Shown: positions 1 to 64,000 of the stretch, piece after piece
Numbering within the stretch: the stretch's first letter is position 1
How the letters are laid out: each line of letters starts with the position of its first letter
IMG/VR virus record: IMGVR_UViG_3300017788_004205
Location: 1-64,000 of that record
Direction: 5' to 3' (one strand)
DNA length: 64,000 nucleotides
Source: a virus
Notes under the pieces: generated by a model
Databases searched by the model: none
What the model saw: the letters and a program-made list of their open reading frames with translations, nothing else
What the model was told of the DNA's origin: nothing
Position numbers and translations under genes: made by a program

Positions 1-843
1 CTAAATTATGGTAGATACATAAATGTGTTCGGATTACCAGCAATACCAGGAAAAATTTGGAAAGATGAAGAATTAAAAAATAAAACACTTCTTTTTCGAT
101 GTGAAGGTGGATTGGGTGATCAAATAGCAAATTTTCGTTTTGCTAAAGTATTTCAAGAAATGGGTGCAAGGGTTTTAATAGCATGTGCAGAAGAATTAAA
201 AGAATTATTTTCTCGTCATGGATTTATATGTATAGACAACGGTGCAGTAAATTCTGTTCATTATGATTATTGGATTCCCGCCATGTCTGCCGCTTATATT
301 TTAGGATTAGAATTTGAAGACCTCGATGGTTCACCATATATTACTGCAAACAATCCAAGCAAATTATTTTCAAAAAAAGACACAATAAAAGTTGGTATTC
401 GATGGAGTGGTAATCCACAATTTGAAGATGAACAACACAGAAGATTTCCTCCAGAGTTAATTATAGATTTACATGAAACGCCAAACACAACATTTTATTC
501 ACTTCAACGAGATGAAAATTGTGTTGATGGTCTACCATTTGCAGATATGCGTGAACAAATGAAAACATGGGATGATACAGTAAATATAATTGCTGGATTG
601 AATTTGGTAATTACATCTTGTACTTCTATTGCACATCTTGCGGGTGCTATGGGAATACCAACTTGGATAGTTACACCTATAATGCCCTATTATACATGGG
701 CAATCAATGGTGAAACTACTAAATGGTATAACTCTGTTAGATTATTTAGGCAAACTGAATATGGTAAATGGAATGATGTATTTAAATATGTTGAAAAAGA
801 ATTAAAAGAATTTTCTCAAACATTCAAGTTCACAGATATATAA
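1..843 (+). CDS. Glycosyltransferase, GT9/heptosyltransferase-like C-terminal domain of the type found in TPR-containing glycosyltransferases (5' truncated by window edge)
   Basis: Frame open from base 1; motifs EGGLGDQI, GIRWSGNP, LVITSCTSIAHLAGAMGIPTW, WYNSVRLFRQ. Confidence 0.75.
   Translation, partial: LNYGRYINVFGLPAIPGKIWKDEELKNKTLLFRCEGGLGDQIANFRFAKVFQEMGARVLIACAEELKELFSRHGFICIDNGAVNSVHYDYWIPAMSAAYILGLEFEDLDGSPYITANNPSKLFSKKDTIKVGIRWSGNPQFEDEQHRRFPPELIIDLHETPNTTFYSLQRDENCVDGLPFADMREQMKTWDDTVNIIAGLNLVITSCTSIAHLAGAMGIPTWIVTPIMPYYTWAINGETTKWYNSVRLFRQTEYGKWNDVFKYVEKELKEFSQTFKFTDI
835..842 (+). promoter_or_regulatory. Putative late promoter GATATATA
   Basis: Recurrent octamer ~29 nt upstream of ATG 871. 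Confidence 0.6.
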
Positions 844-870
844 ACATAGTAAAAATAATATTTTTTTAAT

Positions 871-1320
871 ATGAAATACATATTAGTAGAAAATGGTGAA
901 ATTAAAACATCACCCCTTCAATTACCAAAAAACTGGAAAAATGTATCAAATTTTTATTTACTGGATAATGTAGCATTAAAAGAATATGGTTGGTATCCGC
1001 ATAGATTTGTACAAGCACAAATTCAAAATAATCAAGTTTATGATGGAAGTACATTTATGATTGAACAAGATGAAGTCGTAGAATATCAACAGGTTAGAAA
1101 TAAAACACAGCAAGAAATAAATCAAGATACAGAAGATAAATGGAATTCTATTAGAAATCAAAGAAATACATTATTATATGATTGTGATTGGACTCAATTA
1201 CCAGACTCTCCATTAACTAATGAAAAAAAACAAGAGTGGGCTACATATAGACAAGCATTAAGAGATATTACATTGCAAGTTAATCCAGATAATATTATTT
1301 GGCCTACTAAACCAATTTAA
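871..1320 (+). CDS. Phage tail fibre assembly chaperone
   Basis: C-terminal RNQRNTLLYDCDWTQLPDSPL...WATYRQALRDIT...WPTKP signature. Confidence 0.8.
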   Translation: MKYILVENGEIKTSPLQLPKNWKNVSNFYLLDNVALKEYGWYPHRFVQAQIQNNQVYDGSTFMIEQDEVVEYQQVRNKTQQEINQDTEDKWNSIRNQRNTLLYDCDWTQLPDSPLTNEKKQEWATYRQALRDITLQVNPDNIIWPTKPI

Positions 1321-1334
1321 AATAACACCATTTA

Positions 1335-1676
1335 ATGAACGAAAACATCGTTTACTTCATTTTAGACGAATATTCAAATTCCGTAAAAATAGGATATACA
1401 ACCTTAAAGGGATTAAAGAAAAGAATAGAAACTCTCCAAATCGGAACTCCAAATGAACTTAAACTATTAGGAGCAACTTGGGGAGATAAAAAAACAGAAA
1501 AGAATATTCACGAAAAATTCCATTCTTTACATATAAGAGGAGAATGGTTTGAATATACAAAAGAGATAGAAGAGTTTATAGCGGAATGCTGGGACTTTTC
1601 TATAATAGAATCTTTAGAAAAGAAACTACTTAAAAAAATAACAAATAAATCAAGCGAGGTGCAATATGGAAAATAA
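1335..1676 (+). CDS. GIY-YIG nuclease family protein (T5orf172/MUG113-like)
   Basis: VYFI...VKIGYT...RIETLQIGTP...EKNIHEKF...RGEWF. Confidence 0.75.
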   Translation: MNENIVYFILDEYSNSVKIGYTTLKGLKKRIETLQIGTPNELKLLGATWGDKKTEKNIHEKFHSLHIRGEWFEYTKEIEEFIAECWDFSIIESLEKKLLKKITNKSSEVQYGK

Positions 1677-1953
1677 TTTTAATATCGAAGGTTTTGAAAC
1701 ATTCGAAAAGGTTATTATTGATTTTACAGCAACTTGGTGTGGGCCTTGCAATGTTTTAAGTCCAATTCTTGATGAAATCGCAAAAACAACAGATATCAAA
1801 GTTTTTAAGATTGATGTTGATGAAAATCAAGATATGGCTATTGCAAATGAAGTAAGAAGTATTCCTACAATGTTGTTCTATAAAAGAGGAGAGCTAATTA
1901 ATAGAACGACAGGAATGAAAAGAAAAGAAGAAATTATAGAAATATTTAACTAA
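1666..1953 (+). CDS. trxA: Thioredoxin
   Basis: DFTATWCGPC active site, VRSIPTMLF cis-Pro loop. Confidence 0.9.
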   Translation: MENNFNIEGFETFEKVIIDFTATWCGPCNVLSPILDEIAKTTDIKVFKIDVDENQDMAIANEVRSIPTMLFYKRGELINRTTGMKRKEEIIEIFN

Positions 1954-1955
1954 AA

Positions 1956-1984
1956 CAAAAAGCCCTTGAAAACAAGGGCTTTTG
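1956..1984. terminator. Bidirectional intrinsic terminator
   Basis: AAAAGCCCTTG-AAAA-CAAGGGCTTTT hairpin between convergent genes. Confidence 0.8.
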
Positions 1985-2023
1985 TATTTTTAATATATTA
2001 AAGCACCTTTGAAGATAATGTTA

Positions 2024-2317
2024 TTATTCTTCTTCTTCGTGACTACTTTCTTCCATTTCTTCGTCAGACTCTTCTTCTGTATCTCCTTCATTTTCAGATT
2101 CTTCATCTTCATACTCACCTTTTTCTAAATTCTCAACATGCTCAGGATGTTCTTCTTCTCCATCTGCTTTATTGAGTTTCATCATTGGAATATCAACGAT
2201 AACTTCTTTGTCGTGTTGTTCGACTTCTTCTTCGTCTTTGAAGTGCAAATGGACATCTGAATCTTCAATTTCAATTTGAACGAACTCTTCGAATGTTTTG
2301 ATTATTCTGTTATTCAT
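2024..2317 (-). CDS. Small very acidic protein with capsid-targeting-like N-terminus (possible prohead core/internal protein)
   Basis: Probable start MNNRIIKTFEEFVQIE at 2317 (alternative ATG 2356); Glu-rich tail; GATATATA on minus strand at 2386-2393. Confidence 0.55.
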   Translation of the reverse strand: MNNRIIKTFEEFVQIEIEDSDVHLHFKDEEEVEQHDKEVIVDIPMMKLNKADGEEEHPEHVENLEKGEYEDEESENEGDTEEESDEEMEESSHEEEE

Positions 2318-2385
2318 ATCACAGTTTTTTTTAATTTTCGGATGAAAAACACCCATGTTCTAATTTACTATTAGAGTGTAATTTC

Positions 2386-2457
2386 TATATATCAGAAAAA
2401 AATAAAGAATTTCAAAAAAATAAAAATTAGCTTATTGTAAAAAATACAGGATATATA
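2386..2457. promoter_or_regulatory. Divergent pair of GATATATA late promoters
   Basis: TATATATC at 2386-2393 (minus) and GATATATA at 2450-2457 (plus). Confidence 0.55.
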
Positions 2458-2526
2458 AAATAGCTATATGATAAACTGTTAAATTCCCTAAGAAAATGAT
2501 TCTAACAAATCATTTTACATATAAAA

Positions 2527-3078
2527 ATGACAGTTTATTTAAAATATTACCATAAAGCCATGAAAAAACGCATAACAGGAATAAACCAAAATGGAAACTT
2601 AAATAATTCAAATAATTCAGCTAAACCTAACTCATTTACAAAGACAGAAAATATACAAGCATCTATATTTAGCCAAATCAACCAAGAAAAACAAAAAAAT
2701 AGAGACATTATACTTAAAAGTAAATACTCAGCGGCTTTGAAGTCATCTGCTGAAAATTTCCTGATAGACCTTTTTGAAAAAATTTCAACCCTTAATGATT
2801 TTGATAATGTGGATATTGAAATACCAATTAGTGCGGCTATGGCTATAATCAGTAATATAAGCTGGCATCAGCCTACTGAAGCTCAGGTAGAATATGATTT
2901 TACGAGAGAGTGTATGGATAATGGTCTTTATGCAATTCAAGTTTTAGGAGATGGAGACTTAGACATAGAAGAAGAAAAAATTAAAATTGATGATGATAAT
3001 ATAGAGAAAGAAGATGTAGAAGATAAAGAAGGCGAGGGGGGAGAAGAAAGTGAAGAAGGAGAAAAGGGAAAAGAATAA
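2527..3078 (+). CDS. Hypothetical protein with acidic C-terminus
   Basis: 183 aa ORF tiling with neighbours. Confidence 0.6.
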   Translation: MTVYLKYYHKAMKKRITGINQNGNLNNSNNSAKPNSFTKTENIQASIFSQINQEKQKNRDIILKSKYSAALKSSAENFLIDLFEKISTLNDFDNVDIEIPISAAMAIISNISWHQPTEAQVEYDFTRECMDNGLYAIQVLGDGDLDIEEEKIKIDDDNIEKEDVEDKEGEGGEESEEGEKGKE

Positions 3079-3080
3079 CA

Positions 3081-3287
3081 ATGAAAATTTTACTATTAAA
3101 GAATTGTAATTCCCCAGAATATCTTGAAGTAGTTAAAGAAAATGGCAAAAATCTTGTATTTGAGTCATACAAAGATATGGATGAGTGGATTTACGATATG
3201 GAACTTAATTCAGAATCTTTTACTCCTATTATTGTTGAAGAAAACAAAATAGATTTTGAGACTATATTCAGAGGAAGAAGTTTCTAA
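3081..3287 (+). CDS. Hypothetical protein
   Basis: 68 aa ORF starting 2 nt after the previous stop. Confidence 0.55.
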   Translation: MKILLLKNCNSPEYLEVVKENGKNLVFESYKDMDEWIYDMELNSESFTPIIVEENKIDFETIFRGRSF

Positions 3288-3302
3288 AAATTAGAGTCAT
3301 AT

Positions 3303-3665
3303 ATGAATCCAAATGATATTTACACAAGACATATTGATTATGTAGCAGAAAGATGTAATTACAGAATTTCAAAATTCATCAATGTTCCAACAAAAGAATT
3401 CAACGGAGTTTGTTTTATTGCATTTGAAGGTTCTATAACAAAAGAACTTTGGAATCCTGAGAGAGATTGGAATCAGCTCATGCTCGTTATAGATGAAATT
3501 GAAAAAATAGAAGGTGTTTCTTTGAATATAATAGGAACAACTTGTGAAATCTTAAAAAAAGATGGAACTGATTCAGTTTCTTTATGTAAGCATGATGGCG
3601 GTTCTCGCTTAGACTCAGTGTATAGATGCTGTGTTGATTTTGTCAATAATGTTGCTTTGCGATAA
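3303..3665 (+). CDS. Hypothetical protein
   Basis: 120 aa ORF, DWNQLMLVIDEIE segment. Confidence 0.6.
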   Translation: MNPNDIYTRHIDYVAERCNYRISKFINVPTKEFNGVCFIAFEGSITKELWNPERDWNQLMLVIDEIEKIEGVSLNIIGTTCEILKKDGTDSVSLCKHDGGSRLDSVYRCCVDFVNNVALR

Positions 3666-3680
3666 TTTTTCTAATCTTTG

Positions 3681-3709
3681 TTGAACTAAATACTTTTATT
3701 TTCTATAAT
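3681..3709 (+). promoter_or_regulatory. sigma70-like promoter TTGAAC-N17-TATAAT
   Basis: Exact 17-nt spacer, upstream of the gp47-like gene. Confidence 0.7.
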
Positions 3710-3747
3710 AATAGAAAGTTACCATCATAATTGAGGTTTCATTAGCC

Positions 3748-4851
3748 ATGCAGAACAAAAAAGAAACGGAAATCAAAAGAATATTTATGATTTCAGACCT
3801 TCATTTTGGGGTTCGTTCAAACAGCCCAGAATGGCTAAAAATCCAAACCGATTATTTCTACAAATACTTCATACCATTAGTAAAACAACATAAAAGAGAT
3901 GGAGATGCTTGTTTTATTCTTGGGGATATTTTTGATTCAAGACAATCTATTAACATCTTAGTTATGAATTCTTGTATTCAAGTTTTCCAAGAATTATCCA
4001 AAGTATTTGGAGAAGATGGTGTATATGTTATGGCTGGTAACCACGATTGTTGGACAAAAGATTCAGCCGAAGTTCATTCCCTTGTTTGCATTTCGGGTAT
4101 TCCGAATGTTCATGTTTACAATACCCCTGGGATAGTTCAATCCCCTCATTCCAAAATGATTCTTTTCCCATGGGGCATGCAAGTAGAAGAAGAAAAGGAA
4201 TTTTTAGAATCTACTTCTTCCGATATTCTTTTTGTCCATACAGATATAAAAGGTGCAAGATTCAATTCAAAGGTTGAAGTTGAGCATGGAAATGGAACAG
4301 AGACATATAGAAGACATAAAAAGGTATATGGTGGTCATATACATTATAGACAAAGAGTAAACGATTTTATTACCCTTATAGGCTCTCCTTATCAAATGAC
4401 GAGAACTGATATAGGGAATAGAAAGGGAGTTTACTTGCTTGACCTTGAAACAAAAGAAGAAACATTCTTTGAAAATGATTATTCACCAGAATTTATATCA
4501 GCCAACTTTGAATCTATCATAGATATGAATAGAGAAGAACTTGATTTAGTATTTTCAAATAAATTTGTTGATTTGAAAGTAGGCAAAAGATGGTTTGAAG
4601 AAGTTGATATTCCTTCATTTGTACTTTCTTTCAAAACCCAAAGGTCTATTCAATTACAAGAGATAGACGACTCTGATTCTATTGAATTAAACGAATCTCT
4701 TGATGTAGATTTCTTTGATGAAGCAACTCCAAATTTTGACATACTTACTTTAACAAAAGAACTTGTTAGTGCTTTGGAATTTGATGAAGAAACTAAAAAT
4801 AAAATAGAGAATAAGATAGCTCTATTGTATGATAAAATATCAGAAGAATAA
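3748..4851 (+). CDS. Recombination endonuclease subunit, T4 gp47/Mre11/SbcD-like
   Basis: Metallophosphoesterase motifs SDLHFG, GDIFD, GNHD, FVH, GGHIH, GSPYQ; linked to a Rad50-like gene. Confidence 0.9.
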   Translation: MQNKKETEIKRIFMISDLHFGVRSNSPEWLKIQTDYFYKYFIPLVKQHKRDGDACFILGDIFDSRQSINILVMNSCIQVFQELSKVFGEDGVYVMAGNHDCWTKDSAEVHSLVCISGIPNVHVYNTPGIVQSPHSKMILFPWGMQVEEEKEFLESTSSDILFVHTDIKGARFNSKVEVEHGNGTETYRRHKKVYGGHIHYRQRVNDFITLIGSPYQMTRTDIGNRKGVYLLDLETKEETFFENDYSPEFISANFESIIDMNREELDLVFSNKFVDLKVGKRWFEEVDIPSFVLSFKTQRSIQLQEIDDSDSIELNESLDVDFFDEATPNFDILTLTKELVSALEFDEETKNKIENKIALLYDKISEE

Positions 4852-4872
4852 AAAATCAAAAAAAGGTATATC

Positions 4873-7035
4873 ATGTTATCTAAAAATGAATATTCACAAG
4901 CGATTGAGATTATAGAAAACGCTATCAAAAAGTCTATTGGTCTTTTTGATTCTGCGAAAGAATTTGGATTAAACCAAAATGAAATACTACATATCTTAGC
5001 GAAGATAGAAGCATCCTATGCAATAGGTTCTTTAAGTAAAGAAGATTGGGATTATTATTCTGATTTAATTGGCAAATTTGAAACCAAATCGGAAACCATA
5101 GAAGTTCCTAATGGAGCAAATGAAGAAGAAATAAACGATATAGTTCAATCTATCGTTGAACTTTACCAAACTGGTAAAAATGACAAAGACAAAAGAGTAA
5201 CATTTGAAATAGGTGGTCTTTTAGTTAGACTTAAAAATATTCTACTCGGTTCTTATAATGAGTTTATCGACTCATGTCTTCCATTTAGCCAAAGAACTGC
5301 GAGAACTTATAAAAAAGCTTTCTTTGATATGGGTGGGGAATATACTCCAGAAACCGATAATGAAGAAGAAATAGAAGAAATAACAAGTAAAATAAATCAG
5401 CTTAGCGCTTATACAAAAAATGACCCTGAGAAAAAGTTTGCTTCTGAGATAGGAAAACTTTTAGTTAGGCTTAAAGACCTACTACCAGGTTCTTATAATG
5501 AATTTGTAGATACATATCTACCATTTAGCCAAAGAAGCGCAAGAACATATGCAAGAACGTTTTTTGATATGGGTGGAACATATACACCCTACGATAAACT
5601 TGAAATTAAAAAAGACGTACAATCTTTCCTTAAAAAGGGAAAGCAAAATGTAGGGACCGATGATGGTGATGTGGATTCACTTATTTCTTTCTTAAATCCA
5701 CAAAGTATTGATTTGAACGATGATTATGATGAACGTTCAAAATGGTGGGCAGAAAGAGATGAAGAAGGTAAAATAACAAAGTATAATTATCTTATCTACA
5801 TTCAAGATTCTCCTCCGCTCAAAGGTTCTTTTACCTGTGAGCAAATGGAAGAGATTTATAGAAAATATCCTTATGTAACTCAAAATACAATTAGCAGAGA
5901 TTTTCCTTACATCACATTCACAGAATTTAAGAAAATCTTGCGTTGTTTTAACATCACAAAAGATAAACTTTTTCCTCCTCATATTGTTGAGAATTATTCT
6001 GAAGATGAACTGGCATTATTTGCATTAAAAGCAAAAGAATCAGCTGGTTACAAAAAAATGATTGAGAAAAAGTCTGAATACTTTGAAAAAAGATTCAAAG
6101 ATGTTCAAAAGAACTTGCTTGATGTTAAAACGGACAGACAATGGATTGAAGGAGTATTGGATAAATATTTCAGCGAAGAACGTCAGCGCTCTGTTGAAAC
6201 TATAAGATTTTCAGATATTCCAAAAGTATCTGAAGAAGAAAAAGCAAAGCATCCTCGTTTATTTTGTTTTATGAGCGATTTGCATATTGGAAAGTTCTAT
6301 GAACATCCAATTTACGGTAGAGGATTCAACAAAGAAATAGCAAAAGAAAGATTCGAACAGTTGGCATTTCATATTTGTAGAGAATCTGAAAAATATGAAC
6401 ATCTAACTCTTCTTTGTGGTGGTGATATAACAGAATCTATCATGGAAGATGGACTTCATCACGGCATCCACAAATACATGGATTTATTTCAAGATGACCA
6501 AATTATGTATGCTCTTGACTTGTTCCATAGTTTATTCTCAACTATTATTCAAAACACAAATTTCAAGAGTATAGAACTTTTAGGTCTTGAAGGAAACCAT
6601 GATAGAATTGGCTCTCAAAGACATGATGATAAAAATAGAACAGCCGCTAAAGTAGTCTATAGATTCCTCCAAAGAGAATGGAAAGATAAAATAGATGTTA
6701 TTTTAGCAGAAGAAGGAATAATTAATCAGAAAAGAGAAAATATTTGCATAATTTCGCATCACGGAGATGCAAATTTGGCAAAGAAAAAGGGAGATGAGCT
6801 TGTAAATCTTTTTGGAGATGGAAAAAGATTTTACCATCTTGTTATCAAAGGGCATTTTCACCATCTTGAATGTAAAGAAGGTACGAATTTCCTTAGCATA
6901 ACGCTACCTTCTATTTGTTCTGCTGATACTTATTCTATAACGGAATTTGCACAAAACTCCCAGCCAGGATTTATACTTGGTCATCAAGCAGAATTTGGAT
7001 TGGGATTTGACTTCAAAAAAATAACCTTGTTTTAA
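4873..7035 (+). CDS. Multidomain protein: tandem DUF3102-like repeats plus C-terminal calcineurin-like metallophosphoesterase
   Basis: EIGxLLVRLK...LPFSQR(T/S)ARTY twice; SDLHIG, GGDITE, GNHDR, HHGD, GHFHH. Confidence 0.7.
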   Translation: MLSKNEYSQAIEIIENAIKKSIGLFDSAKEFGLNQNEILHILAKIEASYAIGSLSKEDWDYYSDLIGKFETKSETIEVPNGANEEEINDIVQSIVELYQTGKNDKDKRVTFEIGGLLVRLKNILLGSYNEFIDSCLPFSQRTARTYKKAFFDMGGEYTPETDNEEEIEEITSKINQLSAYTKNDPEKKFASEIGKLLVRLKDLLPGSYNEFVDTYLPFSQRSARTYARTFFDMGGTYTPYDKLEIKKDVQSFLKKGKQNVGTDDGDVDSLISFLNPQSIDLNDDYDERSKWWAERDEEGKITKYNYLIYIQDSPPLKGSFTCEQMEEIYRKYPYVTQNTISRDFPYITFTEFKKILRCFNITKDKLFPPHIVENYSEDELALFALKAKESAGYKKMIEKKSEYFEKRFKDVQKNLLDVKTDRQWIEGVLDKYFSEERQRSVETIRFSDIPKVSEEEKAKHPRLFCFMSDLHIGKFYEHPIYGRGFNKEIAKERFEQLAFHICRESEKYEHLTLLCGGDITESIMEDGLHHGIHKYMDLFQDDQIMYALDLFHSLFSTIIQNTNFKSIELLGLEGNHDRIGSQRHDDKNRTAAKVVYRFLQREWKDKIDVILAEEGIINQKRENICIISHHGDANLAKKKGDELVNLFGDGKRFYHLVIKGHFHHLECKEGTNFLSITLPSICSADTYSITEFAQNSQPGFILGHQAEFGLGFDFKKITLF
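5119..5598 (+). repeat. Tandem 240-nt (80-aa) intragenic duplication
   Basis: Units start at 5119 and 5359; e.g. TTAGTTAGACTTAAA at 5221 vs TTAGTTAGGCTTAAA at 5461. Confidence 0.9.
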
Positions 7036-7050
7036 TGTAAAGGCATAGAG

Positions 7051-8724
7051 ATGAAACTCACGCAAGTAAAATTTAGAAACATCAATTCCTATGGAAACAG
7101 ATGGCAAAATATTGATTTTAATCCAGATGAACCTGGGTTGTATCAAATTTGCGGTGAGAATGGGACTGGAAAATCTACTATAAGTCAAGTTCTTAAAATG
7201 GGGCTTTATGGAAGAGTTCAAGGTAAAAAAACAATAGCAAAGTGTGTTAATAGGATAAATAAGTCTGGTGAGATTTCAATTACATTTGAAACAAGACTTG
7301 GAAAGGTTGATGTTCAAAGAGGATTTTCTCCTAATTCATTTAACTTGAAAGTAGCAGGTAGCGAATATAAACAAGCTGGTGTTAAAAATGTTCAAGAATA
7401 TTTAGAAGAAAACCTAATAGGTATTCCTCAAAAAATATTCAATAATTCAATTAGTCTTTCAATCAATGATTTCAAGTCATTCTTGAATATGGGAGCGGAA
7501 GACAAAAGAGAGATTGTTGATAAAATCTTTGGTCTTGAAACAATCAACATTATGAGAAAGATGTTGAGTGAAGAGCTAAGAGAATCTAAAACATTTCTCA
7601 AAACTTGTGATGATAATATTAAATTCATCGAAGACAATATAGAAAGAGCAAATAGAGAATTGGCTATTGTTGAAGAAAAACTCCAAGAAGATAATTCTGA
7701 AAAGATAGCGCAATTAAAAGAAAAGTATGAGTCTATTCTTGCTTCTAAACTACCTTTTGAAGAAAAGAAGCAAAAAGCATCAGAGGCAAAAGAAAAACTT
7801 GATGAAGCTGAACGTAAAATCTCAAGAAACAAGCAAGAGATAAGAAGCAACATAGATTCATTAGCTAAACAAAAAAGGCTATATCAGTCAGAAAAATGCC
7901 CAACATGTGGTTCTGACCTTAAATCAGATGAACACCAACATAAGTTTCAAGAAATTCTAACTGAGGAAGAATCATATAGAGCTAAACTCAAAGAATTAGA
8001 AGATAAATCTTCTCAGGTGGATGAAAGAATGCAAAAAGCTAAAACAGCTTTAAGAGAATGCGATTCTCGTTTGATTGATATAGAATCAAAAATGCGTTCT
8101 ATCAGAACTCTTTTGAAAGAAGCTGAACAGCAAAAGGTAGATGAGCAAACAGATGGTATAAAAAGAATCATCGAGCAAAACTTCCAAAAATTGGAAGAAC
8201 TACAAGAAGAAAGGAAGAGAATTGTAAAAAAAGACAATATCAATAAATTGGTTGATGATTTGCTTGGTGATAAAGGCTTGAAAAAGTCTGTTATGGAGCA
8301 TATTGTTAAACCTATGAATGTTCAAGTGAATGCTATCTTAGCTCAGCTTGAATTGCCCTTTAAGGTGGAATTTGATGGTCAGTTTGATGCTAAACTTAAA
8401 CAGCTTTCTTATGAAATTAGCACAGATGAACTTTCAACTGGACAACTTAAAATGTTGGATTTTGCAGTGTTGCTTGCAATCATCAAAATGTTGAAAATTA
8501 AATTTCCAACTTTGAATATTTTATTTTTGGATGAAATTTTTAGTTCATTAGACCCTAATAACATATCAAGAATAGTTCATATTCTGAGAAGAATATCAAA
8601 GGAATACATGATGAACATAATGGTGATTAATCATGCTCCTTTACCAACAGAATTATTTGATTATACTATAACAACTGGGATTAAAGATAATTTCTCTAAT
8701 CTAACCGTTGAAAAATGCATGTAA
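7051..8724 (+). CDS. Recombination ATPase, T4 gp46/Rad50/SbcC-like
   Basis: Walker A GENGTGKS, coiled coil with CPTC zinc hook, LSTGQ signature, Walker B LFLDE, H-loop INH. Confidence 0.92.
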   Translation: MKLTQVKFRNINSYGNRWQNIDFNPDEPGLYQICGENGTGKSTISQVLKMGLYGRVQGKKTIAKCVNRINKSGEISITFETRLGKVDVQRGFSPNSFNLKVAGSEYKQAGVKNVQEYLEENLIGIPQKIFNNSISLSINDFKSFLNMGAEDKREIVDKIFGLETINIMRKMLSEELRESKTFLKTCDDNIKFIEDNIERANRELAIVEEKLQEDNSEKIAQLKEKYESILASKLPFEEKKQKASEAKEKLDEAERKISRNKQEIRSNIDSLAKQKRLYQSEKCPTCGSDLKSDEHQHKFQEILTEEESYRAKLKELEDKSSQVDERMQKAKTALRECDSRLIDIESKMRSIRTLLKEAEQQKVDEQTDGIKRIIEQNFQKLEELQEERKRIVKKDNINKLVDDLLGDKGLKKSVMEHIVKPMNVQVNAILAQLELPFKVEFDGQFDAKLKQLSYEISTDELSTGQLKMLDFAVLLAIIKMLKIKFPTLNILFLDEIFSSLDPNNISRIVHILRRISKEYMMNIMVINHAPLPTELFDYTITTGIKDNFSNLTVEKCM

Positions 8725-8729
8725 TATAG

Positions 8730-8987
8730 ATGTTTTCAAGAAAACCCAAATTACATATAGAAGTATTCACATTAAAAAGCGTAGATGACTTTGGTAAAGT
8801 ATCTTATGTTGATAATGCTGAACTTTCTGGATATATAGAAGACAGCGATTTCTTACCAAGAATTGGCGATGTATTAGTCTACAAAAAAACTCACTATAAA
8901 GTTGATAGAGTTATTATAGACTATGAGAAAAAAACATTATCTATTCTTTTGAGCGAATCAAGAGTGGATGTGAAAATCCAAAAATAA
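8730..8987 (+). CDS. Hypothetical protein
   Basis: 85 aa ORF in operon context, LPRIGD beta-barrel-like segment. Confidence 0.6.
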   Translation: MFSRKPKLHIEVFTLKSVDDFGKVSYVDNAELSGYIEDSDFLPRIGDVLVYKKTHYKVDRVIIDYEKKTLSILLSESRVDVKIQK

Positions 8988-8997
8988 ATAATCCCAT

Positions 8998-10251
8998 ATG
9001 AACGGCATTCCTACGCCAGTACAAGCGATAGAGGGTATAAGTCACAAATACAATTATGATAATATATTTATACGAACAGTTATTGCTGGGGTTATCAATA
9101 TCTTAAATGATAGAGTTTTCTTACTTTACAGACTATCAGATACCGAAACTAAAACACACTATGTCCCGTTTTATTATTCAATGACTGGTGATGAAAGGGC
9201 TCTCCAAGATTTTTATCTAAACTGGAACGATTGCGTTCAACCTAAAACTGTTGATGGTAACATTGATGTTTTACCAAGGGGTATGGTAAAAATGAATGCT
9301 GTTAGTATAAATACAGCTTCTCTTACAAATTATCATGTTCGTGGAGATTTTGTTAGAGAAAATGCAAATAATCAACTAACCACATATAGTGCAAAACTTC
9401 ACTCTATTCCCATAAAAATGACCTTTGAGGTTGAGATTCAATCCGATACACTCGAAGATTCTTGGAAAATATGGGAAAAGGTCATAGAAGTATTTTGGCC
9501 AACTGTTGCTTCTTCTGTCAGGTGGAATTATGTTAGAATTCCATTTCAAATAGGATTCCCAGCAGATTTTCCTTCTGAGAAACTTTATCAATGGTCATTT
9601 GGAGCGATAAATGCTTCAAATGTTAATATAAACATGAAATTTTCTCTTGATTTAGAGACATATTATCCGATATTTGATAAAAATAGCGAACTCTTCAAAG
9701 GTCAATCGATTACAGGATTTACATCATCAGATGAGCTTTATTTAGATGAAAATGGTCAATTATTAGCAAAACCAAAGATTTTAGAGATAAATCTACCATT
9801 ACCAGGTAGTCTTGGAGGTTCTTCATATGAAGTTGGTAAGATTTATTGGGGTCTTACTTTTGACCCAACCCTTCCAAATCAAAGTGGCTTCTCAGTCGCA
9901 TTAAAAAATATCGGGAACTCAAAAAGCACTGGTAATCCTGTTTTTAAGGTTCTGAATTTTTATACTGATACAACAGATTCATCATCTGTACATACATTAA
10001 CTGAAAATACTTCTATAAACTACTCAAAAATATTTGACGGTAGTGCATATATAGCAGAAGACCAAGTTGTTGGAACAACAGTTGCAACAGAACCAAATAA
10101 TGGTCAAGACTATTCGATATATACAATTGCAACCCCAGTTGAAGACAGAGCCAATATTTCTATGAAAAATAGTAAAGATTTATCAGGTTTAATAGAGGCA
10201 AACTCATCAATTCTTGAAAATATTACAAAAAATCTTGATGATGAGGCATAA
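8998..10251 (+). CDS. Tail sheath stabiliser/completion protein, T4 gp15-like, with C-terminal extension
   Basis: VPFYYS...LPRG...IPIKMTFEVEIQSDTLEDSWKIWEKVIEVFWP resembles the gp15 pattern. Confidence 0.65.
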   Translation: MNGIPTPVQAIEGISHKYNYDNIFIRTVIAGVINILNDRVFLLYRLSDTETKTHYVPFYYSMTGDERALQDFYLNWNDCVQPKTVDGNIDVLPRGMVKMNAVSINTASLTNYHVRGDFVRENANNQLTTYSAKLHSIPIKMTFEVEIQSDTLEDSWKIWEKVIEVFWPTVASSVRWNYVRIPFQIGFPADFPSEKLYQWSFGAINASNVNINMKFSLDLETYYPIFDKNSELFKGQSITGFTSSDELYLDENGQLLAKPKILEINLPLPGSLGGSSYEVGKIYWGLTFDPTLPNQSGFSVALKNIGNSKSTGNPVFKVLNFYTDTTDSSSVHTLTENTSINYSKIFDGSAYIAEDQVVGTTVATEPNNGQDYSIYTIATPVEDRANISMKNSKDLSGLIEANSSILENITKNLDDEA

Positions 10252-10267
10252 AAACAAATACAATCTT

Positions 10268-10295
10268 GATATATAGATAACAAATCAAATATATA
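10268..10295 (+). promoter_or_regulatory. Putative late promoter(s) GATATATA / AATATATA
   Basis: Octamers at 10268-10275 and 10288-10295 upstream of ATG 10329. Confidence 0.6.
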
Positions 10296-10328
10296 CACAT
10301 TGTATATTAAAAATAACGGTTAGGCAAA

Positions 10329-13300
10329 ATGGCCACCTTAAAGAATAGAATCGAAACATTAAAAAACCGCACATCAGATTTGGCAGTTCGTCAAATTTGT
10401 GAAAGCGTACTTGAGTTGACAGACCACGTCCCAACTCGTAATCTAAGTGCTTTAATCAGAGAACGCTTAAAAGAGCTTGATAGCCAAGACGCTCATTCAC
10501 AGCGTTTTCTTATTTCAGAAAAGCGACTTGCTCGCTTGGAAGATATGGGAATTTCCCGAGCATTAGATAGAATTAAATTAACTGGTGTTTGGGAACATAA
10601 TCCAAGAATTCAATACATACTTGAATGGTATGAAAAGAATCAGATTATGAAAGTTCCTGACTTTTTGATTGCAGAGCAATTCATTGCACAGATGACACCA
10701 TTCTGCTATGACCCTTCAATCAATGAAGCGATTGAAGTTGTTCGTAATATTCAAAAAGCTTTGGAAGAAGATATAGCAGTATCTACTACAATTCATTTGC
10801 TTGAAAATTCAAGAGCTTCTAAATTTTATTCACCTTTGATTACAAATTTGAGAGAATATCTTGAAAATAAGTCACAATCAATGCGTTCAGTTGTAATTTC
10901 TGAAATGGAAACATACGCTTATGAGCCTGTTGTTCGTGAATTGCAAAACAAGCTTAAAGTTTTTGAATCCAACTCAAATACATCTAAATTCCATATCACT
11001 GCAACTTCATCTGATTATTTGGTGAACTCTGTATATTCTTTTGTTTTAGTTGAAAGAAATGCAGATTATTTTGCAATCGATGGTAATTTCTTTAAGAAAG
11101 TGGGTGAAAACATCACACATCTTTCAACAGAAGCGATGGCTCGCATCAATCAAAAGTTTGTTGAATTGAACACACTTTTAACAGAAGAGCATGTATCGGT
11201 TGACCGTGAAAAAATCAGCTACAGTTATGGAAATAACACTATGCAAATTCGCATAGATGATAAATCCGTATCATATAATGGTAAGCCTCTTAAAATTCAA
11301 GAAGTAAATAATAAACTTGTAGAAGCAGGCGTATTTAGATGGAATCAGCAAAATGACTTGAATAAGTTTAATTCTTTATTTGAGCATGTTGATACTCTTT
11401 GTGAAATTGATTTTGCAAAAGTAATTTCATCTAAGAATCATGCTGGTATTCAAGCAACTATTATGAGATTAGGTGGTTCTGTGACTGTTATTAAGAACAA
11501 TCCTATCATGAATGAAAATAAAGTATTTACAGGATTGAATGGAACTCAAGCTCGTAATATTATTTTAGAATTTTTGAATTATGATATATCAGAAAGTTTG
11601 GTTGAATTTTTATCCTCCGAAAATAGAGCAATCAATCAGATTGAAAACGAAAGAAGAGAAATTTTGAATCAAATTGATGAATGTGAACGCAATATCTTAA
11701 AAATCGAAGAAGCTCAGCAAGATATTATGGTATCTGGCTCAGATGAAATTTCAGCTATTAAGAGCGAATTAGCATTTGAAGTAGCAAGATTGAAAGAACT
11801 TTATGCTAACAAAACAACTGAACTAAATAAACTTAGAACCTTTGAAGATAAAGGTGACGATTTTTTTTCGGATGATGAGCTAAAAAGCTCCAAAAAAGGT
11901 AAAGGAACATCAGCTTATGTCCAACAAGCACCTGAGCGTGATTATGGTATAGGTGATTTAGTAATCATTGATGGTAAAGATGGTAGAATCGTTGGTTTGG
12001 ACTCTGTTCAAAATAAAGCAACTGTTCTATTGAAAAGTGGTGATTCTGTAAGTGCGGAATTTTCAGACTTGGAATTAAAAGTTGAAGAATCTTACCTTTA
12101 CGAAGGAAAAAAGTCTAAAGGCTCCAAGGGTGTTTCCACTTTTACACAACAGACTCCTGAAAGAGCCTTCAATATCGGCGATATGGTAGATGTAGCGGAT
12201 AAGGGTGTTGGTAAAGTTACTGGTATTGATTCAGCAGAAAAGATAGCAACAGTAATGTTTACAAGTGGAATCCAATCAAAGGTTACATTTCCAGAGATGA
12301 GACTTGCTTCTGAAGAAGAAATCGAAAAAGAAGAAGAATATTCAGAAGAAACAAGTTCTTACGGTAAGAAAAAAACACAAACTACTTATGTTCAAGAAGC
12401 ACCTCAAATCGATTTTCGAGTAGGTGAGACTGTAAATGTAATTGGTAAAGGTTTAGCTAAAATTACAGCGATAGATTCTATCCGTCACGTTGCAATCGTT
12501 ATGTTGCAAAATGGTCAGCAATCAGAAGAGGAATTTTCAAATCTTCGTTCTATGACTTCTGAAATAGAAAACAAAGAAGAAGAAAACTATACTTACGGTA
12601 TATCATTAGGTAGTATGCCTAATGTTAGTGAACAACCTCTTGAATCTAATCAATTAATCGAAGATGAAGAATATCAAGATGAAGATGAAGAATTCGATGA
12701 AGATGATGATTATGAAGGCGAATATGAAGATAGATTTGAAGAAGATGAAGAAGATTATGATGAAACTAAATTTGATGATTTTGAGCCAAGCAAAAAAGAT
12801 ATTGCAATAGCAAATCGCTGGGCTGAATTATCTAAGATTTATGATAAAGATGGTAAAATCAAACCATTTAGTTTGTATGACAAAGAGGACGATGATGATT
12901 ATATCCCTGAAAACTCAGAAGTTTATGAAGATGGATGGGCACCTGAGGGTAAAGAGGAAGATGAATCTACAATCTCAAATTCATATGAACAAGAACCATC
13001 AGATAATGTTTTATCTCATGAATATGATGAAGAAAAGTTTAACGATGAAGATGAAGAAGACGAAGAAGATATGAAGTTTGTCGACAGAAGATTCGAATAT
13101 GATGAAGATGATGAAGATGAAACTAAATTTGATGATTTTGAGCCAAGTAAAAAAGATATTGCCTTGGCAAATCGTTGGGCTAAACTTTCAAAAGTATTCA
13201 AAGATAATCTGGAATTGAGTGATTTATACGATGACGATGAAGATTATATTGAAGAAGGCGCAAATGACTTTAATGAAGAAGATATAAACTCATCTAATGA

Positions 13301-13682
13301 TGTTTTTGAAGAAGAATATGAAGAATATGTTGACGAAAGAGAATATGAAGAAATGGCTGAGGATTCAGTTGAAGAAAACCACCATAAACTTCAAGTAAAT
13401 TCAAAAGATGCTCTTTTGGCAAAAGATAAAGATTCTGATTATGTTTTTTATGATGATGAATTAGATTTGCCAGACTTTAATTTACCAAAACCTCAGTATG
13501 TTGGAAATAAAGTAAAAGCATATATTCACGATGATTATGAAGACTCTATTTTGTCTAACAAAGAAATTCTTATAGATGAAAGTTATTACTACAATACAGG
13601 GATTGATGAAGCCCTCGAAGTAGAAATAGATGGAATAATCAATTTTATCCCAAAGAAATTCATAAGAATAATAGAAAAATAA
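10329..13682 (+). CDS. Large probable virion/prohead protein: coiled coil, three SH3/KOW-like repeats, acidic region
   Basis: 1117 aa ORF after a late promoter; IGDLV/IGDMV/VGETV repeats; D/E-rich C-terminal third. Confidence 0.6.
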   Translation: MATLKNRIETLKNRTSDLAVRQICESVLELTDHVPTRNLSALIRERLKELDSQDAHSQRFLISEKRLARLEDMGISRALDRIKLTGVWEHNPRIQYILEWYEKNQIMKVPDFLIAEQFIAQMTPFCYDPSINEAIEVVRNIQKALEEDIAVSTTIHLLENSRASKFYSPLITNLREYLENKSQSMRSVVISEMETYAYEPVVRELQNKLKVFESNSNTSKFHITATSSDYLVNSVYSFVLVERNADYFAIDGNFFKKVGENITHLSTEAMARINQKFVELNTLLTEEHVSVDREKISYSYGNNTMQIRIDDKSVSYNGKPLKIQEVNNKLVEAGVFRWNQQNDLNKFNSLFEHVDTLCEIDFAKVISSKNHAGIQATIMRLGGSVTVIKNNPIMNENKVFTGLNGTQARNIILEFLNYDISESLVEFLSSENRAINQIENERREILNQIDECERNILKIEEAQQDIMVSGSDEISAIKSELAFEVARLKELYANKTTELNKLRTFEDKGDDFFSDDELKSSKKGKGTSAYVQQAPERDYGIGDLVIIDGKDGRIVGLDSVQNKATVLLKSGDSVSAEFSDLELKVEESYLYEGKKSKGSKGVSTFTQQTPERAFNIGDMVDVADKGVGKVTGIDSAEKIATVMFTSGIQSKVTFPEMRLASEEEIEKEEEYSEETSSYGKKKTQTTYVQEAPQIDFRVGETVNVIGKGLAKITAIDSIRHVAIVMLQNGQQSEEEFSNLRSMTSEIENKEEENYTYGISLGSMPNVSEQPLESNQLIEDEEYQDEDEEFDEDDDYEGEYEDRFEEDEEDYDETKFDDFEPSKKDIAIANRWAELSKIYDKDGKIKPFSLYDKEDDDDYIPENSEVYEDGWAPEGKEEDESTISNSYEQEPSDNVLSHEYDEEKFNDEDEEDEEDMKFVDRRFEYDEDDEDETKFDDFEPSKKDIALANRWAKLSKVFKDNLELSDLYDDDEDYIEEGANDFNEEDINSSNDVFEEEYEEYVDEREYEEMAEDSVEENHHKLQVNSKDALLAKDKDSDYVFYDDELDLPDFNLPKPQYVGNKVKAYIHDDYEDSILSNKEILIDESYYYNTGIDEALEVEIDGIINFIPKKFIRIIEK
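11904..12550 (+). repeat. Three degenerate SH3/KOW-like repeat units
   Basis: YVQQAPERDYGIGDLV / FTQQTPERAFNIGDMV / YVQEAPQIDFRVGETV, each followed by G..I.G/A.DS....A.V. Confidence 0.75.
12759..13193 (+). repeat. Dispersed ~78-nt direct repeat (DETKFDDFEPSKKDIAxANRWAxLSK)
   Basis: Near-identical copies starting at 12759 and 13116. Confidence 0.9.
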
Positions 13683-13696
13683 AAAACATATTCAAA

Positions 13697-13972
13697 ATGT
13701 TAACTTTTAATGAATATAAGGATGAAAAAAATAAAGCACTATTAGAAGATGCAACCGAGGATGTTTTTGTAACTCCTGATAGAACACAATCAATTAGTGC
13801 TATAAATATGGCAATAGGTCAAATTCAACCAATAGTGACGAATTTGATGGATGTAGCGACAAAATTAGATGCGGCTAATGTAAATAGCTCAAAATTAAAG
13901 ACTATGTCTAAAAGTTTAGAGAATTACATAAACCAGTTAAAAGATGCAGCATCTAAGCCTCTAAGTGCCTAA
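13697..13972 (+). CDS. Small helical protein with capsid-targeting-like N-terminus
   Basis: MLTFNEYKDE...LLED. Confidence 0.6.
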   Translation: MLTFNEYKDEKNKALLEDATEDVFVTPDRTQSISAINMAIGQIQPIVTNLMDVATKLDAANVNSSKLKTMSKSLENYINQLKDAASKPLSA

Positions 13973-13989
13973 AATACGTTTTAAAAATA

Positions 13990-14042
13990 AAAGGAAAAGA
14001 CTTCGTCTTAAAAACGAACTTTTTTCCTTTTTTTTCTATAAT
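13990..14042 (+). promoter_or_regulatory. Hairpin/terminator overlapping a sigma70-like promoter (ACGAAC-N17-TATAAT)
   Basis: AAAAGGAAAAGACTTCGT ... ACGAACTTTTTTCCTTTT imperfect inverted repeat; -35 at 14014, -10 at 14037. Confidence 0.55.
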
Positions 14043-14078
14043 ATTAGAAGAACTTATAATTAAAAATAAGCATTTAAA

Positions 14079-14423
14079 ATGGCAAACTATGTTAGCAATA
14101 AAGAACTTTTGAAAGAAATCATAGAGTCTAAAAAAAGAGATGAATTAACCCCAAGAGCGGTTGAGCTCATTTGTAAAATGTCTCAGGAAATGTCAAAGGT
14201 TTTGAAGTATAAATACCCAGAAGATAGAGAAGATTGTATTGCTTCTGGCATAGCAGATGTTATCAAACACTGGAGAAATTTCAATCCAGAAAGGTCTGAA
14301 AATGTATTTGCTTATTATACACAAGTTATAAAAAATGGAATGGCAAAAACTTGGAATTTAATCCATCAACAAAAAGATAGTGATTTTATTTCGATAGATG
14401 ACGATATATTCCGTAATATTTAA
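14079..14423 (+). CDS. Late-transcription sigma factor, T4 gp55-like
   Basis: NYVSNKELLKEIIESK and NFNPERSENVFAYYTQ match the two conserved gp55 blocks. Confidence 0.8.
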   Translation: MANYVSNKELLKEIIESKKRDELTPRAVELICKMSQEMSKVLKYKYPEDREDCIASGIADVIKHWRNFNPERSENVFAYYTQVIKNGMAKTWNLIHQQKDSDFISIDDDIFRNI

Positions 14424-14426
14424 GAT

Positions 14427-14759
14427 ATGATAAACCCTTTTTCTTCTTTTGGTTTTAACTTAGTGCATAATGATATAAAGAATGAAATTTCTTCATATTT
14501 GCAAACACATGAACCTCCAATTGAACATCAAATTATGAGATGTTTGATGTCATTTTGTGATGTTGATATTAACAAAATTAGAATTTTGAAGAGTATAGAT
14601 AATAATCAAGAAAGAATATTGATAATCACACCAGAATTTAATCTATCAGAAAATTTTTTTAATAATTTGAATGAAATCATGACAAAATTTACCTATAATT
14701 TTGTTGAAAAATGTCATATAAATTCAGTAAAAGAAATACATTTCCACTATTCAAAATAA
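14427..14759 (+). CDS. Hypothetical protein
   Basis: 110 aa ORF directly after gp55-like gene. Confidence 0.5.
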   Translation: MINPFSSFGFNLVHNDIKNEISSYLQTHEPPIEHQIMRCLMSFCDVDINKIRILKSIDNNQERILIITPEFNLSENFFNNLNEIMTKFTYNFVEKCHINSVKEIHFHYSK

Positions 14760-14840
14760 ATTTCCCAAACCCTCAAAATAACCCGTTTCTGTTTTCAATT
14801 TATTGCTATATAACTGAGCATTAAACATAATATAACAGTT

Positions 14841-15050
14841 ATGAGAACACAAGAAAAACACATCGAAAGAGAATTTGAAGATTTTACAAAAGAAGAAAAA
14901 ATGGTTGTTTTAGCACTTTACATAAATCACCCATTTCCACAAAGTCCTGAACAAATTCGTAAAACTATCTATAGAAATGGCTGGGAAGAACTAAGTGAAG
15001 AAGAATTAAATCAACTTAGAATAACATTAGTTCAAGCCAAATACAATTAA
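14841..15050 (+). CDS. Hypothetical protein
   Basis: 69 aa ORF. Confidence 0.55.
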   Translation: MRTQEKHIEREFEDFTKEEKMVVLALYINHPFPQSPEQIRKTIYRNGWEELSEEELNQLRITLVQAKYN

Positions 15051-15075
15051 TTTTTTAATTTCTAACGAGGTTATC

Positions 15076-15423
15076 GTGAATTACAGCGTAGAATCCTTGA
15101 TTGAATCAAGAATGAAACTTGCAGAACTCAGAAACTCTTTAAGGGTTTTTAGAGCGAATTTAGACTCATCTAAATTCAAAATTGAAAAGCACGCTATTGA
15201 TTCCAATGATGGTAATTATGGAAAGAATGCAGAAGAACGAGAAAGGTTCTTAAAAAACGCATTACTTGAGTCTGATAATTATGTTGATTTGGAAAATAGA
15301 GTTATTTCTTTACAAAATGAAATTGAGCTCGAAGAAGCTAAAATTGACTGTCTTAGAGATTTAAGACGGGAAATTGAGATGCAACAGAAAGAGAGAATGA
15401 TAGATTCTGGCGTTTCTGTATAA
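15076..15423 (+). CDS. Helical coiled-coil protein (possibly UvsY-like recombination mediator)
   Basis: GTG start with GAGG RBS; GKNAEERE segment and all-helical heptads; family call is weak. Confidence 0.45.
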   Translation: MNYSVESLIESRMKLAELRNSLRVFRANLDSSKFKIEKHAIDSNDGNYGKNAEERERFLKNALLESDNYVDLENRVISLQNEIELEEAKIDCLRDLRREIEMQQKERMIDSGVSV

Positions 15424-15440
15424 ATTTGCTTTTATTTTCT

Positions 15441-15448
15441 GATATATA
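15441..15448 (+). promoter_or_regulatory. Putative late promoter GATATATA
   Basis: 33 nt upstream of ATG 15481. Confidence 0.65.
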
Positions 15449-15480
15449 CATTTTCAAACACTTAAAATAATTGTATTGAT

Positions 15481-15852
15481 ATGGAACAGTGGATACCTTT
15501 ATTGCTTCAATTGCAAGCTCAAACCCAACTTTGGCATTGGCAAACTAATCACTATGCATCACATGTTGCATTAGGCGGTTACTATGAATCTATCCAAGAA
15601 TTGACTGATAAATTCGTAGAAGTTACCAAAGGTAAAAATCCAAAAGGCGAAATGCCTGCTTTGCAGACAGCTCCTATTGAAATTAAAGGAATCGTTGGCG
15701 TTGAATTGGAAGCTCAATATACTATATGGGCTAAACAACTTTGCGATTGGGCATGCTCTAAAGAAATCACAGAACAACCTGATATTCAAGATATTATCTT
15801 GGACATGATTAATGAGACAAATAGATTAGTTTATTTGTTAAGACTTAAATAA
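15481..15852 (+). CDS. Ferritin/Dps-like four-helix protein (DUF5856-like)
   Basis: WHWQT..YASHVALGGYYE...DKFVE...G; ends YLLRLK. Confidence 0.7.
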   Translation: MEQWIPLLLQLQAQTQLWHWQTNHYASHVALGGYYESIQELTDKFVEVTKGKNPKGEMPALQTAPIEIKGIVGVELEAQYTIWAKQLCDWACSKEITEQPDIQDIILDMINETNRLVYLLRLK

Positions 15853-15870
15853 GAAAACTAATTAGTATTC

Positions 15871-15903
15871 AAAGCCTGAGAATAATCTTCTCGGGCTTTT
15901 TTT
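15871..15903 (+). terminator. Intrinsic terminator
   Basis: AAAGCCTGAGAA-loop-TTCTCGGGCTTTTTTT. Confidence 0.8.
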
Positions 15904-15951
15904 GTTTGTTAAAAATCCGAATATATAAGAATACAATACAAAAAGGTTTTT

Positions 15952-18555
15952 ATGTCTGCTGATTATACATCCCAAATAAAAGAAAATACAAAGTCTTTAA
16001 TTGAATTAGCTGAGAATTCTCAGGAATTAAATGTCTTTTTCCAAAAGAATGCTATTGAAAAGGCTGTTCAAATTGGAGATTATTCTCTCCCAGATTTATC
16101 AGGTACAAATTCAATAAGTGCTTTACAGAATTTAAGTTCTTTGATAGAAGAATTAGATTCAAATTTCAAAGAAATTAATCCTTCTGTTGAAGGAGCTAAA
16201 GTTCCTATTGTTCCAAACAATTTAGATTCTATAACTCCTAATGAGTTATTAGATGCTTTAATACAACTTCAACAAACTGTAACAGATATAAACTCTCAAC
16301 AGGTGATTCCAGATGATTTGGATTCTGTTTTATTCTGTCCTCCTGATGCTCCACCTCCTCCACAAGTTACTTTTGAAGATTTTAAGAAATTGTGCGAAGA
16401 AGCTGCTCCTCCACCTGAACCAAGCAAAAAATTAGAAACTCCTCCAAGTCCAGATTTGGGGGAAGCATTCAAAGACATAGATTCTTTACCTGAAGATAAT
16501 GCAGGAGACTTAGAAGATAGAAATAAACAACTTGATGGGGCTATAAAGGCATTAGAGAATTTAGATGCTTATGGTAGTCCTACTGATTCTATAAACGATG
16601 AATTGGCTAAGTCTGATATAGGAAAGCTTCTTGTTGATTTCTCAAATAAATTGAGAGATAATTTAGGTACTAACTTAAAAGATGAAAATGGAAATCCTTT
16701 AGTTCCAAATTCTGCATCTGGAATTGGTAATTATGGTAGTGGGTTAAATCAAGCGGATATAGATAATTTGCGTAATTCCATAAATAATTCAGATTTGGAT
16801 GGTTTGAATGCAGTTCCTCCAAAACCCGAAGAAAAGGTAGCTATTGATTGTGTTAAAATAATGAAACCAATCATAGAAGAATCTCAAAAAAAAGGAGAAA
16901 GATTTGGAGCTATAAAAACAGAAATAGCGGATATTAAACAAGAAGCAAATATAGGCAAGGTATTTCTTGCTTTTTGGAATACTGTTGGTCAGATATTAAA
17001 TGATACTAAATTCAAAGCTTTAAATGATTTGACAAAAATACTAAATCAAAAACAAAAAGAAAAAGACGATACCCCATTTTATAACATTATAAAGATAAAT
17101 AGACTGGAATCTGAAATAAGTGAAATAAGAAAAAAACAATCAATTCTCATTAAAACATATACGAATGAAAAGGTATTACTTGCCTCTGAATTTCTTGATG
17201 CTAATCTTAAAAAACTGGTAATAGAATTAAGTATAGAAGTTGATATAAAATTTGAAGACTATAAATCTCCAAAGTTTTTATATGATAAAACTAAGTCTTC
17301 TCAAAAATCAGATAGAAGGCTTCAAAAAATTCAAGATAAATTAACGAATTCTATAAAGAAAATAGATGTAGCAAACCCCGAAAGCGTAGAAGAAATAAAA
17401 AAACTACAATCTGAATCTGATAAGGAATACAATGATGAAATTTCAAATACAATAAAGAAAGTTGAAGAGTTGGCTCTTGGTTGGGCTATAAACACTTTGG
17501 CTTCTGGTGGTTCAAGACTTGACTATATTAAGAAGAAAGAATCTGAAAATAAATCAACTCTCACTTCTTTATATGAACCAAAGGCAAAGAAATTAGATGA
17601 TTTGCAAAAGGAAGAAGCCGAAATTCAGGAATACTTAGACAACTTAAATACTAACATAAAAGAAAGTCTAAAAGAGCAAGGTTGTGAGTTGCCTGAAATA
17701 AATATTCCAATCGATGAAGCGGGTGGTAATGTTAATTTCAAAGGTATTCCGATGGATGCAAGTAAGAGTCCTAATATATTTGATATTAGGTGGTGGAGGA
17801 AATTCTGCGCTCTTGCTACACTTGTTAATTTAGCACCTTTGTTTTGGCCAGTTGGTTTAATCCTTCCAACAATACCAAAACCCTTATTTATACCATGTCC
17901 AATTATATGGCAACCTTTAGTTGTTTTTAATACTCCTATTGCTTTGATTGTTATTTTGATAGGACAATGTGGGGTATTGCCTTCTCCATTTGTTTTTGTA
18001 TTAAATACTGGGCCTTTTCCATTAGGCCCACTCAATCCTAAGTCTGCTTGGTTTCCTGTTGCTATACGCCCTATGTGTAAGATTAAAGATAATCCTACAA
18101 GTGAAAAATTACCAGGAGCACCTGAGCTTTCTGTTCCTTTGGCTAAGCCAGCGGATATTCAAAAACAAACAGATTCTCTAAAAACTAAAATAAGTGATAA
18201 CAATAAAAAAATTGAAGAGAATAACAATCAAACAAAACTTCTTTCAAATAACTTAAATAATCCTGATAACAAAAAGAATGTAGATAGACTCGTAAAGGAA
18301 AACGCTAATTTATTACAAAGTAATGTTAAACTACAAGCAAAAATAGTAGAACTTTCAACTGTTTTTGAAATTAGTAAAACTCAAACAACTAAGATTGAAC
18401 TTGACCCAAAAATAACAGCGTTGATGCCACTGTATAAAGATGATTTACCTACATGGGAAAGATTGAGTATAACAAACATACCATTCCTTTTATTTTTAAC
18501 TCAATGGTGTGCTGCTGGAAAAAATGGTGGTGGATTCCTGAGAGACCCGATTTAA
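15952..18555 (+). CDS. Large hypothetical protein, coiled coils with a long hydrophobic Pro-rich segment (probable virion protein)
   Basis: 867 aa; AATATATA at 15920-15927; hydrophobic WWRKFCALATLVNLAPLFWPVG...PFVFVLN stretch. Confidence 0.6.
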   Translation: MSADYTSQIKENTKSLIELAENSQELNVFFQKNAIEKAVQIGDYSLPDLSGTNSISALQNLSSLIEELDSNFKEINPSVEGAKVPIVPNNLDSITPNELLDALIQLQQTVTDINSQQVIPDDLDSVLFCPPDAPPPPQVTFEDFKKLCEEAAPPPEPSKKLETPPSPDLGEAFKDIDSLPEDNAGDLEDRNKQLDGAIKALENLDAYGSPTDSINDELAKSDIGKLLVDFSNKLRDNLGTNLKDENGNPLVPNSASGIGNYGSGLNQADIDNLRNSINNSDLDGLNAVPPKPEEKVAIDCVKIMKPIIEESQKKGERFGAIKTEIADIKQEANIGKVFLAFWNTVGQILNDTKFKALNDLTKILNQKQKEKDDTPFYNIIKINRLESEISEIRKKQSILIKTYTNEKVLLASEFLDANLKKLVIELSIEVDIKFEDYKSPKFLYDKTKSSQKSDRRLQKIQDKLTNSIKKIDVANPESVEEIKKLQSESDKEYNDEISNTIKKVEELALGWAINTLASGGSRLDYIKKKESENKSTLTSLYEPKAKKLDDLQKEEAEIQEYLDNLNTNIKESLKEQGCELPEINIPIDEAGGNVNFKGIPMDASKSPNIFDIRWWRKFCALATLVNLAPLFWPVGLILPTIPKPLFIPCPIIWQPLVVFNTPIALIVILIGQCGVLPSPFVFVLNTGPFPLGPLNPKSAWFPVAIRPMCKIKDNPTSEKLPGAPELSVPLAKPADIQKQTDSLKTKISDNNKKIEENNNQTKLLSNNLNNPDNKKNVDRLVKENANLLQSNVKLQAKIVELSTVFEISKTQTTKIELDPKITALMPLYKDDLPTWERLSITNIPFLLFLTQWCAAGKNGGGFLRDPI

Positions 18556-18607
18556 TATTTTAATATCTTGATATTTTAAAAAAATAACAAAAAAAGATAT
18601 TATTTGT

Positions 18608-18615
18608 GATATATA
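18608..18615 (+). promoter_or_regulatory. Putative late promoter GATATATA
   Basis: 32 nt upstream of ATG 18647. Confidence 0.65.
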
Positions 18616-18646
18616 GAAGTAAGAGCAAAAAATAAAATGAGAAATT

Positions 18647-18901
18647 ATGGAAATGAAAAGCGTTCAAGACATGAAGAAACTTGCTTCTTCTGGTAAAGGT
18701 AAAACAGAAGATTATACACCTCCAAAATATTTGGTTCAACCACACGAAGGTGATGAAATGTATCCATTTGTGGAGAAAGAATACCTTAAATCTAAAAAGG
18801 AATCTGAAAAATCAGGTAGCCCATTTATCACAACTTCATATAAGAAATTTGTTGAAAGACAGAAGAAGAACATCGCTTCTTCTCAGAAAAAGGGAGAGTA
18901 A
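18647..18901 (+). CDS. Small basic hypothetical protein
   Basis: 84 aa ORF flanked by late promoter and terminator. Confidence 0.6.
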   Translation: MEMKSVQDMKKLASSGKGKTEDYTPPKYLVQPHEGDEMYPFVEKEYLKSKKESEKSGSPFITTSYKKFVERQKKNIASSQKKGE

Positions 18902-18928
18902 AGTTTTAATATTTCATAGGGTTTATTA

Positions 18929-18960
18929 GCCTGAGTAGTCTTTCGACTACTCAGGTTTTT
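18929..18960 (+). terminator. Intrinsic terminator
   Basis: CCTGAGTAGTC-TTTC-GACTACTCAGG perfect stem followed by T-tract. Confidence 0.85.
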
Positions 18961-19478
18961 TATGGGAAAAGAGTGCATTGAATGGCATTTTTTTCTGACT
19001 TCACGCCAGATGTATTTTTATAAGATTCTTTAAGTTGATTTAATATATATTCCATTTTCTTGGAACCTAAATCATATTTAACAGTTTCTCTTCCCTTTAA
19101 AATAACTTTAACTAAAACATTATCACCTTGCTTCAAGAATTTTTGAACCATGCTTATTTTAGTTTTTAAGTCATTTTCACTGATAGCTATAGAAAATCTA
19201 ACTTCTTTTGTACTCTTTTTTTCTTTGGAATTTTTTTGTTCTATTTTCTCTCTTTTATATTTCCACTTTCCATAATCAATAAGTTTAATTACGGGAGGAT
19301 TTGCTTCTGGTGATATTTCAACCAAATCTAATTCCATAGATTCAGCTTTTTCTAAAGCTTCTTGTATAGACATAATTCCTAATTGGGAACCTTCTTCATC
19401 AACAACTCTTACCGTTTGGGATGTGATTTTTTGGTTTATCCTTGGTTCGGGGGTTTTAGTCTGTGGTTTTGTGTTCAT
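18960..19478 (-). CDS. infC: Translation initiation factor IF-3
   Basis: RINQKI...VRVVDEEGSQLGIM...LDLVEISPEANPPVIKLIDYGKWKY...KEVRF...KGRE; both domains present. Confidence 0.93.
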   Translation of the reverse strand: MNTKPQTKTPEPRINQKITSQTVRVVDEEGSQLGIMSIQEALEKAESMELDLVEISPEANPPVIKLIDYGKWKYKREKIEQKNSKEKKSTKEVRFSIAISENDLKTKISMVQKFLKQGDNVLVKVILKGRETVKYDLGSKKMEYILNQLKESYKNTSGVKSEKNAIQCTLFP

Positions 19479-19503
19479 GATTTTGATTAAAGATAGTTAA
19501 AAA

Positions 19504-22269
19504 TTAACTGTATAATTTAGCAAGACTGCTTTTAATTTCATTTGCAATTTGTCTTCCTATTATTCTTGCTTGCGCTTCGCTTATACCTGAAGATTCGCTC
19601 GGTATAGAAACTCCACCTCCGCCACCTGCTTCACCTTCTCCAGCTGGAGACATCTCTGGTGTTGCTTGTGCTGGTGTTTCAGTAGCTGTAGGAGTCTCTG
19701 GGGTTTGTGGAACTGCCTGTGAACTCATTATATCACCTAAGTTACTTATAGAACCTGATAGCTTCTGACTAAGTGGTTCTAAATTAACTTCATTCATCAT
19801 CAGTTCGGATTCAATAGCCATATTGGTTGTTTCAGGAATTTCAGAACTTTGAATTTTTGAAATAGCAGATGATAATTCTGGACTTTTTTGAGCTTGATTT
19901 TTTATGAGTATATCTTCCATTCCAGTACCAAATGGCATAAGTTCACTCGGAGGCATAGGAAGAGCTTGAGTAGCACCTGCACCCATCCCCATTTCCCCAA
20001 ATAAATTCATGTCTTTGAACATTTCTAAAGAAGTAAAACTTAGTTCAGGCGGTGGAGTCAACCCACCTTCTGCTTTTATAGCAGGAGGCATAGGTGGTAA
20101 TAACTCTCCTCCAAATGGGATTGCTTCATTTGCCATCGCACCTAAATTTTGAGGCATAGCCATTCCTTCTTTTGAAGTAATAGTTGCTGGCATAGGTGGT
20201 AAAGGAGGTACCACGATTCCTTGTGGACTGGTTGGAGATGTTGGTGCTGGTTTTGCACTTTGAGAAGCTCTGTTTTTTAATATATTTCTCATGATATCTT
20301 CAAATGTCTCAACTGGCTCTATAGCTTCTAATGCTGGTGCGTTTATATTTGCAATAGCTTCTGTTGGAGCTGGAACATTACCAGCTACTTCTTTTATCTC
20401 AGCTGTTGCAGTAACAACAGGGGGCATCGCACCAGTCGTTTCAAAATTAAATAAACTTTCAACTGGGGTTTCTGTACCAATTGTTCCTAATTCTGGTATA
20501 GAAGGCATAGGAATAGCTTGAGGAGGCATAGGCATTTGTTCTGCTCCGACCACCATCTGAGGAGGCATAGGCATAGCACCAGTAGTTTCAAAATTAAATA
20601 AACTTTCAACTGGTGTTTCTATCCCCATTCCAGCTATCATTGGAGGCGGAATTAAAGTAGGAGCTGTGGCTTGTTGAGTTAATATTTGAGTTGCTTCTAC
20701 TCCCGCTGTTGTAGGTGCAATAGGAAACGTTTTAGGTAAAACACCTCCCGTTAGAGCTTCAAATGAAAATGGAACCGTAGGAGGCATTTGTGGGGCTATT
20801 GGAGGCACTTTAACTTCTGCTGTTGTGGTAGCAGTAGGAGGAGTAGCTCCCGCTTCTGTTGGGGGCATGACTCCTGCTGGAAAAAGCCCACTTAAATCTT
20901 CTATTAGAGCTGGGGGTTGAACTAATCCTCCTTTAACTTCTACTCCTGCTTTTGGAGTAGGTGCTATTTCAGAGGGAATTAAGTTTTCTTCAAGCTCTTC
21001 TTCTTCTGGTTCTACCGCTCGACCATAAGCCATTTGGAACAATTCAGCTAAACTCTTTCTCTCTTTATCACCTTCTTTTGTCGGAGGTATTTGAGTTTGT
21101 AAATTTGTTGCTGTTGTTTCAGCTAAAGTTGTAGTAGCTTCTTCTGGCTTTTCTTCTCCTCCTCCAAATATTGAACTGAAAAATCCAGAAATTCCACCAC
21201 CTTGTTCTTCAGCTTCTTCTGTTGGTGGAGTAGGAGTTTCAAAATTTCTTAATTCTGTTTCGGTTATACCAAACGGTATCTCTTCCTCTTCTTCTTCTCC
21301 GCCACCAAATAAAGATGAAAATGTTGATTTAATACCTCCAAAAATATTCTCTACACCAATTGGAGATTCTGAAAATCCTTCTTCTTCGAAACCTACGAAC
21401 TCTTCTGGTAAAAATTCAGATATTCCAGTTTGAACAGCTTTTAACTCACCTTCCCCGAAGTTAGAAACTGAACTCATGAATTGCTCTGGTAAAAAAGATT
21501 CACTTTGAGCTTTTTCTGGAATTGAATACATGTTTTCATAAAAATCAGCAAATCCTTGTAAAAAAGGTTCGCCCATAGCTCCTGCTTGTTGTTCTTCGGC
21601 TCCTTGCATTTTAGGTGCCATAACATTCAAATCGGTTGTTATGTTTTCTTTTACTTTTTGTATTCCTTGTTCAACTTTCTTCAAAGATTCTTCATCTATA
21701 CCTAAATTTAACTTCGATTCTGTTGGTAGATTATTCAAATCTTCTTTTATGACGCTAACTTCATCTGCTATTTTTTCAACATTTGACAACCATTTTGACG
21801 ACCATTCAAAAGTAGATATAGTCTTAAAATCATTAACCAAATTTGAAAGCTTATCGATGTCAAACTGTTGAGTCGTTATCTGAGCAGTTTGTGGAGTTTG
21901 TGGAGTTTCTTTAGGGGTACTTATTTTATCAAGAACTCCTTCCAGATTTGACATTACTGATGTTAAATTACCAACAGTTTCTTCAGAAACCATACCTTCT
22001 GCTGGTGCGCCTTCTAATTTTGCTATTTCTGGTATTGTAGGAAGATTAGTAGTAAGAGTTCCACTCAAAGAAGCTTTTATGTTTTGAGCTTCTTTTGTGG
22101 CTTGATTGAGTACTTCCTTTTCTATCTTCTGAGCATCAGTAATTGAAATGGACATAACAGAAGAAAGAATATCGTCAACAGATGTTTCTATTGACTTATT
22201 TTCTTCTTCCATAGTTTTTGATATTATCTCATCTGATTGAATGAGATTATCTATTAATTTATCGTCCAT
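19504..22269 (-). CDS. Long low-complexity Pro/Thr/Glu/Ala-rich protein; candidate tape-measure/baseplate hub (gp29-position) protein
   Basis: 921 aa, directly downstream of the gp26/gp51-like pair; function inferred from position only. Confidence 0.5.
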   Translation of the reverse strand: MDDKLIDNLIQSDEIISKTMEEENKSIETSVDDILSSVMSISITDAQKIEKEVLNQATKEAQNIKASLSGTLTTNLPTIPEIAKLEGAPAEGMVSEETVGNLTSVMSNLEGVLDKISTPKETPQTPQTAQITTQQFDIDKLSNLVNDFKTISTFEWSSKWLSNVEKIADEVSVIKEDLNNLPTESKLNLGIDEESLKKVEQGIQKVKENITTDLNVMAPKMQGAEEQQAGAMGEPFLQGFADFYENMYSIPEKAQSESFLPEQFMSSVSNFGEGELKAVQTGISEFLPEEFVGFEEEGFSESPIGVENIFGGIKSTFSSLFGGGEEEEEEIPFGITETELRNFETPTPPTEEAEEQGGGISGFFSSIFGGGEEKPEEATTTLAETTATNLQTQIPPTKEGDKERKSLAELFQMAYGRAVEPEEEELEENLIPSEIAPTPKAGVEVKGGLVQPPALIEDLSGLFPAGVMPPTEAGATPPTATTTAEVKVPPIAPQMPPTVPFSFEALTGGVLPKTFPIAPTTAGVEATQILTQQATAPTLIPPPMIAGMGIETPVESLFNFETTGAMPMPPQMVVGAEQMPMPPQAIPMPSIPELGTIGTETPVESLFNFETTGAMPPVVTATAEIKEVAGNVPAPTEAIANINAPALEAIEPVETFEDIMRNILKNRASQSAKPAPTSPTSPQGIVVPPLPPMPATITSKEGMAMPQNLGAMANEAIPFGGELLPPMPPAIKAEGGLTPPPELSFTSLEMFKDMNLFGEMGMGAGATQALPMPPSELMPFGTGMEDILIKNQAQKSPELSSAISKIQSSEIPETTNMAIESELMMNEVNLEPLSQKLSGSISNLGDIMSSQAVPQTPETPTATETPAQATPEMSPAGEGEAGGGGGVSIPSESSGISEAQARIIGRQIANEIKSSLAKLYS
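20423..20620 (-). repeat. Intragenic direct repeat ETPVESLFNFETTGAMP (two copies 147 nt apart)
   Basis: Copies at ~20423-20473 and ~20570-20620. Confidence 0.85.
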
Positions 22270-22556
22270 TTATCTGGGCTTACATTTTTATTTATTTCAA
22301 AGATTTTTCCAACGTTCATATTTGGATTATCTCGTTTTGACCTTGCTTCTTTAATCACTTCATACCATTGAATTGTTTTCTCAATGATGGTTTCATATCT
22401 CCAATACGGTAATTCTTCAAGTTCACTTATACTGAATCCTTGTCGTATAAGAGTATAAAGGTTGTCTTCAAGTCTATCGAGTGATACTTTGTAAGTCTGG
22501 AATAAAGAGAGACTTAATTCCTCCTCGAAAGGAACTTGGGGCAGTGACCTCGGCAC
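22254..22556 (-). CDS. Baseplate hub assembly protein gp51-like; probably the frameshift extension of the upstream gene
   Basis: FSISELEELPYWRYE resembles the gp51-like motif; no ATG ahead of the conserved block; 83-nt overlap with the upstream gene. Confidence 0.55.
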   Translation of the reverse strand: MPRSLPQVPFEEELSLSLFQTYKVSLDRLEDNLYTLIRQGFSISELEELPYWRYETIIEKTIQWYEVIKEARSKRDNPNMNVGKIFEINKNVSPDKWTIN

Positions 22557-23511
22557 CGCACTTTGAACATTTATGTCTAATTCTTGAAACAGTAGATTTT
22601 TTAATCATATCTACTATTCTGACAAATGCTGCAAATTGTGATGTAGTCCAAGTCAAAGAATCTTCGGACTGTGATTCGTAAAAATCTTCGGTTATAGACA
22701 TCCAATTATCCATGATGTATGGAGCAATAGTAGCAAATGCCTTATCGTAAGATTTTCTTTGTCTGATTTTACTTGTGATGTATTTCTGAACAAATGCTCT
22801 CATTCCGATTGAAGGTAAGGTTAAACCAACATCTGATTGCATAGGGTCATTAAATTTAACTTGAAATATTTTTGCTTCTGGGTTGTAATACTTCATAAGT
22901 TCTTCATTAAATGTAAAGAACTCAAAGTCTGACCATTTTAGTGTTTTTTCATCACTATTTCCACATGAACATGAAATATTGCTTACGATTCTTGATTCAC
23001 CATTTTTGAATGTAGCATCTCTAACATGAAGTATAACTGATAGTTTATCAATATCTTTAAGGTTCTTAAAAGAAGGCGACATATTTGGAACATTAAATCT
23101 GACAAGATTTTCCAAAATATAATCGAAAGCATCATTTAATTCAAGTGGGTTTGTATCATCAACAGTCGAAAAGTGTCGGATGATTGATACTGTCGCAGGT
23201 TTGATAAGAAGTCTTGAACCTTCTGGGTAAAATGACCCTTGAGTTGGTAAAGATTCCATAGGAACTTCATACCAACCTATGTCGAAATTCTGATGAACAC
23301 TTCTAACAGCAACATTCTCAGGATTAAAATCATTTTGAACCATTTGAGCAGGTTCTGGTGCTGAAATTGGTTCTTCTTTTTTTTCTTTTGGCTTTGGAGG
23401 TGGAATATTACTGGTTGGTAATGCCTGCTCTTCTCCAACTTCTCTAACGGAGTTAAATTGGCTATCACGAGCCTCCATAATTTTTCTTGCTTCATCATCA
23501 CTTATAGGCAT
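22474..23511 (-). CDS. Baseplate hub subunit/assembly chaperone, T4 gp26-like
   Basis: LPTQGSFYP, DIDKLSVILHVRDATF, CSCG and CSKCG Cys pairs; GAGG RBS. Confidence 0.6.
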   Translation of the reverse strand: MPISDDEARKIMEARDSQFNSVREVGEEQALPTSNIPPPKPKEKKEEPISAPEPAQMVQNDFNPENVAVRSVHQNFDIGWYEVPMESLPTQGSFYPEGSRLLIKPATVSIIRHFSTVDDTNPLELNDAFDYILENLVRFNVPNMSPSFKNLKDIDKLSVILHVRDATFKNGESRIVSNISCSCGNSDEKTLKWSDFEFFTFNEELMKYYNPEAKIFQVKFNDPMQSDVGLTLPSIGMRAFVQKYITSKIRQRKSYDKAFATIAPYIMDNWMSITEDFYESQSEDSLTWTTSQFAAFVRIVDMIKKSTVSRIRHKCSKCGAEVTAPSSFRGGIKSLFIPDLQSITR

Positions 23512-23520
23512 AAAATCCTC

Positions 23521-23586
23521 TTATTTTGTTTTTGTTGATAATAGTTTTTGTATATATCGCTTTTTGGAAATACCCCCATTTTTCAT
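23521..23586 (-). CDS. Putative 21-aa basic leader peptide MKNGGISKKRYIQKLLSTKTK
   Basis: AGGAG RBS 8 nt before ATG; GATATATA (minus, 23629-23636) upstream; stop abuts the RBS of the gp26-like gene. Confidence 0.4.
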   Translation of the reverse strand: MKNGGISKKRYIQKLLSTKTK

Positions 23587-23746
23587 AAATAAAACTCCTA
23601 AAATATTTATGTTTTACCTTTGAATCAGTATATATCAGACAATAAATGAATAGCGATAGTTTACCCTTCAATATAGTCTAAAATAATATTTAAGTTTGAA
23701 TAATTTTTAAGTTTTAATGGGGTTTTAATTATTTTTTAGATATATA
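23551..23746. promoter_or_regulatory. Divergent late promoter region with three GATATATA octamers
   Basis: Minus strand at 23551-23558 and 23629-23636; plus strand at 23739-23746. Confidence 0.65.
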
Positions 23747-23782
23747 GACTTAATCATTTCAAATAAATATCAAAACTATAAA

Positions 23783-25783
23783 ATGGCTGGAGCACAAGGA
23801 CCCCAAGGGCCGATAGGAAATCAAGGAGCATCGATTGCAGGTTCGCAAGGGCCGACTGGTATAGGACTGCAAGGAGTACCTGGTAGTCAAGGAAATCAAG
23901 GTTCCGTTGGAACCCAAGGTAATCAGGGTAATTCTGGCCCTCAAGGAGTTCAAGGTAACCAAGGCAATCAAGGTACCCAAGGCATCCAAGGTAATCAAGG
24001 AAATCAAGGCAATCAAGGTAACCAAGGCTCTCAGGGAGCTCAAGGTGTTCAAGGCGTACAAGGCCCACAAGGAACTCAAGGAATACGTGGAATTCAAGGA
24101 ACTCAAGGGAATACTGGTGGGACTGGGAACCAAGGTAGAACTGGTATACAAGGCCCTCAAGGATTTCAAGGCCCGAAAGGAGACCAAGGAGTTCAAGGAA
24201 CCCAAGGAACTCAAGGTGTTCAAGGTATAATTGGTACTCAAGGTGTTCAAGGTGGAAGTGGAGGTCAAGGAACTGTTGGTAGACAGGGTAATCAAGGTAA
24301 TCAAGGTTCTCAAGGAACTGGAGACCAAGGTGTTCAAGGTAATCAAGGTAACCAAGGTAGACAAGGTAATCAAGGAAATCAGGGTAACCAAGGTAACCAA
24401 GGAACGGGTGCTCAAGGTAATCAAGGAAATCAGGGCAATCAAGGAAATCAGGGTAATCAAGGAAATCAAGGAACAGGCGCTCAAGGTAATCAAGGTGACC
24501 AAGGAAACCAAGGCAATCAAGGCCCTCTCGGTAACCAAGGGCCAAAAGGAACTCAAGGTAACCAAGGAAATCAAGGCAATCAAGGTAATCAAGGTAATCA
24601 AGGAAACACAGGATTAGGAAACCAAGGTAACCAAGGCAATCAAGGTAGACAAGGCAACCAAGGCAATCAAGGTAATCAAGGCCCGCAAGGAAGTCAAGGT
24701 AACCAAGGCAATCAAGGCGCAAGTGGAGCTCAGGGTAATCAAGGCAATCAAGGTAATCAAGGCCCGCAGGGAAGTCAAGGTAATCAAGGAAATCAAGGTG
24801 CAAGTGGAGCTCAGGGTAACCAAGGCAATCAAGGTAGACAAGGCAATCAAGGAAATCAAGGGCCTCAGGGTAACCAAGGGAATCAAGGCTCACAAGGACC
24901 TCAGGGTACTCAAGGCGTTCAAGGTATAGGTGGAGTTTTACTTGGAGTGACTACAAGTGATAATATATTATCCCCTAATAATACTATTAATGCAGGTAGA
25001 ATACTTGTTAATTCTTCTTCTTTAAATGCGGATTTAGTAATACAACCAAAGGGTTCTGGGGCAATAGTTGCTCAATTACCTGATGGCACTTCAACAGGCG
25101 GAAATAAGAGAGGTCTTAATTCTGTTGATTTACAAACAAGCAGAGCGAGTGCAACGCATGTTGCTTCAGGCACCAACTCATTTATAGCATCAGGTGAAAG
25201 AAATACAGCATCTGGGCCTTATTCTTCTGTTTTAGGTGGTTATTCTAATGTATCATCTGGTGATTATTCTGTTGGTTTAGGTGGTCTTTCAAATACAGCA
25301 TCTGGTGATTATTCAGCTACAATAGGCTCTGGGGCTAATGCTCTTAACTATGGAGAATTTACACATGCTTCTGGTTCATTTGCAACAAATGGAGATGCTC
25401 AAAGTTCTTGGTTGATATATAGAGGGACGACAGTTGGTTTAACATCCAATATTTTGTATTTGGATGGAATTTCAGAAACAGCTTCATTACCTAATGATAC
25501 AACTTGGTTTGTTACATGCTATGTTGTAGCAAGAAGAACTGATGCAAATGGTGAATCGTCTGGTGGTAAATTTGAATTTGTGATAGACAGAGGGGCAACA
25601 GCAGGTACAACTGCACTTGCTGGCTCTGTTGTAGAAACTATCATCCATAAAGATGATAACACTTGGACTATAACTGCAACTGCAAATACAACATATGGAG
25701 GCCCGCAAATTATAGCATCGGGAGCTTCAGCTAAAACTATTAACTGGGTGGTTTATGCACATGTTGTTCAGGTAACTGGATAA
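23783..25783 (+). CDS. Collagen-like tail/virion fibre protein
   Basis: ~380 aa of Gly-X-Y triplets followed by a globular region with NTASGxYS repeats. Confidence 0.85.
   Translation: MAGAQGPQGPIGNQGASIAGSQGPTGIGLQGVPGSQGNQGSVGTQGNQGNSGPQGVQGNQGNQGTQGIQGNQGNQGNQGNQGSQGAQGVQGVQGPQGTQGIRGIQGTQGNTGGTGNQGRTGIQGPQGFQGPKGDQGVQGTQGTQGVQGIIGTQGVQGGSGGQGTVGRQGNQGNQGSQGTGDQGVQGNQGNQGRQGNQGNQGNQGNQGTGAQGNQGNQGNQGNQGNQGNQGTGAQGNQGDQGNQGNQGPLGNQGPKGTQGNQGNQGNQGNQGNQGNTGLGNQGNQGNQGRQGNQGNQGNQGPQGSQGNQGNQGASGAQGNQGNQGNQGPQGSQGNQGNQGASGAQGNQGNQGRQGNQGNQGPQGNQGNQGSQGPQGTQGVQGIGGVLLGVTTSDNILSPNNTINAGRILVNSSSLNADLVIQPKGSGAIVAQLPDGTSTGGNKRGLNSVDLQTSRASATHVASGTNSFIASGERNTASGPYSSVLGGYSNVSSGDYSVGLGGLSNTASGDYSATIGSGANALNYGEFTHASGSFATNGDAQSSWLIYRGTTVGLTSNILYLDGISETASLPNDTTWFVTCYVVARRTDANGESSGGKFEFVIDRGATAGTTALAGSVVETIIHKDDNTWTITATANTTYGGPQIIASGASAKTINWVVYAHVVQVTG
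23789..24930 (+). repeat. Gly-X-Gln (mostly GNQ) collagen-like tandem repeat
   Basis: 9-nt periodic CAAGGTAAT/CAAGGAAAT/CAAGGCAAT units. Confidence 0.95.
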
Positions 25784-25803
25784 TAGAAAATAAATAACAT
25801 TAT

Positions 25804-26211
25804 ATGCCACAAGTAACAGGTAAAGTATCAGGAATGGGAACATCATGGAGCCCATCTGCTATATTAAATAGATATGGTTCTAATTATTCAAGGTTGAGTC
25901 ATGAAAACCCAGCTTTTGATATAGGTAGAATTAATAACAGAGGTTATCTTGAATTTCAAAAAGATAAAGAACAAAAAAGAATCCAAGCCAGATTTCAAAT
26001 AGGGGATTTTGTTGAAGCTAAGGAATATGGAACAGACGAAACAATAACAGGAAAGATTTTAAGTATACAAAATAAAGAAGATATGCTCGATACTATCTAC
26101 ATCATGCATAATGGAGAAAGAAAAAGAATTGATGTTGCAACAATAGAAAAATTAGCAGAAGCTACTTCTTCCCCAATCTTATCATTCCAAGAATTTATAC
26201 TTCTCTCATAA
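25804..26211 (+). CDS. Hypothetical protein with an SH3/KOW-like domain
   Basis: FQIGDFVEAK...ITGKILSI; ends PILSFQEFILLS. Confidence 0.6.
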   Translation: MPQVTGKVSGMGTSWSPSAILNRYGSNYSRLSHENPAFDIGRINNRGYLEFQKDKEQKRIQARFQIGDFVEAKEYGTDETITGKILSIQNKEDMLDTIYIMHNGERKRIDVATIEKLAEATSSPILSFQEFILLS

Positions 26212-26225
26212 CAAAACTATAACTT

Positions 26226-26849
26226 ATGAAAATAGCGGGAATAGATTTTTCTATAAATCACCCTTCGGTTTGTGTTTACGACACTGAAACAAAAGAATGT
26301 CAGTTTTATGTTTTTCCAAAAGAAAGGACAAAGGGACATTCTAATTTAAATAATACAGAAGTTAATATTATTGATATTCAAAGGTATGATGTAGCCAATG
26401 GCTTATCATCAACGGAGAGAGAGAGACTTTCTACCTTGAATGCTATTATTCTCGCAGAAGGTATAATGAAAGCTTTACCTGATGATATAAATGCAGTTGC
26501 TCTTGAAAACTTAGCATTCTCAGCAAGTTCTAATAGACTTGCAGAAATAGCAGGGTATCAGTATATTTTTAGAGAAAGACTAACGAACAGATATGGAACT
26601 AATAATTTGTATTTCTTTGCGGCTATGAGCGTTAAAGCAAAGGCTGGTAGCGGAAAGTTCGATAAAAACCAAATGATTGAAAAGTTCTTAGATAGAGAAT
26701 TTACTGGCGTATCTTTGAAAATACAGGATAAATTAGAATCAGAAACTCAATTTTTCAAGAAAACAAAAAATTGGATAAAGCCGATTGATGATATAGCGGA
26801 CTCATTTTGGATTGCAAAATGTTTACAATTTGTTTTAGAAAGTAATTGA
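26226..26849 (+). CDS. RuvC-like Holliday junction resolvase
   Basis: IAGIDFSINHPSVC, VALENL, DDIADSFWIA catalytic acidic motifs. Confidence 0.75.
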   Translation: MKIAGIDFSINHPSVCVYDTETKECQFYVFPKERTKGHSNLNNTEVNIIDIQRYDVANGLSSTERERLSTLNAIILAEGIMKALPDDINAVALENLAFSASSNRLAEIAGYQYIFRERLTNRYGTNNLYFFAAMSVKAKAGSGKFDKNQMIEKFLDREFTGVSLKIQDKLESETQFFKKTKNWIKPIDDIADSFWIAKCLQFVLESN

Positions 26850-26855
26850 TATTCA

Positions 26856-27704
26856 TTACTTAAAGAATATACTTTCTTCTGTTTTGTAGAAATTATTAAA
26901 TATAACAGACAGCTCTTCGTATCTTTTTTCTTTTAGCATTCCAATTACTATATCTGTATGGTATTCTGGATTTATCCAATCGGGTATATTTCCAACCCAC
27001 ATCCCAAATTTTTCTTTCCAATAATCAAGACCTTTTCTATAATAATCATTTATAGATGCTGTGCTCACCGTTGACTCTATATTATAGTCTATTTGTTCAA
27101 TTAGCTTATGTGAATCTACAACATCAGCGGAAAGCCAATATGGAGTATGATAACCAGCTAATGTTATTCTGAATGTTAAATCTAAATGTTCCCAACAATT
27201 TTGATAGTATTCATCGAAATACCCTGCTTTCTCAAAAACAGAACGGTGAAATAATTGAAAGCATCCTCCAGCATAAGAATATAAAGCAAGTCCTCTATCT
27301 CCATAAACCAATCTTGGTTTTGGAGCGACTCTACCTTCATTCCAATTATCATTTCCATGTAAATCATAGTTTAGATGCAATAACCCACTATCATTAGCAA
27401 CTTCAATATAACGGTCGAATACCTTAGGGTCAATGATTTTCATATCATTTTCCATAAGAAAAATCCATTCTGTATTGAAACTCAAAAGATATTGAATAGC
27501 ATTATTTTTACTTCTTGCTATTTTTCTATTGACAGGATGCTGTATAACCACCATATCATCTCTATATTCCGATGCATCGTAAGGAGCACCATCATTAACA
27601 ACAACAAAGGGAATCTTTTTATTGTATGGTATATGAGAAATGCACTCTCTAAATCTTGGTATATTATTATGAGTTAATAGACCTATACTATATTTTGAAA
27701 TCAT
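26856..27704 (-). CDS. Glycosyltransferase family 2
   Basis: VVVNDGA, IARSKNNAI, FLMENDM, GYFDEYY..CWEHLDLTFR. Confidence 0.85.
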   Translation of the reverse strand: MISKYSIGLLTHNNIPRFRECISHIPYNKKIPFVVVNDGAPYDASEYRDDMVVIQHPVNRKIARSKNNAIQYLLSFNTEWIFLMENDMKIIDPKVFDRYIEVANDSGLLHLNYDLHGNDNWNEGRVAPKPRLVYGDRGLALYSYAGGCFQLFHRSVFEKAGYFDEYYQNCWEHLDLTFRITLAGYHTPYWLSADVVDSHKLIEQIDYNIESTVSTASINDYYRKGLDYWKEKFGMWVGNIPDWINPEYHTDIVIGMLKEKRYEELSVIFNNFYKTEESIFFK

Positions 27705-27798
27705 AGTATTTACATTTTGTCAGAAAAAATAAAATCTTGTCATAGTTATAGAAAAAATGTCGGTTTAAGTTTGAAAAAAGTCAGAAAAAAATAAAAAA

Positions 27799-27827
27799 TT
27801 GAACTTGGCACAGTTTTTAACTATAAC
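27799..27827 (+). promoter_or_regulatory. sigma70-like promoter TTGAAC-N17-TATAAC
   Basis: 17-nt spacer, upstream of the Hsp20 gene. Confidence 0.6.
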
Positions 27828-27874
27828 ATAATGTTCTCGAAAAGAGAACAAGAACTAAAAATAACCAAATTATT

Positions 27875-28300
27875 ATGCATGTAAATGTAGCTGAACACCT
27901 GAAAGCCATCAGAGAAGCATCTGATGCTAAAAAATGGATTGATGATATGCTTTCATCTAATCTTCTTATAGATGATGCATATTTGCGGGCAGATATAATT
28001 GAAAATGAAAAGGAATTTACCATAAATTGTGAGATTCCTGGAATTAAAAAAGAAGATATATCAATCTTTTTTGAAGATTCTTTCCTGAAAATCAAAGCAA
28101 ATTCAAGTGAAGAATTTGAAAATAAAGGAGATAGATTCATTCTTAAAGAAATTAAAAGAGGAAAATTCCAAAGGTCTTTTAAGTTGAAGGGAGAATTTAA
28201 TCCAGAGGATATTGAAGCAAAGCATGAAAATGGAATATTAACTATAAAAATCCCCAAAACAGAGAATAAGCGCAAAGAATTTTCAATAAAAATTAAATAA
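27875..28300 (+). CDS. Small heat shock protein (Hsp20/alpha-crystallin)
   Basis: ADIIENE..F.I.CEIPGIKKEDI, GKFQRSFKL, IEAKHENGILTIKIPK. Confidence 0.92.
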   Translation: MHVNVAEHLKAIREASDAKKWIDDMLSSNLLIDDAYLRADIIENEKEFTINCEIPGIKKEDISIFFEDSFLKIKANSSEEFENKGDRFILKEIKRGKFQRSFKLKGEFNPEDIEAKHENGILTIKIPKTENKRKEFSIKIK

Positions 28301-28305
28301 AATTG

Positions 28306-28330
28306 AAGCCCAGAGCAATCTGGGCTTTAT
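28306..28330 (+). terminator. Intrinsic terminator
   Basis: AAGCCCAGA-GCAA-TCTGGGCTT stem with GNRA loop. Confidence 0.75.
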
Positions 28331-28344
28331 TATTAAAAAAATTT

Positions 28345-28352
28345 GATATATA
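28345..28352 (+). promoter_or_regulatory. Putative late promoter GATATATA
   Basis: 24 nt upstream of ATG 28376. Confidence 0.65.
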
Positions 28353-28375
28353 GAGGTGAAATCTTAAATACCCAT

Positions 28376-29827
28376 ATGTATACTAATACGGTTTTGAACT
28401 ACACCTCGTTTTTGAACGAATCCAAATCAAGCGATGAAGTGAAAATAATAATCTTTACAAGTAGAGCAAAAGGCAGTCCAACTACAAAAGCATTCGAAAA
28501 AGTTTGCAAAGAAAGAGGGATTGAATGCTATGTTGTAGATATTAATAACGCTTTGCTTGAAAAGGTTTATAATGGTCACTTGATAATCTATCAAGGTAAA
28601 AGAATTTTAATCGACCCTGATACAACCGCTATTATACCAAGAAGAGGTGTTATTGAGAACTCACATACGCGGAGATTATTTGCACAATTAGAGAAGTCCA
28701 GATATTTCATTACAAATTCTTTGGACTCTATAAATGTTTGTGAAAATAAATATATTACTGCACAGATTTTGGAAGAGCATGGTCTCCCAGTTCCAAAATA
28801 CTCTCTTGTCCCTGATGAAACATTCTTAGACACAGCTCTTGATTTGATTGGTGGAGAATTTCCGCTTATCTTAAAACTTATATCAGGAACACAAGGAATC
28901 GGAGTTTCTATTGTTGATTCTTACGCTTCCCTTAAATCTGTCTATCAAACTATAAAAAAACTGAATAATCAAAGTGAAATTCTCATTCAACAAAAGATAG
29001 ATTCTGATTATGACATTAGAATTCAAACTTTGGTTAAGAAGTTTAATCCCATCAAAGAAAAGAAAAACAATAAGATTGTTTTAGGTTCTATGATGAGAAA
29101 AAAAATAAAGGGTGATTTTAGAACTAATTATTCTCTTGGGGGAGAAGTCAATAAGTATGAATTGGATGAAAATGATAAATCAGATAAAGAACTATTAAAC
29201 CTCGCATTTGAAGCTACAACAGCAGTTGGTTGCCATTGGTCGGGTGTAGACATCATCATAGATAAAAAGACTAAAAAGCCTTATATCCTTGAAGTTAATT
29301 CATCACCAGGAACTGAAGGTATATCAAAAGTTTTAGGTGAACCGATTGTATCAAAAATTGTAGATTATGTAATAGACAAATCAAATTGGTCATACTATAA
29401 TCTTGAAGTTGGTTATCTCGAACAGATTGAGATTCCTGGGTTGGGTGCTATGGTTGCTAAATTCGATACTGGAAATAGCTCAAAATCATGCAGTATTCAT
29501 GCAGACAAAATTGAAGAAAAGGATGGTAAGTTAATTTGGACTGTTCTTGGAAAAACATTTGTCAATGATATAATAGACTATTCAAAAACAGAAGTGGGGC
29601 ATATAATTCATAATCGTCCTATCATTAAATTAGATATTACATTTAATGATGTTTTGATTAAAAATGTTAAAGTATCTCCAACAAATAGAAAGACAAAAAC
29701 TACTCCATTATTGATGAATAGGGCATTTATGAGAAGAGTGGGTATAGTTGTGAATGCAAATAAAGCATTTGTTATAACAGATGAACCAGATGATTTTGAC
29801 CCTAAAGCAGATTCATTTAAGAAGTAA
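28376..29827 (+). CDS. RimK-like ATP-grasp ligase fused to a retropepsin-like (RimK-associated) protease domain
   Basis: ENKY, PLILKLISGTQGIGV, QQKI, DFRTNYSLGG, GVDII, LEVNSSPG; C-terminal AKFDTGN...SIHA...LLMNR; start reassigned to ATG 28376. Confidence 0.85.
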   Translation: MYTNTVLNYTSFLNESKSSDEVKIIIFTSRAKGSPTTKAFEKVCKERGIECYVVDINNALLEKVYNGHLIIYQGKRILIDPDTTAIIPRRGVIENSHTRRLFAQLEKSRYFITNSLDSINVCENKYITAQILEEHGLPVPKYSLVPDETFLDTALDLIGGEFPLILKLISGTQGIGVSIVDSYASLKSVYQTIKKLNNQSEILIQQKIDSDYDIRIQTLVKKFNPIKEKKNNKIVLGSMMRKKIKGDFRTNYSLGGEVNKYELDENDKSDKELLNLAFEATTAVGCHWSGVDIIIDKKTKKPYILEVNSSPGTEGISKVLGEPIVSKIVDYVIDKSNWSYYNLEVGYLEQIEIPGLGAMVAKFDTGNSSKSCSIHADKIEEKDGKLIWTVLGKTFVNDIIDYSKTEVGHIIHNRPIIKLDITFNDVLIKNVKVSPTNRKTKTTPLLMNRAFMRRVGIVVNANKAFVITDEPDDFDPKADSFKK

Positions 29828-31256
29828 TTCTCCAATCTTGTATGTAATTGAGAGTATTTTTAGCTCTTGTGATGGCTACATAATGAAGATTTTGTTCTTG
29901 AATCTTTTCCCATTCTAAAAATGCGTTTTTAAGTGGCATCATATCAGGCATGATTATATGCACATTTTCCGCTTCTAAACCTTTAGATTTATGAGCAGTC
30001 ATAAGAGTTATACCGCTTTGAGCATCTTCACAAAAAAGAGATTTTACCTTTTCTTTAACATCATCTACCGTATTGCAACCTTCAATCAAAGTCTCACAAG
30101 CAGTGATTATATCTTTCATATAAAGTAAGTTTATTTCAGATTCTTCTTCATCGCTCTCTTTTGCTCGTTCAAATTGATTCCACATGATTTTAATAGCAGA
30201 ATGTAAGTTTGAAGCTCTTGTTCCTTCCAGTCTTTTAATTATTCTTTCACCTATATCTACACCTTTGATTTGAACTTTTTTTCCTTGTGATAGTAATTGC
30301 AGAGCCAAGGATATAATAGGTGAGTTTGTTCTACATAAAATAAAATCTCCATCTTTTATATCTCTTGTAGAAGCGGATTGATTGACTTTTCCTTCTGGAG
30401 AATTCTCAGAAAATTCTATGCTTGGGACTATTTTTTGAGCCCATTTTACAACTTCCTTTGAGCATCTATAACTAATACTAAGAGGTAAAAGTTTTGTATT
30501 TGGGATTTGACACATTTTCTTGAATGATTCATCATCAGCTCCACTGAAACCATAAATAGATTGATTTCTATCTCCAACTGCTATGATTCTGCCCCCTTCC
30601 CCCTTCATTTTCATAAGAAGTTGAATTTGGCATAATGATAAATCTTGACATTCATCAACTAAAATGAGAGAATATTCTGATACTTTAATATCTTCCAATG
30701 CTGGAATATAAATCATATCGGTAAAATCAATAATATCTCTCCTAAAATTCATGTGTTTTATAACGGTAAATGCATCATAAATCAATTCATCAGTTGCAGG
30801 TAACATGTGTTTTAATGCTATTTGTTTTGCGGTTATAACATCTTCGCACATATTAAACCTAAACAAACTTACAAGAGATGTGATAATGTCTATGTATTTA
30901 TTGAGGTCTTGTTTTTTTCTTAATTCAAGAATATCAGAAATATCTTTGATAACCCTTTTCATTTTATTTGTATCTAATTTTGCTCCTCTGTATGCCCTCT
31001 TAATCTGTTCTAAGCCAAAAGAATGCACGGTTTTAACTTCTATTCCGTTTGGAACCCTTTTAACCATTTCATCTGCTATATGCTTATTAAAAGCTATGAA
31101 AATAATGTCTTTTTGACCTTTTGATAGCAATTTCATTGATTCTATGAGCGTTGTGGTCTTCCCAGAACCTGCAACAGCTTCAATGACAGCATTTTCATTC
31201 GAGTTCTTTATATGCTCAAATATAGCTTCTTGGTATTTACTTGGTTTGAATGACAT
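29817..31256 (-). CDS. UvrD/REP-like superfamily 1 helicase
   Basis: AVAGSGKTT, IAFNK, LVDECQD, VGDRNQSIYGFSGA, SYRC, TAHKSKGLE, YVAITRAK; likely start MSFKP at 31256. Confidence 0.92.
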   Translation of the reverse strand: MSFKPSKYQEAIFEHIKNSNENAVIEAVAGSGKTTTLIESMKLLSKGQKDIIFIAFNKHIADEMVKRVPNGIEVKTVHSFGLEQIKRAYRGAKLDTNKMKRVIKDISDILELRKKQDLNKYIDIITSLVSLFRFNMCEDVITAKQIALKHMLPATDELIYDAFTVIKHMNFRRDIIDFTDMIYIPALEDIKVSEYSLILVDECQDLSLCQIQLLMKMKGEGGRIIAVGDRNQSIYGFSGADDESFKKMCQIPNTKLLPLSISYRCSKEVVKWAQKIVPSIEFSENSPEGKVNQSASTRDIKDGDFILCRTNSPIISLALQLLSQGKKVQIKGVDIGERIIKRLEGTRASNLHSAIKIMWNQFERAKESDEEESEINLLYMKDIITACETLIEGCNTVDDVKEKVKSLFCEDAQSGITLMTAHKSKGLEAENVHIIMPDMMPLKNAFLEWEKIQEQNLHYVAITRAKNTLNYIQDWRITS

Positions 31257-31309
31257 ATTAATTTTTAAGTTAATGAAAAAATATAAAAAATTCAACAAAT
31301 TTTTTTAAT

Positions 31310-31317
31310 GATATATA
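31310..31317 (+). promoter_or_regulatory. Putative late promoter GATATATA
   Basis: 32 nt upstream of ATG 31349. Confidence 0.6.
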
Positions 31318-31348
31318 ATGATAGAGTAAAACTACAATCTAAATATAT

Positions 31349-31693
31349 ATGAGTAGAATAATAACTCTTTATGACCATGATGAAATAAACCCAGTAACCA
31401 GAAAAGTTATACACGGTCTTGAGCCTCGAGGTTGGTATACTCTCGATATTGAATACTCATATAATTTTACCGCTGGGGTAGAGATGCTTCTTTGGCAAGT
31501 TGTAGGAACTCAACATACCTTTAAGGTAGATGCTCTACTGATTGATGAAATCCACGGAGATAATATTAAAGAACATTTTATAAAAGCATTAGAAAAATTA
31601 GCTGAGCATTATCACAATTGGCAACAATTCGGTTATCCAGAACAATGGAGAGCCAAATATACGAAAATTTTCGGAGAAAGAATAAAATCTTGA
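31349..31693 (+). CDS. Hypothetical protein
   Basis: 114 aa ORF after late promoter. Confidence 0.6.
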   Translation: MSRIITLYDHDEINPVTRKVIHGLEPRGWYTLDIEYSYNFTAGVEMLLWQVVGTQHTFKVDALLIDEIHGDNIKEHFIKALEKLAEHYHNWQQFGYPEQWRAKYTKIFGERIKS

Positions 31694-31721
31694 TTTCAAA
31701 CTTTAATATAAAGGAAACTTT

Positions 31722-32645
31722 ATGAGCTTCACACCAACAAATGTAGGACAAGGTGGCGGAATGCCAGACATCCAAGTAAAAATGGTTCCATCAGCAGGTG
31801 GACTTGGTAATTACGAATCACAAGGCGTAGATAGAGCAGTAACGATAGGTCAAGATGGCAGACCGATTGGTAATGTTCAATACACTCCCCCGTTTGACCT
31901 TTTAACAGAAGAAAACAGACATATTATTGAACAAAGAAAAAGACAAAAAGAAGCCGAAAAAAGAAAACGCGAGGAAAAAAATAATCCTCCGAAGCCTATG
32001 ATAAATGATGAAGAAAAATTGAAAATTGCAAATGCAGAGATTGTAGGAAGAGAATTTCAATATATCGTTCAAGATAAATTTGGTCAAACAGTTTCAGTTG
32101 TTTCTTGTTCACTTAAAGAGGGTGATATAGAACTTACAATGAGTGATGACCATGCTGTTTTACTGAATAATTTAGAATCGGAATTTTTACCTATTTCAAG
32201 AAAACCTCTAATCGAAGACTCTTCAATTGAAACTGAAGAAATAGATGCTTCTGCCACAATTCAAGTAAAAGAAACGAAACAAATACAACAGTCTCCAAAA
32301 ACAGTAGTTCAGAATATTACCTTAAACAATAGTTTGCCAGATAGTCCACTGAGAGCTCTTTTATCTTCGAGAAAAAAGAATGAAACTCCTATTTCTATTG
32401 ATTTGAAGATTGATTTGGTTAAAAAAGACTTTTTTAAGATTATAGATGAATCATATGATAATGCTCTTGATTATGTTGTTGAGCACGTTATGAGCGGAAT
32501 AACCCTTGAAAAAGTAAAGGATGCTGTTCGTTATCAGCTTGAATTATACTATAAAAGTGAAGGAAGACAACTCACAAACGATGAGTTTGAAAAAAATGAG
32601 ATATATAAAGAACCTGACACTATTATTTTAGAAAAGAGCGAATAA
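31722..32645 (+). CDS. Hypothetical protein
   Basis: 307 aa ORF, AAGGA RBS. Confidence 0.65.
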   Translation: MSFTPTNVGQGGGMPDIQVKMVPSAGGLGNYESQGVDRAVTIGQDGRPIGNVQYTPPFDLLTEENRHIIEQRKRQKEAEKRKREEKNNPPKPMINDEEKLKIANAEIVGREFQYIVQDKFGQTVSVVSCSLKEGDIELTMSDDHAVLLNNLESEFLPISRKPLIEDSSIETEEIDASATIQVKETKQIQQSPKTVVQNITLNNSLPDSPLRALLSSRKKNETPISIDLKIDLVKKDFFKIIDESYDNALDYVVEHVMSGITLEKVKDAVRYQLELYYKSEGRQLTNDEFEKNEIYKEPDTIILEKSE

Positions 32646-32658
32646 TAATTTTTAAGAA

Positions 32659-33150
32659 ATGAATCATTTAGAACAATTTACAGAACTTAAACCATCTCAG
32701 ATTCTTTATTCTTGTGATGAGTTTACTATTCATGAAGAATCAAACTCCAAAACTCTTAGATTTAAGAAGAGCTATGGGAGATTTTTACCATATGTTGTTA
32801 AGAATGGAATAATAGAAGCAATATTATTACCAAAAGAATCTGACGGTTTAGCTACATATGAAAATGAATCAATTAACCAACTAACAGATGTTATAGAGCA
32901 TTGTAAAAAATTAGGTTGGAATGTAGCAGAAGATAATTTCACACACCTTGGATTTTGGAGAGTAAGTCCCTTTATCGATTCATCAGAGTGCGTTTGGGGA
33001 TTGGATGTAGATGCTTGTGAAAATTCAAGTTCTATTTTATCGGACTCTAACTTTGTTGTTCTTCCTATAAGCGCTTTAGTAAACATAGGAGATGCAATAG
33101 CTGGAGCTTCTGCTTTGAAGCTTCTTCTAAAAATGAATAAACAGCCTTAA
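32659..33150 (+). CDS. Hypothetical protein (possibly degenerate Nudix fold)
   Basis: 163 aa ORF; no intact Nudix box. Confidence 0.5.
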   Translation: MNHLEQFTELKPSQILYSCDEFTIHEESNSKTLRFKKSYGRFLPYVVKNGIIEAILLPKESDGLATYENESINQLTDVIEHCKKLGWNVAEDNFTHLGFWRVSPFIDSSECVWGLDVDACENSSSILSDSNFVVLPISALVNIGDAIAGASALKLLLKMNKQP

Positions 33151-33160
33151 ATTTATTTAT

Positions 33161-33520
33161 ATGATAATAGAAGATTTTTCAAATAACAACAAAGGAGATG
33201 TTTCGGTAGTAATAACTATTGAAGAAGGAAACTTAAAAACTATAAAGAAAAGGTTTAGAGGTTTGAATGTTGATTATTTAGATGTTATAAAAATAGCAAA
33301 TGATTTAGGCTACGATATAAGCGGAACAATCTCAGATGCGGCTTACTTCATACTTTGTCGTGAAATAGAAAGACTTTTAGTTGAAAAATTGCTTGATAAT
33401 CAAAAAGATGTTGTGTATATAGTTCCTAAATATACACCTGACATCAAAAGAACAGTAAGAGAAATCTTAAAAAGAAACGACATACAAGCGGAACTTGTCG
33501 TAGGTCTTTTGATGATTTAA
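33161..33520 (+). CDS. Hypothetical protein
   Basis: 119 aa ORF in operon. Confidence 0.55.
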   Translation: MIIEDFSNNNKGDVSVVITIEEGNLKTIKKRFRGLNVDYLDVIKIANDLGYDISGTISDAAYFILCREIERLLVEKLLDNQKDVVYIVPKYTPDIKRTVREILKRNDIQAELVVGLLMI

Positions 33521-33536
33521 AAATAAAAATACGAAT

Positions 33537-35534
33537 TTGAGCGAATTTAGATTCTATAGCTTTAATAATGGTAAAACAAACCCAACTACTGATACAGCTA
33601 ATCTTGCTAACATAAAATCTGGGGTTGATAAACAAGCCGCATTAGCACAAGCGTCTACAACCGCTCAAGGAACGGATAATAATATACCAGCTAATGCTCA
33701 AAGTGGCGTTAGACCTACTACTCCTTCTCCTGCTTCTACTGCCAATAACGGGGTACCTGTAAAAGTAGATTTAGACCGCATTATACCAGAAGGGACGAAA
33801 CAAGATTTCAAAGAAGTAGGGACAACAGTAAACGTTCCTAATCCGATTACTGGAACACCAGCTGAGATTACAACAAAAGGGACCCCTTCGATAATTAATG
33901 ACTATTGGCTCGTTTATTATCATTCTACGTCAGGAATAAGCGATAGTGAAAGAACTGTCACAAATTTGGGAAAAGAGAGCAAATACAAGGGTCTTTCTAA
34001 TCATGAAAACTATAAAGACCCAACTACAAGTAAAATTATTGAAGTTTTTAACGGACAGGATGGAAAAAGTATATTTGCAATGCCCGAGAAAAAATATACA
34101 TATTCTGATTTTTTGTATCTAAAAAATTATCACCCATATAATAATAATAGATTGATAACACTTAGAAGATTTTTAGTTCCTGTGTATGATAATTGTAGAA
34201 CCGCAATTCAAACTAATAATAAAGAAGATGAAAGATTTAGAACTCCGATTTCTAAGGCAATTAGTTATTTAGGTACAAGTGAAAATAAATTATCAACCTT
34301 AACTAATTTTACAGTAACTATAAAAACAAAAGATGTTACTGGTAATTTGAGTGATAAGCCTACAATGGTAGGTGCATCTGAATTTGCTAATTTGAAAGCA
34401 TTTGTAGGTAATGATAAAAATGAATATGACCAAACTTCATTTGGATATGCTTTAATGGCTGCTATGAGTGGAGCTAATACTGAAGATGTTATTGAAAAAT
34501 GGAATACGGCTATGAACTTATGGGAAACTGGGCCTTATACAGACTTAATTTATGGACCTGTTAATGTTATAACTGGAGCCAAAGTTAGAGATAGAGGGCT
34601 TACTTATACACATGCACTCAATTTAAATTTTGAATACTCTACAAAATATATTGAAAGAATAAATCCAAAAGCAGCTATACTTGATATAGTAGCAAATATG
34701 TTATCTATGTCATATCATCATGCTAATTTTTTTGGAGGAGAAAATAGATTTCAGTTTGATAAAACAAATTTTGCATTTTTGAATAATGAGAAGCAGGTTG
34801 AATTTTTGAAAGCGCTTGGGCAAGGGGGTGAGTCTGAGGCTTTAAAAAAATATGCAGACTCTTTGGGAGAAAGTGGTAAAAATGTTTTAGGTGAGGCTAA
34901 GAAATTGGTAGATGCCTTTTCAAGCGGAGAAGGTATGAAATCAGAAGCGGTTCAAAACCTTGTTAAAAATGCTCAAAAAATAGCAACGGCCCTACACCCA
35001 GGTCTTCAAAAATTAAATAAAACAGTAACTGAAGGAACTAAATCTACTCTAAATGGCTCTCCAACTGGAGAGTGGCATCTTCAGGTAGGTAACCCATTTG
35101 CTCCGATTATGATGCTTGGGAATCTTTGGTGTACAAGTGCTACATTTACTTTTAATGATGACTTGTCGGCTGATGACTTTCCAACAGAACTAAAAGTTGC
35201 AATTAAACTTGAATATGGTAGACAGAGAGATTCCTCGGATATACAATCAATGTTCAATGCAGGTGGTGGTAGAATATATTATCCATATAAAGATAAAGAA
35301 GATGCAAATATTTCTTCTACATTTTACAATACAGAATACATTTACAATGATAAACCATCAGAAAACAAAGATTCTCGTAATCAGCAAACAGTAACAAAGG
35401 AAAATACTCAGATTAGTGGTTTACCTGGTGTTGATAATTACGGAAGTGTAGGAAAATTAGCATCTAAAACAAATACTTCAAACGTAGCTTTGGAAACAAA
35501 TCAAATGCAAAATCAAAGTAAAACAAATCCATAA
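33537..35534 (+). CDS. Probable baseplate/tail-tube initiator protein (gp48/gp54-like position)
   Basis: 665 aa, TTG start; C-terminal WHLQVGNPFAPIMMLGNL...DDFPTELKVAIKL tube-like block; precedes a gp53-like gene. Confidence 0.45.
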   Translation: MSEFRFYSFNNGKTNPTTDTANLANIKSGVDKQAALAQASTTAQGTDNNIPANAQSGVRPTTPSPASTANNGVPVKVDLDRIIPEGTKQDFKEVGTTVNVPNPITGTPAEITTKGTPSIINDYWLVYYHSTSGISDSERTVTNLGKESKYKGLSNHENYKDPTTSKIIEVFNGQDGKSIFAMPEKKYTYSDFLYLKNYHPYNNNRLITLRRFLVPVYDNCRTAIQTNNKEDERFRTPISKAISYLGTSENKLSTLTNFTVTIKTKDVTGNLSDKPTMVGASEFANLKAFVGNDKNEYDQTSFGYALMAAMSGANTEDVIEKWNTAMNLWETGPYTDLIYGPVNVITGAKVRDRGLTYTHALNLNFEYSTKYIERINPKAAILDIVANMLSMSYHHANFFGGENRFQFDKTNFAFLNNEKQVEFLKALGQGGESEALKKYADSLGESGKNVLGEAKKLVDAFSSGEGMKSEAVQNLVKNAQKIATALHPGLQKLNKTVTEGTKSTLNGSPTGEWHLQVGNPFAPIMMLGNLWCTSATFTFNDDLSADDFPTELKVAIKLEYGRQRDSSDIQSMFNAGGGRIYYPYKDKEDANISSTFYNTEYIYNDKPSENKDSRNQQTVTKENTQISGLPGVDNYGSVGKLASKTNTSNVALETNQMQNQSKTNP

Positions 35535-35551
35535 AAATAAAATGTATATCA

Positions 35552-36166
35552 ATGGCATTGAATTTTAAACATATATCAGAAAAACTTGAAATGGAAAAAA
35601 ACGGAGAAAAGATAGTTGACTTGACTACCCGTTCGTATAAACAAATAGAAAACTCGGATTACATTAAAAGATTTATTGTTGATAATAAGTTAGTAATGCG
35701 ACCAGATTTACTTTCAAATGAAATAAATGGTGACTTAGACTTTACAACTCTACTTAAAACAAATATGATATCAAACCCATTTACTTTAGATGTTGATGAT
35801 ATTATATTATTAAGAAAAGGAGGAGATACGCTTTATATTGCACCGAGAAACTTAGAAGCAGAAAATAAAAATGATGTTAGAAGTTTTTATGTAAATCCAG
35901 ATAAAGTTTCAGAGCCTGACCCTAAGATTGAAAAAATAAAAAAGAAATTCGAAGATTTACAAAAAATGGGAGCAGAAGCAAAATCACCATCTAAAAATAA
36001 TCTACCTCCAAATTTCAATGAGTTTGGAACAGGTGAAGTTGAAATAATAGGAAATAAGGTTAGATTCGCCCCAGGGGTAGCCAGAAATAGTTCAGAGTGC
36101 TCCACTGAACCTATAAGCAAAGCATCATTAATTAGTCAAATTTTGAAGAATAAGTTAAATAGTTAA
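35552..36166 (+). CDS. Baseplate wedge protein, gp53/LysM-like
   Basis: MRPDLLSNEING...LLKTNMISNPFTLDVDDII. Confidence 0.55.
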   Translation: MALNFKHISEKLEMEKNGEKIVDLTTRSYKQIENSDYIKRFIVDNKLVMRPDLLSNEINGDLDFTTLLKTNMISNPFTLDVDDIILLRKGGDTLYIAPRNLEAENKNDVRSFYVNPDKVSEPDPKIEKIKKKFEDLQKMGAEAKSPSKNNLPPNFNEFGTGEVEIIGNKVRFAPGVARNSSECSTEPISKASLISQILKNKLNS

Positions 36167-36167
36167 T

Positions 36168-37655
36168 ATGGCATACGAAAAAACCAAGATTAGAACGGTA
36201 TCTGACCCTACAATTATTTTGCAGGATATGATAGCTGAGCAAAAGATGGTATCCGTCCAATATGGTGATAAATATGAAGCATCATCATATGTGGGTAGAG
36301 ATTTTCCATTAATAAAGTTTAGAGACAGAACTATAAATATTGAAGAAGTTCAAAGTTTTGAAATAGATTGTTCCAATTTTTTACCTATAATTTACCTAAA
36401 ACTTTCTATTACAGACAGAAAGTTTTTAGGGGAGTATATCCCAAAAGATGGAGATATTATTTCTATTTACATGAGGAGTCAAAATGATGTCTACAAACCT
36501 GTTAGGAACGATTATTTGATAACACATGTAGATACAAATGCTCTTGATGGTTCAGATTATGCAACGGAATATTATGTAACTGGTATATTAAATATAAAAA
36601 ATATATGGGTAGAAAAAAATACAGCTATGAAGGGTAAATCTATTGATGTTATTAGAAAGGTTGCAGATGAACTTGACCTTGGATTTGCTACAAATGTAGA
36701 GGGAGAGATGGATGATGAAATGGTTTGGATTTGCGATTGGAAATCATATAAAGATTTTTTACTCCATATAACAGAACATTCTTGGAAGAATGAAAAAACT
36801 TTTTATAGAGTTTTTATAGATATTTACTACTATGTAAATTTTATTGAGGTCGAAAAGCAATTAGACATAACAAAAGAATTTGATGAATCATTAGCAATAA
36901 TGGAAAAAACTCCGCTTATTCAACACGGGGACCCAATTTTGAAAATAGACGAACAAGTTAATGAAATGAATCCTTTGACTCTAACAAATTTTACAAACTT
37001 AAAATCAACATCCTTCGGTATTACGAAATATGAAATGGTCAATAATTCTTCACATATCTCATATTCGGAGGGCTATGGTAAAAAAATGTATTATTATGAC
37101 CATTACTTAAAAACAATAGAAGATGTGAATCAAATAGATTTTAATCCATTGTATACAGATGGAACAGCCGATTCTAAGCTCCGTCTCCGTGGATTAAAAG
37201 ATGAAGATATAGAAAAAAGACACTTAAAAAATACTTGGTATGGGATACAATATTCTCTCCCACAAGGAAATGTTCATAAGAATTTTGCACAAGCTTATTT
37301 TCAAAATAAGGTAAATACCATAGAACTTGAAAAAATGTATATCGATGTTAAAACATATACATGGAATCCCGCAATCATTAAGATGGAAAGAATACCTCTT
37401 TTTATCTTTGAAGAGGGAGTACAATTAACGGATGGTGCGGCATTTATGGATGAAGAAGAATTAAAGAAAAATCAAGAAGAACCGCCTCTGAATCCTATAT
37501 CTAATACATTAACTACGATAAATAGATTTTTAAGTGGATTTTATTTGGTTGATAGTTTTAAGATAATATATGATTTTACAAATAGAAAAAATGTTTGTGA
37601 ATTTAGACTTACAAGAAGAGAATGGGGAGTCCCAAAGGATACAGAACTTCTATAA
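36168..37655 (+). CDS. Probable baseplate hub protein (gp27-like)
   Basis: 495 aa after the gp53-like gene; C-terminal FLSGFYLVDSFKIIY...EFRLTRREW. Confidence 0.45.
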   Translation: MAYEKTKIRTVSDPTIILQDMIAEQKMVSVQYGDKYEASSYVGRDFPLIKFRDRTINIEEVQSFEIDCSNFLPIIYLKLSITDRKFLGEYIPKDGDIISIYMRSQNDVYKPVRNDYLITHVDTNALDGSDYATEYYVTGILNIKNIWVEKNTAMKGKSIDVIRKVADELDLGFATNVEGEMDDEMVWICDWKSYKDFLLHITEHSWKNEKTFYRVFIDIYYYVNFIEVEKQLDITKEFDESLAIMEKTPLIQHGDPILKIDEQVNEMNPLTLTNFTNLKSTSFGITKYEMVNNSSHISYSEGYGKKMYYYDHYLKTIEDVNQIDFNPLYTDGTADSKLRLRGLKDEDIEKRHLKNTWYGIQYSLPQGNVHKNFAQAYFQNKVNTIELEKMYIDVKTYTWNPAIIKMERIPLFIFEEGVQLTDGAAFMDEEELKKNQEEPPLNPISNTLTTINRFLSGFYLVDSFKIIYDFTNRKNVCEFRLTRREWGVPKDTELL

Positions 37656-37657
37656 AA

Positions 37658-37686
37658 TTGAACAATTTTCTAATTTTTTCTATAAT
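37658..37686 (+). promoter_or_regulatory. sigma70-like promoter TTGAAC-N17-TATAAT
   Basis: Exact 17-nt spacer. Confidence 0.7.
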
Positions 37687-37723
37687 ATTAAGATATATTT
37701 TCTGTATTTTTTAATTGAAAGCC

Positions 37724-38965
37724 ATGGATTCAAGAAGAGGTTTACCGATTTTAGCTCTCTTTCAAAAAGAAGGAGAGACGATAGAAATAAAAACCCGAGA
37801 CATAGGAGCTTGGGAACCCTTAGATTTTGATATTAGAAGATTTACGACTGATGATAATGTATATGAGATTTTTGCAGATATAAGACCTCAGGTTATAGTT
37901 TCGGTAGGAAAAGATGAAGAGTGGAAAGGTTTGATGACTTTACCTTTTGAAGAAAGAAGAAAATGGATATCCTTTGACCCTGATACAAACCCCGTTGAAA
38001 TAGGAGAAGCCGCATATAGAGTCTTCATCAATGCCGCAACCTCAAGAAGTGATAAAACTCCACTTATTAGCATTTTCACACCTGTATACAGAACAGGTGA
38101 AAAACTCATGCGCCCTTTTAATTCACTCATAAACAGCATATACAAAAATTGGGAGTGGATTATTTTTGATGATTCTGATGATAATAATGAAACATGGGAT
38201 ATGTTGGTGGAATTATCCAATAAAGACCAAAGAATTAAAATCTTTAGAGGAAGAAGAAATAGTGGTAGAGTTGGAGAAACGAAATTTTATGCCGCAAATC
38301 TCTGTCAAGGGCAAGTTGTTCTTGAACTTGACCATGATGATGAATTAACAGAAAATGCACTTGAATGGATTGCGAAAGCCTATAAAAAGTATCCAGATGC
38401 TGGTTTTTATTATACAGATTGTACAGAAATCTATGAAGAAAATGGAAAATCTGTTATCTATGGAGAAGGCTTTGCTATGGGATATGGTTCATATAAAGTT
38501 GATTGGTATAAAGGAAGGTCTTATTTAACTCATATTTCATGTAATATAAACCCAAGAACAATTCGTCATATTGTAGGCGTTCCGAATCACATTAGAGCTT
38601 GGAGAGCTGATGTTTACAAAGATATTTTAGGTCATAGCACTTTGCTTGGAGTTTGCGATGATTATGAAATTATTATTCGAACATTCTTAAAAACAAAATT
38701 TGTTAGAATTGCTCAGATGGGATACATTCAATGGATGAATGCGGGCGGAGATAATACACAAAATTATAGAAGGCAAGAAATACAAAGACTTGTTAGATTT
38801 ATCAGACAGCGTTATGATAGAGAAATTCACGAACGCTTTGTTGAACTTGGAGTTCATGATGATGCTTGGTCTGATGAATTAGGTTGGTGTGCTAATTTGT
38901 GGACAGATAAACCTAAACAAGAAAATTTAGTTAACTATGTATTCGACCCACTTTCAGAAGAATGA
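37724..38965 (+). CDS. Glycosyltransferase family 2 with N-terminal extension
   Basis: PLISIFTPVY, WEWIIFDDS, ELDHDD, CDDYEI; likely ATG at 37724. Confidence 0.88.
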   Translation: MDSRRGLPILALFQKEGETIEIKTRDIGAWEPLDFDIRRFTTDDNVYEIFADIRPQVIVSVGKDEEWKGLMTLPFEERRKWISFDPDTNPVEIGEAAYRVFINAATSRSDKTPLISIFTPVYRTGEKLMRPFNSLINSIYKNWEWIIFDDSDDNNETWDMLVELSNKDQRIKIFRGRRNSGRVGETKFYAANLCQGQVVLELDHDDELTENALEWIAKAYKKYPDAGFYYTDCTEIYEENGKSVIYGEGFAMGYGSYKVDWYKGRSYLTHISCNINPRTIRHIVGVPNHIRAWRADVYKDILGHSTLLGVCDDYEIIIRTFLKTKFVRIAQMGYIQWMNAGGDNTQNYRRQEIQRLVRFIRQRYDREIHERFVELGVHDDAWSDELGWCANLWTDKPKQENLVNYVFDPLSEE

Positions 38966-39765
38966 TGAATTTATTCTCTAAAATATTTTCAATTTTTAGC
39001 TCTGTTCTTAAAAATAAAGAAGAAGAGCAAACTTATTCTTTTAGTTTACCCTTTTCAGGTTTTCAAAACATTAGAGAGTATGAATGTATAGGTGAGTATG
39101 AACCTCAGGCTACAATTATAGAATTAGTTCCTATTCCGAATGGAAATAAAATAGAATTTCTGCAAAGAAAAACTTATCATATACTTCCAATAGATAAGAC
39201 GATAGATAGAAGTAATGCTTCTTTTGATTTTAGTTCAGTAGAATTAGAAAATATAAAAAGAGAACTTGATAAGATTATATTTTTTGAATTAAGTGAGATG
39301 GGTAGAATAACAGCACTGACTCTATCTAAAAGAAAAGATAATATGCCAATGCTTGCTTTGTCTCACCAAACAACAAAAGATTCAATCATCTATAAAATTA
39401 AATTTGCAGATAATCTTTTAAAGGATATGAATGGCATAGGAATTAAAAATATAACTGTGTCTAATTCTATCTTTACAAAGATAAAGGATAGCATTAAAGA
39501 TGGTATGTTAGAAATAAATAAAAAAGAAGTTCAAGTACATCTCTTACCTGAATATCTTGATAAAGAAGATGAACTTTGCTTACTTCTCTCTTGTATTCAA
39601 AAAGATTCAGAAAATCCAAGTCTTATTTTTAACAAGACACCCGTTACGGTGGTCTCAAAAATTACTAAAGACAAGGTCAAATCTACAAGAATTTCATTTA
39701 GTTATGGATTACACAAATGTGGAACTAACCACAATTTCTCTTACTTAAGATTTTTTAAAACATAA
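38962..39765 (+). CDS. Possible divergent major-capsid (gp23/gp24) paralog
   Basis: Ordered motifs reminiscent of the gp23 C-terminal half (see findings). Confidence 0.4.
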   Translation: MMNLFSKIFSIFSSVLKNKEEEQTYSFSLPFSGFQNIREYECIGEYEPQATIIELVPIPNGNKIEFLQRKTYHILPIDKTIDRSNASFDFSSVELENIKRELDKIIFFELSEMGRITALTLSKRKDNMPMLALSHQTTKDSIIYKIKFADNLLKDMNGIGIKNITVSNSIFTKIKDSIKDGMLEINKKEVQVHLLPEYLDKEDELCLLLSCIQKDSENPSLIFNKTPVTVVSKITKDKVKSTRISFSYGLHKCGTNHNFSYLRFFKT

Positions 39766-39775
39766 TAGAATTACA

Positions 39776-40186
39776 ATGGAACCAATCATCCCACAAAATC
39801 AAGCATCATCTGTTCCTATGCAGATAACTGACGATGTATTAAATACATTGAATGTTGATTCAAATGAACTTTCAAAAGAAGCAGAAGAAGCACTTAAACA
39901 AACTGCTATGAGAACTATTATTTATCAGATTTCTGCCAATTATAGAGAAGAACTTGAAAATCTCTTAGGTGAGGATAACATAGATGAAAATGGTCAACCT
40001 AAGGCCTTACAAGAAGCCATTATACCAAAAGAACTCTATGAGTTTATATGTAAAAACACCATAGGTATGATTCCTGATATAGAAATTGAAATTATAGAGG
40101 AATCTGAGCAAATTCAAGAAGATTCTATTGTAGCTGAAGAAGAATCAAATTCAGATGAATCAGAAAATTCTTTTGAAGAAGAATGA
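39776..40186 (+). CDS. Acidic hypothetical protein
   Basis: 136 aa, Glu-rich tail. Confidence 0.6.
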   Translation: MEPIIPQNQASSVPMQITDDVLNTLNVDSNELSKEAEEALKQTAMRTIIYQISANYREELENLLGEDNIDENGQPKALQEAIIPKELYEFICKNTIGMIPDIEIEIIEESEQIQEDSIVAEEESNSDESENSFEEE

Positions 40187-40203
40187 CCTTTTCTTAAAAA
40201 GAA

Positions 40204-40211
40204 GATATATA
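40204..40211 (+). promoter_or_regulatory. Putative late promoter GATATATA
   Basis: 24 nt upstream of ATG 40235. Confidence 0.65.
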
Positions 40212-40234
40212 GAGTAAAATAAATCACTTATACC

Positions 40235-40537
40235 ATGAAAGATGAAATATCAAATAATCAGTTCTGGGAACGGTATTTAGATATTAAAGATGGTGACATC
40301 AGACCAACTCCAAGAGATTTCGCTCTTTCAAGAAAGAATGATATAAAACATGTTGGATTTGATTATAGATTAAATGTTTTTAACAAGTCTATAAGCAATG
40401 TTATCTTGGGAGAAGAAAAAAGGTCTGTTCTTATAGGTCTTTTAGAAGTATTGGTTGATTATTTAATTGATTCTGTAAAGAATATTAAAAAGCATCATAA
40501 TTTTGCTATTTCCAAGAAATGGCGAGATTTTAACTAA
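40235..40537 (+). CDS. Hypothetical protein
   Basis: 100 aa ORF after late promoter. Confidence 0.6.
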   Translation: MKDEISNNQFWERYLDIKDGDIRPTPRDFALSRKNDIKHVGFDYRLNVFNKSISNVILGEEKRSVLIGLLEVLVDYLIDSVKNIKKHHNFAISKKWRDFN

Positions 40538-40575
40538 GTTTGTTATTCGACCATTTATATTTTGAGGTTTGTCTC

Positions 40576-41277
40576 ATGTTGCACGAAAGAAAAAATGAAG
40601 TATTCCAAGAACTCTTTGATTCTTGTTTGAATTTACAATACGGTAAAGCAAAAGATTATGCTACTAATTCCGATGCCTTATCAAATTTCAAAAGCCAAGA
40701 TGCTGAAATGTTAGGTCTAACGCCTTTTCAAAAATGGGGAGTTTATTTTGGAAAACAAGCTATGTCAATTCTTGGTGCAATTGGAAAGAATCCAAAATAT
40801 CCTTCTACAACATCCGAGCCGATAGAAGAAAGAATACAAGATGCTATTATTTATTTAGTTTTACTGAAATGCTTACTTGAAGATTCAAAGGAATCTGAAA
40901 TTTTACCAAGTGTTGATGTTTCAGATTATGTAATTAATACTGTCGTTGGTGTTAATACTTCTGAAAAAGAAGAATCTACTCCCTCAAAGGCAGATAGAAT
41001 TAGTATAGAAAAGGACTCTGAAAATAGAACCTTTAAGATAACATTTCAAGATAGAAAAGAAGCCATCACGATGGCTAATATTTTGGCATATTCTGAAAGC
41101 AATCCTTATGCTATTGTAGAATTTAAACCAGTTCGTATAATAAATAATAGGGTTGGAGAATATATAATTATTGAAAAAAGGCAATGGCTGAATGAAGAGT
41201 GGAAACCCTTCATTTCCTTAGAAGAGCCAGATTTCAACGAAACTTGGTTTCTTTATCACAAAAATTTGAAAAAGTGA
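40576..41277 (+). CDS. Nucleotide-modification-associated/all-alpha NTP pyrophosphatase-like domain protein
   Basis: KAKDYA...LSNFK...EPIEERIQDAIIYLVLL; GAGG RBS before ATG 40576. Confidence 0.5.
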   Translation: MLHERKNEVFQELFDSCLNLQYGKAKDYATNSDALSNFKSQDAEMLGLTPFQKWGVYFGKQAMSILGAIGKNPKYPSTTSEPIEERIQDAIIYLVLLKCLLEDSKESEILPSVDVSDYVINTVVGVNTSEKEESTPSKADRISIEKDSENRTFKITFQDRKEAITMANILAYSESNPYAIVEFKPVRIINNRVGEYIIIEKRQWLNEEWKPFISLEEPDFNETWFLYHKNLKK

Positions 41278-41283
41278 TATATA
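41276..41283 (+). promoter_or_regulatory. Putative late promoter GATATATA
   Basis: 36 nt upstream of ATG 41319. Confidence 0.65.
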
Positions 41284-41318
41284 CATAATACAAAATAAAA
41301 TTTCATATTAAAAACACT

Positions 41319-42089
41319 ATGGCTATTACATTACAAACGATTTTGGCTACCAATTCCTTTTCTGCTTCGAGGGTTATTATCAATAATAACTTTACGGCAG
41401 TTAAAGGTTCTATTGATGCTTTGGAAGGATATTTGAGTTCTTCTACTGGTGCATTGAGTGCCACTTCTGCTTATATTGAAAGGGGCTCCAATCCTATAAA
41501 TACAGTTCTTGTGACCTGTGAAGCCTCTGGTGCTTTTTTAGGTAATCTTTCTGTTAGTGGAACAAGTGGTCTTACATCTACTTCAATTACATCTACTGCT
41601 GGAATGACGGTTACTGGTGGAGACGTTCTTTTGAGCGATTCATCTCGCAAACTTGATATTAGCGGTAAATTGGTTTTAGATGGAGAGATTGTTCATAAGG
41701 ATTTTGGAAATTCCTTCTTGGATGCTTCTGATGAAGCTTCTTATGACCCAGCGAATGTTTCTACAATCACAGTTTCACATAAGCAAGCTATTCTTTCTGT
41801 TAGCGGTATTCACTCTATTATGCTTGATTTTTCAGGTTATGATGGAACTACAAATCTTGTAAAATCATTTTCTCTTCCTGTTGGTTCAACAACTGGTCAA
41901 ACATTGGAGATTGTTGTTAAGACCGATGTTGTAAGTGGTGTTTATATGGAAAAAACGAATGTTGCAAATATGACAGGAACTCAGAAGTTATACTTTACAA
42001 ATTCACCGCATGATTATCAATCTGTTCAACTTCGTTGGACTGGAGCTGTTTGGATTATTACAAATATCCTTGGCGCTGCGATTTCTTAA
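41319..42089 (+). CDS. Probable virion structural (fibre/baseplate-associated) protein
   Basis: N-terminal ILATNSFSASRVIINNNF, Ser/Thr/Gly-rich beta content, C-terminal SVQLRWTGAVWII. Confidence 0.6.
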   Translation: MAITLQTILATNSFSASRVIINNNFTAVKGSIDALEGYLSSSTGALSATSAYIERGSNPINTVLVTCEASGAFLGNLSVSGTSGLTSTSITSTAGMTVTGGDVLLSDSSRKLDISGKLVLDGEIVHKDFGNSFLDASDEASYDPANVSTITVSHKQAILSVSGIHSIMLDFSGYDGTTNLVKSFSLPVGSTTGQTLEIVVKTDVVSGVYMEKTNVANMTGTQKLYFTNSPHDYQSVQLRWTGAVWIITNILGAAIS

Positions 42090-42110
42090 AATTCACTCTA
42101 AATTGAAAAT

Positions 42111-42136
42111 AAAAAGCCCGATTTCTCGGGCTTTTT
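42111..42136. terminator. Bidirectional intrinsic terminator
   Basis: AAAAAGCCCGA-TTTC-TCGGGCTTTTT. Confidence 0.85.
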
Positions 42137-42153
42137 CTTTTTATTTAATTTTT

Positions 42154-42480
42154 TCACTTAAAACAATATGCTATTCCTATTTTAACATCGGATGTATCAT
42201 TTAATACTTCAATTAATCTTAATGTTTTAAATTCTTGTGTTCCACTCAATATTATCAAATCGCCTTCTTTTATTCTATGAGGGCTCCTCCAAGCTATTCT
42301 TACCCGCATTATACCATCTTCGGAAGAACTTTTCATTCTATCCAAAATGGTGCAATATTCAGAATCTTTGAATGAAGAAAAATCATGTCTTTTTCTAATT
42401 CTATCTGGAATTTCTTCTCGAAATTCTATTATTTTTTTAGGTTGTTTTTTTCTAAACAGTCTCCTAAAAAATGTAAACAT
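42154..42480 (-). CDS. Hypothetical protein
   Basis: 108 aa ORF. Confidence 0.55.
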   Translation of the reverse strand: MFTFFRRLFRKKQPKKIIEFREEIPDRIRKRHDFSSFKDSEYCTILDRMKSSSEDGIMRVRIAWRSPHRIKEGDLIILSGTQEFKTLRLIEVLNDTSDVKIGIAYCFK

Positions 42481-42481
42481 A

Positions 42482-42676
42482 TTATTGTCCTTCTAAAACG
42501 CGTAGACTTCTAATAAACATGGAAAGTTCTTCTTCATTCAATTCTGTAATTGAATTAACATTGAATTCTGCTAATCTTTTAAGATAGTTCTTTGCAGATT
42601 GTTCTCTTAGAGCTTGTTCATCGTTTTGGATGATTCTTGAACGTACTTGTTCAGTTGTTTCTGTAAATGTTTTCAT
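42482..42676 (-). CDS. Small hypothetical late protein
   Basis: MKTFTE start; GATATATA on minus strand at 42701-42708. Confidence 0.6.
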   Translation of the reverse strand: MKTFTETTEQVRSRIIQNDEQALREQSAKNYLKRLAEFNVNSITELNEEELSMFIRSLRVLEGQ

Positions 42677-42719
42677 AGTGGATTACATTTTAATTTTAAC
42701 TATATATCACAAAATGAAT

Positions 42720-43103
42720 TTATGATTTCCTATTTTGTTGATTTTCAATCTCTTTATTTAAATTTTCATAAGTTGTAAAGAGTCTTTTCCACTCTTCTCT
42801 TATTACTTTTTTTACAAATTCCGCCAAAGTTTCTCTTACTGCGAGGTTATTTGAGAGAATTGCTCTTAAAAGAAGACTTTGATTTGCAAAATCAAGTGTA
42901 TCTTCATCTAATATAATAGACTTCTTTTTAGGCTTTTTTACTTCTTTTTTTTCTTGCGCTAACTGCTCATCATATGAAGCATTCAGCCTTTCTGCTACCT
43001 GTTTGAAGACTTCTTCTTCTTCTTTGTTTAAGATAGTTTCTTCTATTTCCTTGAAAATCTTTTGTGTGAAACCTTTTTTAAGTCTTATACCTGCTTGACT
43101 CAT
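42720..43103 (-). CDS. Hypothetical helical protein
   Basis: 127 aa ORF. Confidence 0.6.
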   Translation of the reverse strand: MSQAGIRLKKGFTQKIFKEIEETILNKEEEEVFKQVAERLNASYDEQLAQEKKEVKKPKKKSIILDEDTLDFANQSLLLRAILSNNLAVRETLAEFVKKVIREEWKRLFTTYENLNKEIENQQNRKS

Positions 43104-43146
43104 TTTTTTAAGTTTATTTTTGATAAAATAACTGAATTATCAGTTT

Positions 43147-43216
43147 TTGAACTTAGTTTTTTTTATGACTATAATGTATATGTTAAATAAGTAATTTAAT
43201 TGTACCAATATATATT
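43147..43216. promoter_or_regulatory. sigma70-like promoter (TTGAAC-N17-TATAAT, 43147-43175) plus palindromic AATATATATT late-type site (43207-43216)
   Basis: Direct motif matches in the divergent intergenic region. Confidence 0.6.
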
Positions 43217-43241
43217 CAAAAATTAATTTTTGTTCTAATAA

Positions 43242-43733
43242 ATGAAAGATATTAAAAAATTAAAACCTAATAATAATGGCCCATTTAGACAAGGTTATTA
43301 TAAGGTAAATAATCCTCAAAAATATGCAGGAGACCCAAGAGTTGTTATTTATCGTTCTTCTTGGGAAAGAAAATTCATGATTTTATGTGATTTAAGTCCC
43401 CAAATAGTTAGATGGGGCTCTGAGCCTGTTCAAATAAAGTATTTAAGCCCTATTGACAATAAAATGCACAATTACAATGTAGATTTCTTTATAGAAGTCC
43501 TTGATAATGAAGGAAAAAGGATGAAATACATTGTTGAGATAAAACCAAGTTCTCAAATTTCAAGAGAACCTATTTTAGAAGGCAAAGTAACTGAAAAGAA
43601 GCTTCAAAGACATGCTGAATTAACAAAAATGTATCATGTCAATAAAGCAAAGCAAATAGCGGCTATGAAATGGGCATTAGATAGAAACATGAAATATGTT
43701 GTCCTAACAGAAGAAAATTGGCCGTTTAAATAA
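43242..43733 (+). CDS. Head completion nuclease, T4 gp4-like
   Basis: QGYYKVNNPQKYAGDP..VIYRSSWERKFM..CD...WGSE...YNVDF...VEIKP. Confidence 0.88.
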   Translation: MKDIKKLKPNNNGPFRQGYYKVNNPQKYAGDPRVVIYRSSWERKFMILCDLSPQIVRWGSEPVQIKYLSPIDNKMHNYNVDFFIEVLDNEGKRMKYIVEIKPSSQISREPILEGKVTEKKLQRHAELTKMYHVNKAKQIAAMKWALDRNMKYVVLTEENWPFK

Positions 43734-43749
43734 ATTTTGGTAAAATTTT

Positions 43750-44373
43750 ATGTTTCAAACCATTACAGAAGCGGTCGATACCTTAAAAAAAGGATATAAA
43801 GAAGCAAGAGAAGTCTTAGGCGAAGAAGTGCAAGAGTGGTTTAGGCAAAAGTATCTTTTGCAAAAGCAACCAATAGAAGATAAACTTTACACAGTTCCAA
43901 GTTTAATTCCAAGAGGAAAGATTTATTTTGGAGTCTATGATTTCAAAGGAAAGTCTGAGAAGGGCTTTTATGATGTATTTCCACTTGTATTTCATATAAG
44001 CACAGCTCCTTATAAAAATATTGATTTTAGGCTTGGAGGTCTAAATTTGAATTATTATGATAATATCAAGAGAGCTGTCTTTATAGATGCTATTTCGACC
44101 TTTTTTCAAAACTACATAGAAGAAAATAAGAAGCGTTTAGAAGTCAAAGATTTAACTCAATATTCAGTTGAAGGAATGAATGAATTTTTAAACGGATATA
44201 TAGGAGAACTGGGTTTTAGATACAGAAAAAATAGAGAATCATACATCTGGTCTCAATTCAGACCTTCTACTGTTTTACCGATAGATTATGAAGATTGGAA
44301 GTGGTTACCTCTTTTAACTCCAACGGGAGTTTCTGGTCAAACTCTATCGAAAATACAATCAAGTAGTTACTAA
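43750..44373 (+). CDS. DNA end protector, T4 gp2-like
   Basis: GKIYFGVYDFKGK...FYDVFPLVF...GLNLNYY; adjacent to gp4-like gene. Confidence 0.7.
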   Translation: MFQTITEAVDTLKKGYKEAREVLGEEVQEWFRQKYLLQKQPIEDKLYTVPSLIPRGKIYFGVYDFKGKSEKGFYDVFPLVFHISTAPYKNIDFRLGGLNLNYYDNIKRAVFIDAISTFFQNYIEENKKRLEVKDLTQYSVEGMNEFLNGYIGELGFRYRKNRESYIWSQFRPSTVLPIDYEDWKWLPLLTPTGVSGQTLSKIQSSSY

Positions 44374-44390
44374 TTATACAAGATAATATT

Positions 44391-46040
44391 ATGGCAGGAT
44401 TTGTATCAAAAGAATCAAATAGAACATACGGTTTCACATCTGGAACCGCAGATAGTGTTCGTAAACTCTCTTCATTCGGGATGTATTATGACGATTTGAT
44501 TATCCAAAGGCGACAAGCGGCTGGTGAAACAGAAACAAATATGGGCGGTTCTGGTGCAATCGGTCATTCTGTTTATGGTGGATATGGTTCTGCTCAATGG
44601 GACCAAAGACTTCTTGCGGCTATGGCTATGCAAGATATTGGAGGCATAAAGGCATTAGCCATCTACGACTCTAATTATGTTTCAAAAAGAGATTTCCTCC
44701 GTTCATTTTCTTTGAATGATGAGATTGTTGAGATTTTAGATACTATTGCTGATGAAGCTATTGTATATGACGATAAAAATTGGTTTTGTTATCCAGATAC
44801 AAGAGGTTTGGAGAGTGTTTTAAGTGACAGTAAAAAAGAAGAAGTAGTTGATGCAATCCACGAAGAGTTTAAGAAGCTCTATGTGAAATTTGGATTTAAC
44901 AATAACACAAAAGCTTGGAACCTTTTTAGACAGTATCTTATAGATGGTTTCTTGGCTTTTGAAATTGTAACTGATGAAGAAGGCGAAGATGTTATAGCCT
45001 TGAATAAATTAGACCCATCTACTGTTGAATTATCAACAATCTTAGGTGAAGATGGCCAAGAGTATGTTGTTTGGTTGCAAAAAGTTGGAAATGATAATGA
45101 ACAAAGGATTATTTATGATTCTTCTTTGATTTATATAGCATATGCTCAAAATCTTCAAATGGATAGGGTTTCTTATGTAGAAAGACTTGTGAGACCTCTT
45201 AATCTTTTGAGATTGATTGAAAATTCAAAGGTGATGTGGCATATCATGTATGCTCAATTTAGAATGAAAATGACTATTCCTATTGGAAGCAACTCTCCTC
45301 AAAAAGCAAAACAAGAATTATCAGAAATCTTAAATCATTATAAAGAAGAAATATTCTTTAATGATGCAGATGGTACTCTTAGCATTAATGGTCGTCCTTC
45401 TATCCCATTCTTCAAGCATTTCATGTTTCCATCAAAAGATGGCAACTCTCCAAATGTTGAGGTAATTGGTGGTCAAGGTGGGCCTGATTTGTCAAATCCA
45501 GACTTTCTTAAATATTTTGAGATGAAATTAAGAAGAGCATCTAAAATTCCTATGTCAAGATTCGGTGAGGGTGGGGGAACATTCTCTACTGCGGCAGAAG
45601 GAATCCAAAGAGATGAAGTTCGTTTTTCTAATTTCGTTAATAGATTGCGTTCTGGATTCCAAGAAATCATGCTAAAACCTTTGGTTTTACAGATTATTAT
45701 GAAATATCCTGAATTTCAAGGAGACCATCTTTTTAAGTCAAGCATAGGTATAAAGTTCAATAGAGACAATAGTTTTGAGACAGCAAGAAAAGTTGAGGTT
45801 ATGAAAAACCGAGTTGATACTATAACTTCTTTATTGGGAGTTCCAAAAACAAAGGATGATTCTTACTTTGACCTTGATTTTGCTATGGAAAACTTCATGA
45901 ACATGACTCGTGATGAACTAAAAGAAAACAAGTCAATGCTCAAAGAAAAGGAAAAGAAATCGGGCGACCAACCAGGTGACCAACCTGTTGATACGGAAGA
46001 AGGCGGAGGAGAAGCATCAACAGAAGCACCAGCTCTATAA
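44391..46040 (+). CDS. Portal vertex protein, T4 gp20-like
   Basis: EIVEILDTIADEAIV, FRQYLIDG, SYVERLVRPLNLLRLIE, YFEMKLRRASKIPMSRF, IQRDEVRFSNFVNRLRSGF. Confidence 0.92.
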   Translation: MAGFVSKESNRTYGFTSGTADSVRKLSSFGMYYDDLIIQRRQAAGETETNMGGSGAIGHSVYGGYGSAQWDQRLLAAMAMQDIGGIKALAIYDSNYVSKRDFLRSFSLNDEIVEILDTIADEAIVYDDKNWFCYPDTRGLESVLSDSKKEEVVDAIHEEFKKLYVKFGFNNNTKAWNLFRQYLIDGFLAFEIVTDEEGEDVIALNKLDPSTVELSTILGEDGQEYVVWLQKVGNDNEQRIIYDSSLIYIAYAQNLQMDRVSYVERLVRPLNLLRLIENSKVMWHIMYAQFRMKMTIPIGSNSPQKAKQELSEILNHYKEEIFFNDADGTLSINGRPSIPFFKHFMFPSKDGNSPNVEVIGGQGGPDLSNPDFLKYFEMKLRRASKIPMSRFGEGGGTFSTAAEGIQRDEVRFSNFVNRLRSGFQEIMLKPLVLQIIMKYPEFQGDHLFKSSIGIKFNRDNSFETARKVEVMKNRVDTITSLLGVPKTKDDSYFDLDFAMENFMNMTRDELKENKSMLKEKEKKSGDQPGDQPVDTEEGGGEASTEAPAL

Positions 46041-46079
46041 AATTAACCCGAGGATTAAACAATAATCTTCGGGTTAATT
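46041..46079 (+). terminator. Hairpin/terminator after portal
   Basis: AATTAACCCGAGGATTA...TAATCTTCGGGTTAATT inverted repeat. Confidence 0.6.
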
Positions 46080-46110
46080 CATAATACTCTATTTTACAGG
46101 GCTTATGCTT

Positions 46111-46118
46111 GATATATA
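46111..46118 (+). promoter_or_regulatory. Putative late promoter GATATATA heading the cargo cluster
   Basis: 34 nt upstream of ATG 46152. Confidence 0.65.
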
Positions 46119-46151
46119 GAGATAGTTACAAAACATAAAAAATAATATTTT

Positions 46152-46616
46152 ATGAAAATCTTCGAGGAATACAAAAAAGACAAAGTGCATGAAGCCAAAG
46201 TATATGCTGGCGAACCTTTAAAAGAGGACATGGAAACTATCAAAAAGCATATAAATTCAGTCATTTTGAAGCCTTATAAGGTAAAAGCAGAGATATTTTC
46301 ACTGCATAGAGATTTTGGCGATTCTCAAACATTCATATCTAATCCCATAAGTGGAGCAGGTTTAGGTATATTCGGCCCAGCTATTGAGTATGTTCAATTA
46401 AATTTGGTTGTATCCAATCTGCCAAATAAATCAAATGCAAAAGAAATTGAGTTTTTGATTCGCTATACAACAAAAAGCAATTTGAATAACTCATTCCCAA
46501 GCGGTAAATATATTTTACAGGATGGGGTTATACAATTTGTAAGTTCAGAGGAAAACAAGCCTATTGAAGAAGTGGGTGAATCTAAATTTGCGGTTTCAAG
46601 CCACGATGAAATATAA
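46152..46616 (+). CDS. Putative internal head protein
   Basis: MKIFEEYKKDKVHE-A N-terminus. Confidence 0.55.
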   Translation: MKIFEEYKKDKVHEAKVYAGEPLKEDMETIKKHINSVILKPYKVKAEIFSLHRDFGDSQTFISNPISGAGLGIFGPAIEYVQLNLVVSNLPNKSNAKEIEFLIRYTTKSNLNNSFPSGKYILQDGVIQFVSSEENKPIEEVGESKFAVSSHDEI

Positions 46617-46628
46617 TTTTTTTATAAA

Positions 46629-48947
46629 ATGAGATATTCTAACATACACGAATCATTTTTTGACTTTTTGAGATTTGTATCAGACGATGAAGAAAAGAGA
46701 ATCATCCAAAGAGTGGATGAATACTTAAATAACAATCCTGATTTTACTTATGATATGGAGTTCAATCTTCCAGGTCTTTGTCCAATAGAAAGAATTGCAC
46801 AATCATTAGTAATCAATGAAGGAAAGCTTAGAAAGGTTTTGAAGAATGTAGCTAAAAAAACAAATAGTATAGGCATAGCATCAGTTAGTTCAAAAGTATG
46901 GTCTGGTGATGTTCTTATATCTCTTAGTTTAGATGGTAACTTTAAGTTGAAAGGAAGTTCTTATAAGAGAAGTGTAGTAAGAGAATCATCAAATGATTCA
47001 ATTTCTGATTCAGGTGCTTATTTGAATGAATCATTTCTTTCGGCTCTTAAAAAAACTTTTGGATTTGGGACTTCAATAGATAAAGAAGAATTAGATAATG
47101 CGGCATTGGAAGTTGTAAAATTTCTTTATGATAGACCAGTTTATGACTATCATAAGAAAAGTGCTACTCCTGGGTTGATTTTCCTTTCTTTATTGTCTGA
47201 GGATAAATATACAAGTATTCCTTTCAAAACATTAGAGGAACTATTCAAATCAGATGTTTTAGATAACTGTGAAGTTATTAAGTTCAAATATAAAGATATC
47301 GAAGGCCCTCTTGTGGTATTTGGAAAGCCAGAACTAAGTAGAAAAGAATACCTTGTAGAGCACACAGCAGATTTCACAGAAATGCTTCTCATAAAAGAAA
47401 TTCAAAGAAAACTTATAGAAAAAGGGTTCTTAAATGATTATAATGATGACTTTAGAAGAAGAAAAAGTTCAATATCAGGAGAACTCAGTAAAGCTACTAT
47501 AACAGCTATATTGAATTTCCAAGATAAGTATAAAATTCCAACCGTAAGAAGAGGTGATATAAATATAGAGACGCTTCGTAAACTTGGGGTTAACCTTTCA
47601 TTCTTGGGTATTGACTTAAATATAAGTGAAACACCATTAATTGAAAAGTTGAAAAAAGAAGCAGAGTCTATCGGTCTTTCTCTTGCATCAAAAACATCAA
47701 GTCAACCAAAAATCACATCAATTGATGCTCCAATCTATACAGAAGATGGTTCCGATGATTATGATGATTCTTATTCTGAATACTCTTCACCAGAAGAAGT
47801 TCAGACTTCATCGGTTGATGATGAAACACAACAACCAACTCAAAGAATAATACAAACTGCATCACAACAATCAACTGGAGGTCAAACTCCGCAATTTACT
47901 GTTGGTGGAATTGCAGAAAGTGGAGTGATTGTAGATAGATTATTGAACGAATGGGATATTGTTAAAAGTTATGTTGATTCTGTTCAGAACATGAATATAA
48001 AAACTGAAACTTCTATGTTATTGATGTCAGCTATTGGAGATAATTCTAAACTATCTGAATCAACTAAAAAAGAAGTTCTCTCAAAAGTTCTTTATTTCAT
48101 GTTACAAGGTAAGGGGGGTTTCTTCCAAAATGTGGGAGGATTTGATAAGTTTCAAGGTGATTTGAATTCTTTGGTAAGAATAGATTGGATAGGACTTAGA
48201 AGTAAATTAATTTCCTATATCAATAATCCAGAAAATGTCGCAAAGGATAAAACACAAGGAAAAGAAATTTCAGATTCGTTAAAAGTAGAGCTTCAAGCTA
48301 TTCTTTCTAATTATGGTATAACTCCTACATCATCATTTTCAAGTTTCACTTCTTTTGCAAAAAGAAAGGAAGAAATGGGTTCTACTACAACCCCTTTTGT
48401 GAATCCAGATTTAGATGACGATGACGATGATGATGAAATAGAAATTTCTACAGATATTGCTCCTGAGCCTCCTGTTGTTCCTTCTCAAAAAATAGAAAAT
48501 GAATCTGACCCACGACAAGATAAGATAAAGGTAGATTTTATCGTATCTAAATTGATGGATAAAAATATGTTTGATTTCTATAATTCATTGACTAAAGAAA
48601 TAAAAAATAAAGAGAAGATAAAATCTAAAGGAATGGCTCCTACTCTAAGACTTGCTATAAATAAGATATTTGGAGAGCAATCGAAATTAGAATCTATCCA
48701 GAAAGAATCTATTATTTCTGAGTTGTTAGATATGTTACTTAAAAATGATAGTCTTTTCTCCAAAAATATGGGAAAGGCTCCTTTCATAAAGAAATTCTTC
48801 ACTACAAATGAACTTGATAAGTTTAATCAAGTTGATTATAAGAATCTCAGCTCAACTTTGATAGATTTTATTCTTTTCTCCGAAATAGAAGTAGCGAATG
48901 AAATCACAGCTAAACTAAACAGTTTATATGCTAAATATAGTAGTTAA
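46629..48947 (+). CDS. Putative internal head protein with peptidoglycan-binding domain and duplicated helical domain
   Basis: IKEIQRKL...GELSKATITAILNFQ...GDINIETL; GDNSKLSESTKKEVL vs GEQSKLESIQKESII repeat; IHES/INEG/LNES sites. Confidence 0.6.
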   Translation: MRYSNIHESFFDFLRFVSDDEEKRIIQRVDEYLNNNPDFTYDMEFNLPGLCPIERIAQSLVINEGKLRKVLKNVAKKTNSIGIASVSSKVWSGDVLISLSLDGNFKLKGSSYKRSVVRESSNDSISDSGAYLNESFLSALKKTFGFGTSIDKEELDNAALEVVKFLYDRPVYDYHKKSATPGLIFLSLLSEDKYTSIPFKTLEELFKSDVLDNCEVIKFKYKDIEGPLVVFGKPELSRKEYLVEHTADFTEMLLIKEIQRKLIEKGFLNDYNDDFRRRKSSISGELSKATITAILNFQDKYKIPTVRRGDINIETLRKLGVNLSFLGIDLNISETPLIEKLKKEAESIGLSLASKTSSQPKITSIDAPIYTEDGSDDYDDSYSEYSSPEEVQTSSVDDETQQPTQRIIQTASQQSTGGQTPQFTVGGIAESGVIVDRLLNEWDIVKSYVDSVQNMNIKTETSMLLMSAIGDNSKLSESTKKEVLSKVLYFMLQGKGGFFQNVGGFDKFQGDLNSLVRIDWIGLRSKLISYINNPENVAKDKTQGKEISDSLKVELQAILSNYGITPTSSFSSFTSFAKRKEEMGSTTTPFVNPDLDDDDDDDEIEISTDIAPEPPVVPSQKIENESDPRQDKIKVDFIVSKLMDKNMFDFYNSLTKEIKNKEKIKSKGMAPTLRLAINKIFGEQSKLESIQKESIISELLDMLLKNDSLFSKNMGKAPFIKKFFTTNELDKFNQVDYKNLSSTLIDFILFSEIEVANEITAKLNSLYAKYSS

Positions 48948-49881
48948 AAAACCAAGAGATGTAGTTGATTATATTAGAAATGCTTCTACTGTAAAGGAAC
49001 GTTCTGATATTATTAAATATGTTAGTTCTAATTTTTTATCATACAAGACAGCAAGCGGAGAAATTCCGTTGAAGCTCGGGGATAAGAATCAAGATATTCA
49101 AGTTATCCAAAGTATTCTTGTAGGTTTGAATTTCTTAAAAGAAGAAGATTTAACAGGAGTTCTTGATGCTACTACAATGAAAGCTATAAAAAGATTGGGT
49201 TCACAATTCAAAATAGCTGTTGATGTTAATGCGCCTTTATCGAAGTCTATAATAGATTTATTTCTTAGGATGGAATATGGTCAGGATTACACACCTGGCA
49301 TGAAAGATATTCCAAAAGAAGCATATGCTGATAAATATAATTGGCCATCGAGACCAAGTGGACATAATCCACTTAAATACTCAGAAATTCAAAATATATT
49401 TGGAAAGATTGAATATGTTCCAACACATGGAAGATATATCAAGATAACAAATAACTTTATAAATGATAATATCATAAGTATAGAGATACCACAATTAGCT
49501 AAGATTGCAAATCCAAGAGGAACCAAAGTTAAATGTCATAGATTGATTGCAAATCAACTTAAAGCTCTTTGGGAGACTTGGGAAAAGGTTGGTCTTTTGA
49601 ATAGAGTTAAAACATATAATGGTCTTTTTGTCCAAAGATTTATGACTGGTACAAATAATACAAAATTAAGCTATCATTCATACGGAATCGCATTTGATAT
49701 AAATGCTGGAACAAATGGATATGGAGTAAATCCACCTGCTATTGGAGAAAAAGGTTCACTTAGAGAGCTTGTTCCTTATGCTATGGATTTAGGCTTTTTC
49801 TGGGGTGGTCATTTTAGAGGAAATAAAGATGGTATGCATTTCGAAGTATGCAAAATATTGAATCCAAATATTGTTGTTTAA
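48928..49881 (+). CDS. Peptidoglycan-binding domain + M15 metallopeptidase (M15C/D,D-carboxypeptidase-like)
   Basis: LKLGDKNQDIQVIQSIL...TGVLDATT; SYHSYGIAFD and DGMHFE zinc motifs. Confidence 0.85.
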   Translation: MLNIVVKKPRDVVDYIRNASTVKERSDIIKYVSSNFLSYKTASGEIPLKLGDKNQDIQVIQSILVGLNFLKEEDLTGVLDATTMKAIKRLGSQFKIAVDVNAPLSKSIIDLFLRMEYGQDYTPGMKDIPKEAYADKYNWPSRPSGHNPLKYSEIQNIFGKIEYVPTHGRYIKITNNFINDNIISIEIPQLAKIANPRGTKVKCHRLIANQLKALWETWEKVGLLNRVKTYNGLFVQRFMTGTNNTKLSYHSYGIAFDINAGTNGYGVNPPAIGEKGSLRELVPYAMDLGFFWGGHFRGNKDGMHFEVCKILNPNIVV

Positions 49882-49885
49882 TTTT

Positions 49886-50863
49886 ATGGAAAATAGAAGA
49901 ATACTTACATATGACAAATTCAATTTAAATGAAGTTCTAATAACAGGGCCAGAACAAGCTATTTCTATTATTTCCGCTGAGTCTGATAAGAGTGCTAAAA
50001 AGAGAATAATAAAAGAAATAGCGCAAGAATATTTCTCAGATGATTTGATTTTTGGTAGAACCCAACTTTCTTTGAATTCTCAAAGCCAAGATGTTTCTGT
50101 TTTACAAACAATACTTAAATCTCTCGGGTATTTGAAAAAGCATATAGTAGATGCGAAGATAGACCAAGAAACAATGATTGCAGTCCAATCGTTTGCAAAA
50201 GGTTTCGGGATTTCAGTTGATGTAAATCAGCCAATACCAGCTGATGTTATTAGAATACTAACAGAATTTGATTCTGCAAAGTATGATGAGATAGAAGCAA
50301 AAGAAACTCCTAAAAAAGAAATACAACAACCCTCGACTCCAACAACACTTTCTATCGTTATGCCACAATCTTCTGTTAATAGAGGAGAAGGTGCTAACTA
50401 TGGTGTTAATTTTCCAGACCAAAAATATGAGAATAAATATAAATTCTCCATTCAGTATAGTAAAGCAAAAGATGGTGAAAAAAATGTTTCTCCAAATTTT
50501 AAGGTAAAAGATTTTGCCTGTAAAGATGGCTCCGATGTTATACTTATAAACCCTTATTTAATTGAGCTTCTTGAAAAAATAAGAGCTCATTTTGGAAAGT
50601 CTTTGAACATAAATTCTGGATATAGAACCCCTCCATATAATAGAAAAATAGGAGGCGCTGGTATTTCTCAGCATATGTTTGGAAATGCAGCTGATTTTAG
50701 GATAGATGGAGTAACCCCTCTTCAAATATGTACATGGTTAAATACTTTTCATACAGGAGGCATAGGTCTTTATGTCACAAAAAACTTTACTCATGTAGAT
50801 GTTAGAAATGTTATTGGAACTGAAAAAGCCACATGGTCTAAACCGAAGAGCGTAAAGTTTTAA
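49886..50863 (+). CDS. Peptidoglycan-binding domain + M15A (Peptidase_M15_3) metallopeptidase
   Basis: DVSVLQTILKSLGY...DQETMIAVQSF; NFKVKDFACKDG, NSGYR, SQHMFGNAAD, FTHVD; likely ATG 49886. Confidence 0.88.
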   Translation: MENRRILTYDKFNLNEVLITGPEQAISIISAESDKSAKKRIIKEIAQEYFSDDLIFGRTQLSLNSQSQDVSVLQTILKSLGYLKKHIVDAKIDQETMIAVQSFAKGFGISVDVNQPIPADVIRILTEFDSAKYDEIEAKETPKKEIQQPSTPTTLSIVMPQSSVNRGEGANYGVNFPDQKYENKYKFSIQYSKAKDGEKNVSPNFKVKDFACKDGSDVILINPYLIELLEKIRAHFGKSLNINSGYRTPPYNRKIGGAGISQHMFGNAADFRIDGVTPLQICTWLNTFHTGGIGLYVTKNFTHVDVRNVIGTEKATWSKPKSVKF

Positions 50864-50887
50864 TAAACAAATAATAATAAGATATAT

Positions 50888-52141
50888 ATGATACATAACA
50901 TAAAAGGAAATACATTGAATACAGTAGACCCTATACTTTCTTTTAGAGACTTTATTACTTCCCAGAAGAGTCCGATTGGTCATTCTCATACTCTTATTGC
51001 AAATGAGTATATTCCAGTTGCTGAATCACTTTTAGAAAGTACCTTTATTCAATTGAATGAGGCACAAAAATGTATCTTAGAATTCATAAAAGAAAACAAA
51101 TTGAACCCTGAAAAGTGGATTTTGCTAAACGAAGATGATTATTACCAACGAGTTCAAGATTGGTTTAGTGAGAACTTTTTTAATCCTACTGAAAAGATTA
51201 TCAGTGGAGCTATTGAGTGGGTTAAAATATATGGTTCAAATTTGACAAATGCTGTTAGCGCTGTTGTTTCTAAATTTATGGAAAGCGTAAAAAATATTTG
51301 GGAAACAGTAAAAATAGATACAAACTCATGGTATCTTGGAAATAAATCTCTCAAAAGACAAGTTACAATGAGTATAAATCAGCAGTTCGGTGCAGTTGGT
51401 GAGTCATTAAATGAAAACTCTGAGGATTTTATATCGGAACTAACAAAAGAATCAAGTCAGCTTAACAATATGTTTGTAGAATCTGTTAAGAACATAGTAG
51501 AAGGAGAGTCTTTTGCTTCAAAGGTAACCATGTCTATAAATAAAATGCTGAATGAATCTAATAGCTATAATTATTCTTTTAATTCATCTTTGAATGGTAC
51601 AATTTCAGAACTTTTACCTAATGCTATAAAAGAAGGTGTTTTGAATGTAGAGCAATTTCCAATAGCATCTAAAAAAGGAAATATTAAAAGATTTGATGAG
51701 CATAATTCTGTTAATGAAGCATTTGAATTTATTGATAACTTTTTTAACTGGTGTGTATCAAAACTTGAAGTGCTTCCTCCATTTAGTTGGTTGAAAGAAT
51801 GGATGAATGAATTGGAAATTAAAAATAACTTAAACCAAACTCTTGAAGGTGCAAGTGCTTTTTTAACAAAATACTTTGGCATCCCAGGCCCTTATCAGTT
51901 TGAGAAATTAGACCCAATTTATTCTGTTATAATCACAGGATTGATAGACTTTGGTAAATATCAATTAGTCAATAAAGTTCTAACTGCCATTTTACCGTTT
52001 ATACCTATTGTTGGGCCTATTCTTTCGTTTATGCTTACTATTTATGGCTTCTTCATATTAGCTCAAATTATTTTTGAGCTTATTGAAAGTTTTAATGGTG
52101 GTGGAGATGAAACTTCAACTGAACCTCAACCTACAAATTAA
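50888..52141 (+). CDS. Putative internal head protein with C-terminal hydrophobic helices
   Basis: ILSFRDFI; several LNE/VNE sites; VLTAILPFIPIVGPILSFMLTIYGFFILAQIIF. Confidence 0.6.
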   Translation: MIHNIKGNTLNTVDPILSFRDFITSQKSPIGHSHTLIANEYIPVAESLLESTFIQLNEAQKCILEFIKENKLNPEKWILLNEDDYYQRVQDWFSENFFNPTEKIISGAIEWVKIYGSNLTNAVSAVVSKFMESVKNIWETVKIDTNSWYLGNKSLKRQVTMSINQQFGAVGESLNENSEDFISELTKESSQLNNMFVESVKNIVEGESFASKVTMSINKMLNESNSYNYSFNSSLNGTISELLPNAIKEGVLNVEQFPIASKKGNIKRFDEHNSVNEAFEFIDNFFNWCVSKLEVLPPFSWLKEWMNELEIKNNLNQTLEGASAFLTKYFGIPGPYQFEKLDPIYSVIITGLIDFGKYQLVNKVLTAILPFIPIVGPILSFMLTIYGFFILAQIIFELIESFNGGGDETSTEPQPTN

Positions 52142-52152
52142 TATTTTGATGT

Positions 52153-54093
52153 ATGATTACTAAATTTAACCAATATCAAAAACTTTTAGAAGATGAAATG
52201 ATTCAACCTATGTCTGCTGGTTCAGGTGGAAGTTGGATTGAAAAAGAATCTTTGAATAAAGGAGCCATTTCTGGTTACTTTGCCCGTAAAGCTAAGGCAA
52301 AGGCTGATTCTACTGTTACTACTCCAGAAGTGAAAGATGAAAAAACTGTTGTTGATGTTAAAACAGAAGAACAAATTCAAAACTATAGTCAACTATTAAC
52401 AGATACTCCAATCTTGAATATGTCAGCAAAGGCATATGCAAGTTTGAATGGTTTAACTCAAGATGGTAAAGAACTTGATTTAGAATTAGATGGAGATTTA
52501 ACAGAAGAAAGTGCTATGATTGATATTGCATATAAGTATTATATCAAGAATATCACAGATATTATTATGGATGTGCAAGACGCTCCAACTAATTATATGG
52601 TCGAAGAAGTTAGCCAAGATGTTCTGGTAAAACTAAATAATAACCCTATAACTATCGGGACTTTGATTGGGGGTGCTTTGACAGAATGGTTTGCGTCTAA
52701 GCAACCTATAAATAATTTGAATAGTTCTTTGGAATCGGCATATATTAGTCCAAAAGAAGGGTTGAGAGAATCATTTGGAATAGAAATGTATCCACTGAAT
52801 GAAAATTCTGGAAGAAGTGTAAAATTCATAACAAACCTTGTAAATAAATATCAAAAATTAGAAAAAGGAAGCGGTGTTACATCATCTTTAACTAAAGGTA
52901 AATTCGGTTCTGCTTTTTCTGGTTATACTCCAGTTTCAAGAAAATCTGGAATGAATTTAAGTTCTACTTTAGGTTCAGGTTCAGCTACAATGTCAAATCC
53001 TTCAGTAACAAGAGCTATTAATACTAAGATTCCAAAATCTTTGGATGATGTTAAGGATGTTGCAAATAAATTGTCCGCTGGAGGTAAAACCCCTAAAGCT
53101 GGTTTTTTGAAAGCCGCTGAAAACGCAATCAAGAACAGAACTTCAAACATAAACAGCAAGATACTTTCAGCCAAAAGTTTATTCAAATCGAATGTTATCT
53201 CTAAAACAATTGGACTCGTTTCTCTTTTTTATCTACCGAGCTTTGTTATGAATAAAGTTTTGGGTGAGTGGATGCGCTTTTTTGATTCTCCAAAAACAGG
53301 TGAAGAAAATGCAATAGACTTCTTAATGGCATTTGAAGAAGATATGGTATCAAGAGGATATTCTCCATTCAAAACCTATAATAAGATTTACAAAGATTAT
53401 CAATTTAATATTGATAAATATGGAAATAATTTCAAAGAAATAGTAGTTGGATGGTGTGAAAGTTTATACAATGCTAAAATCATAGATAATCAAATTTTTG
53501 ATATTTGTCAGCGCCAAATAAAAAGTGATGTTTTTGAAATATATATAAAAGAAAGCTCATATATTTCAAAAGAACTTTCTTCTTATTTAGAAAACAAATG
53601 GCAAAACAACATAACATTTCCTACTCCAACTTTAACAACATTTTCTACTATTGTGTTGTTTATTAGTTTATTGGAAAGATTTGAAGACCAATTTTATGAA
53701 GGTAAAATTCCTATTCAATTGCCTAAAGAACTTTCTGATATTAAAAGGTTCGATAAAGATGGAAATGAAAGAAATTATCTAACCATCGGAGATTCTGGTC
53801 AAGATGTTGTTATACTTCAAGATATGCTTAAAATGCTTGGATTGTATAGAGGAGAATCTGACGGAGTATATGATGAAGAAATTTCAAATCTAATTGAGGA
53901 TGTAAAGCAAAGAGCAAAGGTTTCAAACCCTGATGTTATAGTTGATGGTAATGCAGATAATGAAGCATTAGAATACATAGAAAAATTCCTCATTCTTAAA
54001 TCTGAAAAGGTTCAAGGAAATATTGGGGGCAGAATAAGCTCTCAAAAACAAGAACTGCGCTCTCAAGTCGCGAAGTCTCTTGATAATCGATAA
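52153..54093 (+). CDS. Putative internal head protein with C-terminal peptidoglycan-binding domain
   Basis: MITKFNQYQKLLE; LTIGDSGQDVVILQDMLKMLGLY..ESDGVYD...VDG. Confidence 0.65.
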   Translation: MITKFNQYQKLLEDEMIQPMSAGSGGSWIEKESLNKGAISGYFARKAKAKADSTVTTPEVKDEKTVVDVKTEEQIQNYSQLLTDTPILNMSAKAYASLNGLTQDGKELDLELDGDLTEESAMIDIAYKYYIKNITDIIMDVQDAPTNYMVEEVSQDVLVKLNNNPITIGTLIGGALTEWFASKQPINNLNSSLESAYISPKEGLRESFGIEMYPLNENSGRSVKFITNLVNKYQKLEKGSGVTSSLTKGKFGSAFSGYTPVSRKSGMNLSSTLGSGSATMSNPSVTRAINTKIPKSLDDVKDVANKLSAGGKTPKAGFLKAAENAIKNRTSNINSKILSAKSLFKSNVISKTIGLVSLFYLPSFVMNKVLGEWMRFFDSPKTGEENAIDFLMAFEEDMVSRGYSPFKTYNKIYKDYQFNIDKYGNNFKEIVVGWCESLYNAKIIDNQIFDICQRQIKSDVFEIYIKESSYISKELSSYLENKWQNNITFPTPTLTTFSTIVLFISLLERFEDQFYEGKIPIQLPKELSDIKRFDKDGNERNYLTIGDSGQDVVILQDMLKMLGLYRGESDGVYDEEISNLIEDVKQRAKVSNPDVIVDGNADNEALEYIEKFLILKSEKVQGNIGGRISSQKQELRSQVAKSLDNR

Positions 54094-54117
54094 TAATACA
54101 AAAAAACCAAAAAAGTT

Positions 54118-55572
54118 ATGCTGTTCAAAGGATTTTTACCAAATGTCAATCAGATACAGAAAGTAAATGAAAATGACAACAAAGACTTCTCAAAAGATGT
54201 TCAATTTTACAATGAAAGCTTTGATGGAGGTATTTTTAGAAAAAAAGCACAAGCCACATTAAATGAACTTACCCCTTATAATCTTTTGAGGGGCTTAGAG
54301 ATAGATACAGATTCTAAAGTTTATGCTAAACTTGCAGAAGATATGCCTACTTGTAAAGATGTTTTTGCTGAAAGTTCTGCTGAAAAACCTGTTGTTTCTC
54401 AAATTTTGATTACTCAATTAGATAAAGTTTCTGAAATGATAACACAGGTTAAGTCTGTTAATCCTGATTCTGAAGAATTTGATGCAATAGTATCCGCATC
54501 AAAGGATAAAATTAATATTCAAAAATTAAAAGCTATATTTAAAAGCATAAAGGATTTCGAAGGAGCAAGTGGAAATGTTGATTTTATAACATCACTGATT
54601 GTTGAATTAAAGAAAAAAATGCAAGGAGATAAAACTCCCCTTAAAGCAAAGGTATATGATGTTATAGATTCTAAAAATCTTGAAGAAATTGGATATGAAG
54701 ACATGACTACGAAATCCGTTAATTGGTTATCAGATGGAGGCGATATTGGGACTATGTTGTCTGATATGGATGCTATCCACAGAATAACCGCTTTCTTTGA
54801 GCTTTTAACTCCTCTTTTAAATATTAAAGGATTTGGATATATTCAATACAAAGAGAATAATGTTTACGATTATTTGAAATCTGGTTTAGACCTTGTAAAT
54901 ATTCTTTTAAACATCAAACTACCAGAAACAAGTTTTCAACAATATTCGGATTTGATTAAAGATATTGGTGCTAAAATTATAGCACCTGAAATAGATTTGC
55001 TTACAAGTAAATATGCAAAAAGCATTTATTTCCCAACTATTCAAACTCTTTATGTTTCTCTTTTATCTCTCTATACATTGAAAGTTATTAGTTCAAGTAT
55101 AACTTCTGTTGAAAAGAAAGAAGAAATAGCAAAAAAGGAAGAGGAAACAAAGAAAGCTGAGATGGCTAAAGAAGTTACTGCAAGCCAAGTTAACAGTAGC
55201 ATTAAAGCAATAGATACCTTGGATAAATCTGGATTCTTTACAAGTAAAAAAATATTTTACACTACACCAAAGAAAAAATATACTCCAGAAGAAAAGAAAA
55301 TGATTCCACAAATAAAGGAGTTTGTTACTACTCTCGGTTTAGTAAAAGACGCTGATGATAGTTGGAAAAAGGAAGAAAAATTCGATTCAATTCTTTCAGA
55401 TGCAGTTAAGAATTTCCAAGGTTCTATTCAAATAGATAAAAAAATATTAGCTGTTGATGGTAAAATAGGGCCAAACACAAGAAATGCAATGTTGGCTTAT
55501 TTAGAAGCTCTTAAGATGAAAACGGGAGTTGTTGCTTCCACTGATGTAAAAAAAACTAATCAGAGTACCTAA
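54118..55572 (+). CDS. Putative internal head protein (family A) with C-terminal peptidoglycan-binding domain
   Basis: DAVKNFQ...VDGKIGPNT; SIYFPTIQTLYVSLLSL similar to 56342/61099. Confidence 0.65.
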   Translation: MLFKGFLPNVNQIQKVNENDNKDFSKDVQFYNESFDGGIFRKKAQATLNELTPYNLLRGLEIDTDSKVYAKLAEDMPTCKDVFAESSAEKPVVSQILITQLDKVSEMITQVKSVNPDSEEFDAIVSASKDKINIQKLKAIFKSIKDFEGASGNVDFITSLIVELKKKMQGDKTPLKAKVYDVIDSKNLEEIGYEDMTTKSVNWLSDGGDIGTMLSDMDAIHRITAFFELLTPLLNIKGFGYIQYKENNVYDYLKSGLDLVNILLNIKLPETSFQQYSDLIKDIGAKIIAPEIDLLTSKYAKSIYFPTIQTLYVSLLSLYTLKVISSSITSVEKKEEIAKKEEETKKAEMAKEVTASQVNSSIKAIDTLDKSGFFTSKKIFYTTPKKKYTPEEKKMIPQIKEFVTTLGLVKDADDSWKKEEKFDSILSDAVKNFQGSIQIDKKILAVDGKIGPNTRNAMLAYLEALKMKTGVVASTDVKKTNQST

Positions 55573-55650
55573 TCTCTAATAAAGAATTTTAAGAGAAGGT
55601 TAGCGGGTGTGTTTTACAACACATTTTAAATTAAAAAAACAAAAAGACAA

Positions 55651-56274
55651 ATGAAAATTCGCAATTTCAACGACTTTATATTAAATGAACAATCACTTTT
55701 TGAAGAAGGTGTTAAATCATCTAATCCTGAATTAACATCTAAGTTAGTTCAACTATTGGATGAAAAAAGTGAAGATGTAAATACAATCAAAGGATTGATT
55801 AACAGAGGTGCTGATATTAACGCAGTTGATACAGAAAAAGGAGCGAGCGTTCTTCATTTTGCGGCTATGCTGAACAGTGTAGATTTGGTGGACTTTTGCT
55901 TGAAAAAGGGAATCCCTGTTGATGTTAAAAGTAAAGCTAAAGCCACGCCTCTTCATTGGGCATGCACCAATAAAGCTTTAGAAGCTGTTCAATTCCTTAT
56001 AAAAAATGGAGCAGATGTAGAGGCTGTAGATGAAAATGGGATGACAGCATTGCATCATGCTTCTTATACGAATTCGATTGCAGTTGCAAAATATCTTGTT
56101 TCAATTGGAGCAAATCCAAATGCGGAAGATAAAAATGGTAAAACTCCTATTGAATTAGCAATGGAAGAAAAAGCAAAAGGGACCGTTAAAGCCCTTTCTT
56201 CTTCTGTTGATTTTTCTAACTTTGAATTTGAAGGAAAAGTTTATGATTTTTCAAAACTTATACCTCAAACTTAA
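55651..56274 (+). CDS. Ankyrin repeat protein with capsid-targeting-like N-terminus
   Basis: GASVLHFAA, ATPLHWAC, GMTALHHAS, GKTPIELA with GAD/GAN turns; MKIRNFNDFILNE. Confidence 0.9.
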   Translation: MKIRNFNDFILNEQSLFEEGVKSSNPELTSKLVQLLDEKSEDVNTIKGLINRGADINAVDTEKGASVLHFAAMLNSVDLVDFCLKKGIPVDVKSKAKATPLHWACTNKALEAVQFLIKNGADVEAVDENGMTALHHASYTNSIAVAKYLVSIGANPNAEDKNGKTPIELAMEEKAKGTVKALSSSVDFSNFEFEGKVYDFSKLIPQT

Positions 56275-56306
56275 TGCTTAAAATTGAAAAAGGAATTTCA
56301 ATTTTC

Positions 56307-56314
56307 GATATATA
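56307..56314 (+). promoter_or_regulatory. Putative late promoter GATATATA
   Basis: 28 nt upstream of ATG 56342. Confidence 0.65.
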
Positions 56315-56341
56315 CTAAGAGATAAAAAATACAAGTAAATC

Positions 56342-57829
56342 ATGCTATTTAGAAACTTAAATTTTGACAAAAAAGCCCAAAATATATCAGAAGGAAATTT
56401 TATTTCTGCTGATTTTCTGGGGATTTTTGATAGTGATGCAAAATCTAAACTCGCAAATCTTACAATAGATAAGATGTTTGAGGGGTTAGATTTAGAAAAA
56501 AGTGCAGAATTGCATGATTTTATTGAAGCATACGCCCCTTCTTTGAAAGCACAGCCTGCTACAAGCACAACTCCTTCTATAACCGATGCTATGGGATTGC
56601 AAAATTCTAAAAAAAGTGTTTTCGAGCTTATTAACTCTCAATTACACTATATGCAATTAAGATTAGAAGGTGTAGAAAGGGAACTTGATAAATTTTACAA
56701 AGACATTGAAACAGCTTATAGTAAAACAATATCCAAAGAAGAATTAGAAGGTTCTGTATCTGGTTTTACAAGCCCAGAAAATATAGCATCTATAATACCT
56801 AAGATTAATTCTATTGTAGAAGAAGCGATAAAAACAGGTCTTGTAAATTTTGAAAATTCAAGCACAAAGCAAGCATTTTTAACTCTGCATAAGTTAAAAA
56901 TTAGCAGTTATATTTTTGCATTAAGAGAGAATATATTAAATGATGCTAAAAATGTTAGCATTTTACCACTATACAGAAAAATAGATTCTCTTGATTTAGA
57001 AGAAATCACAGCAGAAAACGCGATGCTTTCTGAAATAAAGTCTTATATGGACAATCCTCTTGATATATCGGGGATGTATAAATCATTTGACCCAATCGCA
57101 AGAATTTCAGCTTTCTTGGAAGAATCGTTGATGCAATACGAATATGGTATTGACTTGAGGAAAACATTTGGCTCGAATTATACGGAAACATTCAATAATT
57201 CAGAGGCATTGTCAACAGGAGTTTTAAGAAAGTTTGTGAAGACAATAGATATTAGTGTTTTTGAGCCATTACAAGAACTCTTGTATGATGTTGCTCTTAC
57301 ACTTATCCAAAGAGTTTATGCCCAAAATACTGATGAAGATGATAAGAATATATTTGTTCCTTCTCTTCAGTTCATGTATCTTTCTATGATTTCTCTTCTT
57401 GCATTTAAGCTTATTGATTATAATCTTAAAGTTAAAACAGCTTCTATCCAAAGAGAAGAAAGAATCAAAGCTGAACAACAAGCGGCAGTTGTTGAAGACA
57501 AGAAATCAAGAGCGATGAAATTATATGATACATACAAGCAATTGAATGCTTTGAACTTCTTCAAAAAGGGCGGTCTTGTTTACAAGAAAGAATCAAATAG
57601 AATGCTTCCAGAGATTGTTAAGTTGATTAATAACTTCTTTGTTTATGCAGGAGACCTTGATAAATCTAAATTAGATAGTCCTACTTTTGATGATATGACT
57701 TATCAAGCTGTGTTGAAGTTTCAAACAGAAACTGAATGCAATCTCAAAGACGGCAAAATAGGAAATGAAACAAGAGGAAGAATGCAGGGAATTGCAGAAG
57801 CAACAGCATCATCTTATAGCATTGTGTAA
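56342..57829 (+). CDS. Putative internal head protein (family A), C-terminal peptidoglycan-binding domain
   Basis: Paralog of 61099-62523; FDDMTYQAVLKFQ...DGKIGNET. Confidence 0.7.
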   Translation: MLFRNLNFDKKAQNISEGNFISADFLGIFDSDAKSKLANLTIDKMFEGLDLEKSAELHDFIEAYAPSLKAQPATSTTPSITDAMGLQNSKKSVFELINSQLHYMQLRLEGVERELDKFYKDIETAYSKTISKEELEGSVSGFTSPENIASIIPKINSIVEEAIKTGLVNFENSSTKQAFLTLHKLKISSYIFALRENILNDAKNVSILPLYRKIDSLDLEEITAENAMLSEIKSYMDNPLDISGMYKSFDPIARISAFLEESLMQYEYGIDLRKTFGSNYTETFNNSEALSTGVLRKFVKTIDISVFEPLQELLYDVALTLIQRVYAQNTDEDDKNIFVPSLQFMYLSMISLLAFKLIDYNLKVKTASIQREERIKAEQQAAVVEDKKSRAMKLYDTYKQLNALNFFKKGGLVYKKESNRMLPEIVKLINNFFVYAGDLDKSKLDSPTFDDMTYQAVLKFQTETECNLKDGKIGNETRGRMQGIAEATASSYSIV

Positions 57830-57862
57830 TTCTCAAATATCCAGAAAAAAATAAATAGTCTT

Positions 57863-58780
57863 ATGGAAAATAAAGTATTTAAATATCTGAATTTTATAGA
57901 ACCTAAGGAACCATCAAGTATATCATTTTATGATAATCTCAATGAGTCCAATATTTATAATACAGAATCCTATAAATGGGCATATAAAGATATTAATTTA
58001 GAAAATTTTGATACAAAATACACCAGTATTTTCTACAATTCCCTTTCTAAGCTCCTCTACGGTGAGTCTGGTAAACCAGAAGAGCCTAAATTCGGGCCAG
58101 GGTATGAACAGAGTAAGTCTAAATTGGAAAAAACACAAAAGCTTTTTTCTCTTATATGGAACAATGCAAAAAGCGCAATCAATAAACTTTTACAGGATAA
58201 TAAAACTATTTTTCCTAAAAGTATAATAGATGAAATTAGCAAATTAGAATATAATTTACCAAAAGATTTTACAAGTTCGGATTATATATTCGATAGACTT
58301 AAAAATAATAATCTGGATGGTTTCCCAGAAAACTTAAAGTCTAAAATTAACAAAATTCAGATAAATACTAATGAACTGAAAAATTATTCTATTGGTATTT
58401 ATGAATCAGTTACAAATAGCAATAAAGATAATTTTAACAAAAATATATCAACAACATTAGGCAATGACGTTAAGAATATAGTAGAAAAGTTGAAGAAAGT
58501 CTATTTTCCAAATCTTCAAAATTACTCTTCGATAGAAAGTGAAATGAAGGATACTTTCTCATCATTATATGTTGATTGTTACCTTTATACTTTATCAAAC
58601 TCTATCTTCAATTATAAGAAAGGTTCTTCTGATATCGTTAAAAAACAAGATGCTTCTACTGAAGTTAAAAAAACAGTTTCGCGTAAGTCGAGTGGAGCAA
58701 CTAAAAGAGAACAAGCATCTTCTAAACAATTATCAAAGGATGATTGGACAAATATATTGAAGAAAAGGGGATTACTTTAA
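57863..58780 (+). CDS. Putative internal head protein
   Basis: KVFKYLNFIE...LNES; weak similarity to neighbours (KLLYG, VYFPNLQ). Confidence 0.6.
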   Translation: MENKVFKYLNFIEPKEPSSISFYDNLNESNIYNTESYKWAYKDINLENFDTKYTSIFYNSLSKLLYGESGKPEEPKFGPGYEQSKSKLEKTQKLFSLIWNNAKSAINKLLQDNKTIFPKSIIDEISKLEYNLPKDFTSSDYIFDRLKNNNLDGFPENLKSKINKIQINTNELKNYSIGIYESVTNSNKDNFNKNISTTLGNDVKNIVEKLKKVYFPNLQNYSSIESEMKDTFSSLYVDCYLYTLSNSIFNYKKGSSDIVKKQDASTEVKKTVSRKSSGATKREQASSKQLSKDDWTNILKKRGLL

Positions 58781-58807
58781 TTCAAAAATTAAAAATAAAA
58801 AAATATC

Positions 58808-59932
58808 ATGATAATAGAATTTTCTAAATTCGCATCTTTGAAAGAAAATGTAACAGTTAACACTAATTTTTTATTTGAAGATATGTTTGATGAAAAAAGT
58901 CAATCGGAAAACATATCTAAAAACGCAGAAGTTATATCTAAAAATGTTATAGATAGTTCTTTATCTCTCAAGGATAATATAAAGAACTTTTTATACAATA
59001 AATTAAATACAGTTATTTACGGAACATCCGATAAACAAAAAAACACAGGCTCTCCTGTGGATTATATAGTAACTAATAGTGAAAAGCTCATAGATTATGC
59101 TGTTGAAATACAAACAACTGGAACTTATTCGACATTTTGGAGAAGCACTATGGGATATTTTGGAACATTTGCTATTGCAGTCGCTACGGCTTGGTATTTA
59201 TGGAAAAAAAGAAGTGCTTATAAAAAGGCTTTACAGTATATTATTAAACCAGAAGTTGAGGCTGAATTTATACAAAAGACCGAAACATCTGGTGTGCTTA
59301 AATTAAAAAAGGATGTTGAGAATTATAAAAGAGGTCAAGAGTTGTTCAGAGAAACTAATGGCAAGTTTTATGTTCTTCTACCTTTAGGTAGTAAAGAATA
59401 TCTAAAATTTGGTTACGATAAAACTCTAACCAGACCTATGAAGGATATTCTATTAGATGAATGGAAGAATTTACCATTAAAAACACCTTCTACTTCTACA
59501 ATAAAGAAAGTTGGGATATTTTTATCAAGAGTATCACAACCTCAAGCTTTGGCTACTGCTGGAGCTACAATATCACTACCATTTATATGGGAAAATTTGA
59601 ATGTTTTATGGGATTGGTTTATGAGCAATGTTAAGTCAGATGAACCTGGCTATAAGACATTTGTAGAACTTGGGACTGTAATAAATAATAGAGAACAGTA
59701 TATTGAGAAGTTTTATCAATCTTTGATTGAAACTCCAGCCTTTGATAAGGATTTGGATTTGCCATATAATGTTATTACCTCAATTTCTAATTTCGATAAA
59801 TTAGGTATAGATAATCCCGATAAAATTGGATATGCTGTATGTAGATTAATAGCACAAGCAACATTTGAATATCAAAAAGGAACAGCAGTTTCTACGATAT
59901 ATTCAGCCGTATCAAATGAATTAAAAGCATAA
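58808..59932 (+). CDS. Putative internal head protein (family B) with hydrophobic helix
   Basis: MIIEFSKFASLKE; FGTFAIAVATAWYLW; NPDKIGY. Confidence 0.6.
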   Translation: MIIEFSKFASLKENVTVNTNFLFEDMFDEKSQSENISKNAEVISKNVIDSSLSLKDNIKNFLYNKLNTVIYGTSDKQKNTGSPVDYIVTNSEKLIDYAVEIQTTGTYSTFWRSTMGYFGTFAIAVATAWYLWKKRSAYKKALQYIIKPEVEAEFIQKTETSGVLKLKKDVENYKRGQELFRETNGKFYVLLPLGSKEYLKFGYDKTLTRPMKDILLDEWKNLPLKTPSTSTIKKVGIFLSRVSQPQALATAGATISLPFIWENLNVLWDWFMSNVKSDEPGYKTFVELGTVINNREQYIEKFYQSLIETPAFDKDLDLPYNVITSISNFDKLGIDNPDKIGYAVCRLIAQATFEYQKGTAVSTIYSAVSNELKA

Positions 59933-59938
59933 AATAGG

Positions 59939-61084
59939 ATGATAACTAATTATAGCGATTTTGTATTAAACGAAGGTTATACTAATCCTCAAAAGGTTTA
60001 TACAATAGATAAGATAAAACTTAGAACTCAGGGTGAGTATTTAGCTAATCCTTCTCTTATAGATGAAGATATAGCTAAGTTTAGAAACTTATCGGAACTC
60101 ATAAATTTAGATGATATTTTAAGAAAAAAAGATTATAGTAAATATTCATCCGCACTAAAAGAATTTATCAAAACGAAAGCATATAATAAGTTAGTAGAGG
60201 TAATGTATGGTAAGGGATATAATAATCCAGAAAAAGATTCTACAGAAATAATAGTAGGATTAGACCCATCTTCAATGGCTTCTGCTATGAAATATGGCTC
60301 TACTCCAAAAACTATTAAAATGACTCGCGGAGAATACTTCAAAAAAGTTTGGGCAAGAGTTGATGAATATTGTGATAATTCTGTTGAATTTTTACAAAAA
60401 GGCATAATAGAAGATACATTAGGGGATTTTGTAGATTATAGTAAAAACATACTTTTAATAATACTCGCGGCTGTTATTATCTATTTCGGGGCAAAGGCTA
60501 TGGCAGTAGGAGCATCTGGAGTTGTAACTTTTGCGTCATCTACCACAGGTCTTTCTGCTATACGTAACATAATATTAAATGCAGGAGTTAAGTCAATGCC
60601 CTTTGTTGAAAAGTGCTCCTTGGCTATACAGAGACTTGTATCTAATCCTAAAACTTGGATGAGTTTAGCATCATGGGAAATATTTGATGCGGCTCCTAAA
60701 ATAATAGAAATGTTTTCGTCTAATGATGCTGACGTTTTGCTACAACTCGATGAAGAACATATTTTAGAAAAACTCTCAGAAAAAAACAAAAAAGTACAGA
60801 TAGCAAAAATCAAGAAAGCATTGGAAGAGCATTCTGACTTCAATGTTAAACCATTTTTAGACGGCCCAGTTCAAGTATGGCAAGATGCATTTCAAAGGAT
60901 GCCAGGGTGGGAAGCATGGTCTCAAAAAGAAGGTAAATCTATAAACAACAATCCACAAAATCTTGGTTATATATTTACATATTACATAGCTTTATACGCA
61001 TATCAATTTCAACTATTTATTTGGAAATACAATTATCTGCTAACATTAAAAGAAGGTAGAGATGTTGATTTTTCAAAACTTTAA
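59939..61084 (+). CDS. Putative internal head protein (family B) with hydrophobic helices
   Basis: MITNYSDFVLNE-G; ILLIILAAVIIYFGA; LEEHSDF, MPGW, NLGYIFTYYI. Confidence 0.65.
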   Translation: MITNYSDFVLNEGYTNPQKVYTIDKIKLRTQGEYLANPSLIDEDIAKFRNLSELINLDDILRKKDYSKYSSALKEFIKTKAYNKLVEVMYGKGYNNPEKDSTEIIVGLDPSSMASAMKYGSTPKTIKMTRGEYFKKVWARVDEYCDNSVEFLQKGIIEDTLGDFVDYSKNILLIILAAVIIYFGAKAMAVGASGVVTFASSTTGLSAIRNIILNAGVKSMPFVEKCSLAIQRLVSNPKTWMSLASWEIFDAAPKIIEMFSSNDADVLLQLDEEHILEKLSEKNKKVQIAKIKKALEEHSDFNVKPFLDGPVQVWQDAFQRMPGWEAWSQKEGKSINNNPQNLGYIFTYYIALYAYQFQLFIWKYNYLLTLKEGRDVDFSKL

Positions 61085-61098
61085 AATAAGAACTAACA

Positions 61099-62523
61099 AT
61101 GCTCTACAGACCTATCCATCCAAATAAAAAAGAAGATATTAACAGAGTAGATGAGAGTAATTTTATCTCTTCTGATATGTTAGGTATATTTGATTCAGAT
61201 GCAAGAGTTAAATTAAGTGCTCTCACAATAGATAAATTATTTGAAGGATTAGATATAGATAATTCAAATGAAATTCATAGTTTCATTACTTCATTTGCTC
61301 CTTCCTTATCAAAAGTTATGGGAGTTTATAGTTCAGAGTCTAACTATGCATTCGAGATTCTAAAGGCTCAACTGATGTATATGCAAACTATTTTGCAAGA
61401 TGTTGAGAATGATATAGATTCTTTTTACAAGAATGTAATTAATGTTCACAAAAGCTATACAGACGGCCAAACAATAGAAACTCTTGTTGCTAAGTATAGC
61501 AATCCAAATAGTGTTGGTTCTATTTTCCCTGAGGTTGAAAAAATAGTTAAACAAGCAAAGAAATCAGGAGTTGATTTTAATAACCCAAGAGTTAAAGAAA
61601 CATTCAAAACTCTTCAAAAGTTGAATGTTAGCACTTATATTAGTCAAACCCTAAGTTCAATTGAAGTTTCAGCTTCAAATGTAAGTTTGCTTCCTCTTTA
61701 CAAGAAGATAGATGGAATGAATTTAGAAGAAATCACGGGAGATAATGCAATCGCTCCTCAAAACAAGAGTCATTTGTTTTTAACTCTTGATTTCAATTCT
61801 ATGTATACTTCTTTAGACCCAATTGCAAGACTGGGAGCTTTCTTTGAAGAAACTTTATTGCAATATCCATTCGGAAGACAATTAAAGAAGAATTTCGGAG
61901 ACGAGTATGAGTATTTTGATACTATTGAACATAGCATGTCTGCTATAAAACAATTTGTTCCTTCGGTTGATTATACTGTATTTGAACCGATGAAAGAAAT
62001 GCTTTATGAAATTAGTGCTTTATTGGTAAATCGAGTGTTTTCAATGCACCCAGAAGAAGATTCTAAGAATATATTCGTTCCTTCTTTTCAAGTTATGTGG
62101 GTGAGTATATTATCTCTTTTAGCTTTAAGACTCATTAACTTTAATGTTAGAGTTTCAAATGTTATTACTCAAAAAAAGGAAGAGAAAAAAGAACTAAAAT
62201 CCGAAAAAGCATCTGAATTAACTCAAGCTTATGAAACTCTAAAGCAACAAAACTTCTTTACAGACAAAATTACCTATAAAGAAGGTGATGCGACAATGAA
62301 TCCAGAGATAATCAAAAATATAAATAATATCTTAGTTAAGTTGACAATACTTCCAGATTCTAAGATTAATTCTACGCAGTATGATAGTCAAACAGCGGAA
62401 GCTATTAGAACACTTCAAATGAATCATTCTGCTGAATTTGTTGATGGGAAGATAGGTCAAGAAACAAAAGAAATTATGGAAAAGATTATCAATCACATAC
62501 AAAATAAATATAAAATGTCTTGA
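61099..62523 (+). CDS. Putative internal head protein (family A), C-terminal peptidoglycan-binding domain
   Basis: Paralog of 56342-57829; YDSQTAEAIRTLQ...VDGKIGQET. Confidence 0.7.
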   Translation: MLYRPIHPNKKEDINRVDESNFISSDMLGIFDSDARVKLSALTIDKLFEGLDIDNSNEIHSFITSFAPSLSKVMGVYSSESNYAFEILKAQLMYMQTILQDVENDIDSFYKNVINVHKSYTDGQTIETLVAKYSNPNSVGSIFPEVEKIVKQAKKSGVDFNNPRVKETFKTLQKLNVSTYISQTLSSIEVSASNVSLLPLYKKIDGMNLEEITGDNAIAPQNKSHLFLTLDFNSMYTSLDPIARLGAFFEETLLQYPFGRQLKKNFGDEYEYFDTIEHSMSAIKQFVPSVDYTVFEPMKEMLYEISALLVNRVFSMHPEEDSKNIFVPSFQVMWVSILSLLALRLINFNVRVSNVITQKKEEKKELKSEKASELTQAYETLKQQNFFTDKITYKEGDATMNPEIIKNINNILVKLTILPDSKINSTQYDSQTAEAIRTLQMNHSAEFVDGKIGQETKEIMEKIINHIQNKYKMS

Positions 62524-62525
62524 AA

Positions 62526-63620
62526 ATGGAAAACAAAAAAAGAATACTCAATTTTCAGAATTTTGTAATCAATGAAAGTTCATTACATGAGTCTAATACA
62601 GTAGATATCCCAGATTCAGAAATTTCAAAGATTCTTGATAGAGATATGACAACATATCTAAAAGGTCGTATGTGGGAAAAAAGTATTGAAGTTTTTTTTG
62701 GTAAAGATTATCTTAAAAAACCAGGTTTCAATCCAGAGAAAGATACTACTCCTATTACCGTAGATAATTGGATTTCAGGCAATGTATCGATTGATGCTGG
62801 TGGGTTTTTTAGAGATTCTTGGCAAGAGACTGACCAATTTTGCAATAGAGCAGTTGAGCTTGTAAAGACAGGTGAGTTATCAGATTTCTTAGGTAAAATT
62901 GCAGTCCCAGCTGGTTGGGCTGGAATAACCGCTGCAACAGTAGCGGGTCTTATAGCTATTGGTGGGATTGCTATTCCAAGTGCTACTATTGCTTCTGGCT
63001 TTATAGGAGCGACAGGAGGATTAGGATGGGGTGCAATAGCAATTAACACATCTGCGCTTGGTTCATTAGCTCTTAATTTAGCCCCTTTATTTTCGGATAA
63101 TCCAAAGATTGACCCAAGTCTTCAAAGAATAGCAAAGATGGTTATTAACAAAGAAGAAACTATAAAAGAATTTCAAAATGCTTTACAAGAACATTCTGAT
63201 TTTGAAGCAGATTGGGGTCTTGATAATTGGTTATCAGGAATAGATGAGATGCCAGGATGGTCAAAAAGCACTTGGAAAGAAAAAGGAGCAGATAATATAG
63301 GCTATCTCTTTACTTATTGGATTTCTTATTATTCTTATATTTACTTAAAAACAAAATTTGGAGCTTCTGTTGCTCAGGCTATAAAAAACTTTGAACAGGG
63401 TGGCGGTTCTGTTAAATTGATTGATAAGCCATTTGAAATCAATCAAAAAACATCAATAGAGCCCATTTCTAAGCCTTCTGAGGGGACTTCAGGTTCTACT
63501 CCTATAAATTCTCAAGTTCAAGCACAAGGAAGCCCTGTGGCGACCGCAGATGCCTCAAATTGGGTTAAAAAGAGAGAAGTTACCGTCAATGACGAAGTTC
63601 TTTCAAAATATGGATTCTGA
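62526..63620 (+). CDS. Putative internal head protein (family B) with long Gly/Ala hydrophobic segment
   Basis: MENKKRILNFQNFVINES; AGWAGITAATVAGLIAIGGIAI...; LQEHSDF, MPGW, NIGYLFTYWI; likely ATG 62526. Confidence 0.65.
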   Translation: MENKKRILNFQNFVINESSLHESNTVDIPDSEISKILDRDMTTYLKGRMWEKSIEVFFGKDYLKKPGFNPEKDTTPITVDNWISGNVSIDAGGFFRDSWQETDQFCNRAVELVKTGELSDFLGKIAVPAGWAGITAATVAGLIAIGGIAIPSATIASGFIGATGGLGWGAIAINTSALGSLALNLAPLFSDNPKIDPSLQRIAKMVINKEETIKEFQNALQEHSDFEADWGLDNWLSGIDEMPGWSKSTWKEKGADNIGYLFTYWISYYSYIYLKTKFGASVAQAIKNFEQGGGSVKLIDKPFEINQKTSIEPISKPSEGTSGSTPINSQVQAQGSPVATADASNWVKKREVTVNDEVLSKYGF

Positions 63621-63672
63621 TACATTAAAACTTATTTTTTTAACATTATTCGTAATGTAGGTTTTAATTTTA

Positions 63673-63680
63673 GATATATA
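63673..63680 (+). promoter_or_regulatory. Putative late promoter GATATATA
   Basis: 26 nt upstream of GTG 63706. Confidence 0.65.
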
Positions 63681-63705
63681 GAGTAAATCAAAATTTTGAA
63701 AAAGC

Positions 63706-64000
63706 GTGATTACAAAGTTCGACATATATTCAAATAATAAACTGAATGAGATAGCTGGTATTTATGATGGTTATTATGGGACAACTCTAAAAGATTTTAG
63801 AATGTCCGATTTATACCAAATTACAGCTCTTTCGGCTCAATCTACCATTGAAATCTTCAATGGTAATGATACATTTCAAACCGCACTTCTTCCTACATCT
63901 TCACTTTGGAATATGATTGATGTTGGTTATAAATCATGTACTACTGGTATGCTTTCCTTACTTAAAGCAAATTTCAAGAAATCTGATATAGAAGCGTTTG
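63706..64000 (+). CDS. Putative internal head protein, 3' truncated (absent from ORF track)
   Basis: GTG ATT ACA AAG TTC... translates MITKFDIYSNNKLNEIAG... and stays open to the window end. Confidence 0.65.
   Translation, partial: MITKFDIYSNNKLNEIAGIYDGYYGTTLKDFRMSDLYQITALSAQSTIEIFNGNDTFQTALLPTSSLWNMIDVGYKSCTTGMLSLLKANFKKSDIEAF

Follow-up and report, generated by a model that had tools for sequence, protein, structure and literature searches.

A Shared N-Terminal Peptide on Many Proteins of a T4-like Freshwater Phage Is Probably a Capsid Targeting Sequence

Many otherwise unrelated proteins of a large T4-like phage begin with the same short peptide. Judging from its sequence, we read this peptide with a probability of about 0.75 as a capsid targeting sequence (CTS) of the T4 type, which would work as a short address label that can be removed. 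The sequence-only reading had pictured a "zip code" that loads diverse enzymes into the head. This picture is supported indirectly by the positions mapped in T4, by the protease, scaffold and capsid sites of relatives, and by the enrichment of the motif, all of which agree. The window analyzed here (64,000 nt) covers the first 64 kb of a longer IMG/VR phage fragment (G000; 86.8 kb, ~31% complete, freshwater). The closest relatives of its portal protein come from Mahaphage- and Lak-type huge phages (~33–39% identity), far from the T-even phages. Two relatives recur below: G001, which is syntenic and has an 85% identical portal, and G003, which has a complete 256-kb genome.

The tag consists of [ILVM]xx[FY]xx[FY] followed usually by [LIV]-N-E, and was counted if it started within the first 30 residues. 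In this phage the two parts are separated by a spacer of 0 to ~8 residues. The ORFs concerned are listed below (↓, predicted cleavage position; scores from the leave-one-out matrix).

2024..2317, minus strand: small acidic ORF; tag MNNRIIKTFEEFVQIE (nt 2317-2270), score 17.4; the ATG at 2356 could give a longer version; GATATATA at 2393-2386; the G001 orthologue begins MANRIVKTFEEF.
13697..13972, plus strand: 91-aa ORF; tag MLTFNEYKDE↓K..ALLE↓D, score 19.2; the G001 orthologue begins MKSFSEFLG.
14079..14423, plus strand: gp55-like late sigma factor, untagged (Pfam Sigma70_r2; 87% identical to G001).
28376..29827, plus strand: RimK-type ATP-grasp ligase with a Zn_protease-like C-terminal domain (Pfam); tag MYTNTVLNYTSFLNE↓S (nt 28376-28420) with T4 spacing; GATATATA at 28345.
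44391..46040, plus strand: gp20-like portal, untagged, marking the start of the putative cargo array (PHROG 213, E 1e-67; 85% identical to G001).
46152..46616, plus strand: conserved 154-aa protein, first array gene, adjoining the portal (78% identical to G001); tag MKIFEEYKKDKVHE↓A, score 9.0; GATATATA upstream at 46111; the same-position gene in G003 begins ..LIKTFEQFIFE↓A.
46629..49881, plus strand: two array genes, for a 772-aa protein and a 317-aa Peptidase_M15_4 protein (Pfam), no convincing tag; phmmer found no link of these genes to the protease.
49886..50863, plus strand: Peptidase_M15_3 and PG_binding_1 protein (Pfam); tag MENRRILTYDKFNLNE↓V, score 16.6; the G001 orthologue carries ..IYSFGEFVLNE↓V.
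50888..52141, plus strand: 417-aa protein with a C-terminal hydrophobic segment (residues 363-400, hydropathy scan); weak tag (ILSFRDF..SLLE↓S), score 9.9; start codon uncertain because GATATATA overlaps the start at 50881.
52153..54093, plus strand: 646-aa protein, weak C-terminal PG_binding_1 match (Pfam); tag MITKFNQYQKLLE↓D, score 14.9.
54118..55572, plus strand: 484-aa protein, paralogous to 56342 and 61099; its long, degenerate leader closes with FYNE↓S, and it begins to resemble its G001 orthologue after YNE↓S.
55651..56274, plus strand: ankyrin-repeat protein (Pfam Ank); tag MKIRNFNDFILNE↓Q, score 20.4.
56342..57829, plus strand: 495-aa protein with an internal hydrophobic segment; degenerate leader (..NISE↓GNFIS); GATATATA upstream at 56307.
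57863..58780, plus strand: 305-aa basic protein; tag MENKVFKYLNFIE↓P...NLNE↓S, score 9.1.
58808..59932, plus strand: 374-aa protein; tag MIIEFSKFASLKE↓N, score 8.9.
59939..61084, plus strand: 381-aa protein with an internal membrane-helix-like segment (residues 167-193, hydropathy scan); tag MITNYSDFVLNE↓G, score 18.5.
61099..62523, plus strand: 474-aa protein with a hydrophobic segment and C-terminal PG_binding_1 (Pfam); degenerate leader (..RVDE↓SNFIS); a canonical tag, MIPNFNNF..KLNE↓GNFISS, is present in the G001 orthologue.
62526..63620, plus strand: 364-aa paralogue of 59939 with a Gly/Ala-rich hydrophobic segment; tag MENKKRILNFQNFVINE↓S, score 19.0.
63706..64000, plus strand: first part of the gene for a 426-aa PG_binding_1 protein, which ends at contig position 64986; tag (M)ITKFDIYSNNKLNE↓IAGIYDGYYG from a GTG start codon, score 14.0; GATATATA upstream at 63673.
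64997, 65704, 70209 (minus strand), 70951, 71427, 72468 (minus strand) and 82534: further tagged ORFs past the window on the same contig.

The pattern occurs in 27 of the 95 ORFs of the contig, against 4.5 predicted by the within-protein rate (Poisson P 6e-13), and 21 of these matches begin at residues 1-10. The contig was also scored with a leave-one-out two-part matrix. Thirteen ORFs passed its stringent threshold (score >=12), at which 0.57 false matches are expected over the contig; a lower threshold admits 25 ORFs with 4.5 false matches expected. Applied to G001, which lay outside the training of the matrix, the stringent threshold returned 26 ORFs versus 1.3 expected. The 13 N-termini previously singled out as clearest were all found where they had been placed, with 2317, 28376, 49886 and 62526 beginning at an internal ATG inside a longer ORF. 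Nine of them reach the stringent threshold, and 46152, 50888, 57863 and 58808 score 8.9–9.9, a range with 4.5 false matches expected among the 25 passing ORFs. Overall, ~10 of ~23 candidates score in a range in which chance could account for a third or more, 4–6 of the earlier-listed tags are weak, and the tags of this phage are more degenerate than those of G003. The looser candidates divide: in 56342, 61099 and 54118 similarity begins after the Glu (in the first two exactly after ISE↓G and VDE↓S, as described before), and 42676 (MKTFTETTE) and 46629 are unconvincing.

A peptide of this kind could also arise as an artefact of composition or translation start, from AT-rich first codons (K, N, I, F, Y, E) without a Shine-Dalgarno sequence. 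The GC content of this phage is 31%, no ribosome-binding site is obvious in its A-rich upstream regions, and shuffling the N-termini residue by residue yields 7.9±2.5 matches (maximum 16 in 2000 shuffles), more than the 4.5 from protein bodies. The 27 observed matches nevertheless lie 7.6 sd above these composition-keeping shuffles. The motif has fixed spacing, the tag-final Glu is invariant across 60–120 homologues, and T4, with similar GC, shows no general enrichment (22 observed versus 15–19 expected). Together, the shuffles, the spacing count in G003 (below), the conservation of the RimK-like tag and the leave-one-out matrix effectively refute this explanation.

With the first 40 residues removed, BLAST resolves the candidates into ~20 separate families with only three small paralogue groups, which bears out the claim that the peptide sits on many unrelated proteins. 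The results also agree with the statement that replication and tail genes lack it. On this contig we found no tag on the Mre11-like, Rad50-like, UvrD, gp32, UvsW, sigma (gp55-like) and IF3 proteins, none on the gp3-like, gp4, gp2 and portal proteins, and none on the identifiable tail and baseplate genes.

In two cargo families, homologues keep the tag nearly unchanged. Among RimK-like homologues of 56–98% identity, the pattern [VIL]L[ND][FY]xxF[LI]NE↓[SA] is kept in 117 of 120; E15 is invariant and L7, F12 and N14 are each at least 90% conserved. The AlphaFold2 model of this protein has pLDDT 55–65 at residues 1-20, and the fold begins with strand 23-28; Pfam Rimk_N likewise begins at residue 23, so that the tag precedes the first strand. 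In the 63706 family (58 homologues) MITxFxxF and LNE↓ are retained, and insertions or deletions occur in the spacer only. From these alignments and the structure model, the tag clearly appears to be selected as a short linear, unstructured motif. Orthologue pairs are 42% identical over the tag versus 59% over the next 30 residues, with a sharp boundary at the Glu, and keep the pattern while residues differ.

These comparisons bear on the idea that the common 5′ ends serve mainly as recombination linkers for cassette swaps between phages, the peptide itself having little function. The array is indeed plastic: a search of G001 found no orthologue of 57863, 58808, 71427 or 82534, the G001 orthologues of 59939, 61099 and 62526 are located elsewhere, and G003 has 14 small tagged genes in tandem. 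Recombination linkers, however, would need DNA identity, which disfavors this idea. Conservation of the tag is at the protein level and not at the DNA level, since 32 of 72 identical tag residues (44%) use different codons, the codons at F, Y and E positions vary from gene to gene, and the pattern persists while residues change. We consider the linker explanation very unlikely.

In the T4 capsid tag MKTYQEFIAE, residues 4 and 7 serve targeting and residues 8 and 10 processing (PMC9026906). The sequence-only reading had cited this internal-protein tag; the conserved positions here (two aromatics three apart, then [LIV]-x-E) are T4's Y4, F7, I8 and E10. The same regular expression also recovers T4 IPI, IPII and IPIII. 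In G003, 24 ORFs have the exact T4 spacing versus 2.0 expected (P 6e-18), with the consensus MKHIKLFEQF[ILV]NE; one begins MTYAEFIAE. Tags such as KLFEQFINE and TYAEFIAE are almost the same as KTYQEFIAE of T4. Like the CTS of T4 IPI, IPII, IPIII and Alt, which is removed by gp21 (Peptidase S77), the peptide here is N-terminal, spans 10–20 residues and sits on unrelated, fast-evolving cargo. Unlike in T4, the targeting and cleavage parts are often split by a variable spacer, and P2 is mostly Asn instead of Ala. The scale also differs, with ~13–25 tagged ORFs on 87 kb compared with three IP proteins found by the same regular expression in all of T4; a quarter of ORFs as head cargo far exceeds T4, which we count against the CTS reading.

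S77 protease and gp23-like capsid genes were not found on the 31%-complete fragment, and their presence in this genome is therefore deduced from relatives. Like T4, relatives of this phage have an S77 protease, a gp20-like portal and a gp55-like sigma factor, and the propeptide of their gp23-like capsid protein is homologous to that of T4; they carry the tag on different cargo. The gp21-type protease occurs in G001, G003, G004, G005 and LR756500, with catalytic His and Ser aligning with T4 gp21. Unlike in T4, it is fused to a coiled-coil scaffold, whose C-terminal repeats carry VNE↓S three times. The gp23-like capsid N-termini read M..LINE↓AEIRETWSPIIE↓S...L[NY]E, with sites LINE↓A, PIIE↓S, and LNE↓S or LYE; they parallel T4 ELLNKWKPLLE↓G, and by sequence the propeptides are homologous to that of T4 gp23.

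The tag might instead address another destination or partner (tail lumen, baseplate, a phage chaperone or an intracellular assembly site), cleaved or not. Selection as a short unstructured peptide fits this, the sequence does not state the destination, and the fragment is without the protease. We regard such a role as unlikely, given that the four conserved positions match the experimentally mapped T4 tag, that capsid propeptide and scaffold of relatives bear the same [LIV]-N/x-E sites, that the array adjoins the portal gene, and that the tail and baseplate genes are untagged.

The motif GATATATA occurs 23 times versus 4.3 expected. It stands upstream of the tagged arrays, one of which begins directly after the portal gene, and in G003 precedes the portal and protease genes. 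These promoters are probably read by the gp55-like sigma factor of the phage. Since GATATATA also lies upstream of some genes that are not obviously structural, "late" timing is a proposal.

Under the CTS reading, we infer binding, cleavage, packaging and ejection of the tagged proteins. They would be made late, from arrays behind GATATATA promoters. Through its first part (hydrophobic-x-x-[FY]-x-x-[FY]), the tag would bind the scaffolding core assembling on the portal, and this binding would trap the cargo in a prohead whose shell is still open. Next, the second part ([LIV]-N/x-E, followed mostly by S, A or G) would be cut at its end by a gp21-type S77 prohead protease, freeing the mature protein inside the head, and the cargo would exit with the DNA at infection.

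Two classes of putative cargo can be distinguished. One is the array of 18–20 kb that follows the portal, with genes for M15 peptidoglycan peptidases, for peptidoglycan-binding proteins and for proteins with internal hydrophobic segments; it is a probable envelope-crossing "ejectosome". The scattered class comprises the RimK-type ATP-grasp ligase with its protease-like domain, the ankyrin-repeat protein, a phosphoribosyltransferase-domain protein and a flavodoxin/FMN-reductase-like protein; the host is the probable target of these enzymes and binders. This repertoire of peptidoglycan hydrolases and binders, hydrophobic-segment proteins and recognizable enzymes goes beyond the small basic proteins of T4. 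The peptidoglycan-acting members raise the question of whether the tag is an export or lysis leader that moves such proteins out of the cytoplasm late, as endolysin-like enzymes that are not injected. Several tagged proteins do have PG_binding_1 or Peptidase_M15 domains, and PHROGs labels their C-terminal domains "endolysin". The tags, however, are short, contain acidic residues and lack a hydrophobic core, and a hydropathy scan found no N-terminal membrane-helix-like segment in any tagged protein. Cytoplasmic-type enzymes (ATP-grasp ligase, phosphoribosyltransferase domain, ankyrin) bear the same tag, and nine or more lysis enzymes would be unprecedented. A leader function is therefore highly improbable. 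As for the CTS reading, a RimK-like homologue of Yersinia phage YerA41 was detected in purified particles by LC-MS/MS, which is weak external support. The particle list also holds replication enzymes and is thus not clean evidence, and the N-terminus of this homologue is not a canonical tag.

Other phages also load proteins into their heads. In P1, an N-terminal segment of DarB (<30 residues) suffices to bring a foreign protein into the head (PMC9024508). The Dar proteins differ from the present set in having no common consensus and no S77-type cleavage motif, and P1 belongs to an unrelated lineage. The phiKZ-like giants have large heads with dozens of packaged and ejected proteins, some with membrane-spanning segments, and remove propeptides after Glu (PMC5694885). 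Processing by a gp21-related prohead protease links the inner-body and ejection proteins of phiKZ, 201phi2-1 and SPN3US to the system proposed here. Their propeptides, however, mostly exceed 100 residues, with an [S/A/G]-x-E cleavage motif and no common short consensus tag, in contrast to the tags of 12–20 residues with L/I/V at P3 and a T4-like aromatic pair in this phage. The ejection and internal core proteins of T7 (gp14, gp15, gp16) and P22 (gp7, gp16, gp20) are packaged in the head, exit together with the DNA and either bridge the cell envelope or digest it. Among them, gp16 of T7 contains a domain that cleaves peptidoglycan. We know of no cleavable common N-terminal tag on these proteins. 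They are unrelated in sequence to those described here, and the analogy extends only to what the array after the portal probably does. One study describes the conduit of P22 (PMC8402733).

The system is notable for its scale and for its types of cargo. With about a quarter of the genes of the fragment carrying a T4-like tag, the enzymes and envelope-targeting proteins that this phage packages and injects probably make up an unusually large set.

All of the N-termini quoted in the sequence-only reading were found where it had placed them. The peptide that they share (for example MITNYSDFVLNE) consists of an aromatic part, [ILVM]xx[FY]xx[FY], a spacer, and a cleavage part, [LIV]-N/x-E, after which we predict a cut (|). 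The aromatic part starts within residues 1–30 of 27 of the 95 ORFs on the 86.8-kb contig (G000), while 4.5 such matches were predicted from the rate within proteins (P = 6e-13). Shuffling of each N-terminus produced 7.9±2.5 matches, and none of 2000 trials exceeded 16. The matches lie at the extreme N-terminus, 21 of the 27 beginning in residues 1–10, and counted from a plausible start codon the predicted tags are 11–17, and up to 20, residues long. The cleavage half alone does not identify a tag, since within residues 1–35 [LIVMF]xE[SAG] by itself is enriched only 1.6-fold.

A profile HMM built on 22 tags from G003, a complete relative, proved overly specific: it scored only 3–4 tags of G000, and gave the T4 internal proteins IPII and IPIII 3–4 bits. 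It was replaced by a two-part matrix (aromatic part, spacer of at most 9 residues, cleavage part) with leave-one-out training and calibration on internal positions. This matrix identifies 13 ORFs of G000 where 0.57 false ones are expected, and 25 where 4.5 are expected. In G001, a syntenic relative that took no part in the training, it identifies 26 ORFs against 1.3 expected. Nine of the 13 N-termini originally regarded as clear belong to the stringent matrix set, and those at 46152, 50888, 57863 and 58808 are weaker. Among the N-termini listed as loose, 56342, 61099 and 54118 are backed by orthologues or by an abrupt onset of similarity past the Glu; 42676 (minus strand) and 46629 were dropped, since the second aromatic residue or the pattern is missing. 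Further regex hits at 1666 (thioredoxin), the portal gene and 29817 (minus strand) were rejected as false positives or start-codon artefacts. At 50881–50888 a site of the octamer GATATATA overlaps the ATG assigned to ORF 50888–52141, so that the true start may lie downstream, closer to ILSFRDF, near which no ATG, GTG or TTG is obvious.

The claim that the tag sits on unrelated proteins holds: once the first 40 residues are removed, the tagged proteins fall into about 20 BLAST-independent families with differing Pfam domains. Replication and tail genes carry no tag, as had been proposed, and neither do known transcription, translation and portal proteins.

Several observations point to the tag being a modular, linear and removable element. 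In the RimK-like protein 28376, the pattern [VIL]L[ND][FY]xxF[LI]NE|[SA] is present in 117 of 120 database homologues (56–98% identity), and the three exceptions are truncated. An alignment of 60 sequences shows E15 to be invariant and L7, F12 and N14 to be at least 90% conserved. AlphaFold2 assigns pLDDT values of 55–65 to residues 1–20 and places the first strand of the fold at residues 23–28, which is also where the Pfam RimK N-terminal domain begins. The 63706 family keeps MITxFxxF and LNE|, changes in length only within the spacer that separates its two parts, and has a nearly invariant predicted mature start, [IV][AS]GIYDGYYG. Across 16 orthologue pairs of G000 and G001, identity is 42% in the tag and 59% in the following 30 residues. 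Codons differ at 32 of 72 identical tag residues, so that the peptide is the target of selection rather than the DNA or mRNA. This synonymous variation makes it unlikely that the tags are a nucleic acid element or a recombination linker. A role as secretion leader is also unlikely. Sec, Tat or lipoprotein signal peptides would have a positively charged n-region and then an unbroken hydrophobic core, but a hydropathy scan of the tagged proteins detected no such segment at their N-termini, the tags carry E, D and N inside the motif, and they also occur on cytoplasmic-type enzymes.

The closest known counterpart is the capsid targeting sequence of T4, MKTYQEFIAE (bioRxiv 10.1101/2021.01.19.427310). 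Suppressor substitutions, as reviewed in PMC9026906, have assigned residues 4 and 7 of this tag to targeting and residues 8 and 10 to processing. These four positions are two aromatics (Y4, F7) and I-x-E (I8, E10), and the same four are conserved in G000. All 13 stringent tags contain [FY]xx[FY]; the aromatic class is kept in 117/120 RimK-like homologues and in every full-length 63706 homologue. Of 21 tags, all have E at P1 and 17 have L, I or V at P3. The tags of 28376 and 64997 have exactly the T4 spacing, and the remaining ones, with a spacer of 1–8 residues, deviate in spacing only. As a positive control, the same regex recovered IPI, IPII and IPIII from T4. Since T4 N-termini overall show no general enrichment (22 matches, 15–19 expected), the regex does not merely fire in AT-rich phages. 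Two other T4 proteins (AF158101) have tag-like starts in a record that does not annotate them as head proteins: gp61.1 (18966–19130, minus strand, 54 aa), which starts with MKTFKEFIKE, and gp57B (73952–74410, minus strand), which starts with MMEFKDF.

The complete 256-kb genome G003 contains [FY]xx[FY][ILVM]xE, with the exact T4 spacing, at 24 of 338 N-termini, where 2.0 are expected (P = 6e-18). The consensus of its tags is MKHIKLFEQF[ILV]NE, and one protein begins with MTYAEFIAE. Fourteen of these exactly spaced genes are small and lie in tandem, an arrangement that recalls the variable loci for internal proteins in T-even phages. With this spacing count, the shuffled N-termini, the matrix scores and the conservation in the RimK-like family all pointing the same way, chance or composition as the origin of the tags is excluded.

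RimK-like homologues also occur in two named phages. The protein encoded at 1495–2880 of Pelagibacter phage Mosig (MT647606, a cultured T4-like pelagimyophage) starts with MQVQPFKNYLEE|A at T4 spacing, and therefore the tagged enzyme is common to marine Kyanoviridae too. The homologue of Yersinia phage YerA41 is annotated as a structural protein, and its N-terminus is not canonical. LC-MS/MS of YerA41 particles identified 63 proteins, including a "ribosomal protein modification protein" and replication enzymes (PMC7354516). The former is probably the product of the RimK-like gene, and these particle data lend weak backing to head packaging of the RimK-like protein.

The window covers the initial 64 kb of a single IMG/VR virus record of 86,812 bp with a CheckV completeness of 31%. 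Its GC content is about 31%, and no tRNA genes were found in it. The DNA originates from a freshwater metagenome and shares about 60% of sampled words with four runs of one drinking-water study. The following T4-type modules are present:

3748–8724, Mre11/Rad50-like pair
8998, gp3-like protein
14079–14423, gp55-like sigma factor
43242, gp4 head closure protein
43750, gp2
44391–46040, gp20 portal
past the window end on the contig, gp32 and UvsW

The nearest portals among GenBank phages belong to uncultured huge phages: LR756500 (462 kb, 39% identity), LR756501–504 and LR745206 (634–735 kb), and the Prevotella Lak megaphages (34%). Megablast of 20 kb of sequence against GenBank phages returned no close DNA relative. 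Closer relatives exist in IMG/VR. The portal of G001 (200 kb) is 85% identical, and synteny between the two extends over the entire contig with protein identities of 35–87%; G003 has terminal repeats and a portal of about 40% identity. IMG/VR labels G000 as a provirus, yet all 86.8 kb are syntenic with the phage contig G001 and no host flank is apparent. Three other loci deserve mention. ORF 18960–19478 (minus strand) encodes IF3, a translation initiation factor, at full length (Pfam IF3_N and IF3_C); the large ORF beside it, 19504–22269 (minus strand), was considered as IF2 and dropped for want of a Pfam match. The 666-aa product of ORF 23783–25783 (plus strand) matches Pfam Collagen (E = 9e-50) along long triple-helix repeats and may be a fibre; GATATATA precedes its gene at 23739. 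At contig positions 67069–68516, a 58-aa Pro/Thr-rich ORF followed by a 418-aa ORF corresponds to one 523-aa ORF of G001, which starts with MKKMKYLLGLNE; this points either to a split in G000 or to a fusion in G001.

If the tags are cut as in T4, a matching protease would be expected to belong to the same phages. Neither a Peptidase S77 protease nor a gp23-type capsid gene was found on the 86.8-kb, 31%-complete G000 fragment. Both are encoded by G001, G003, two further relatives (G004 and G005) and LR756500, that is, by every sufficiently long relative. The S77 His and Ser align with the motifs GELNHP and SSRG of gp21, the T4 prohead protease. In the relatives this domain shares one polypeptide with coiled-coil-like repeats that span about 450 residues and include three consecutive copies of VNE|S, as in the G001 protein:

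166459–168477, minus strand, 672 aa: S77 domain, about 450 residues of YSNYLAENL-type repeats, VNE|S three times, INE|N

These repeats are a probable scaffold; G003 and LR756500 encode similar fusions of 604–632 aa. The gp23-like capsid proteins of the relatives begin with M..LINE|AEIRETWSPIIE|S...L(N/Y)E, collinear with the T4 gp23 propeptide ...ELLNKWKPLLE|G...FLTE|A. Judging from these VNE|S and LINE| sites, capsid propeptides and scaffold carry the same [LIV]-N/x-E sites as the tag ends. The propeptides of phiKZ and SPN3US head proteins are different: most exceed 100 residues and end in [S/A/G]-x-E (PMC5694885), whereas the G000 tags have 11–20 residues and L, I or V at P3. In kind, they probably belong to the system that gp21 and its tag form in T4. 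It is possible, though less likely, that the same linear motif directs proteins to another destination; this explanation would need to say why the motif coincides with the residues mapped in T4 and with the cleavage sites of capsid protein and scaffold. The comparison thus supports reading the G000 peptides as T4-type capsid tags rather than as a mere motif.

Genomic context adds to this picture. The densest group of tagged genes, 46152–65455, begins right behind the portal gene. In G003 and LR756500 this position is occupied by the protease-scaffold and capsid genes, which in G001 lie about 85 kb away. A scan of the portal surroundings of LR756500 detected no tag array; protease and capsid genes follow directly. 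ORF 46629–48947 holds the position of the G003 protease-scaffold gene and was considered as a diverged paralogue, but a phmmer search did not connect the two. Between 835 and 63680 the window contains 23 copies of the octamer GATATATA, where 4.3 are expected, most of them 30–85 nt upstream of start codons:

28345, 40204, 46111, 56307, 63673: example sites
2024 (minus strand), 28376, 46152, 56342, 63706: tagged ORFs in the window preceded by the octamer
65704, 70209 (minus strand), 70951: tagged ORFs past the window preceded by the octamer

An unsupervised search for upstream octamers in G003 ranked [GA]ATATATA[GA] first (enriched 17–19 fold), with sites ahead of the portal and protease genes. 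From its placement, GATATATA is probably the late promoter that the gp55-like sigma factor recognises.

Pfam assigns the following domains to the predicted cargo and its neighbours:

28376, tagged: RimK ATP-grasp with a weak Zn_protease-like C-terminal domain
48928, untagged: Peptidase_M15_4
49886, tagged: Peptidase_M15_3 and PG_binding_1
61099 and 63706: PG_binding_1 (weaker matches at 52153 and 54118)
55651: ankyrin repeats
65704: FMN_red
70209, minus strand: phosphoribosyltransferase domain
within contig 72468–75271, minus strand: untagged Amidoligase_2-domain protein, directly upstream of a tagged 473-aa protein starting with MIGNFNSFELYRLLE|S

The last two proteins may form a pair of enzymes. 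ORFs 50888, 56342, 59939, 61099 and 62526 have internal hydrophobic segments, a feature that the rest of the contig shows in only about six ORFs. PHROGs offers no family for most of the cargo (ten tagged proteins returned none), and the ESM Atlas yielded sub-threshold leads only (0.79–0.81), pointing to PG_binding. Peptidoglycan hydrolases or binders and membrane-active segments beside the portal suggest an ejected apparatus for crossing the envelope, by analogy, not homology, with the ejection proteins of T7 and P22 and with SPN3US gp47 (PMC5694885). The tagged enzymes resemble T4 Alt in concept. Several array members have no orthologue in G001 or are located elsewhere there, and G001 has tagged genes missing from G000; by this comparison, the array turns over quickly.

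It has been proposed in reviews before that T4-like phages use the tag to load a variety of proteins (PMC9026906; PMC3012670). Our literature search found no description of tags in this distant lineage of huge phages, of their scale (about 13–25 tagged ORFs within 87 kb, and 24 or more for the complete 256-kb relative), of a two-part tag with variable spacer and Asn at P2, or of these cargo classes. The T4 tag may be a sequence-readable address label that is conserved throughout the T4 superfamily, from T4 and pelagimyophages to huge freshwater phages. At least 20% of the genes of G000 would then encode head cargo delivered at infection. Among it would be a complete ejectosome for breaching the envelope, together with enzymes that modify the host, for example a RimK-type glutamate ligase/protease. 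We hold this joint reading tentatively, with a probability of about 0.4. If it is true, DNA sequence alone could reveal which proteins uncultivated phages inject, and G000 would exceed T4 in cargo types by an order of magnitude.

If the tag works as in T4, the head-loading system would be much older and wider spread than the T-even phages, and able to carry dozens of cargo types with separable targeting and cleavage parts. These properties would be of use where phages of Bacteroidota-like or freshwater hosts are engineered to deliver proteins. A simple sequence rule would then list the head-carried, injected proteins of large uncultivated T4-like phages, making this proteome predictable and testable. 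Most of these proteins are labelled "hypothetical" now; machinery for crossing the envelope, anti-defence factors and enzymes that modify the host are likely to be among them.

Follow-up and report, generated by a model that had tools for sequence, protein, structure and literature searches.

In the podoviruses, phage T7 gp16 has a wall-cutting (lytic transglycosylase) domain, and ejection proteins have membrane-entering segments. In phage T4, the first 10 residues of internal protein IPIII are enough for head loading, targeting depends on leader residues 4 and 7 and processing on residues 8 and 10, and the prohead protease gp21 cleaves after L/I-X-E (PMC9026906). The characterised T4 internal proteins all act in the cytoplasm (PMC3012670; PMC9026906), and our literature search found no published T4-type phage that packs proteins for binding or cutting the wall into its head. 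Giant phages of the phiKZ type (phiKZ, 201phi2-1, and SPN3US) package many proteins, some of them in paralogue families; a diverged protease of the gp21 type trims these after a Glu, and they are delivered into the host (PMC9026906).

Here, we describe a large, uncultured, freshwater T4-type phage in which the portal gene is followed by sixteen fast-evolving genes that, judging from their sequence signals, appear to be expressed late. We consider it reasonably probable that their products are capsid-loaded, protease-trimmed internal proteins, and the mature parts stand out among T4-type phages by their wall-binding, wall-cutting, and membrane-type features. The window analysed covers the initial 64 kb of a contig of 86.8 kb (the 87-kb fragment). 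The array comprises 16 co-oriented genes (contig 46152–65455; 19 kb; 713 kDa summed; proteins mostly of 300–770 aa), 15 of which lie inside the window, and is preceded by gp4-like and gp2-like genes and a T4-type portal gene (Table 1). The initial annotation had described 15 co-oriented genes continuing past the window edge, and this is how they lie, on the plus strand from 46152 onward, with gene 63706 ending beyond the edge and a sixteenth ORF after it.

Table 1. Features of the array and its upstream head genes. Genes are named in the text by their start coordinate; a slash marks the predicted cut after the leader.
Feature	Position	Strand	Evidence or remark
gp4-like head completion protein	43242..43733	+	phmmer with T4 gp4 E 2e-21; Pfam TnsA-like N fold
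gp2-like DNA end protector	43750..44373	+	phmmer with T4 gp2 E 2.4e-7
T4-type portal (gp20)	44391..46040	+	Pfam Portal_T4 E 4.8e-68; T4 gp20 phmmer E 3.8e-30
GATATATA late-promoter-like motif	46111..46118	+	34 nt before gene 46152
154-aa leader-bearing protein, MKIFEEYKKDKVHE/A	46152..46616	+	strict leader regex match; position of T4 gp67/gp68; no Pfam or PHROG match
772-aa acidic protein, N-terminus SFFDFL conserved	46629..48947	+	without canonical cut site; no Pfam or PHROG match
PG-binding domain + M15_4 peptidase	48928..49881	+	Pfam Peptidase_M15_4 E 2.4e-15; PF01471 six-frame 18 bits; local HMM E 2e-7; no recognisable leader
Leader (ILTYDKFNLNE/) + PG_binding_1 + M15_3 peptidase	49886..50863	+	Pfam M15_3 E 4.6e-22; PG_binding_1 23.6 bits
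417-aa protein, two C-terminal hydrophobic helices (about 360–399)	50888..52141	+	Kyte-Doolittle maximum 2.22
646-aa protein, leader (MITKFNQYQKLLE/), C-terminal PG_binding_1	52153..54093	+	Pfam 21.3 bits; six-frame 24.5 bits
Family A paralogue	54118..55572	+	propeptide disordered, helical domain, hydrophobic helix, coiled helix, PG_binding_1
Leader-tagged ankyrin-repeat protein (MKIRNFNDFILNE/)	55651..56274	+	Pfam Ank E 2e-27; leader regex match
GATATATA late-promoter-like motif	56307..56314	+	28 nt before gene 56342
Family A paralogue, AF2-modelled	56342..57829	+	AF2 mean pLDDT 81.5
305-aa protein, partial leader FKYLNFIEPKE	57863..58780	+	no known family (Pfam, PHROGs)
374-aa protein, leader (MIIEFSKFASLKE/), weakly hydrophobic segment only	58808..59932	+	leader regex; Kyte-Doolittle
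Family B paralogue, leader (MITNYSDFVLNE/), central hydrophobic insert	59939..61084	+	Kyte-Doolittle maximum 2.43
Family A paralogue with PG_binding_1	61099..62523	+	Pfam 26.1 bits; 40% identical to 56342
Family B paralogue, leader (RILNFQNFVINE/), Gly/Ala-rich hydrophobic insert	62526..63620	+	family alignment, hydropathy
GATATATA late-promoter-like motif	63673..63680	+	26 nt before gene 63706
426-aa gene, leader (MITKFDIYSNNKLNE/), PG_binding_1	63706..64000 in window, to contig 64986	+	Pfam 36.6 bits
152-aa leader-bearing ORF, last of array	contig 64997–65455	+	

A strict leader pattern, [FYW]xx[FYW]x(0-5)[LIVM]xE within the first 28 residues, occurs at the N-termini of 14 of the 88 contig ORFs, compared to 1.9 per cent of internal windows (P = 1.6e-9), and is concentrated in the array (9/16 genes versus 5/72 other contig ORFs; Fisher P = 2.6e-5). 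[quoted passage not shown] [LIV]xE) resembling T4 IPI. In 46629, 50888, and 57863, only the aromatic half is present and the canonical cut site is absent, and in 48928 no leader is recognisable. In a control on 10 T4 head proteins, the strict pattern matched IPII and IPIII only; the N-termini in the T4 record are MKTYQEFIAE for IPII/IPIII and MKTFKEF...ITE for IPI. Because codons differ between the leader genes, the leader is a protein-level motif and not a DNA repeat. Leader-tagged enzymes outside the array include a phosphoribosyltransferase (contig 70209) and ORF 28343; together with the leader-tagged ankyrin protein, they indicate that the putative cargo is not purely envelope-directed.

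Since [LIV]xE is short and common, its weight comes only from its conservation. The leader and its Glu are kept in orthologues and across two families, while the bodies of the orthologues are only 26–52 per cent identical; the portal is about 84 per cent identical in relatives (82–85 per cent in L001–L011 and 85 per cent in G001). For 46629, the first 20 aa are 61 per cent identical to those of its orthologues and the remainder 26 per cent. Orthologues of 49886 keep the leader as F[VN]LNE, those of 50888 keep ILNFxxY, and those of 52153 conserve the leader on a body of 29 per cent identity. The 46152 protein is 77–81 per cent identical in relatives, and the G001 orthologues of genes 63706 and 64997 are 68 and 67 per cent identical, respectively. 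The gene content of the array differs between close relatives.

Two paralogue families, neither of which has a GenBank phage match, contribute five array genes. In family A (54118, 56342, and 61099), E17 is invariant in 26 sequences, and distant members also keep the Glu with a hydrophobic residue two positions before it. The AF2 model of 56342 has a disordered segment (residues 1–33), a folded body, and a helix (340–403) before the C-terminal domain. A fold search with this family returned matches to peptidoglycan (PG)-binding domains only, the C-terminal domain matching those of CtpB (Z 11.3) and phiKZ gp144 (Z 8.9). In family B (59939 and 62526), all of the 12 sequences share M1, I2, F8, and E12, and L10 and N11 are near-invariant; the AF2 model of 59939 is poor (pLDDT 55.8). 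A second locus in the close relative G001 repeats the family A–family B pair.

PG_binding_1 domains are present in seven array genes (48928, 49886, 52153, 54118, 56342, 61099, and 63706), five of which encode no hydrolase domain. Six of these had been among the seven PG-binding genes proposed initially and are recovered by a six-frame PF01471 search; the seventh, 46629, is not supported (local HMM E 0.03), and 63706 is an addition to that list. The two M15 peptidases proposed for the array, in 48928 and 49886, are both borne out by Pfam. The zinc-site motif SxHxxGxAAD was seen aligned in 49886 only, in an alignment to the zinc DD-peptidase 1LBU that suggests a working enzyme. A third M15 gene (M15_4, contig 83600) lies outside the array, is 49 per cent identical to 48928, and is without a PG-binding domain. 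By Kyte-Doolittle hydropathy, membrane-grade helices occur in five genes (50888, 56342, 59939, 61099, and 62526). Of the hydrophobic helices claimed earlier, those of 50888, 59939, and 62526 are confirmed and that of 58808 is weak (1.05). None of the array proteins has a signal-peptide-like N-terminus, as had been claimed for the hydrophobic ones; other proteins of G001 do have clear ones.

The phage encodes a gp55-type late sigma factor, and the motif GATATATA is found 23 times in the window versus 4.3 expected. On the contig, 15 of its 24 plus-strand copies end 20–60 nt upstream of a plus-strand ORF start (expected 3.45 per cent; P about 1e-16). The notion that the array genes are under GATATATA promoters is thus right in that the motif is real and promoter-positioned contig-wide, but only three array sites (46111, 56307, and 63673) are so placed, which makes the array about three late units and not a series of 15 promoters. 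At 50881, a further copy shares bases with the start codon (ATG) of 50888.

Among the head genes upstream, the gp4-like protein is 82–87 per cent identical in close relatives. In G001, an S77 (T4 gp21-type) protease domain (46 bits) adjoins a gp23-type major capsid protein (MCP) with the N-terminus MQVLNE/A. Neither an S77 protease nor an MCP was found on the 87-kb fragment itself, and we infer the fragment's gp21-type protease from this relative; the protease–MCP pair has moved 85 kb away in this clade. A distant clade retains the gene order of T4 (portal, small MKTIKTFEQFISE/A protein, S77 protease, gp23-type MCP), with the small protein in the place of 46152, and has T4-type heads without any of the array genes. 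The phage is probably of the myovirus type, given that its head genes are T4-type and that one match is to a 'tail sheath stabilizer'; no Pfam match to a sheath was found.

Several indirect signals in the sequence give good support to the initial proposal of a T4-type phage that packages these proteins in its head, namely the leader, its invariant Glu, the head context, the late signals, and the relative's protease. The ejection and envelope breaching that were proposed with it, and a DNA conduit, a protective entry compartment, or a superinfection barrier, are hypothetical. In the pathway that we favour, the short N-terminal leader that most products carry, with the T4 capsid-targeting grammar (two aromatics three apart, then [LIV]-x-Glu), would dock them into the prohead scaffolding core, and the phage's gp21-type (S77) prohead protease would cut after the Glu. 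The mature proteins would stay in the filled head and exit via the portal and tail at infection, and at entry they may cut the wall locally, anchor, or help form or hold the DNA path. They would most likely act where the phage enters, on the wall and the inner membrane of the host, because PG_binding_1 occurs in seven proteins, M15 domains in two, and membrane-grade helices in five, and signal peptides are absent from all. Points against this reading are the leaderless 48928, the three genes without a canonical cut site, the cytoplasmic action of the known T4 internal proteins, and the need for proteins that exit the tail tube to stay in the periplasm.

Alternatively, the proteins may remain unpackaged and act late on the envelope as endolysins, holin- or spanin-like proteins, lysis regulators, or wall remodellers that gain access to the wall from within the infected cell as infection ends, in which case the shared N-terminus would have some other purpose. 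M15 with PG_binding_1 is a classic endolysin architecture, PHROGs labels the peptidase and PG-binding parts 'endolysin', the genes appear late, and the hydrophobic helix, long charged helix, and wall-binding domain of family A can be read as a membrane-anchored periplasmic arm. We nevertheless find this unlikely: 16 genes in 19 kb far exceed any known lysis cassette, the block is located among head genes, the leader fits the T4 head-loading grammar with an invariant Glu, and an ankyrin protein that carries this leader would be out of place in lysis. Moreover, other lysin candidates exist outside the array, one being the contig's M15_4 gene (83600) and the other a gene of the T4 lysozyme family in G001, so the array's peptidases are not needed as endolysins.

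The closeness of the PG_binding_1 folds to bona fide wall-binding domains (Z up to 11.3) and the aligned zinc-site motif, which suggests that 49886 is a working enzyme, argue against a purely structural function in the prohead core. With such a function, the proteins would help build and size a very large capsid and afterwards be degraded or inert, with no role in entry and with wall-binding folds reused for protein contacts. Consistent with such a function, the block begins where T4 has gp67, gp68, gp21, and gp22 (the protease–MCP pair having relocated), 46152 is well conserved, in the manner of a structural core protein, and the long, acidic 46629 (pI 5.0) matches the description of scaffold proteins in the T4 literature. 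However, divergence is much faster in the bodies than in the portal and close relatives differ in gene content, which fits host-facing proteins better, and the distant clade makes T4-type heads without these genes; we judge a scaffold-only role rather improbable. We give a still lower probability to capsid cargo that acts mainly in the cytoplasm, as anti-defence or takeover effectors like T4 IPI and Alt, with wall domains that are incidental or used for binding of another kind. The cytoplasm is where every characterised T4 internal protein acts (PMC3012670; PMC9026906), an ankyrin protein is among the array products, enzymes with the leader occur elsewhere on the contig (70209 and ORF 28343), and fast divergence fits an arms race, but cytoplasmic targets do not readily account for seven PG_binding_1 domains, two M15 domains, and membrane-grade helices in five genes.

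Read as packaged, protease-trimmed proteins, the array products can be compared to several known systems. They would share with the podovirus ejectosomes (T7 gp14/gp15/gp16 and P22 gp7/gp16/gp20) the property of being head-internal, first-out, and envelope-working, although Pfam, PHROGs, and the family-A fold search gave no sequence or fold match between the array and the T7 or P22 ejection proteins. As enzymes, the array has M15 peptidases and not transglycosylases, no stoichiometric core complex is evident, and the phage is apparently a T4-type one whose tail is contractile; we know of no need for a podovirus-type ejectosome in such a phage. The ejection (E) and inner-body proteins of phiKZ-like phages show no detected homology to the array, are cut at a different motif (S/A-x-E), and, as described, comprise a virion RNA polymerase and inner-body proteins but not wall-binding proteins. 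The C-terminal domain of family A superposes on the binding domain of phiKZ gp144 (Z 8.9), and the two-domain layout of the Streptomyces albus zinc DD-peptidase (1LBU) is found in 48928 and 49886. Compared to endolysins and virion-associated peptidoglycan hydrolases, 49886 has a leader of the head-loading type, and five of the seven PG-binding proteins are without a hydrolase domain.

The closest likeness of the predicted array products is to T4 IPI, IPII, IPIII, and Alt, with a leader of about 10–20 residues, aromatics three apart, an [L/I]-x-E site, and otherwise unrelated, fast-diverging cargo bodies. The phages also have in common the portal type, gp4- and gp2-like genes, a gp55-type late sigma factor, and, in a close relative, the S77 protease and gp23-type MCP. 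Unlike in T4, Asn often precedes the Glu here (LNE, INE, VNE). Whereas the internal proteins of T4 are few, small, and soluble and their genes lie at scattered positions, this phage has 16 genes for 713 kDa of protein in one block after the portal, and to the T4-like plan their bodies add wall-binding, wall-cutting, and membrane-type parts.

The contig is an 86.8-kb viral sequence, of which the window forms the first 64 kb; the G+C content of the window is about 31 per cent, and the completeness of the 87-kb fragment is estimated at 31 per cent (CheckV). It encodes a T4-type portal, preceded by two genes with T4 gp4-like (E 2e-21) and T4 gp2-like (E 2.4e-7) products, and a gp55-type late sigma factor. 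Judging from gene content, the T4-type head genes together with a match to a 'tail sheath stabilizer' (E 3.6e-6) point to a contractile tail; searches of the fragment for the tail sheath (Pfam Phage_sheath_1) and gp5 (Gp5_OB) returned nothing. The closest GenBank portals, at 33–39 per cent identity, are those of uncultured huge phages (LR7565xx) and Lak megaphages. In IMG/VR, close relatives have portals 82–85 per cent identical and contigs of up to 200 kb, and a broad clade (portals at ~40 per cent) has among its members one complete genome of 256 kb carrying terminal repeats. Near-identical DNA is present in freshwater, drinking-water, and wastewater metagenomes of several studies, with no RNA run among the sequencing runs listed as containing it, and no nucleotide match to the block of genes behind the portal was found among GenBank phages.

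Several genes ahead of the portal are listed alongside the other features in the table. The IF3-like gene is in keeping with reports of translation genes in huge phages, and its use as an indicator of a Planctomycetota host was rejected, since the identity is too weak and the pattern-seeded scan that produced it too biased. The product of the collagen-repeat gene may be a fibre or decoration protein.

Features of the contig and of the close relative G001, with their coordinates
Feature	Coordinates	Strand	Evidence and context
gp55-type late sigma factor	window 14079-14423	+	phrog_234, E 2.9e-15
IF3-like protein (translation initiation factor)	window 18960-19478	-	36–43 per cent identical to IF3 of Planctomycetota and other MAGs
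Collagen triple-helix repeat protein, 666 aa	window 23783-25783	+	Pfam Collagen, E 9.3e-50; GATATATA motif at 23739 before the gene
Leader grammar outside the array	window 28343-29827	+	
Family-2 glycosyltransferase	window 37715-38965	+	Pfam E 2.6e-17; 81–84 per cent identical in relatives; upstream of the portal, among unannotated, possibly structural genes
T4-type portal	window 44391-46040		Pfam Portal_T4, E 4.8e-68
Array	contig 46152-65455		16 genes
Overlap of 46629 end and 48928 start	window 48928-48947		20 nt; 48928 without a leader of its own
Leader grammar outside the array	contig 70209-70898	-	
Leader grammar outside the array	contig 72468-73889	-	
Leader grammar outside the array	contig 82534-83367	+	
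Third M15_4 peptidase, outside the window	contig 83600-84220 (fetched stretch L086:3600-4220)	+	49 per cent identical to the catalytic half of 48928; without PG-binding domain
T4-lysozyme-family domain, C-terminal in a 294-aa protein	G001 contig 168648-169532 (fetched stretch L088)	-	95.7 bits; immediately upstream of the genes for the prohead protease and the major capsid protein
Tandem family of about 190-aa proteins	G001, fetched stretch L136:972-5492 and L136:30-6251		Clear signal-peptide-like N-termini

The initial annotation placed a co-oriented array of ~18 kb after the portal, and this arrangement is confirmed: the genes (named here by start coordinate) are separated by short gaps, with no credible opposite-strand gene. 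Genes 54118, 56342, and 61099 are paralogues (family A), as are 59939 and 62526 (family B), while 48928 and 49886 have an N-terminal wall-binding part in common and 55651 encodes an ankyrin-repeat protein (Pfam). The possibility that 46629 is a degenerate protease or scaffold was rejected, as it does not resemble the S77 ORFs found in relatives. For the N-terminal domain of family A, searches with Foldseek against PDB and BFVD and a wide VIA-align search gave no match above helical background, which we do not take as evidence of a new fold. The AF2 model of family B (pLDDT 55.8, hydrophobic insert unmodelled) was too poor for a fold search, the ESM Atlas gave no usable lead for this family, and its weak PHROG match to a tape measure protein (E 0.0044) was put down to a composition effect. 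Neither family had a match in GenBank phages (tblastn), which thus supplied no relative with annotation or proteomic data, and a profile search of 1.84 billion representatives yielded only ~25–30 full-length family-A clusters. If our reading is right, families A and B add new protein families that are confined to this lineage.

The array had also been described as lying under GATATATA promoters. The motif is over-represented (23 copies in the window vs 4.3 expected), and 15 of 24 copies are situated 20–60 nt upstream of starts (3.45 per cent expected, P about 1e-16), but only three copies, at 46111, 56307, and 63673, are in promoter position for array genes; at 50881, the motif and a start codon overlap. 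The gp55-type sigma factor likely reads this motif, which differs from the T4 motif, TATAAATA; the array may accordingly be expressed late, along with head genes. Sigma-70 promoters show no enrichment in the block (75 vs 84.6 expected).

In T4, the first 10 residues of the internal protein IPIII suffice for head loading, with positions 4 and 7 acting in targeting and 8 and 10 in processing, and the gp21 protease cuts after L/I-X-E (PMC9026906). A comparable leader, [FY]xx[FY] followed after a few residues by [LIV]xE (e.g. MKIRNFNDFILNE, MITNYSDFVLNE, and RILNFQNFVINE), is present at the N-termini of many array proteins. The earlier claim that nearly all of them carry a targeting peptide was somewhat too broad: nine of the 16 have the strict pattern and three more an IPI-like variant, whereas 46629, 48928, 50888, and 57863 do not fully conform. 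The strict pattern occurs at 14 of 88 N-termini on the contig vs 1.9 per cent of internal windows in the same proteins (P 1.6e-9), and array genes account for a disproportionate share of it (Fisher P 2.6e-5). In the T4 record, used as a control, IPII and IPIII start with MKTYQEFIAE and IPI with MKTFKEF...ITE; among ten T4 head proteins, the leader regex retrieved IPII and IPIII only. The family-A leader, MLFKNF ... [LIV]xE|[GS]NF (with the predicted cut site marked by the bar), resembles the layout of T4 IPI; the sequence up to the conserved Glu reads ...NISE in 56342 and, in the ankyrin protein 55651, ...FILNE. A repeated DNA cassette was rejected as the origin of the leader: its codons differ from gene to gene, and the motif is therefore selected at the protein level.

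Conservation of the leader extends across relatives. Family A, aligned over 26 sequences, has an invariant Glu (E17), and even in its distant clusters the conserved core is immediately preceded by a hydrophobic residue, one residue of any kind, and Glu; in the model of 56342, residues 1–33 are disordered and a confident fold follows. Family B shows no variation at M1, I2, F8, and E12 and almost none at L10 and N11, and the following 60 residues vary freely. Orthologues keep the leader pattern with bodies only 26–52 per cent identical, vs about 84 per cent for the portal and 84–85 per cent for gp4. Taken from sequence comparison, this conservation is the main argument for regarding the array products as putative cargo. 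Outside the array, one protein with the leader grammar has a phosphoribosyltransferase domain (MRNFKEFISYIGE; Pfam Pribosyltran, E 1.2e-9), and head loading may extend to enzymes.

Peptidoglycan-binding domains had been proposed for at least seven array genes. Pfam and a six-frame search with PF01471 (PG_binding_1) support six of these, with 49886, 52153, and 61099 over the curated cut-off and 48928, 54118, and 56342 below it (E up to 3e-4); 46629 is unsupported, and a domain over the cut-off was found in 63706, which had not been listed. The modelled C-terminus of 56342 matches CtpB (Z 11.3), SleB (10.2), and phiKZ gp144 (8.9), and from this model the wall-binding domains are predicted to be genuine in fold. 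The two M15 peptidases stand, as M15_4 in 48928 (57.3 bits) and M15_3 in 49886 (78.6 bits). The zinc-site motif of 49886, SQHMFGNAAD, aligns to SRHMYGHAAD of the 1LBU DD-peptidase, and by our own reading 48928 appears to carry an equivalent. Hydrophobic helices without signal peptides had been noted in four proteins: those of 50888, 59939, and 62526 are membrane-grade and that of 58808 is weak, and further membrane-grade segments are present in 56342 and 61099. None of the array proteins has a signal-peptide-like N-terminus.

In the distant clade, genes follow the T4 order, with the portal first, then a small protein whose N-terminus reads MKTIKTFEQFISE, then an ORF encoding a Peptidase_S77 domain, and finally a gp23-type capsid gene. 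No array genes were found near the portal in that clade, and PF01471 had no match in its complete 256-kb genome. In the window's clade, the protease–capsid pair lies about 85 kb away. A gp21-type (Peptidase_S77) protease was not found on the 87-kb fragment, which is 31 per cent complete; the domain scores over the cut-off in G001, a close relative (46 bits; protease at contig positions 166459-168477), as well as in three distant ones. The N-terminus of the G001 capsid protein, MQVLNE|A, has the [LIV]-N-E signature seen in many leaders.

G001 has further genes of interest. The position of its T4-lysozyme-family gene beside the protease and capsid genes is unusual for an endolysin. Interleaved with its tandem family of ~190-aa proteins are three roughly 242-aa paralogues starting MKYLKLFENWLNE, and the same stretch (L136) encodes a PG-binding protein of 333 aa that has a membrane anchor at its N-terminus.

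We consider it probable that the array encodes capsid cargo: the T4-type leader would load its proteins into the prohead, the S77 protease would trim them, and their release would come at infection. That they form an unpackaged late set for lysis or envelope modification, as wall-binding and M15 domains might suggest, is unlikely. A lysis cassette is a poor description of 16 genes of 152–772 aa in which the membrane-grade helices lie inside 366–495-aa proteins, and no small ORFs of holin type were found among them. From its sequence, the M15_4 gene outside the window may be the true endolysin. A role purely as prohead core proteins is about as unlikely. In the window's clade, the array occupies the site behind the portal and 46152, the small leader protein, and its content differs among close relatives (the G001 array has one family-A gene, and a family A–family B pair is situated at a second locus).

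For cargo released at infection, the most economical target would be the host wall and membrane at entry, because the proteins combine wall-binding folds, the zinc-site motif of 49886, and hydrophobic helices without signal peptides. Cytoplasmic effectors are the least probable of the alternatives. The observation in the initial annotation is mostly right; its interpretation is plausible as regards packaging and unproven as regards function. More tentatively, and with considerable doubt, we suggest that a huge T4-type phage with a contractile tail carries, in its capsid, tools that cut the wall, anchor in it, and insert into the membrane at entry; these would be released via the tail into the periplasm and assemble there into a path, or an anchor, for a very long genome. 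Such a system would be ejectosome-like but evolved independently of podoviruses; it would consist of swappable cargo behind a common head-loading leader and be quickly remodelled between close relatives.

If this is true, uncultured huge phages have an enlarged version of the T4 system of loading proteins into the head and then clipping them, with the handful of small cytoplasmic effectors of T4 replaced by a large, fast-evolving, envelope-directed kit. It would blur the division between podoviruses, with ejected envelope-spanning core proteins, and myoviruses, with their tail tip, and suggest how phages with genomes of 250–350 kb secure entry. The leader plus [LIV]-N-E would also offer a simple rule by which the virion cargo of T4-type phages from metagenomes could be predicted.

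The podovirus tail is short and non-contractile and cannot span the envelope. The array resembles the podovirus ejectosome (T7 gp14/15/16, P22 gp7/16/20) by analogy only, and the tail type appears to differ: no array protein had a Pfam or PHROG match to T7 or P22 ejection proteins, and the confident matches in the family-A fold searches are to PG-binding domains only. Our literature search found no paper in which cargo that binds or cuts the wall follows a T4-type leader. Giant phiKZ-like phages package paralogue-rich, Glu-trimmed cargo, with another motif and other proteins (PMC9026906). With the S77 protease seen only in relatives, the array would work in the manner of the T4 internal proteins, whose leader feature most of its products have.
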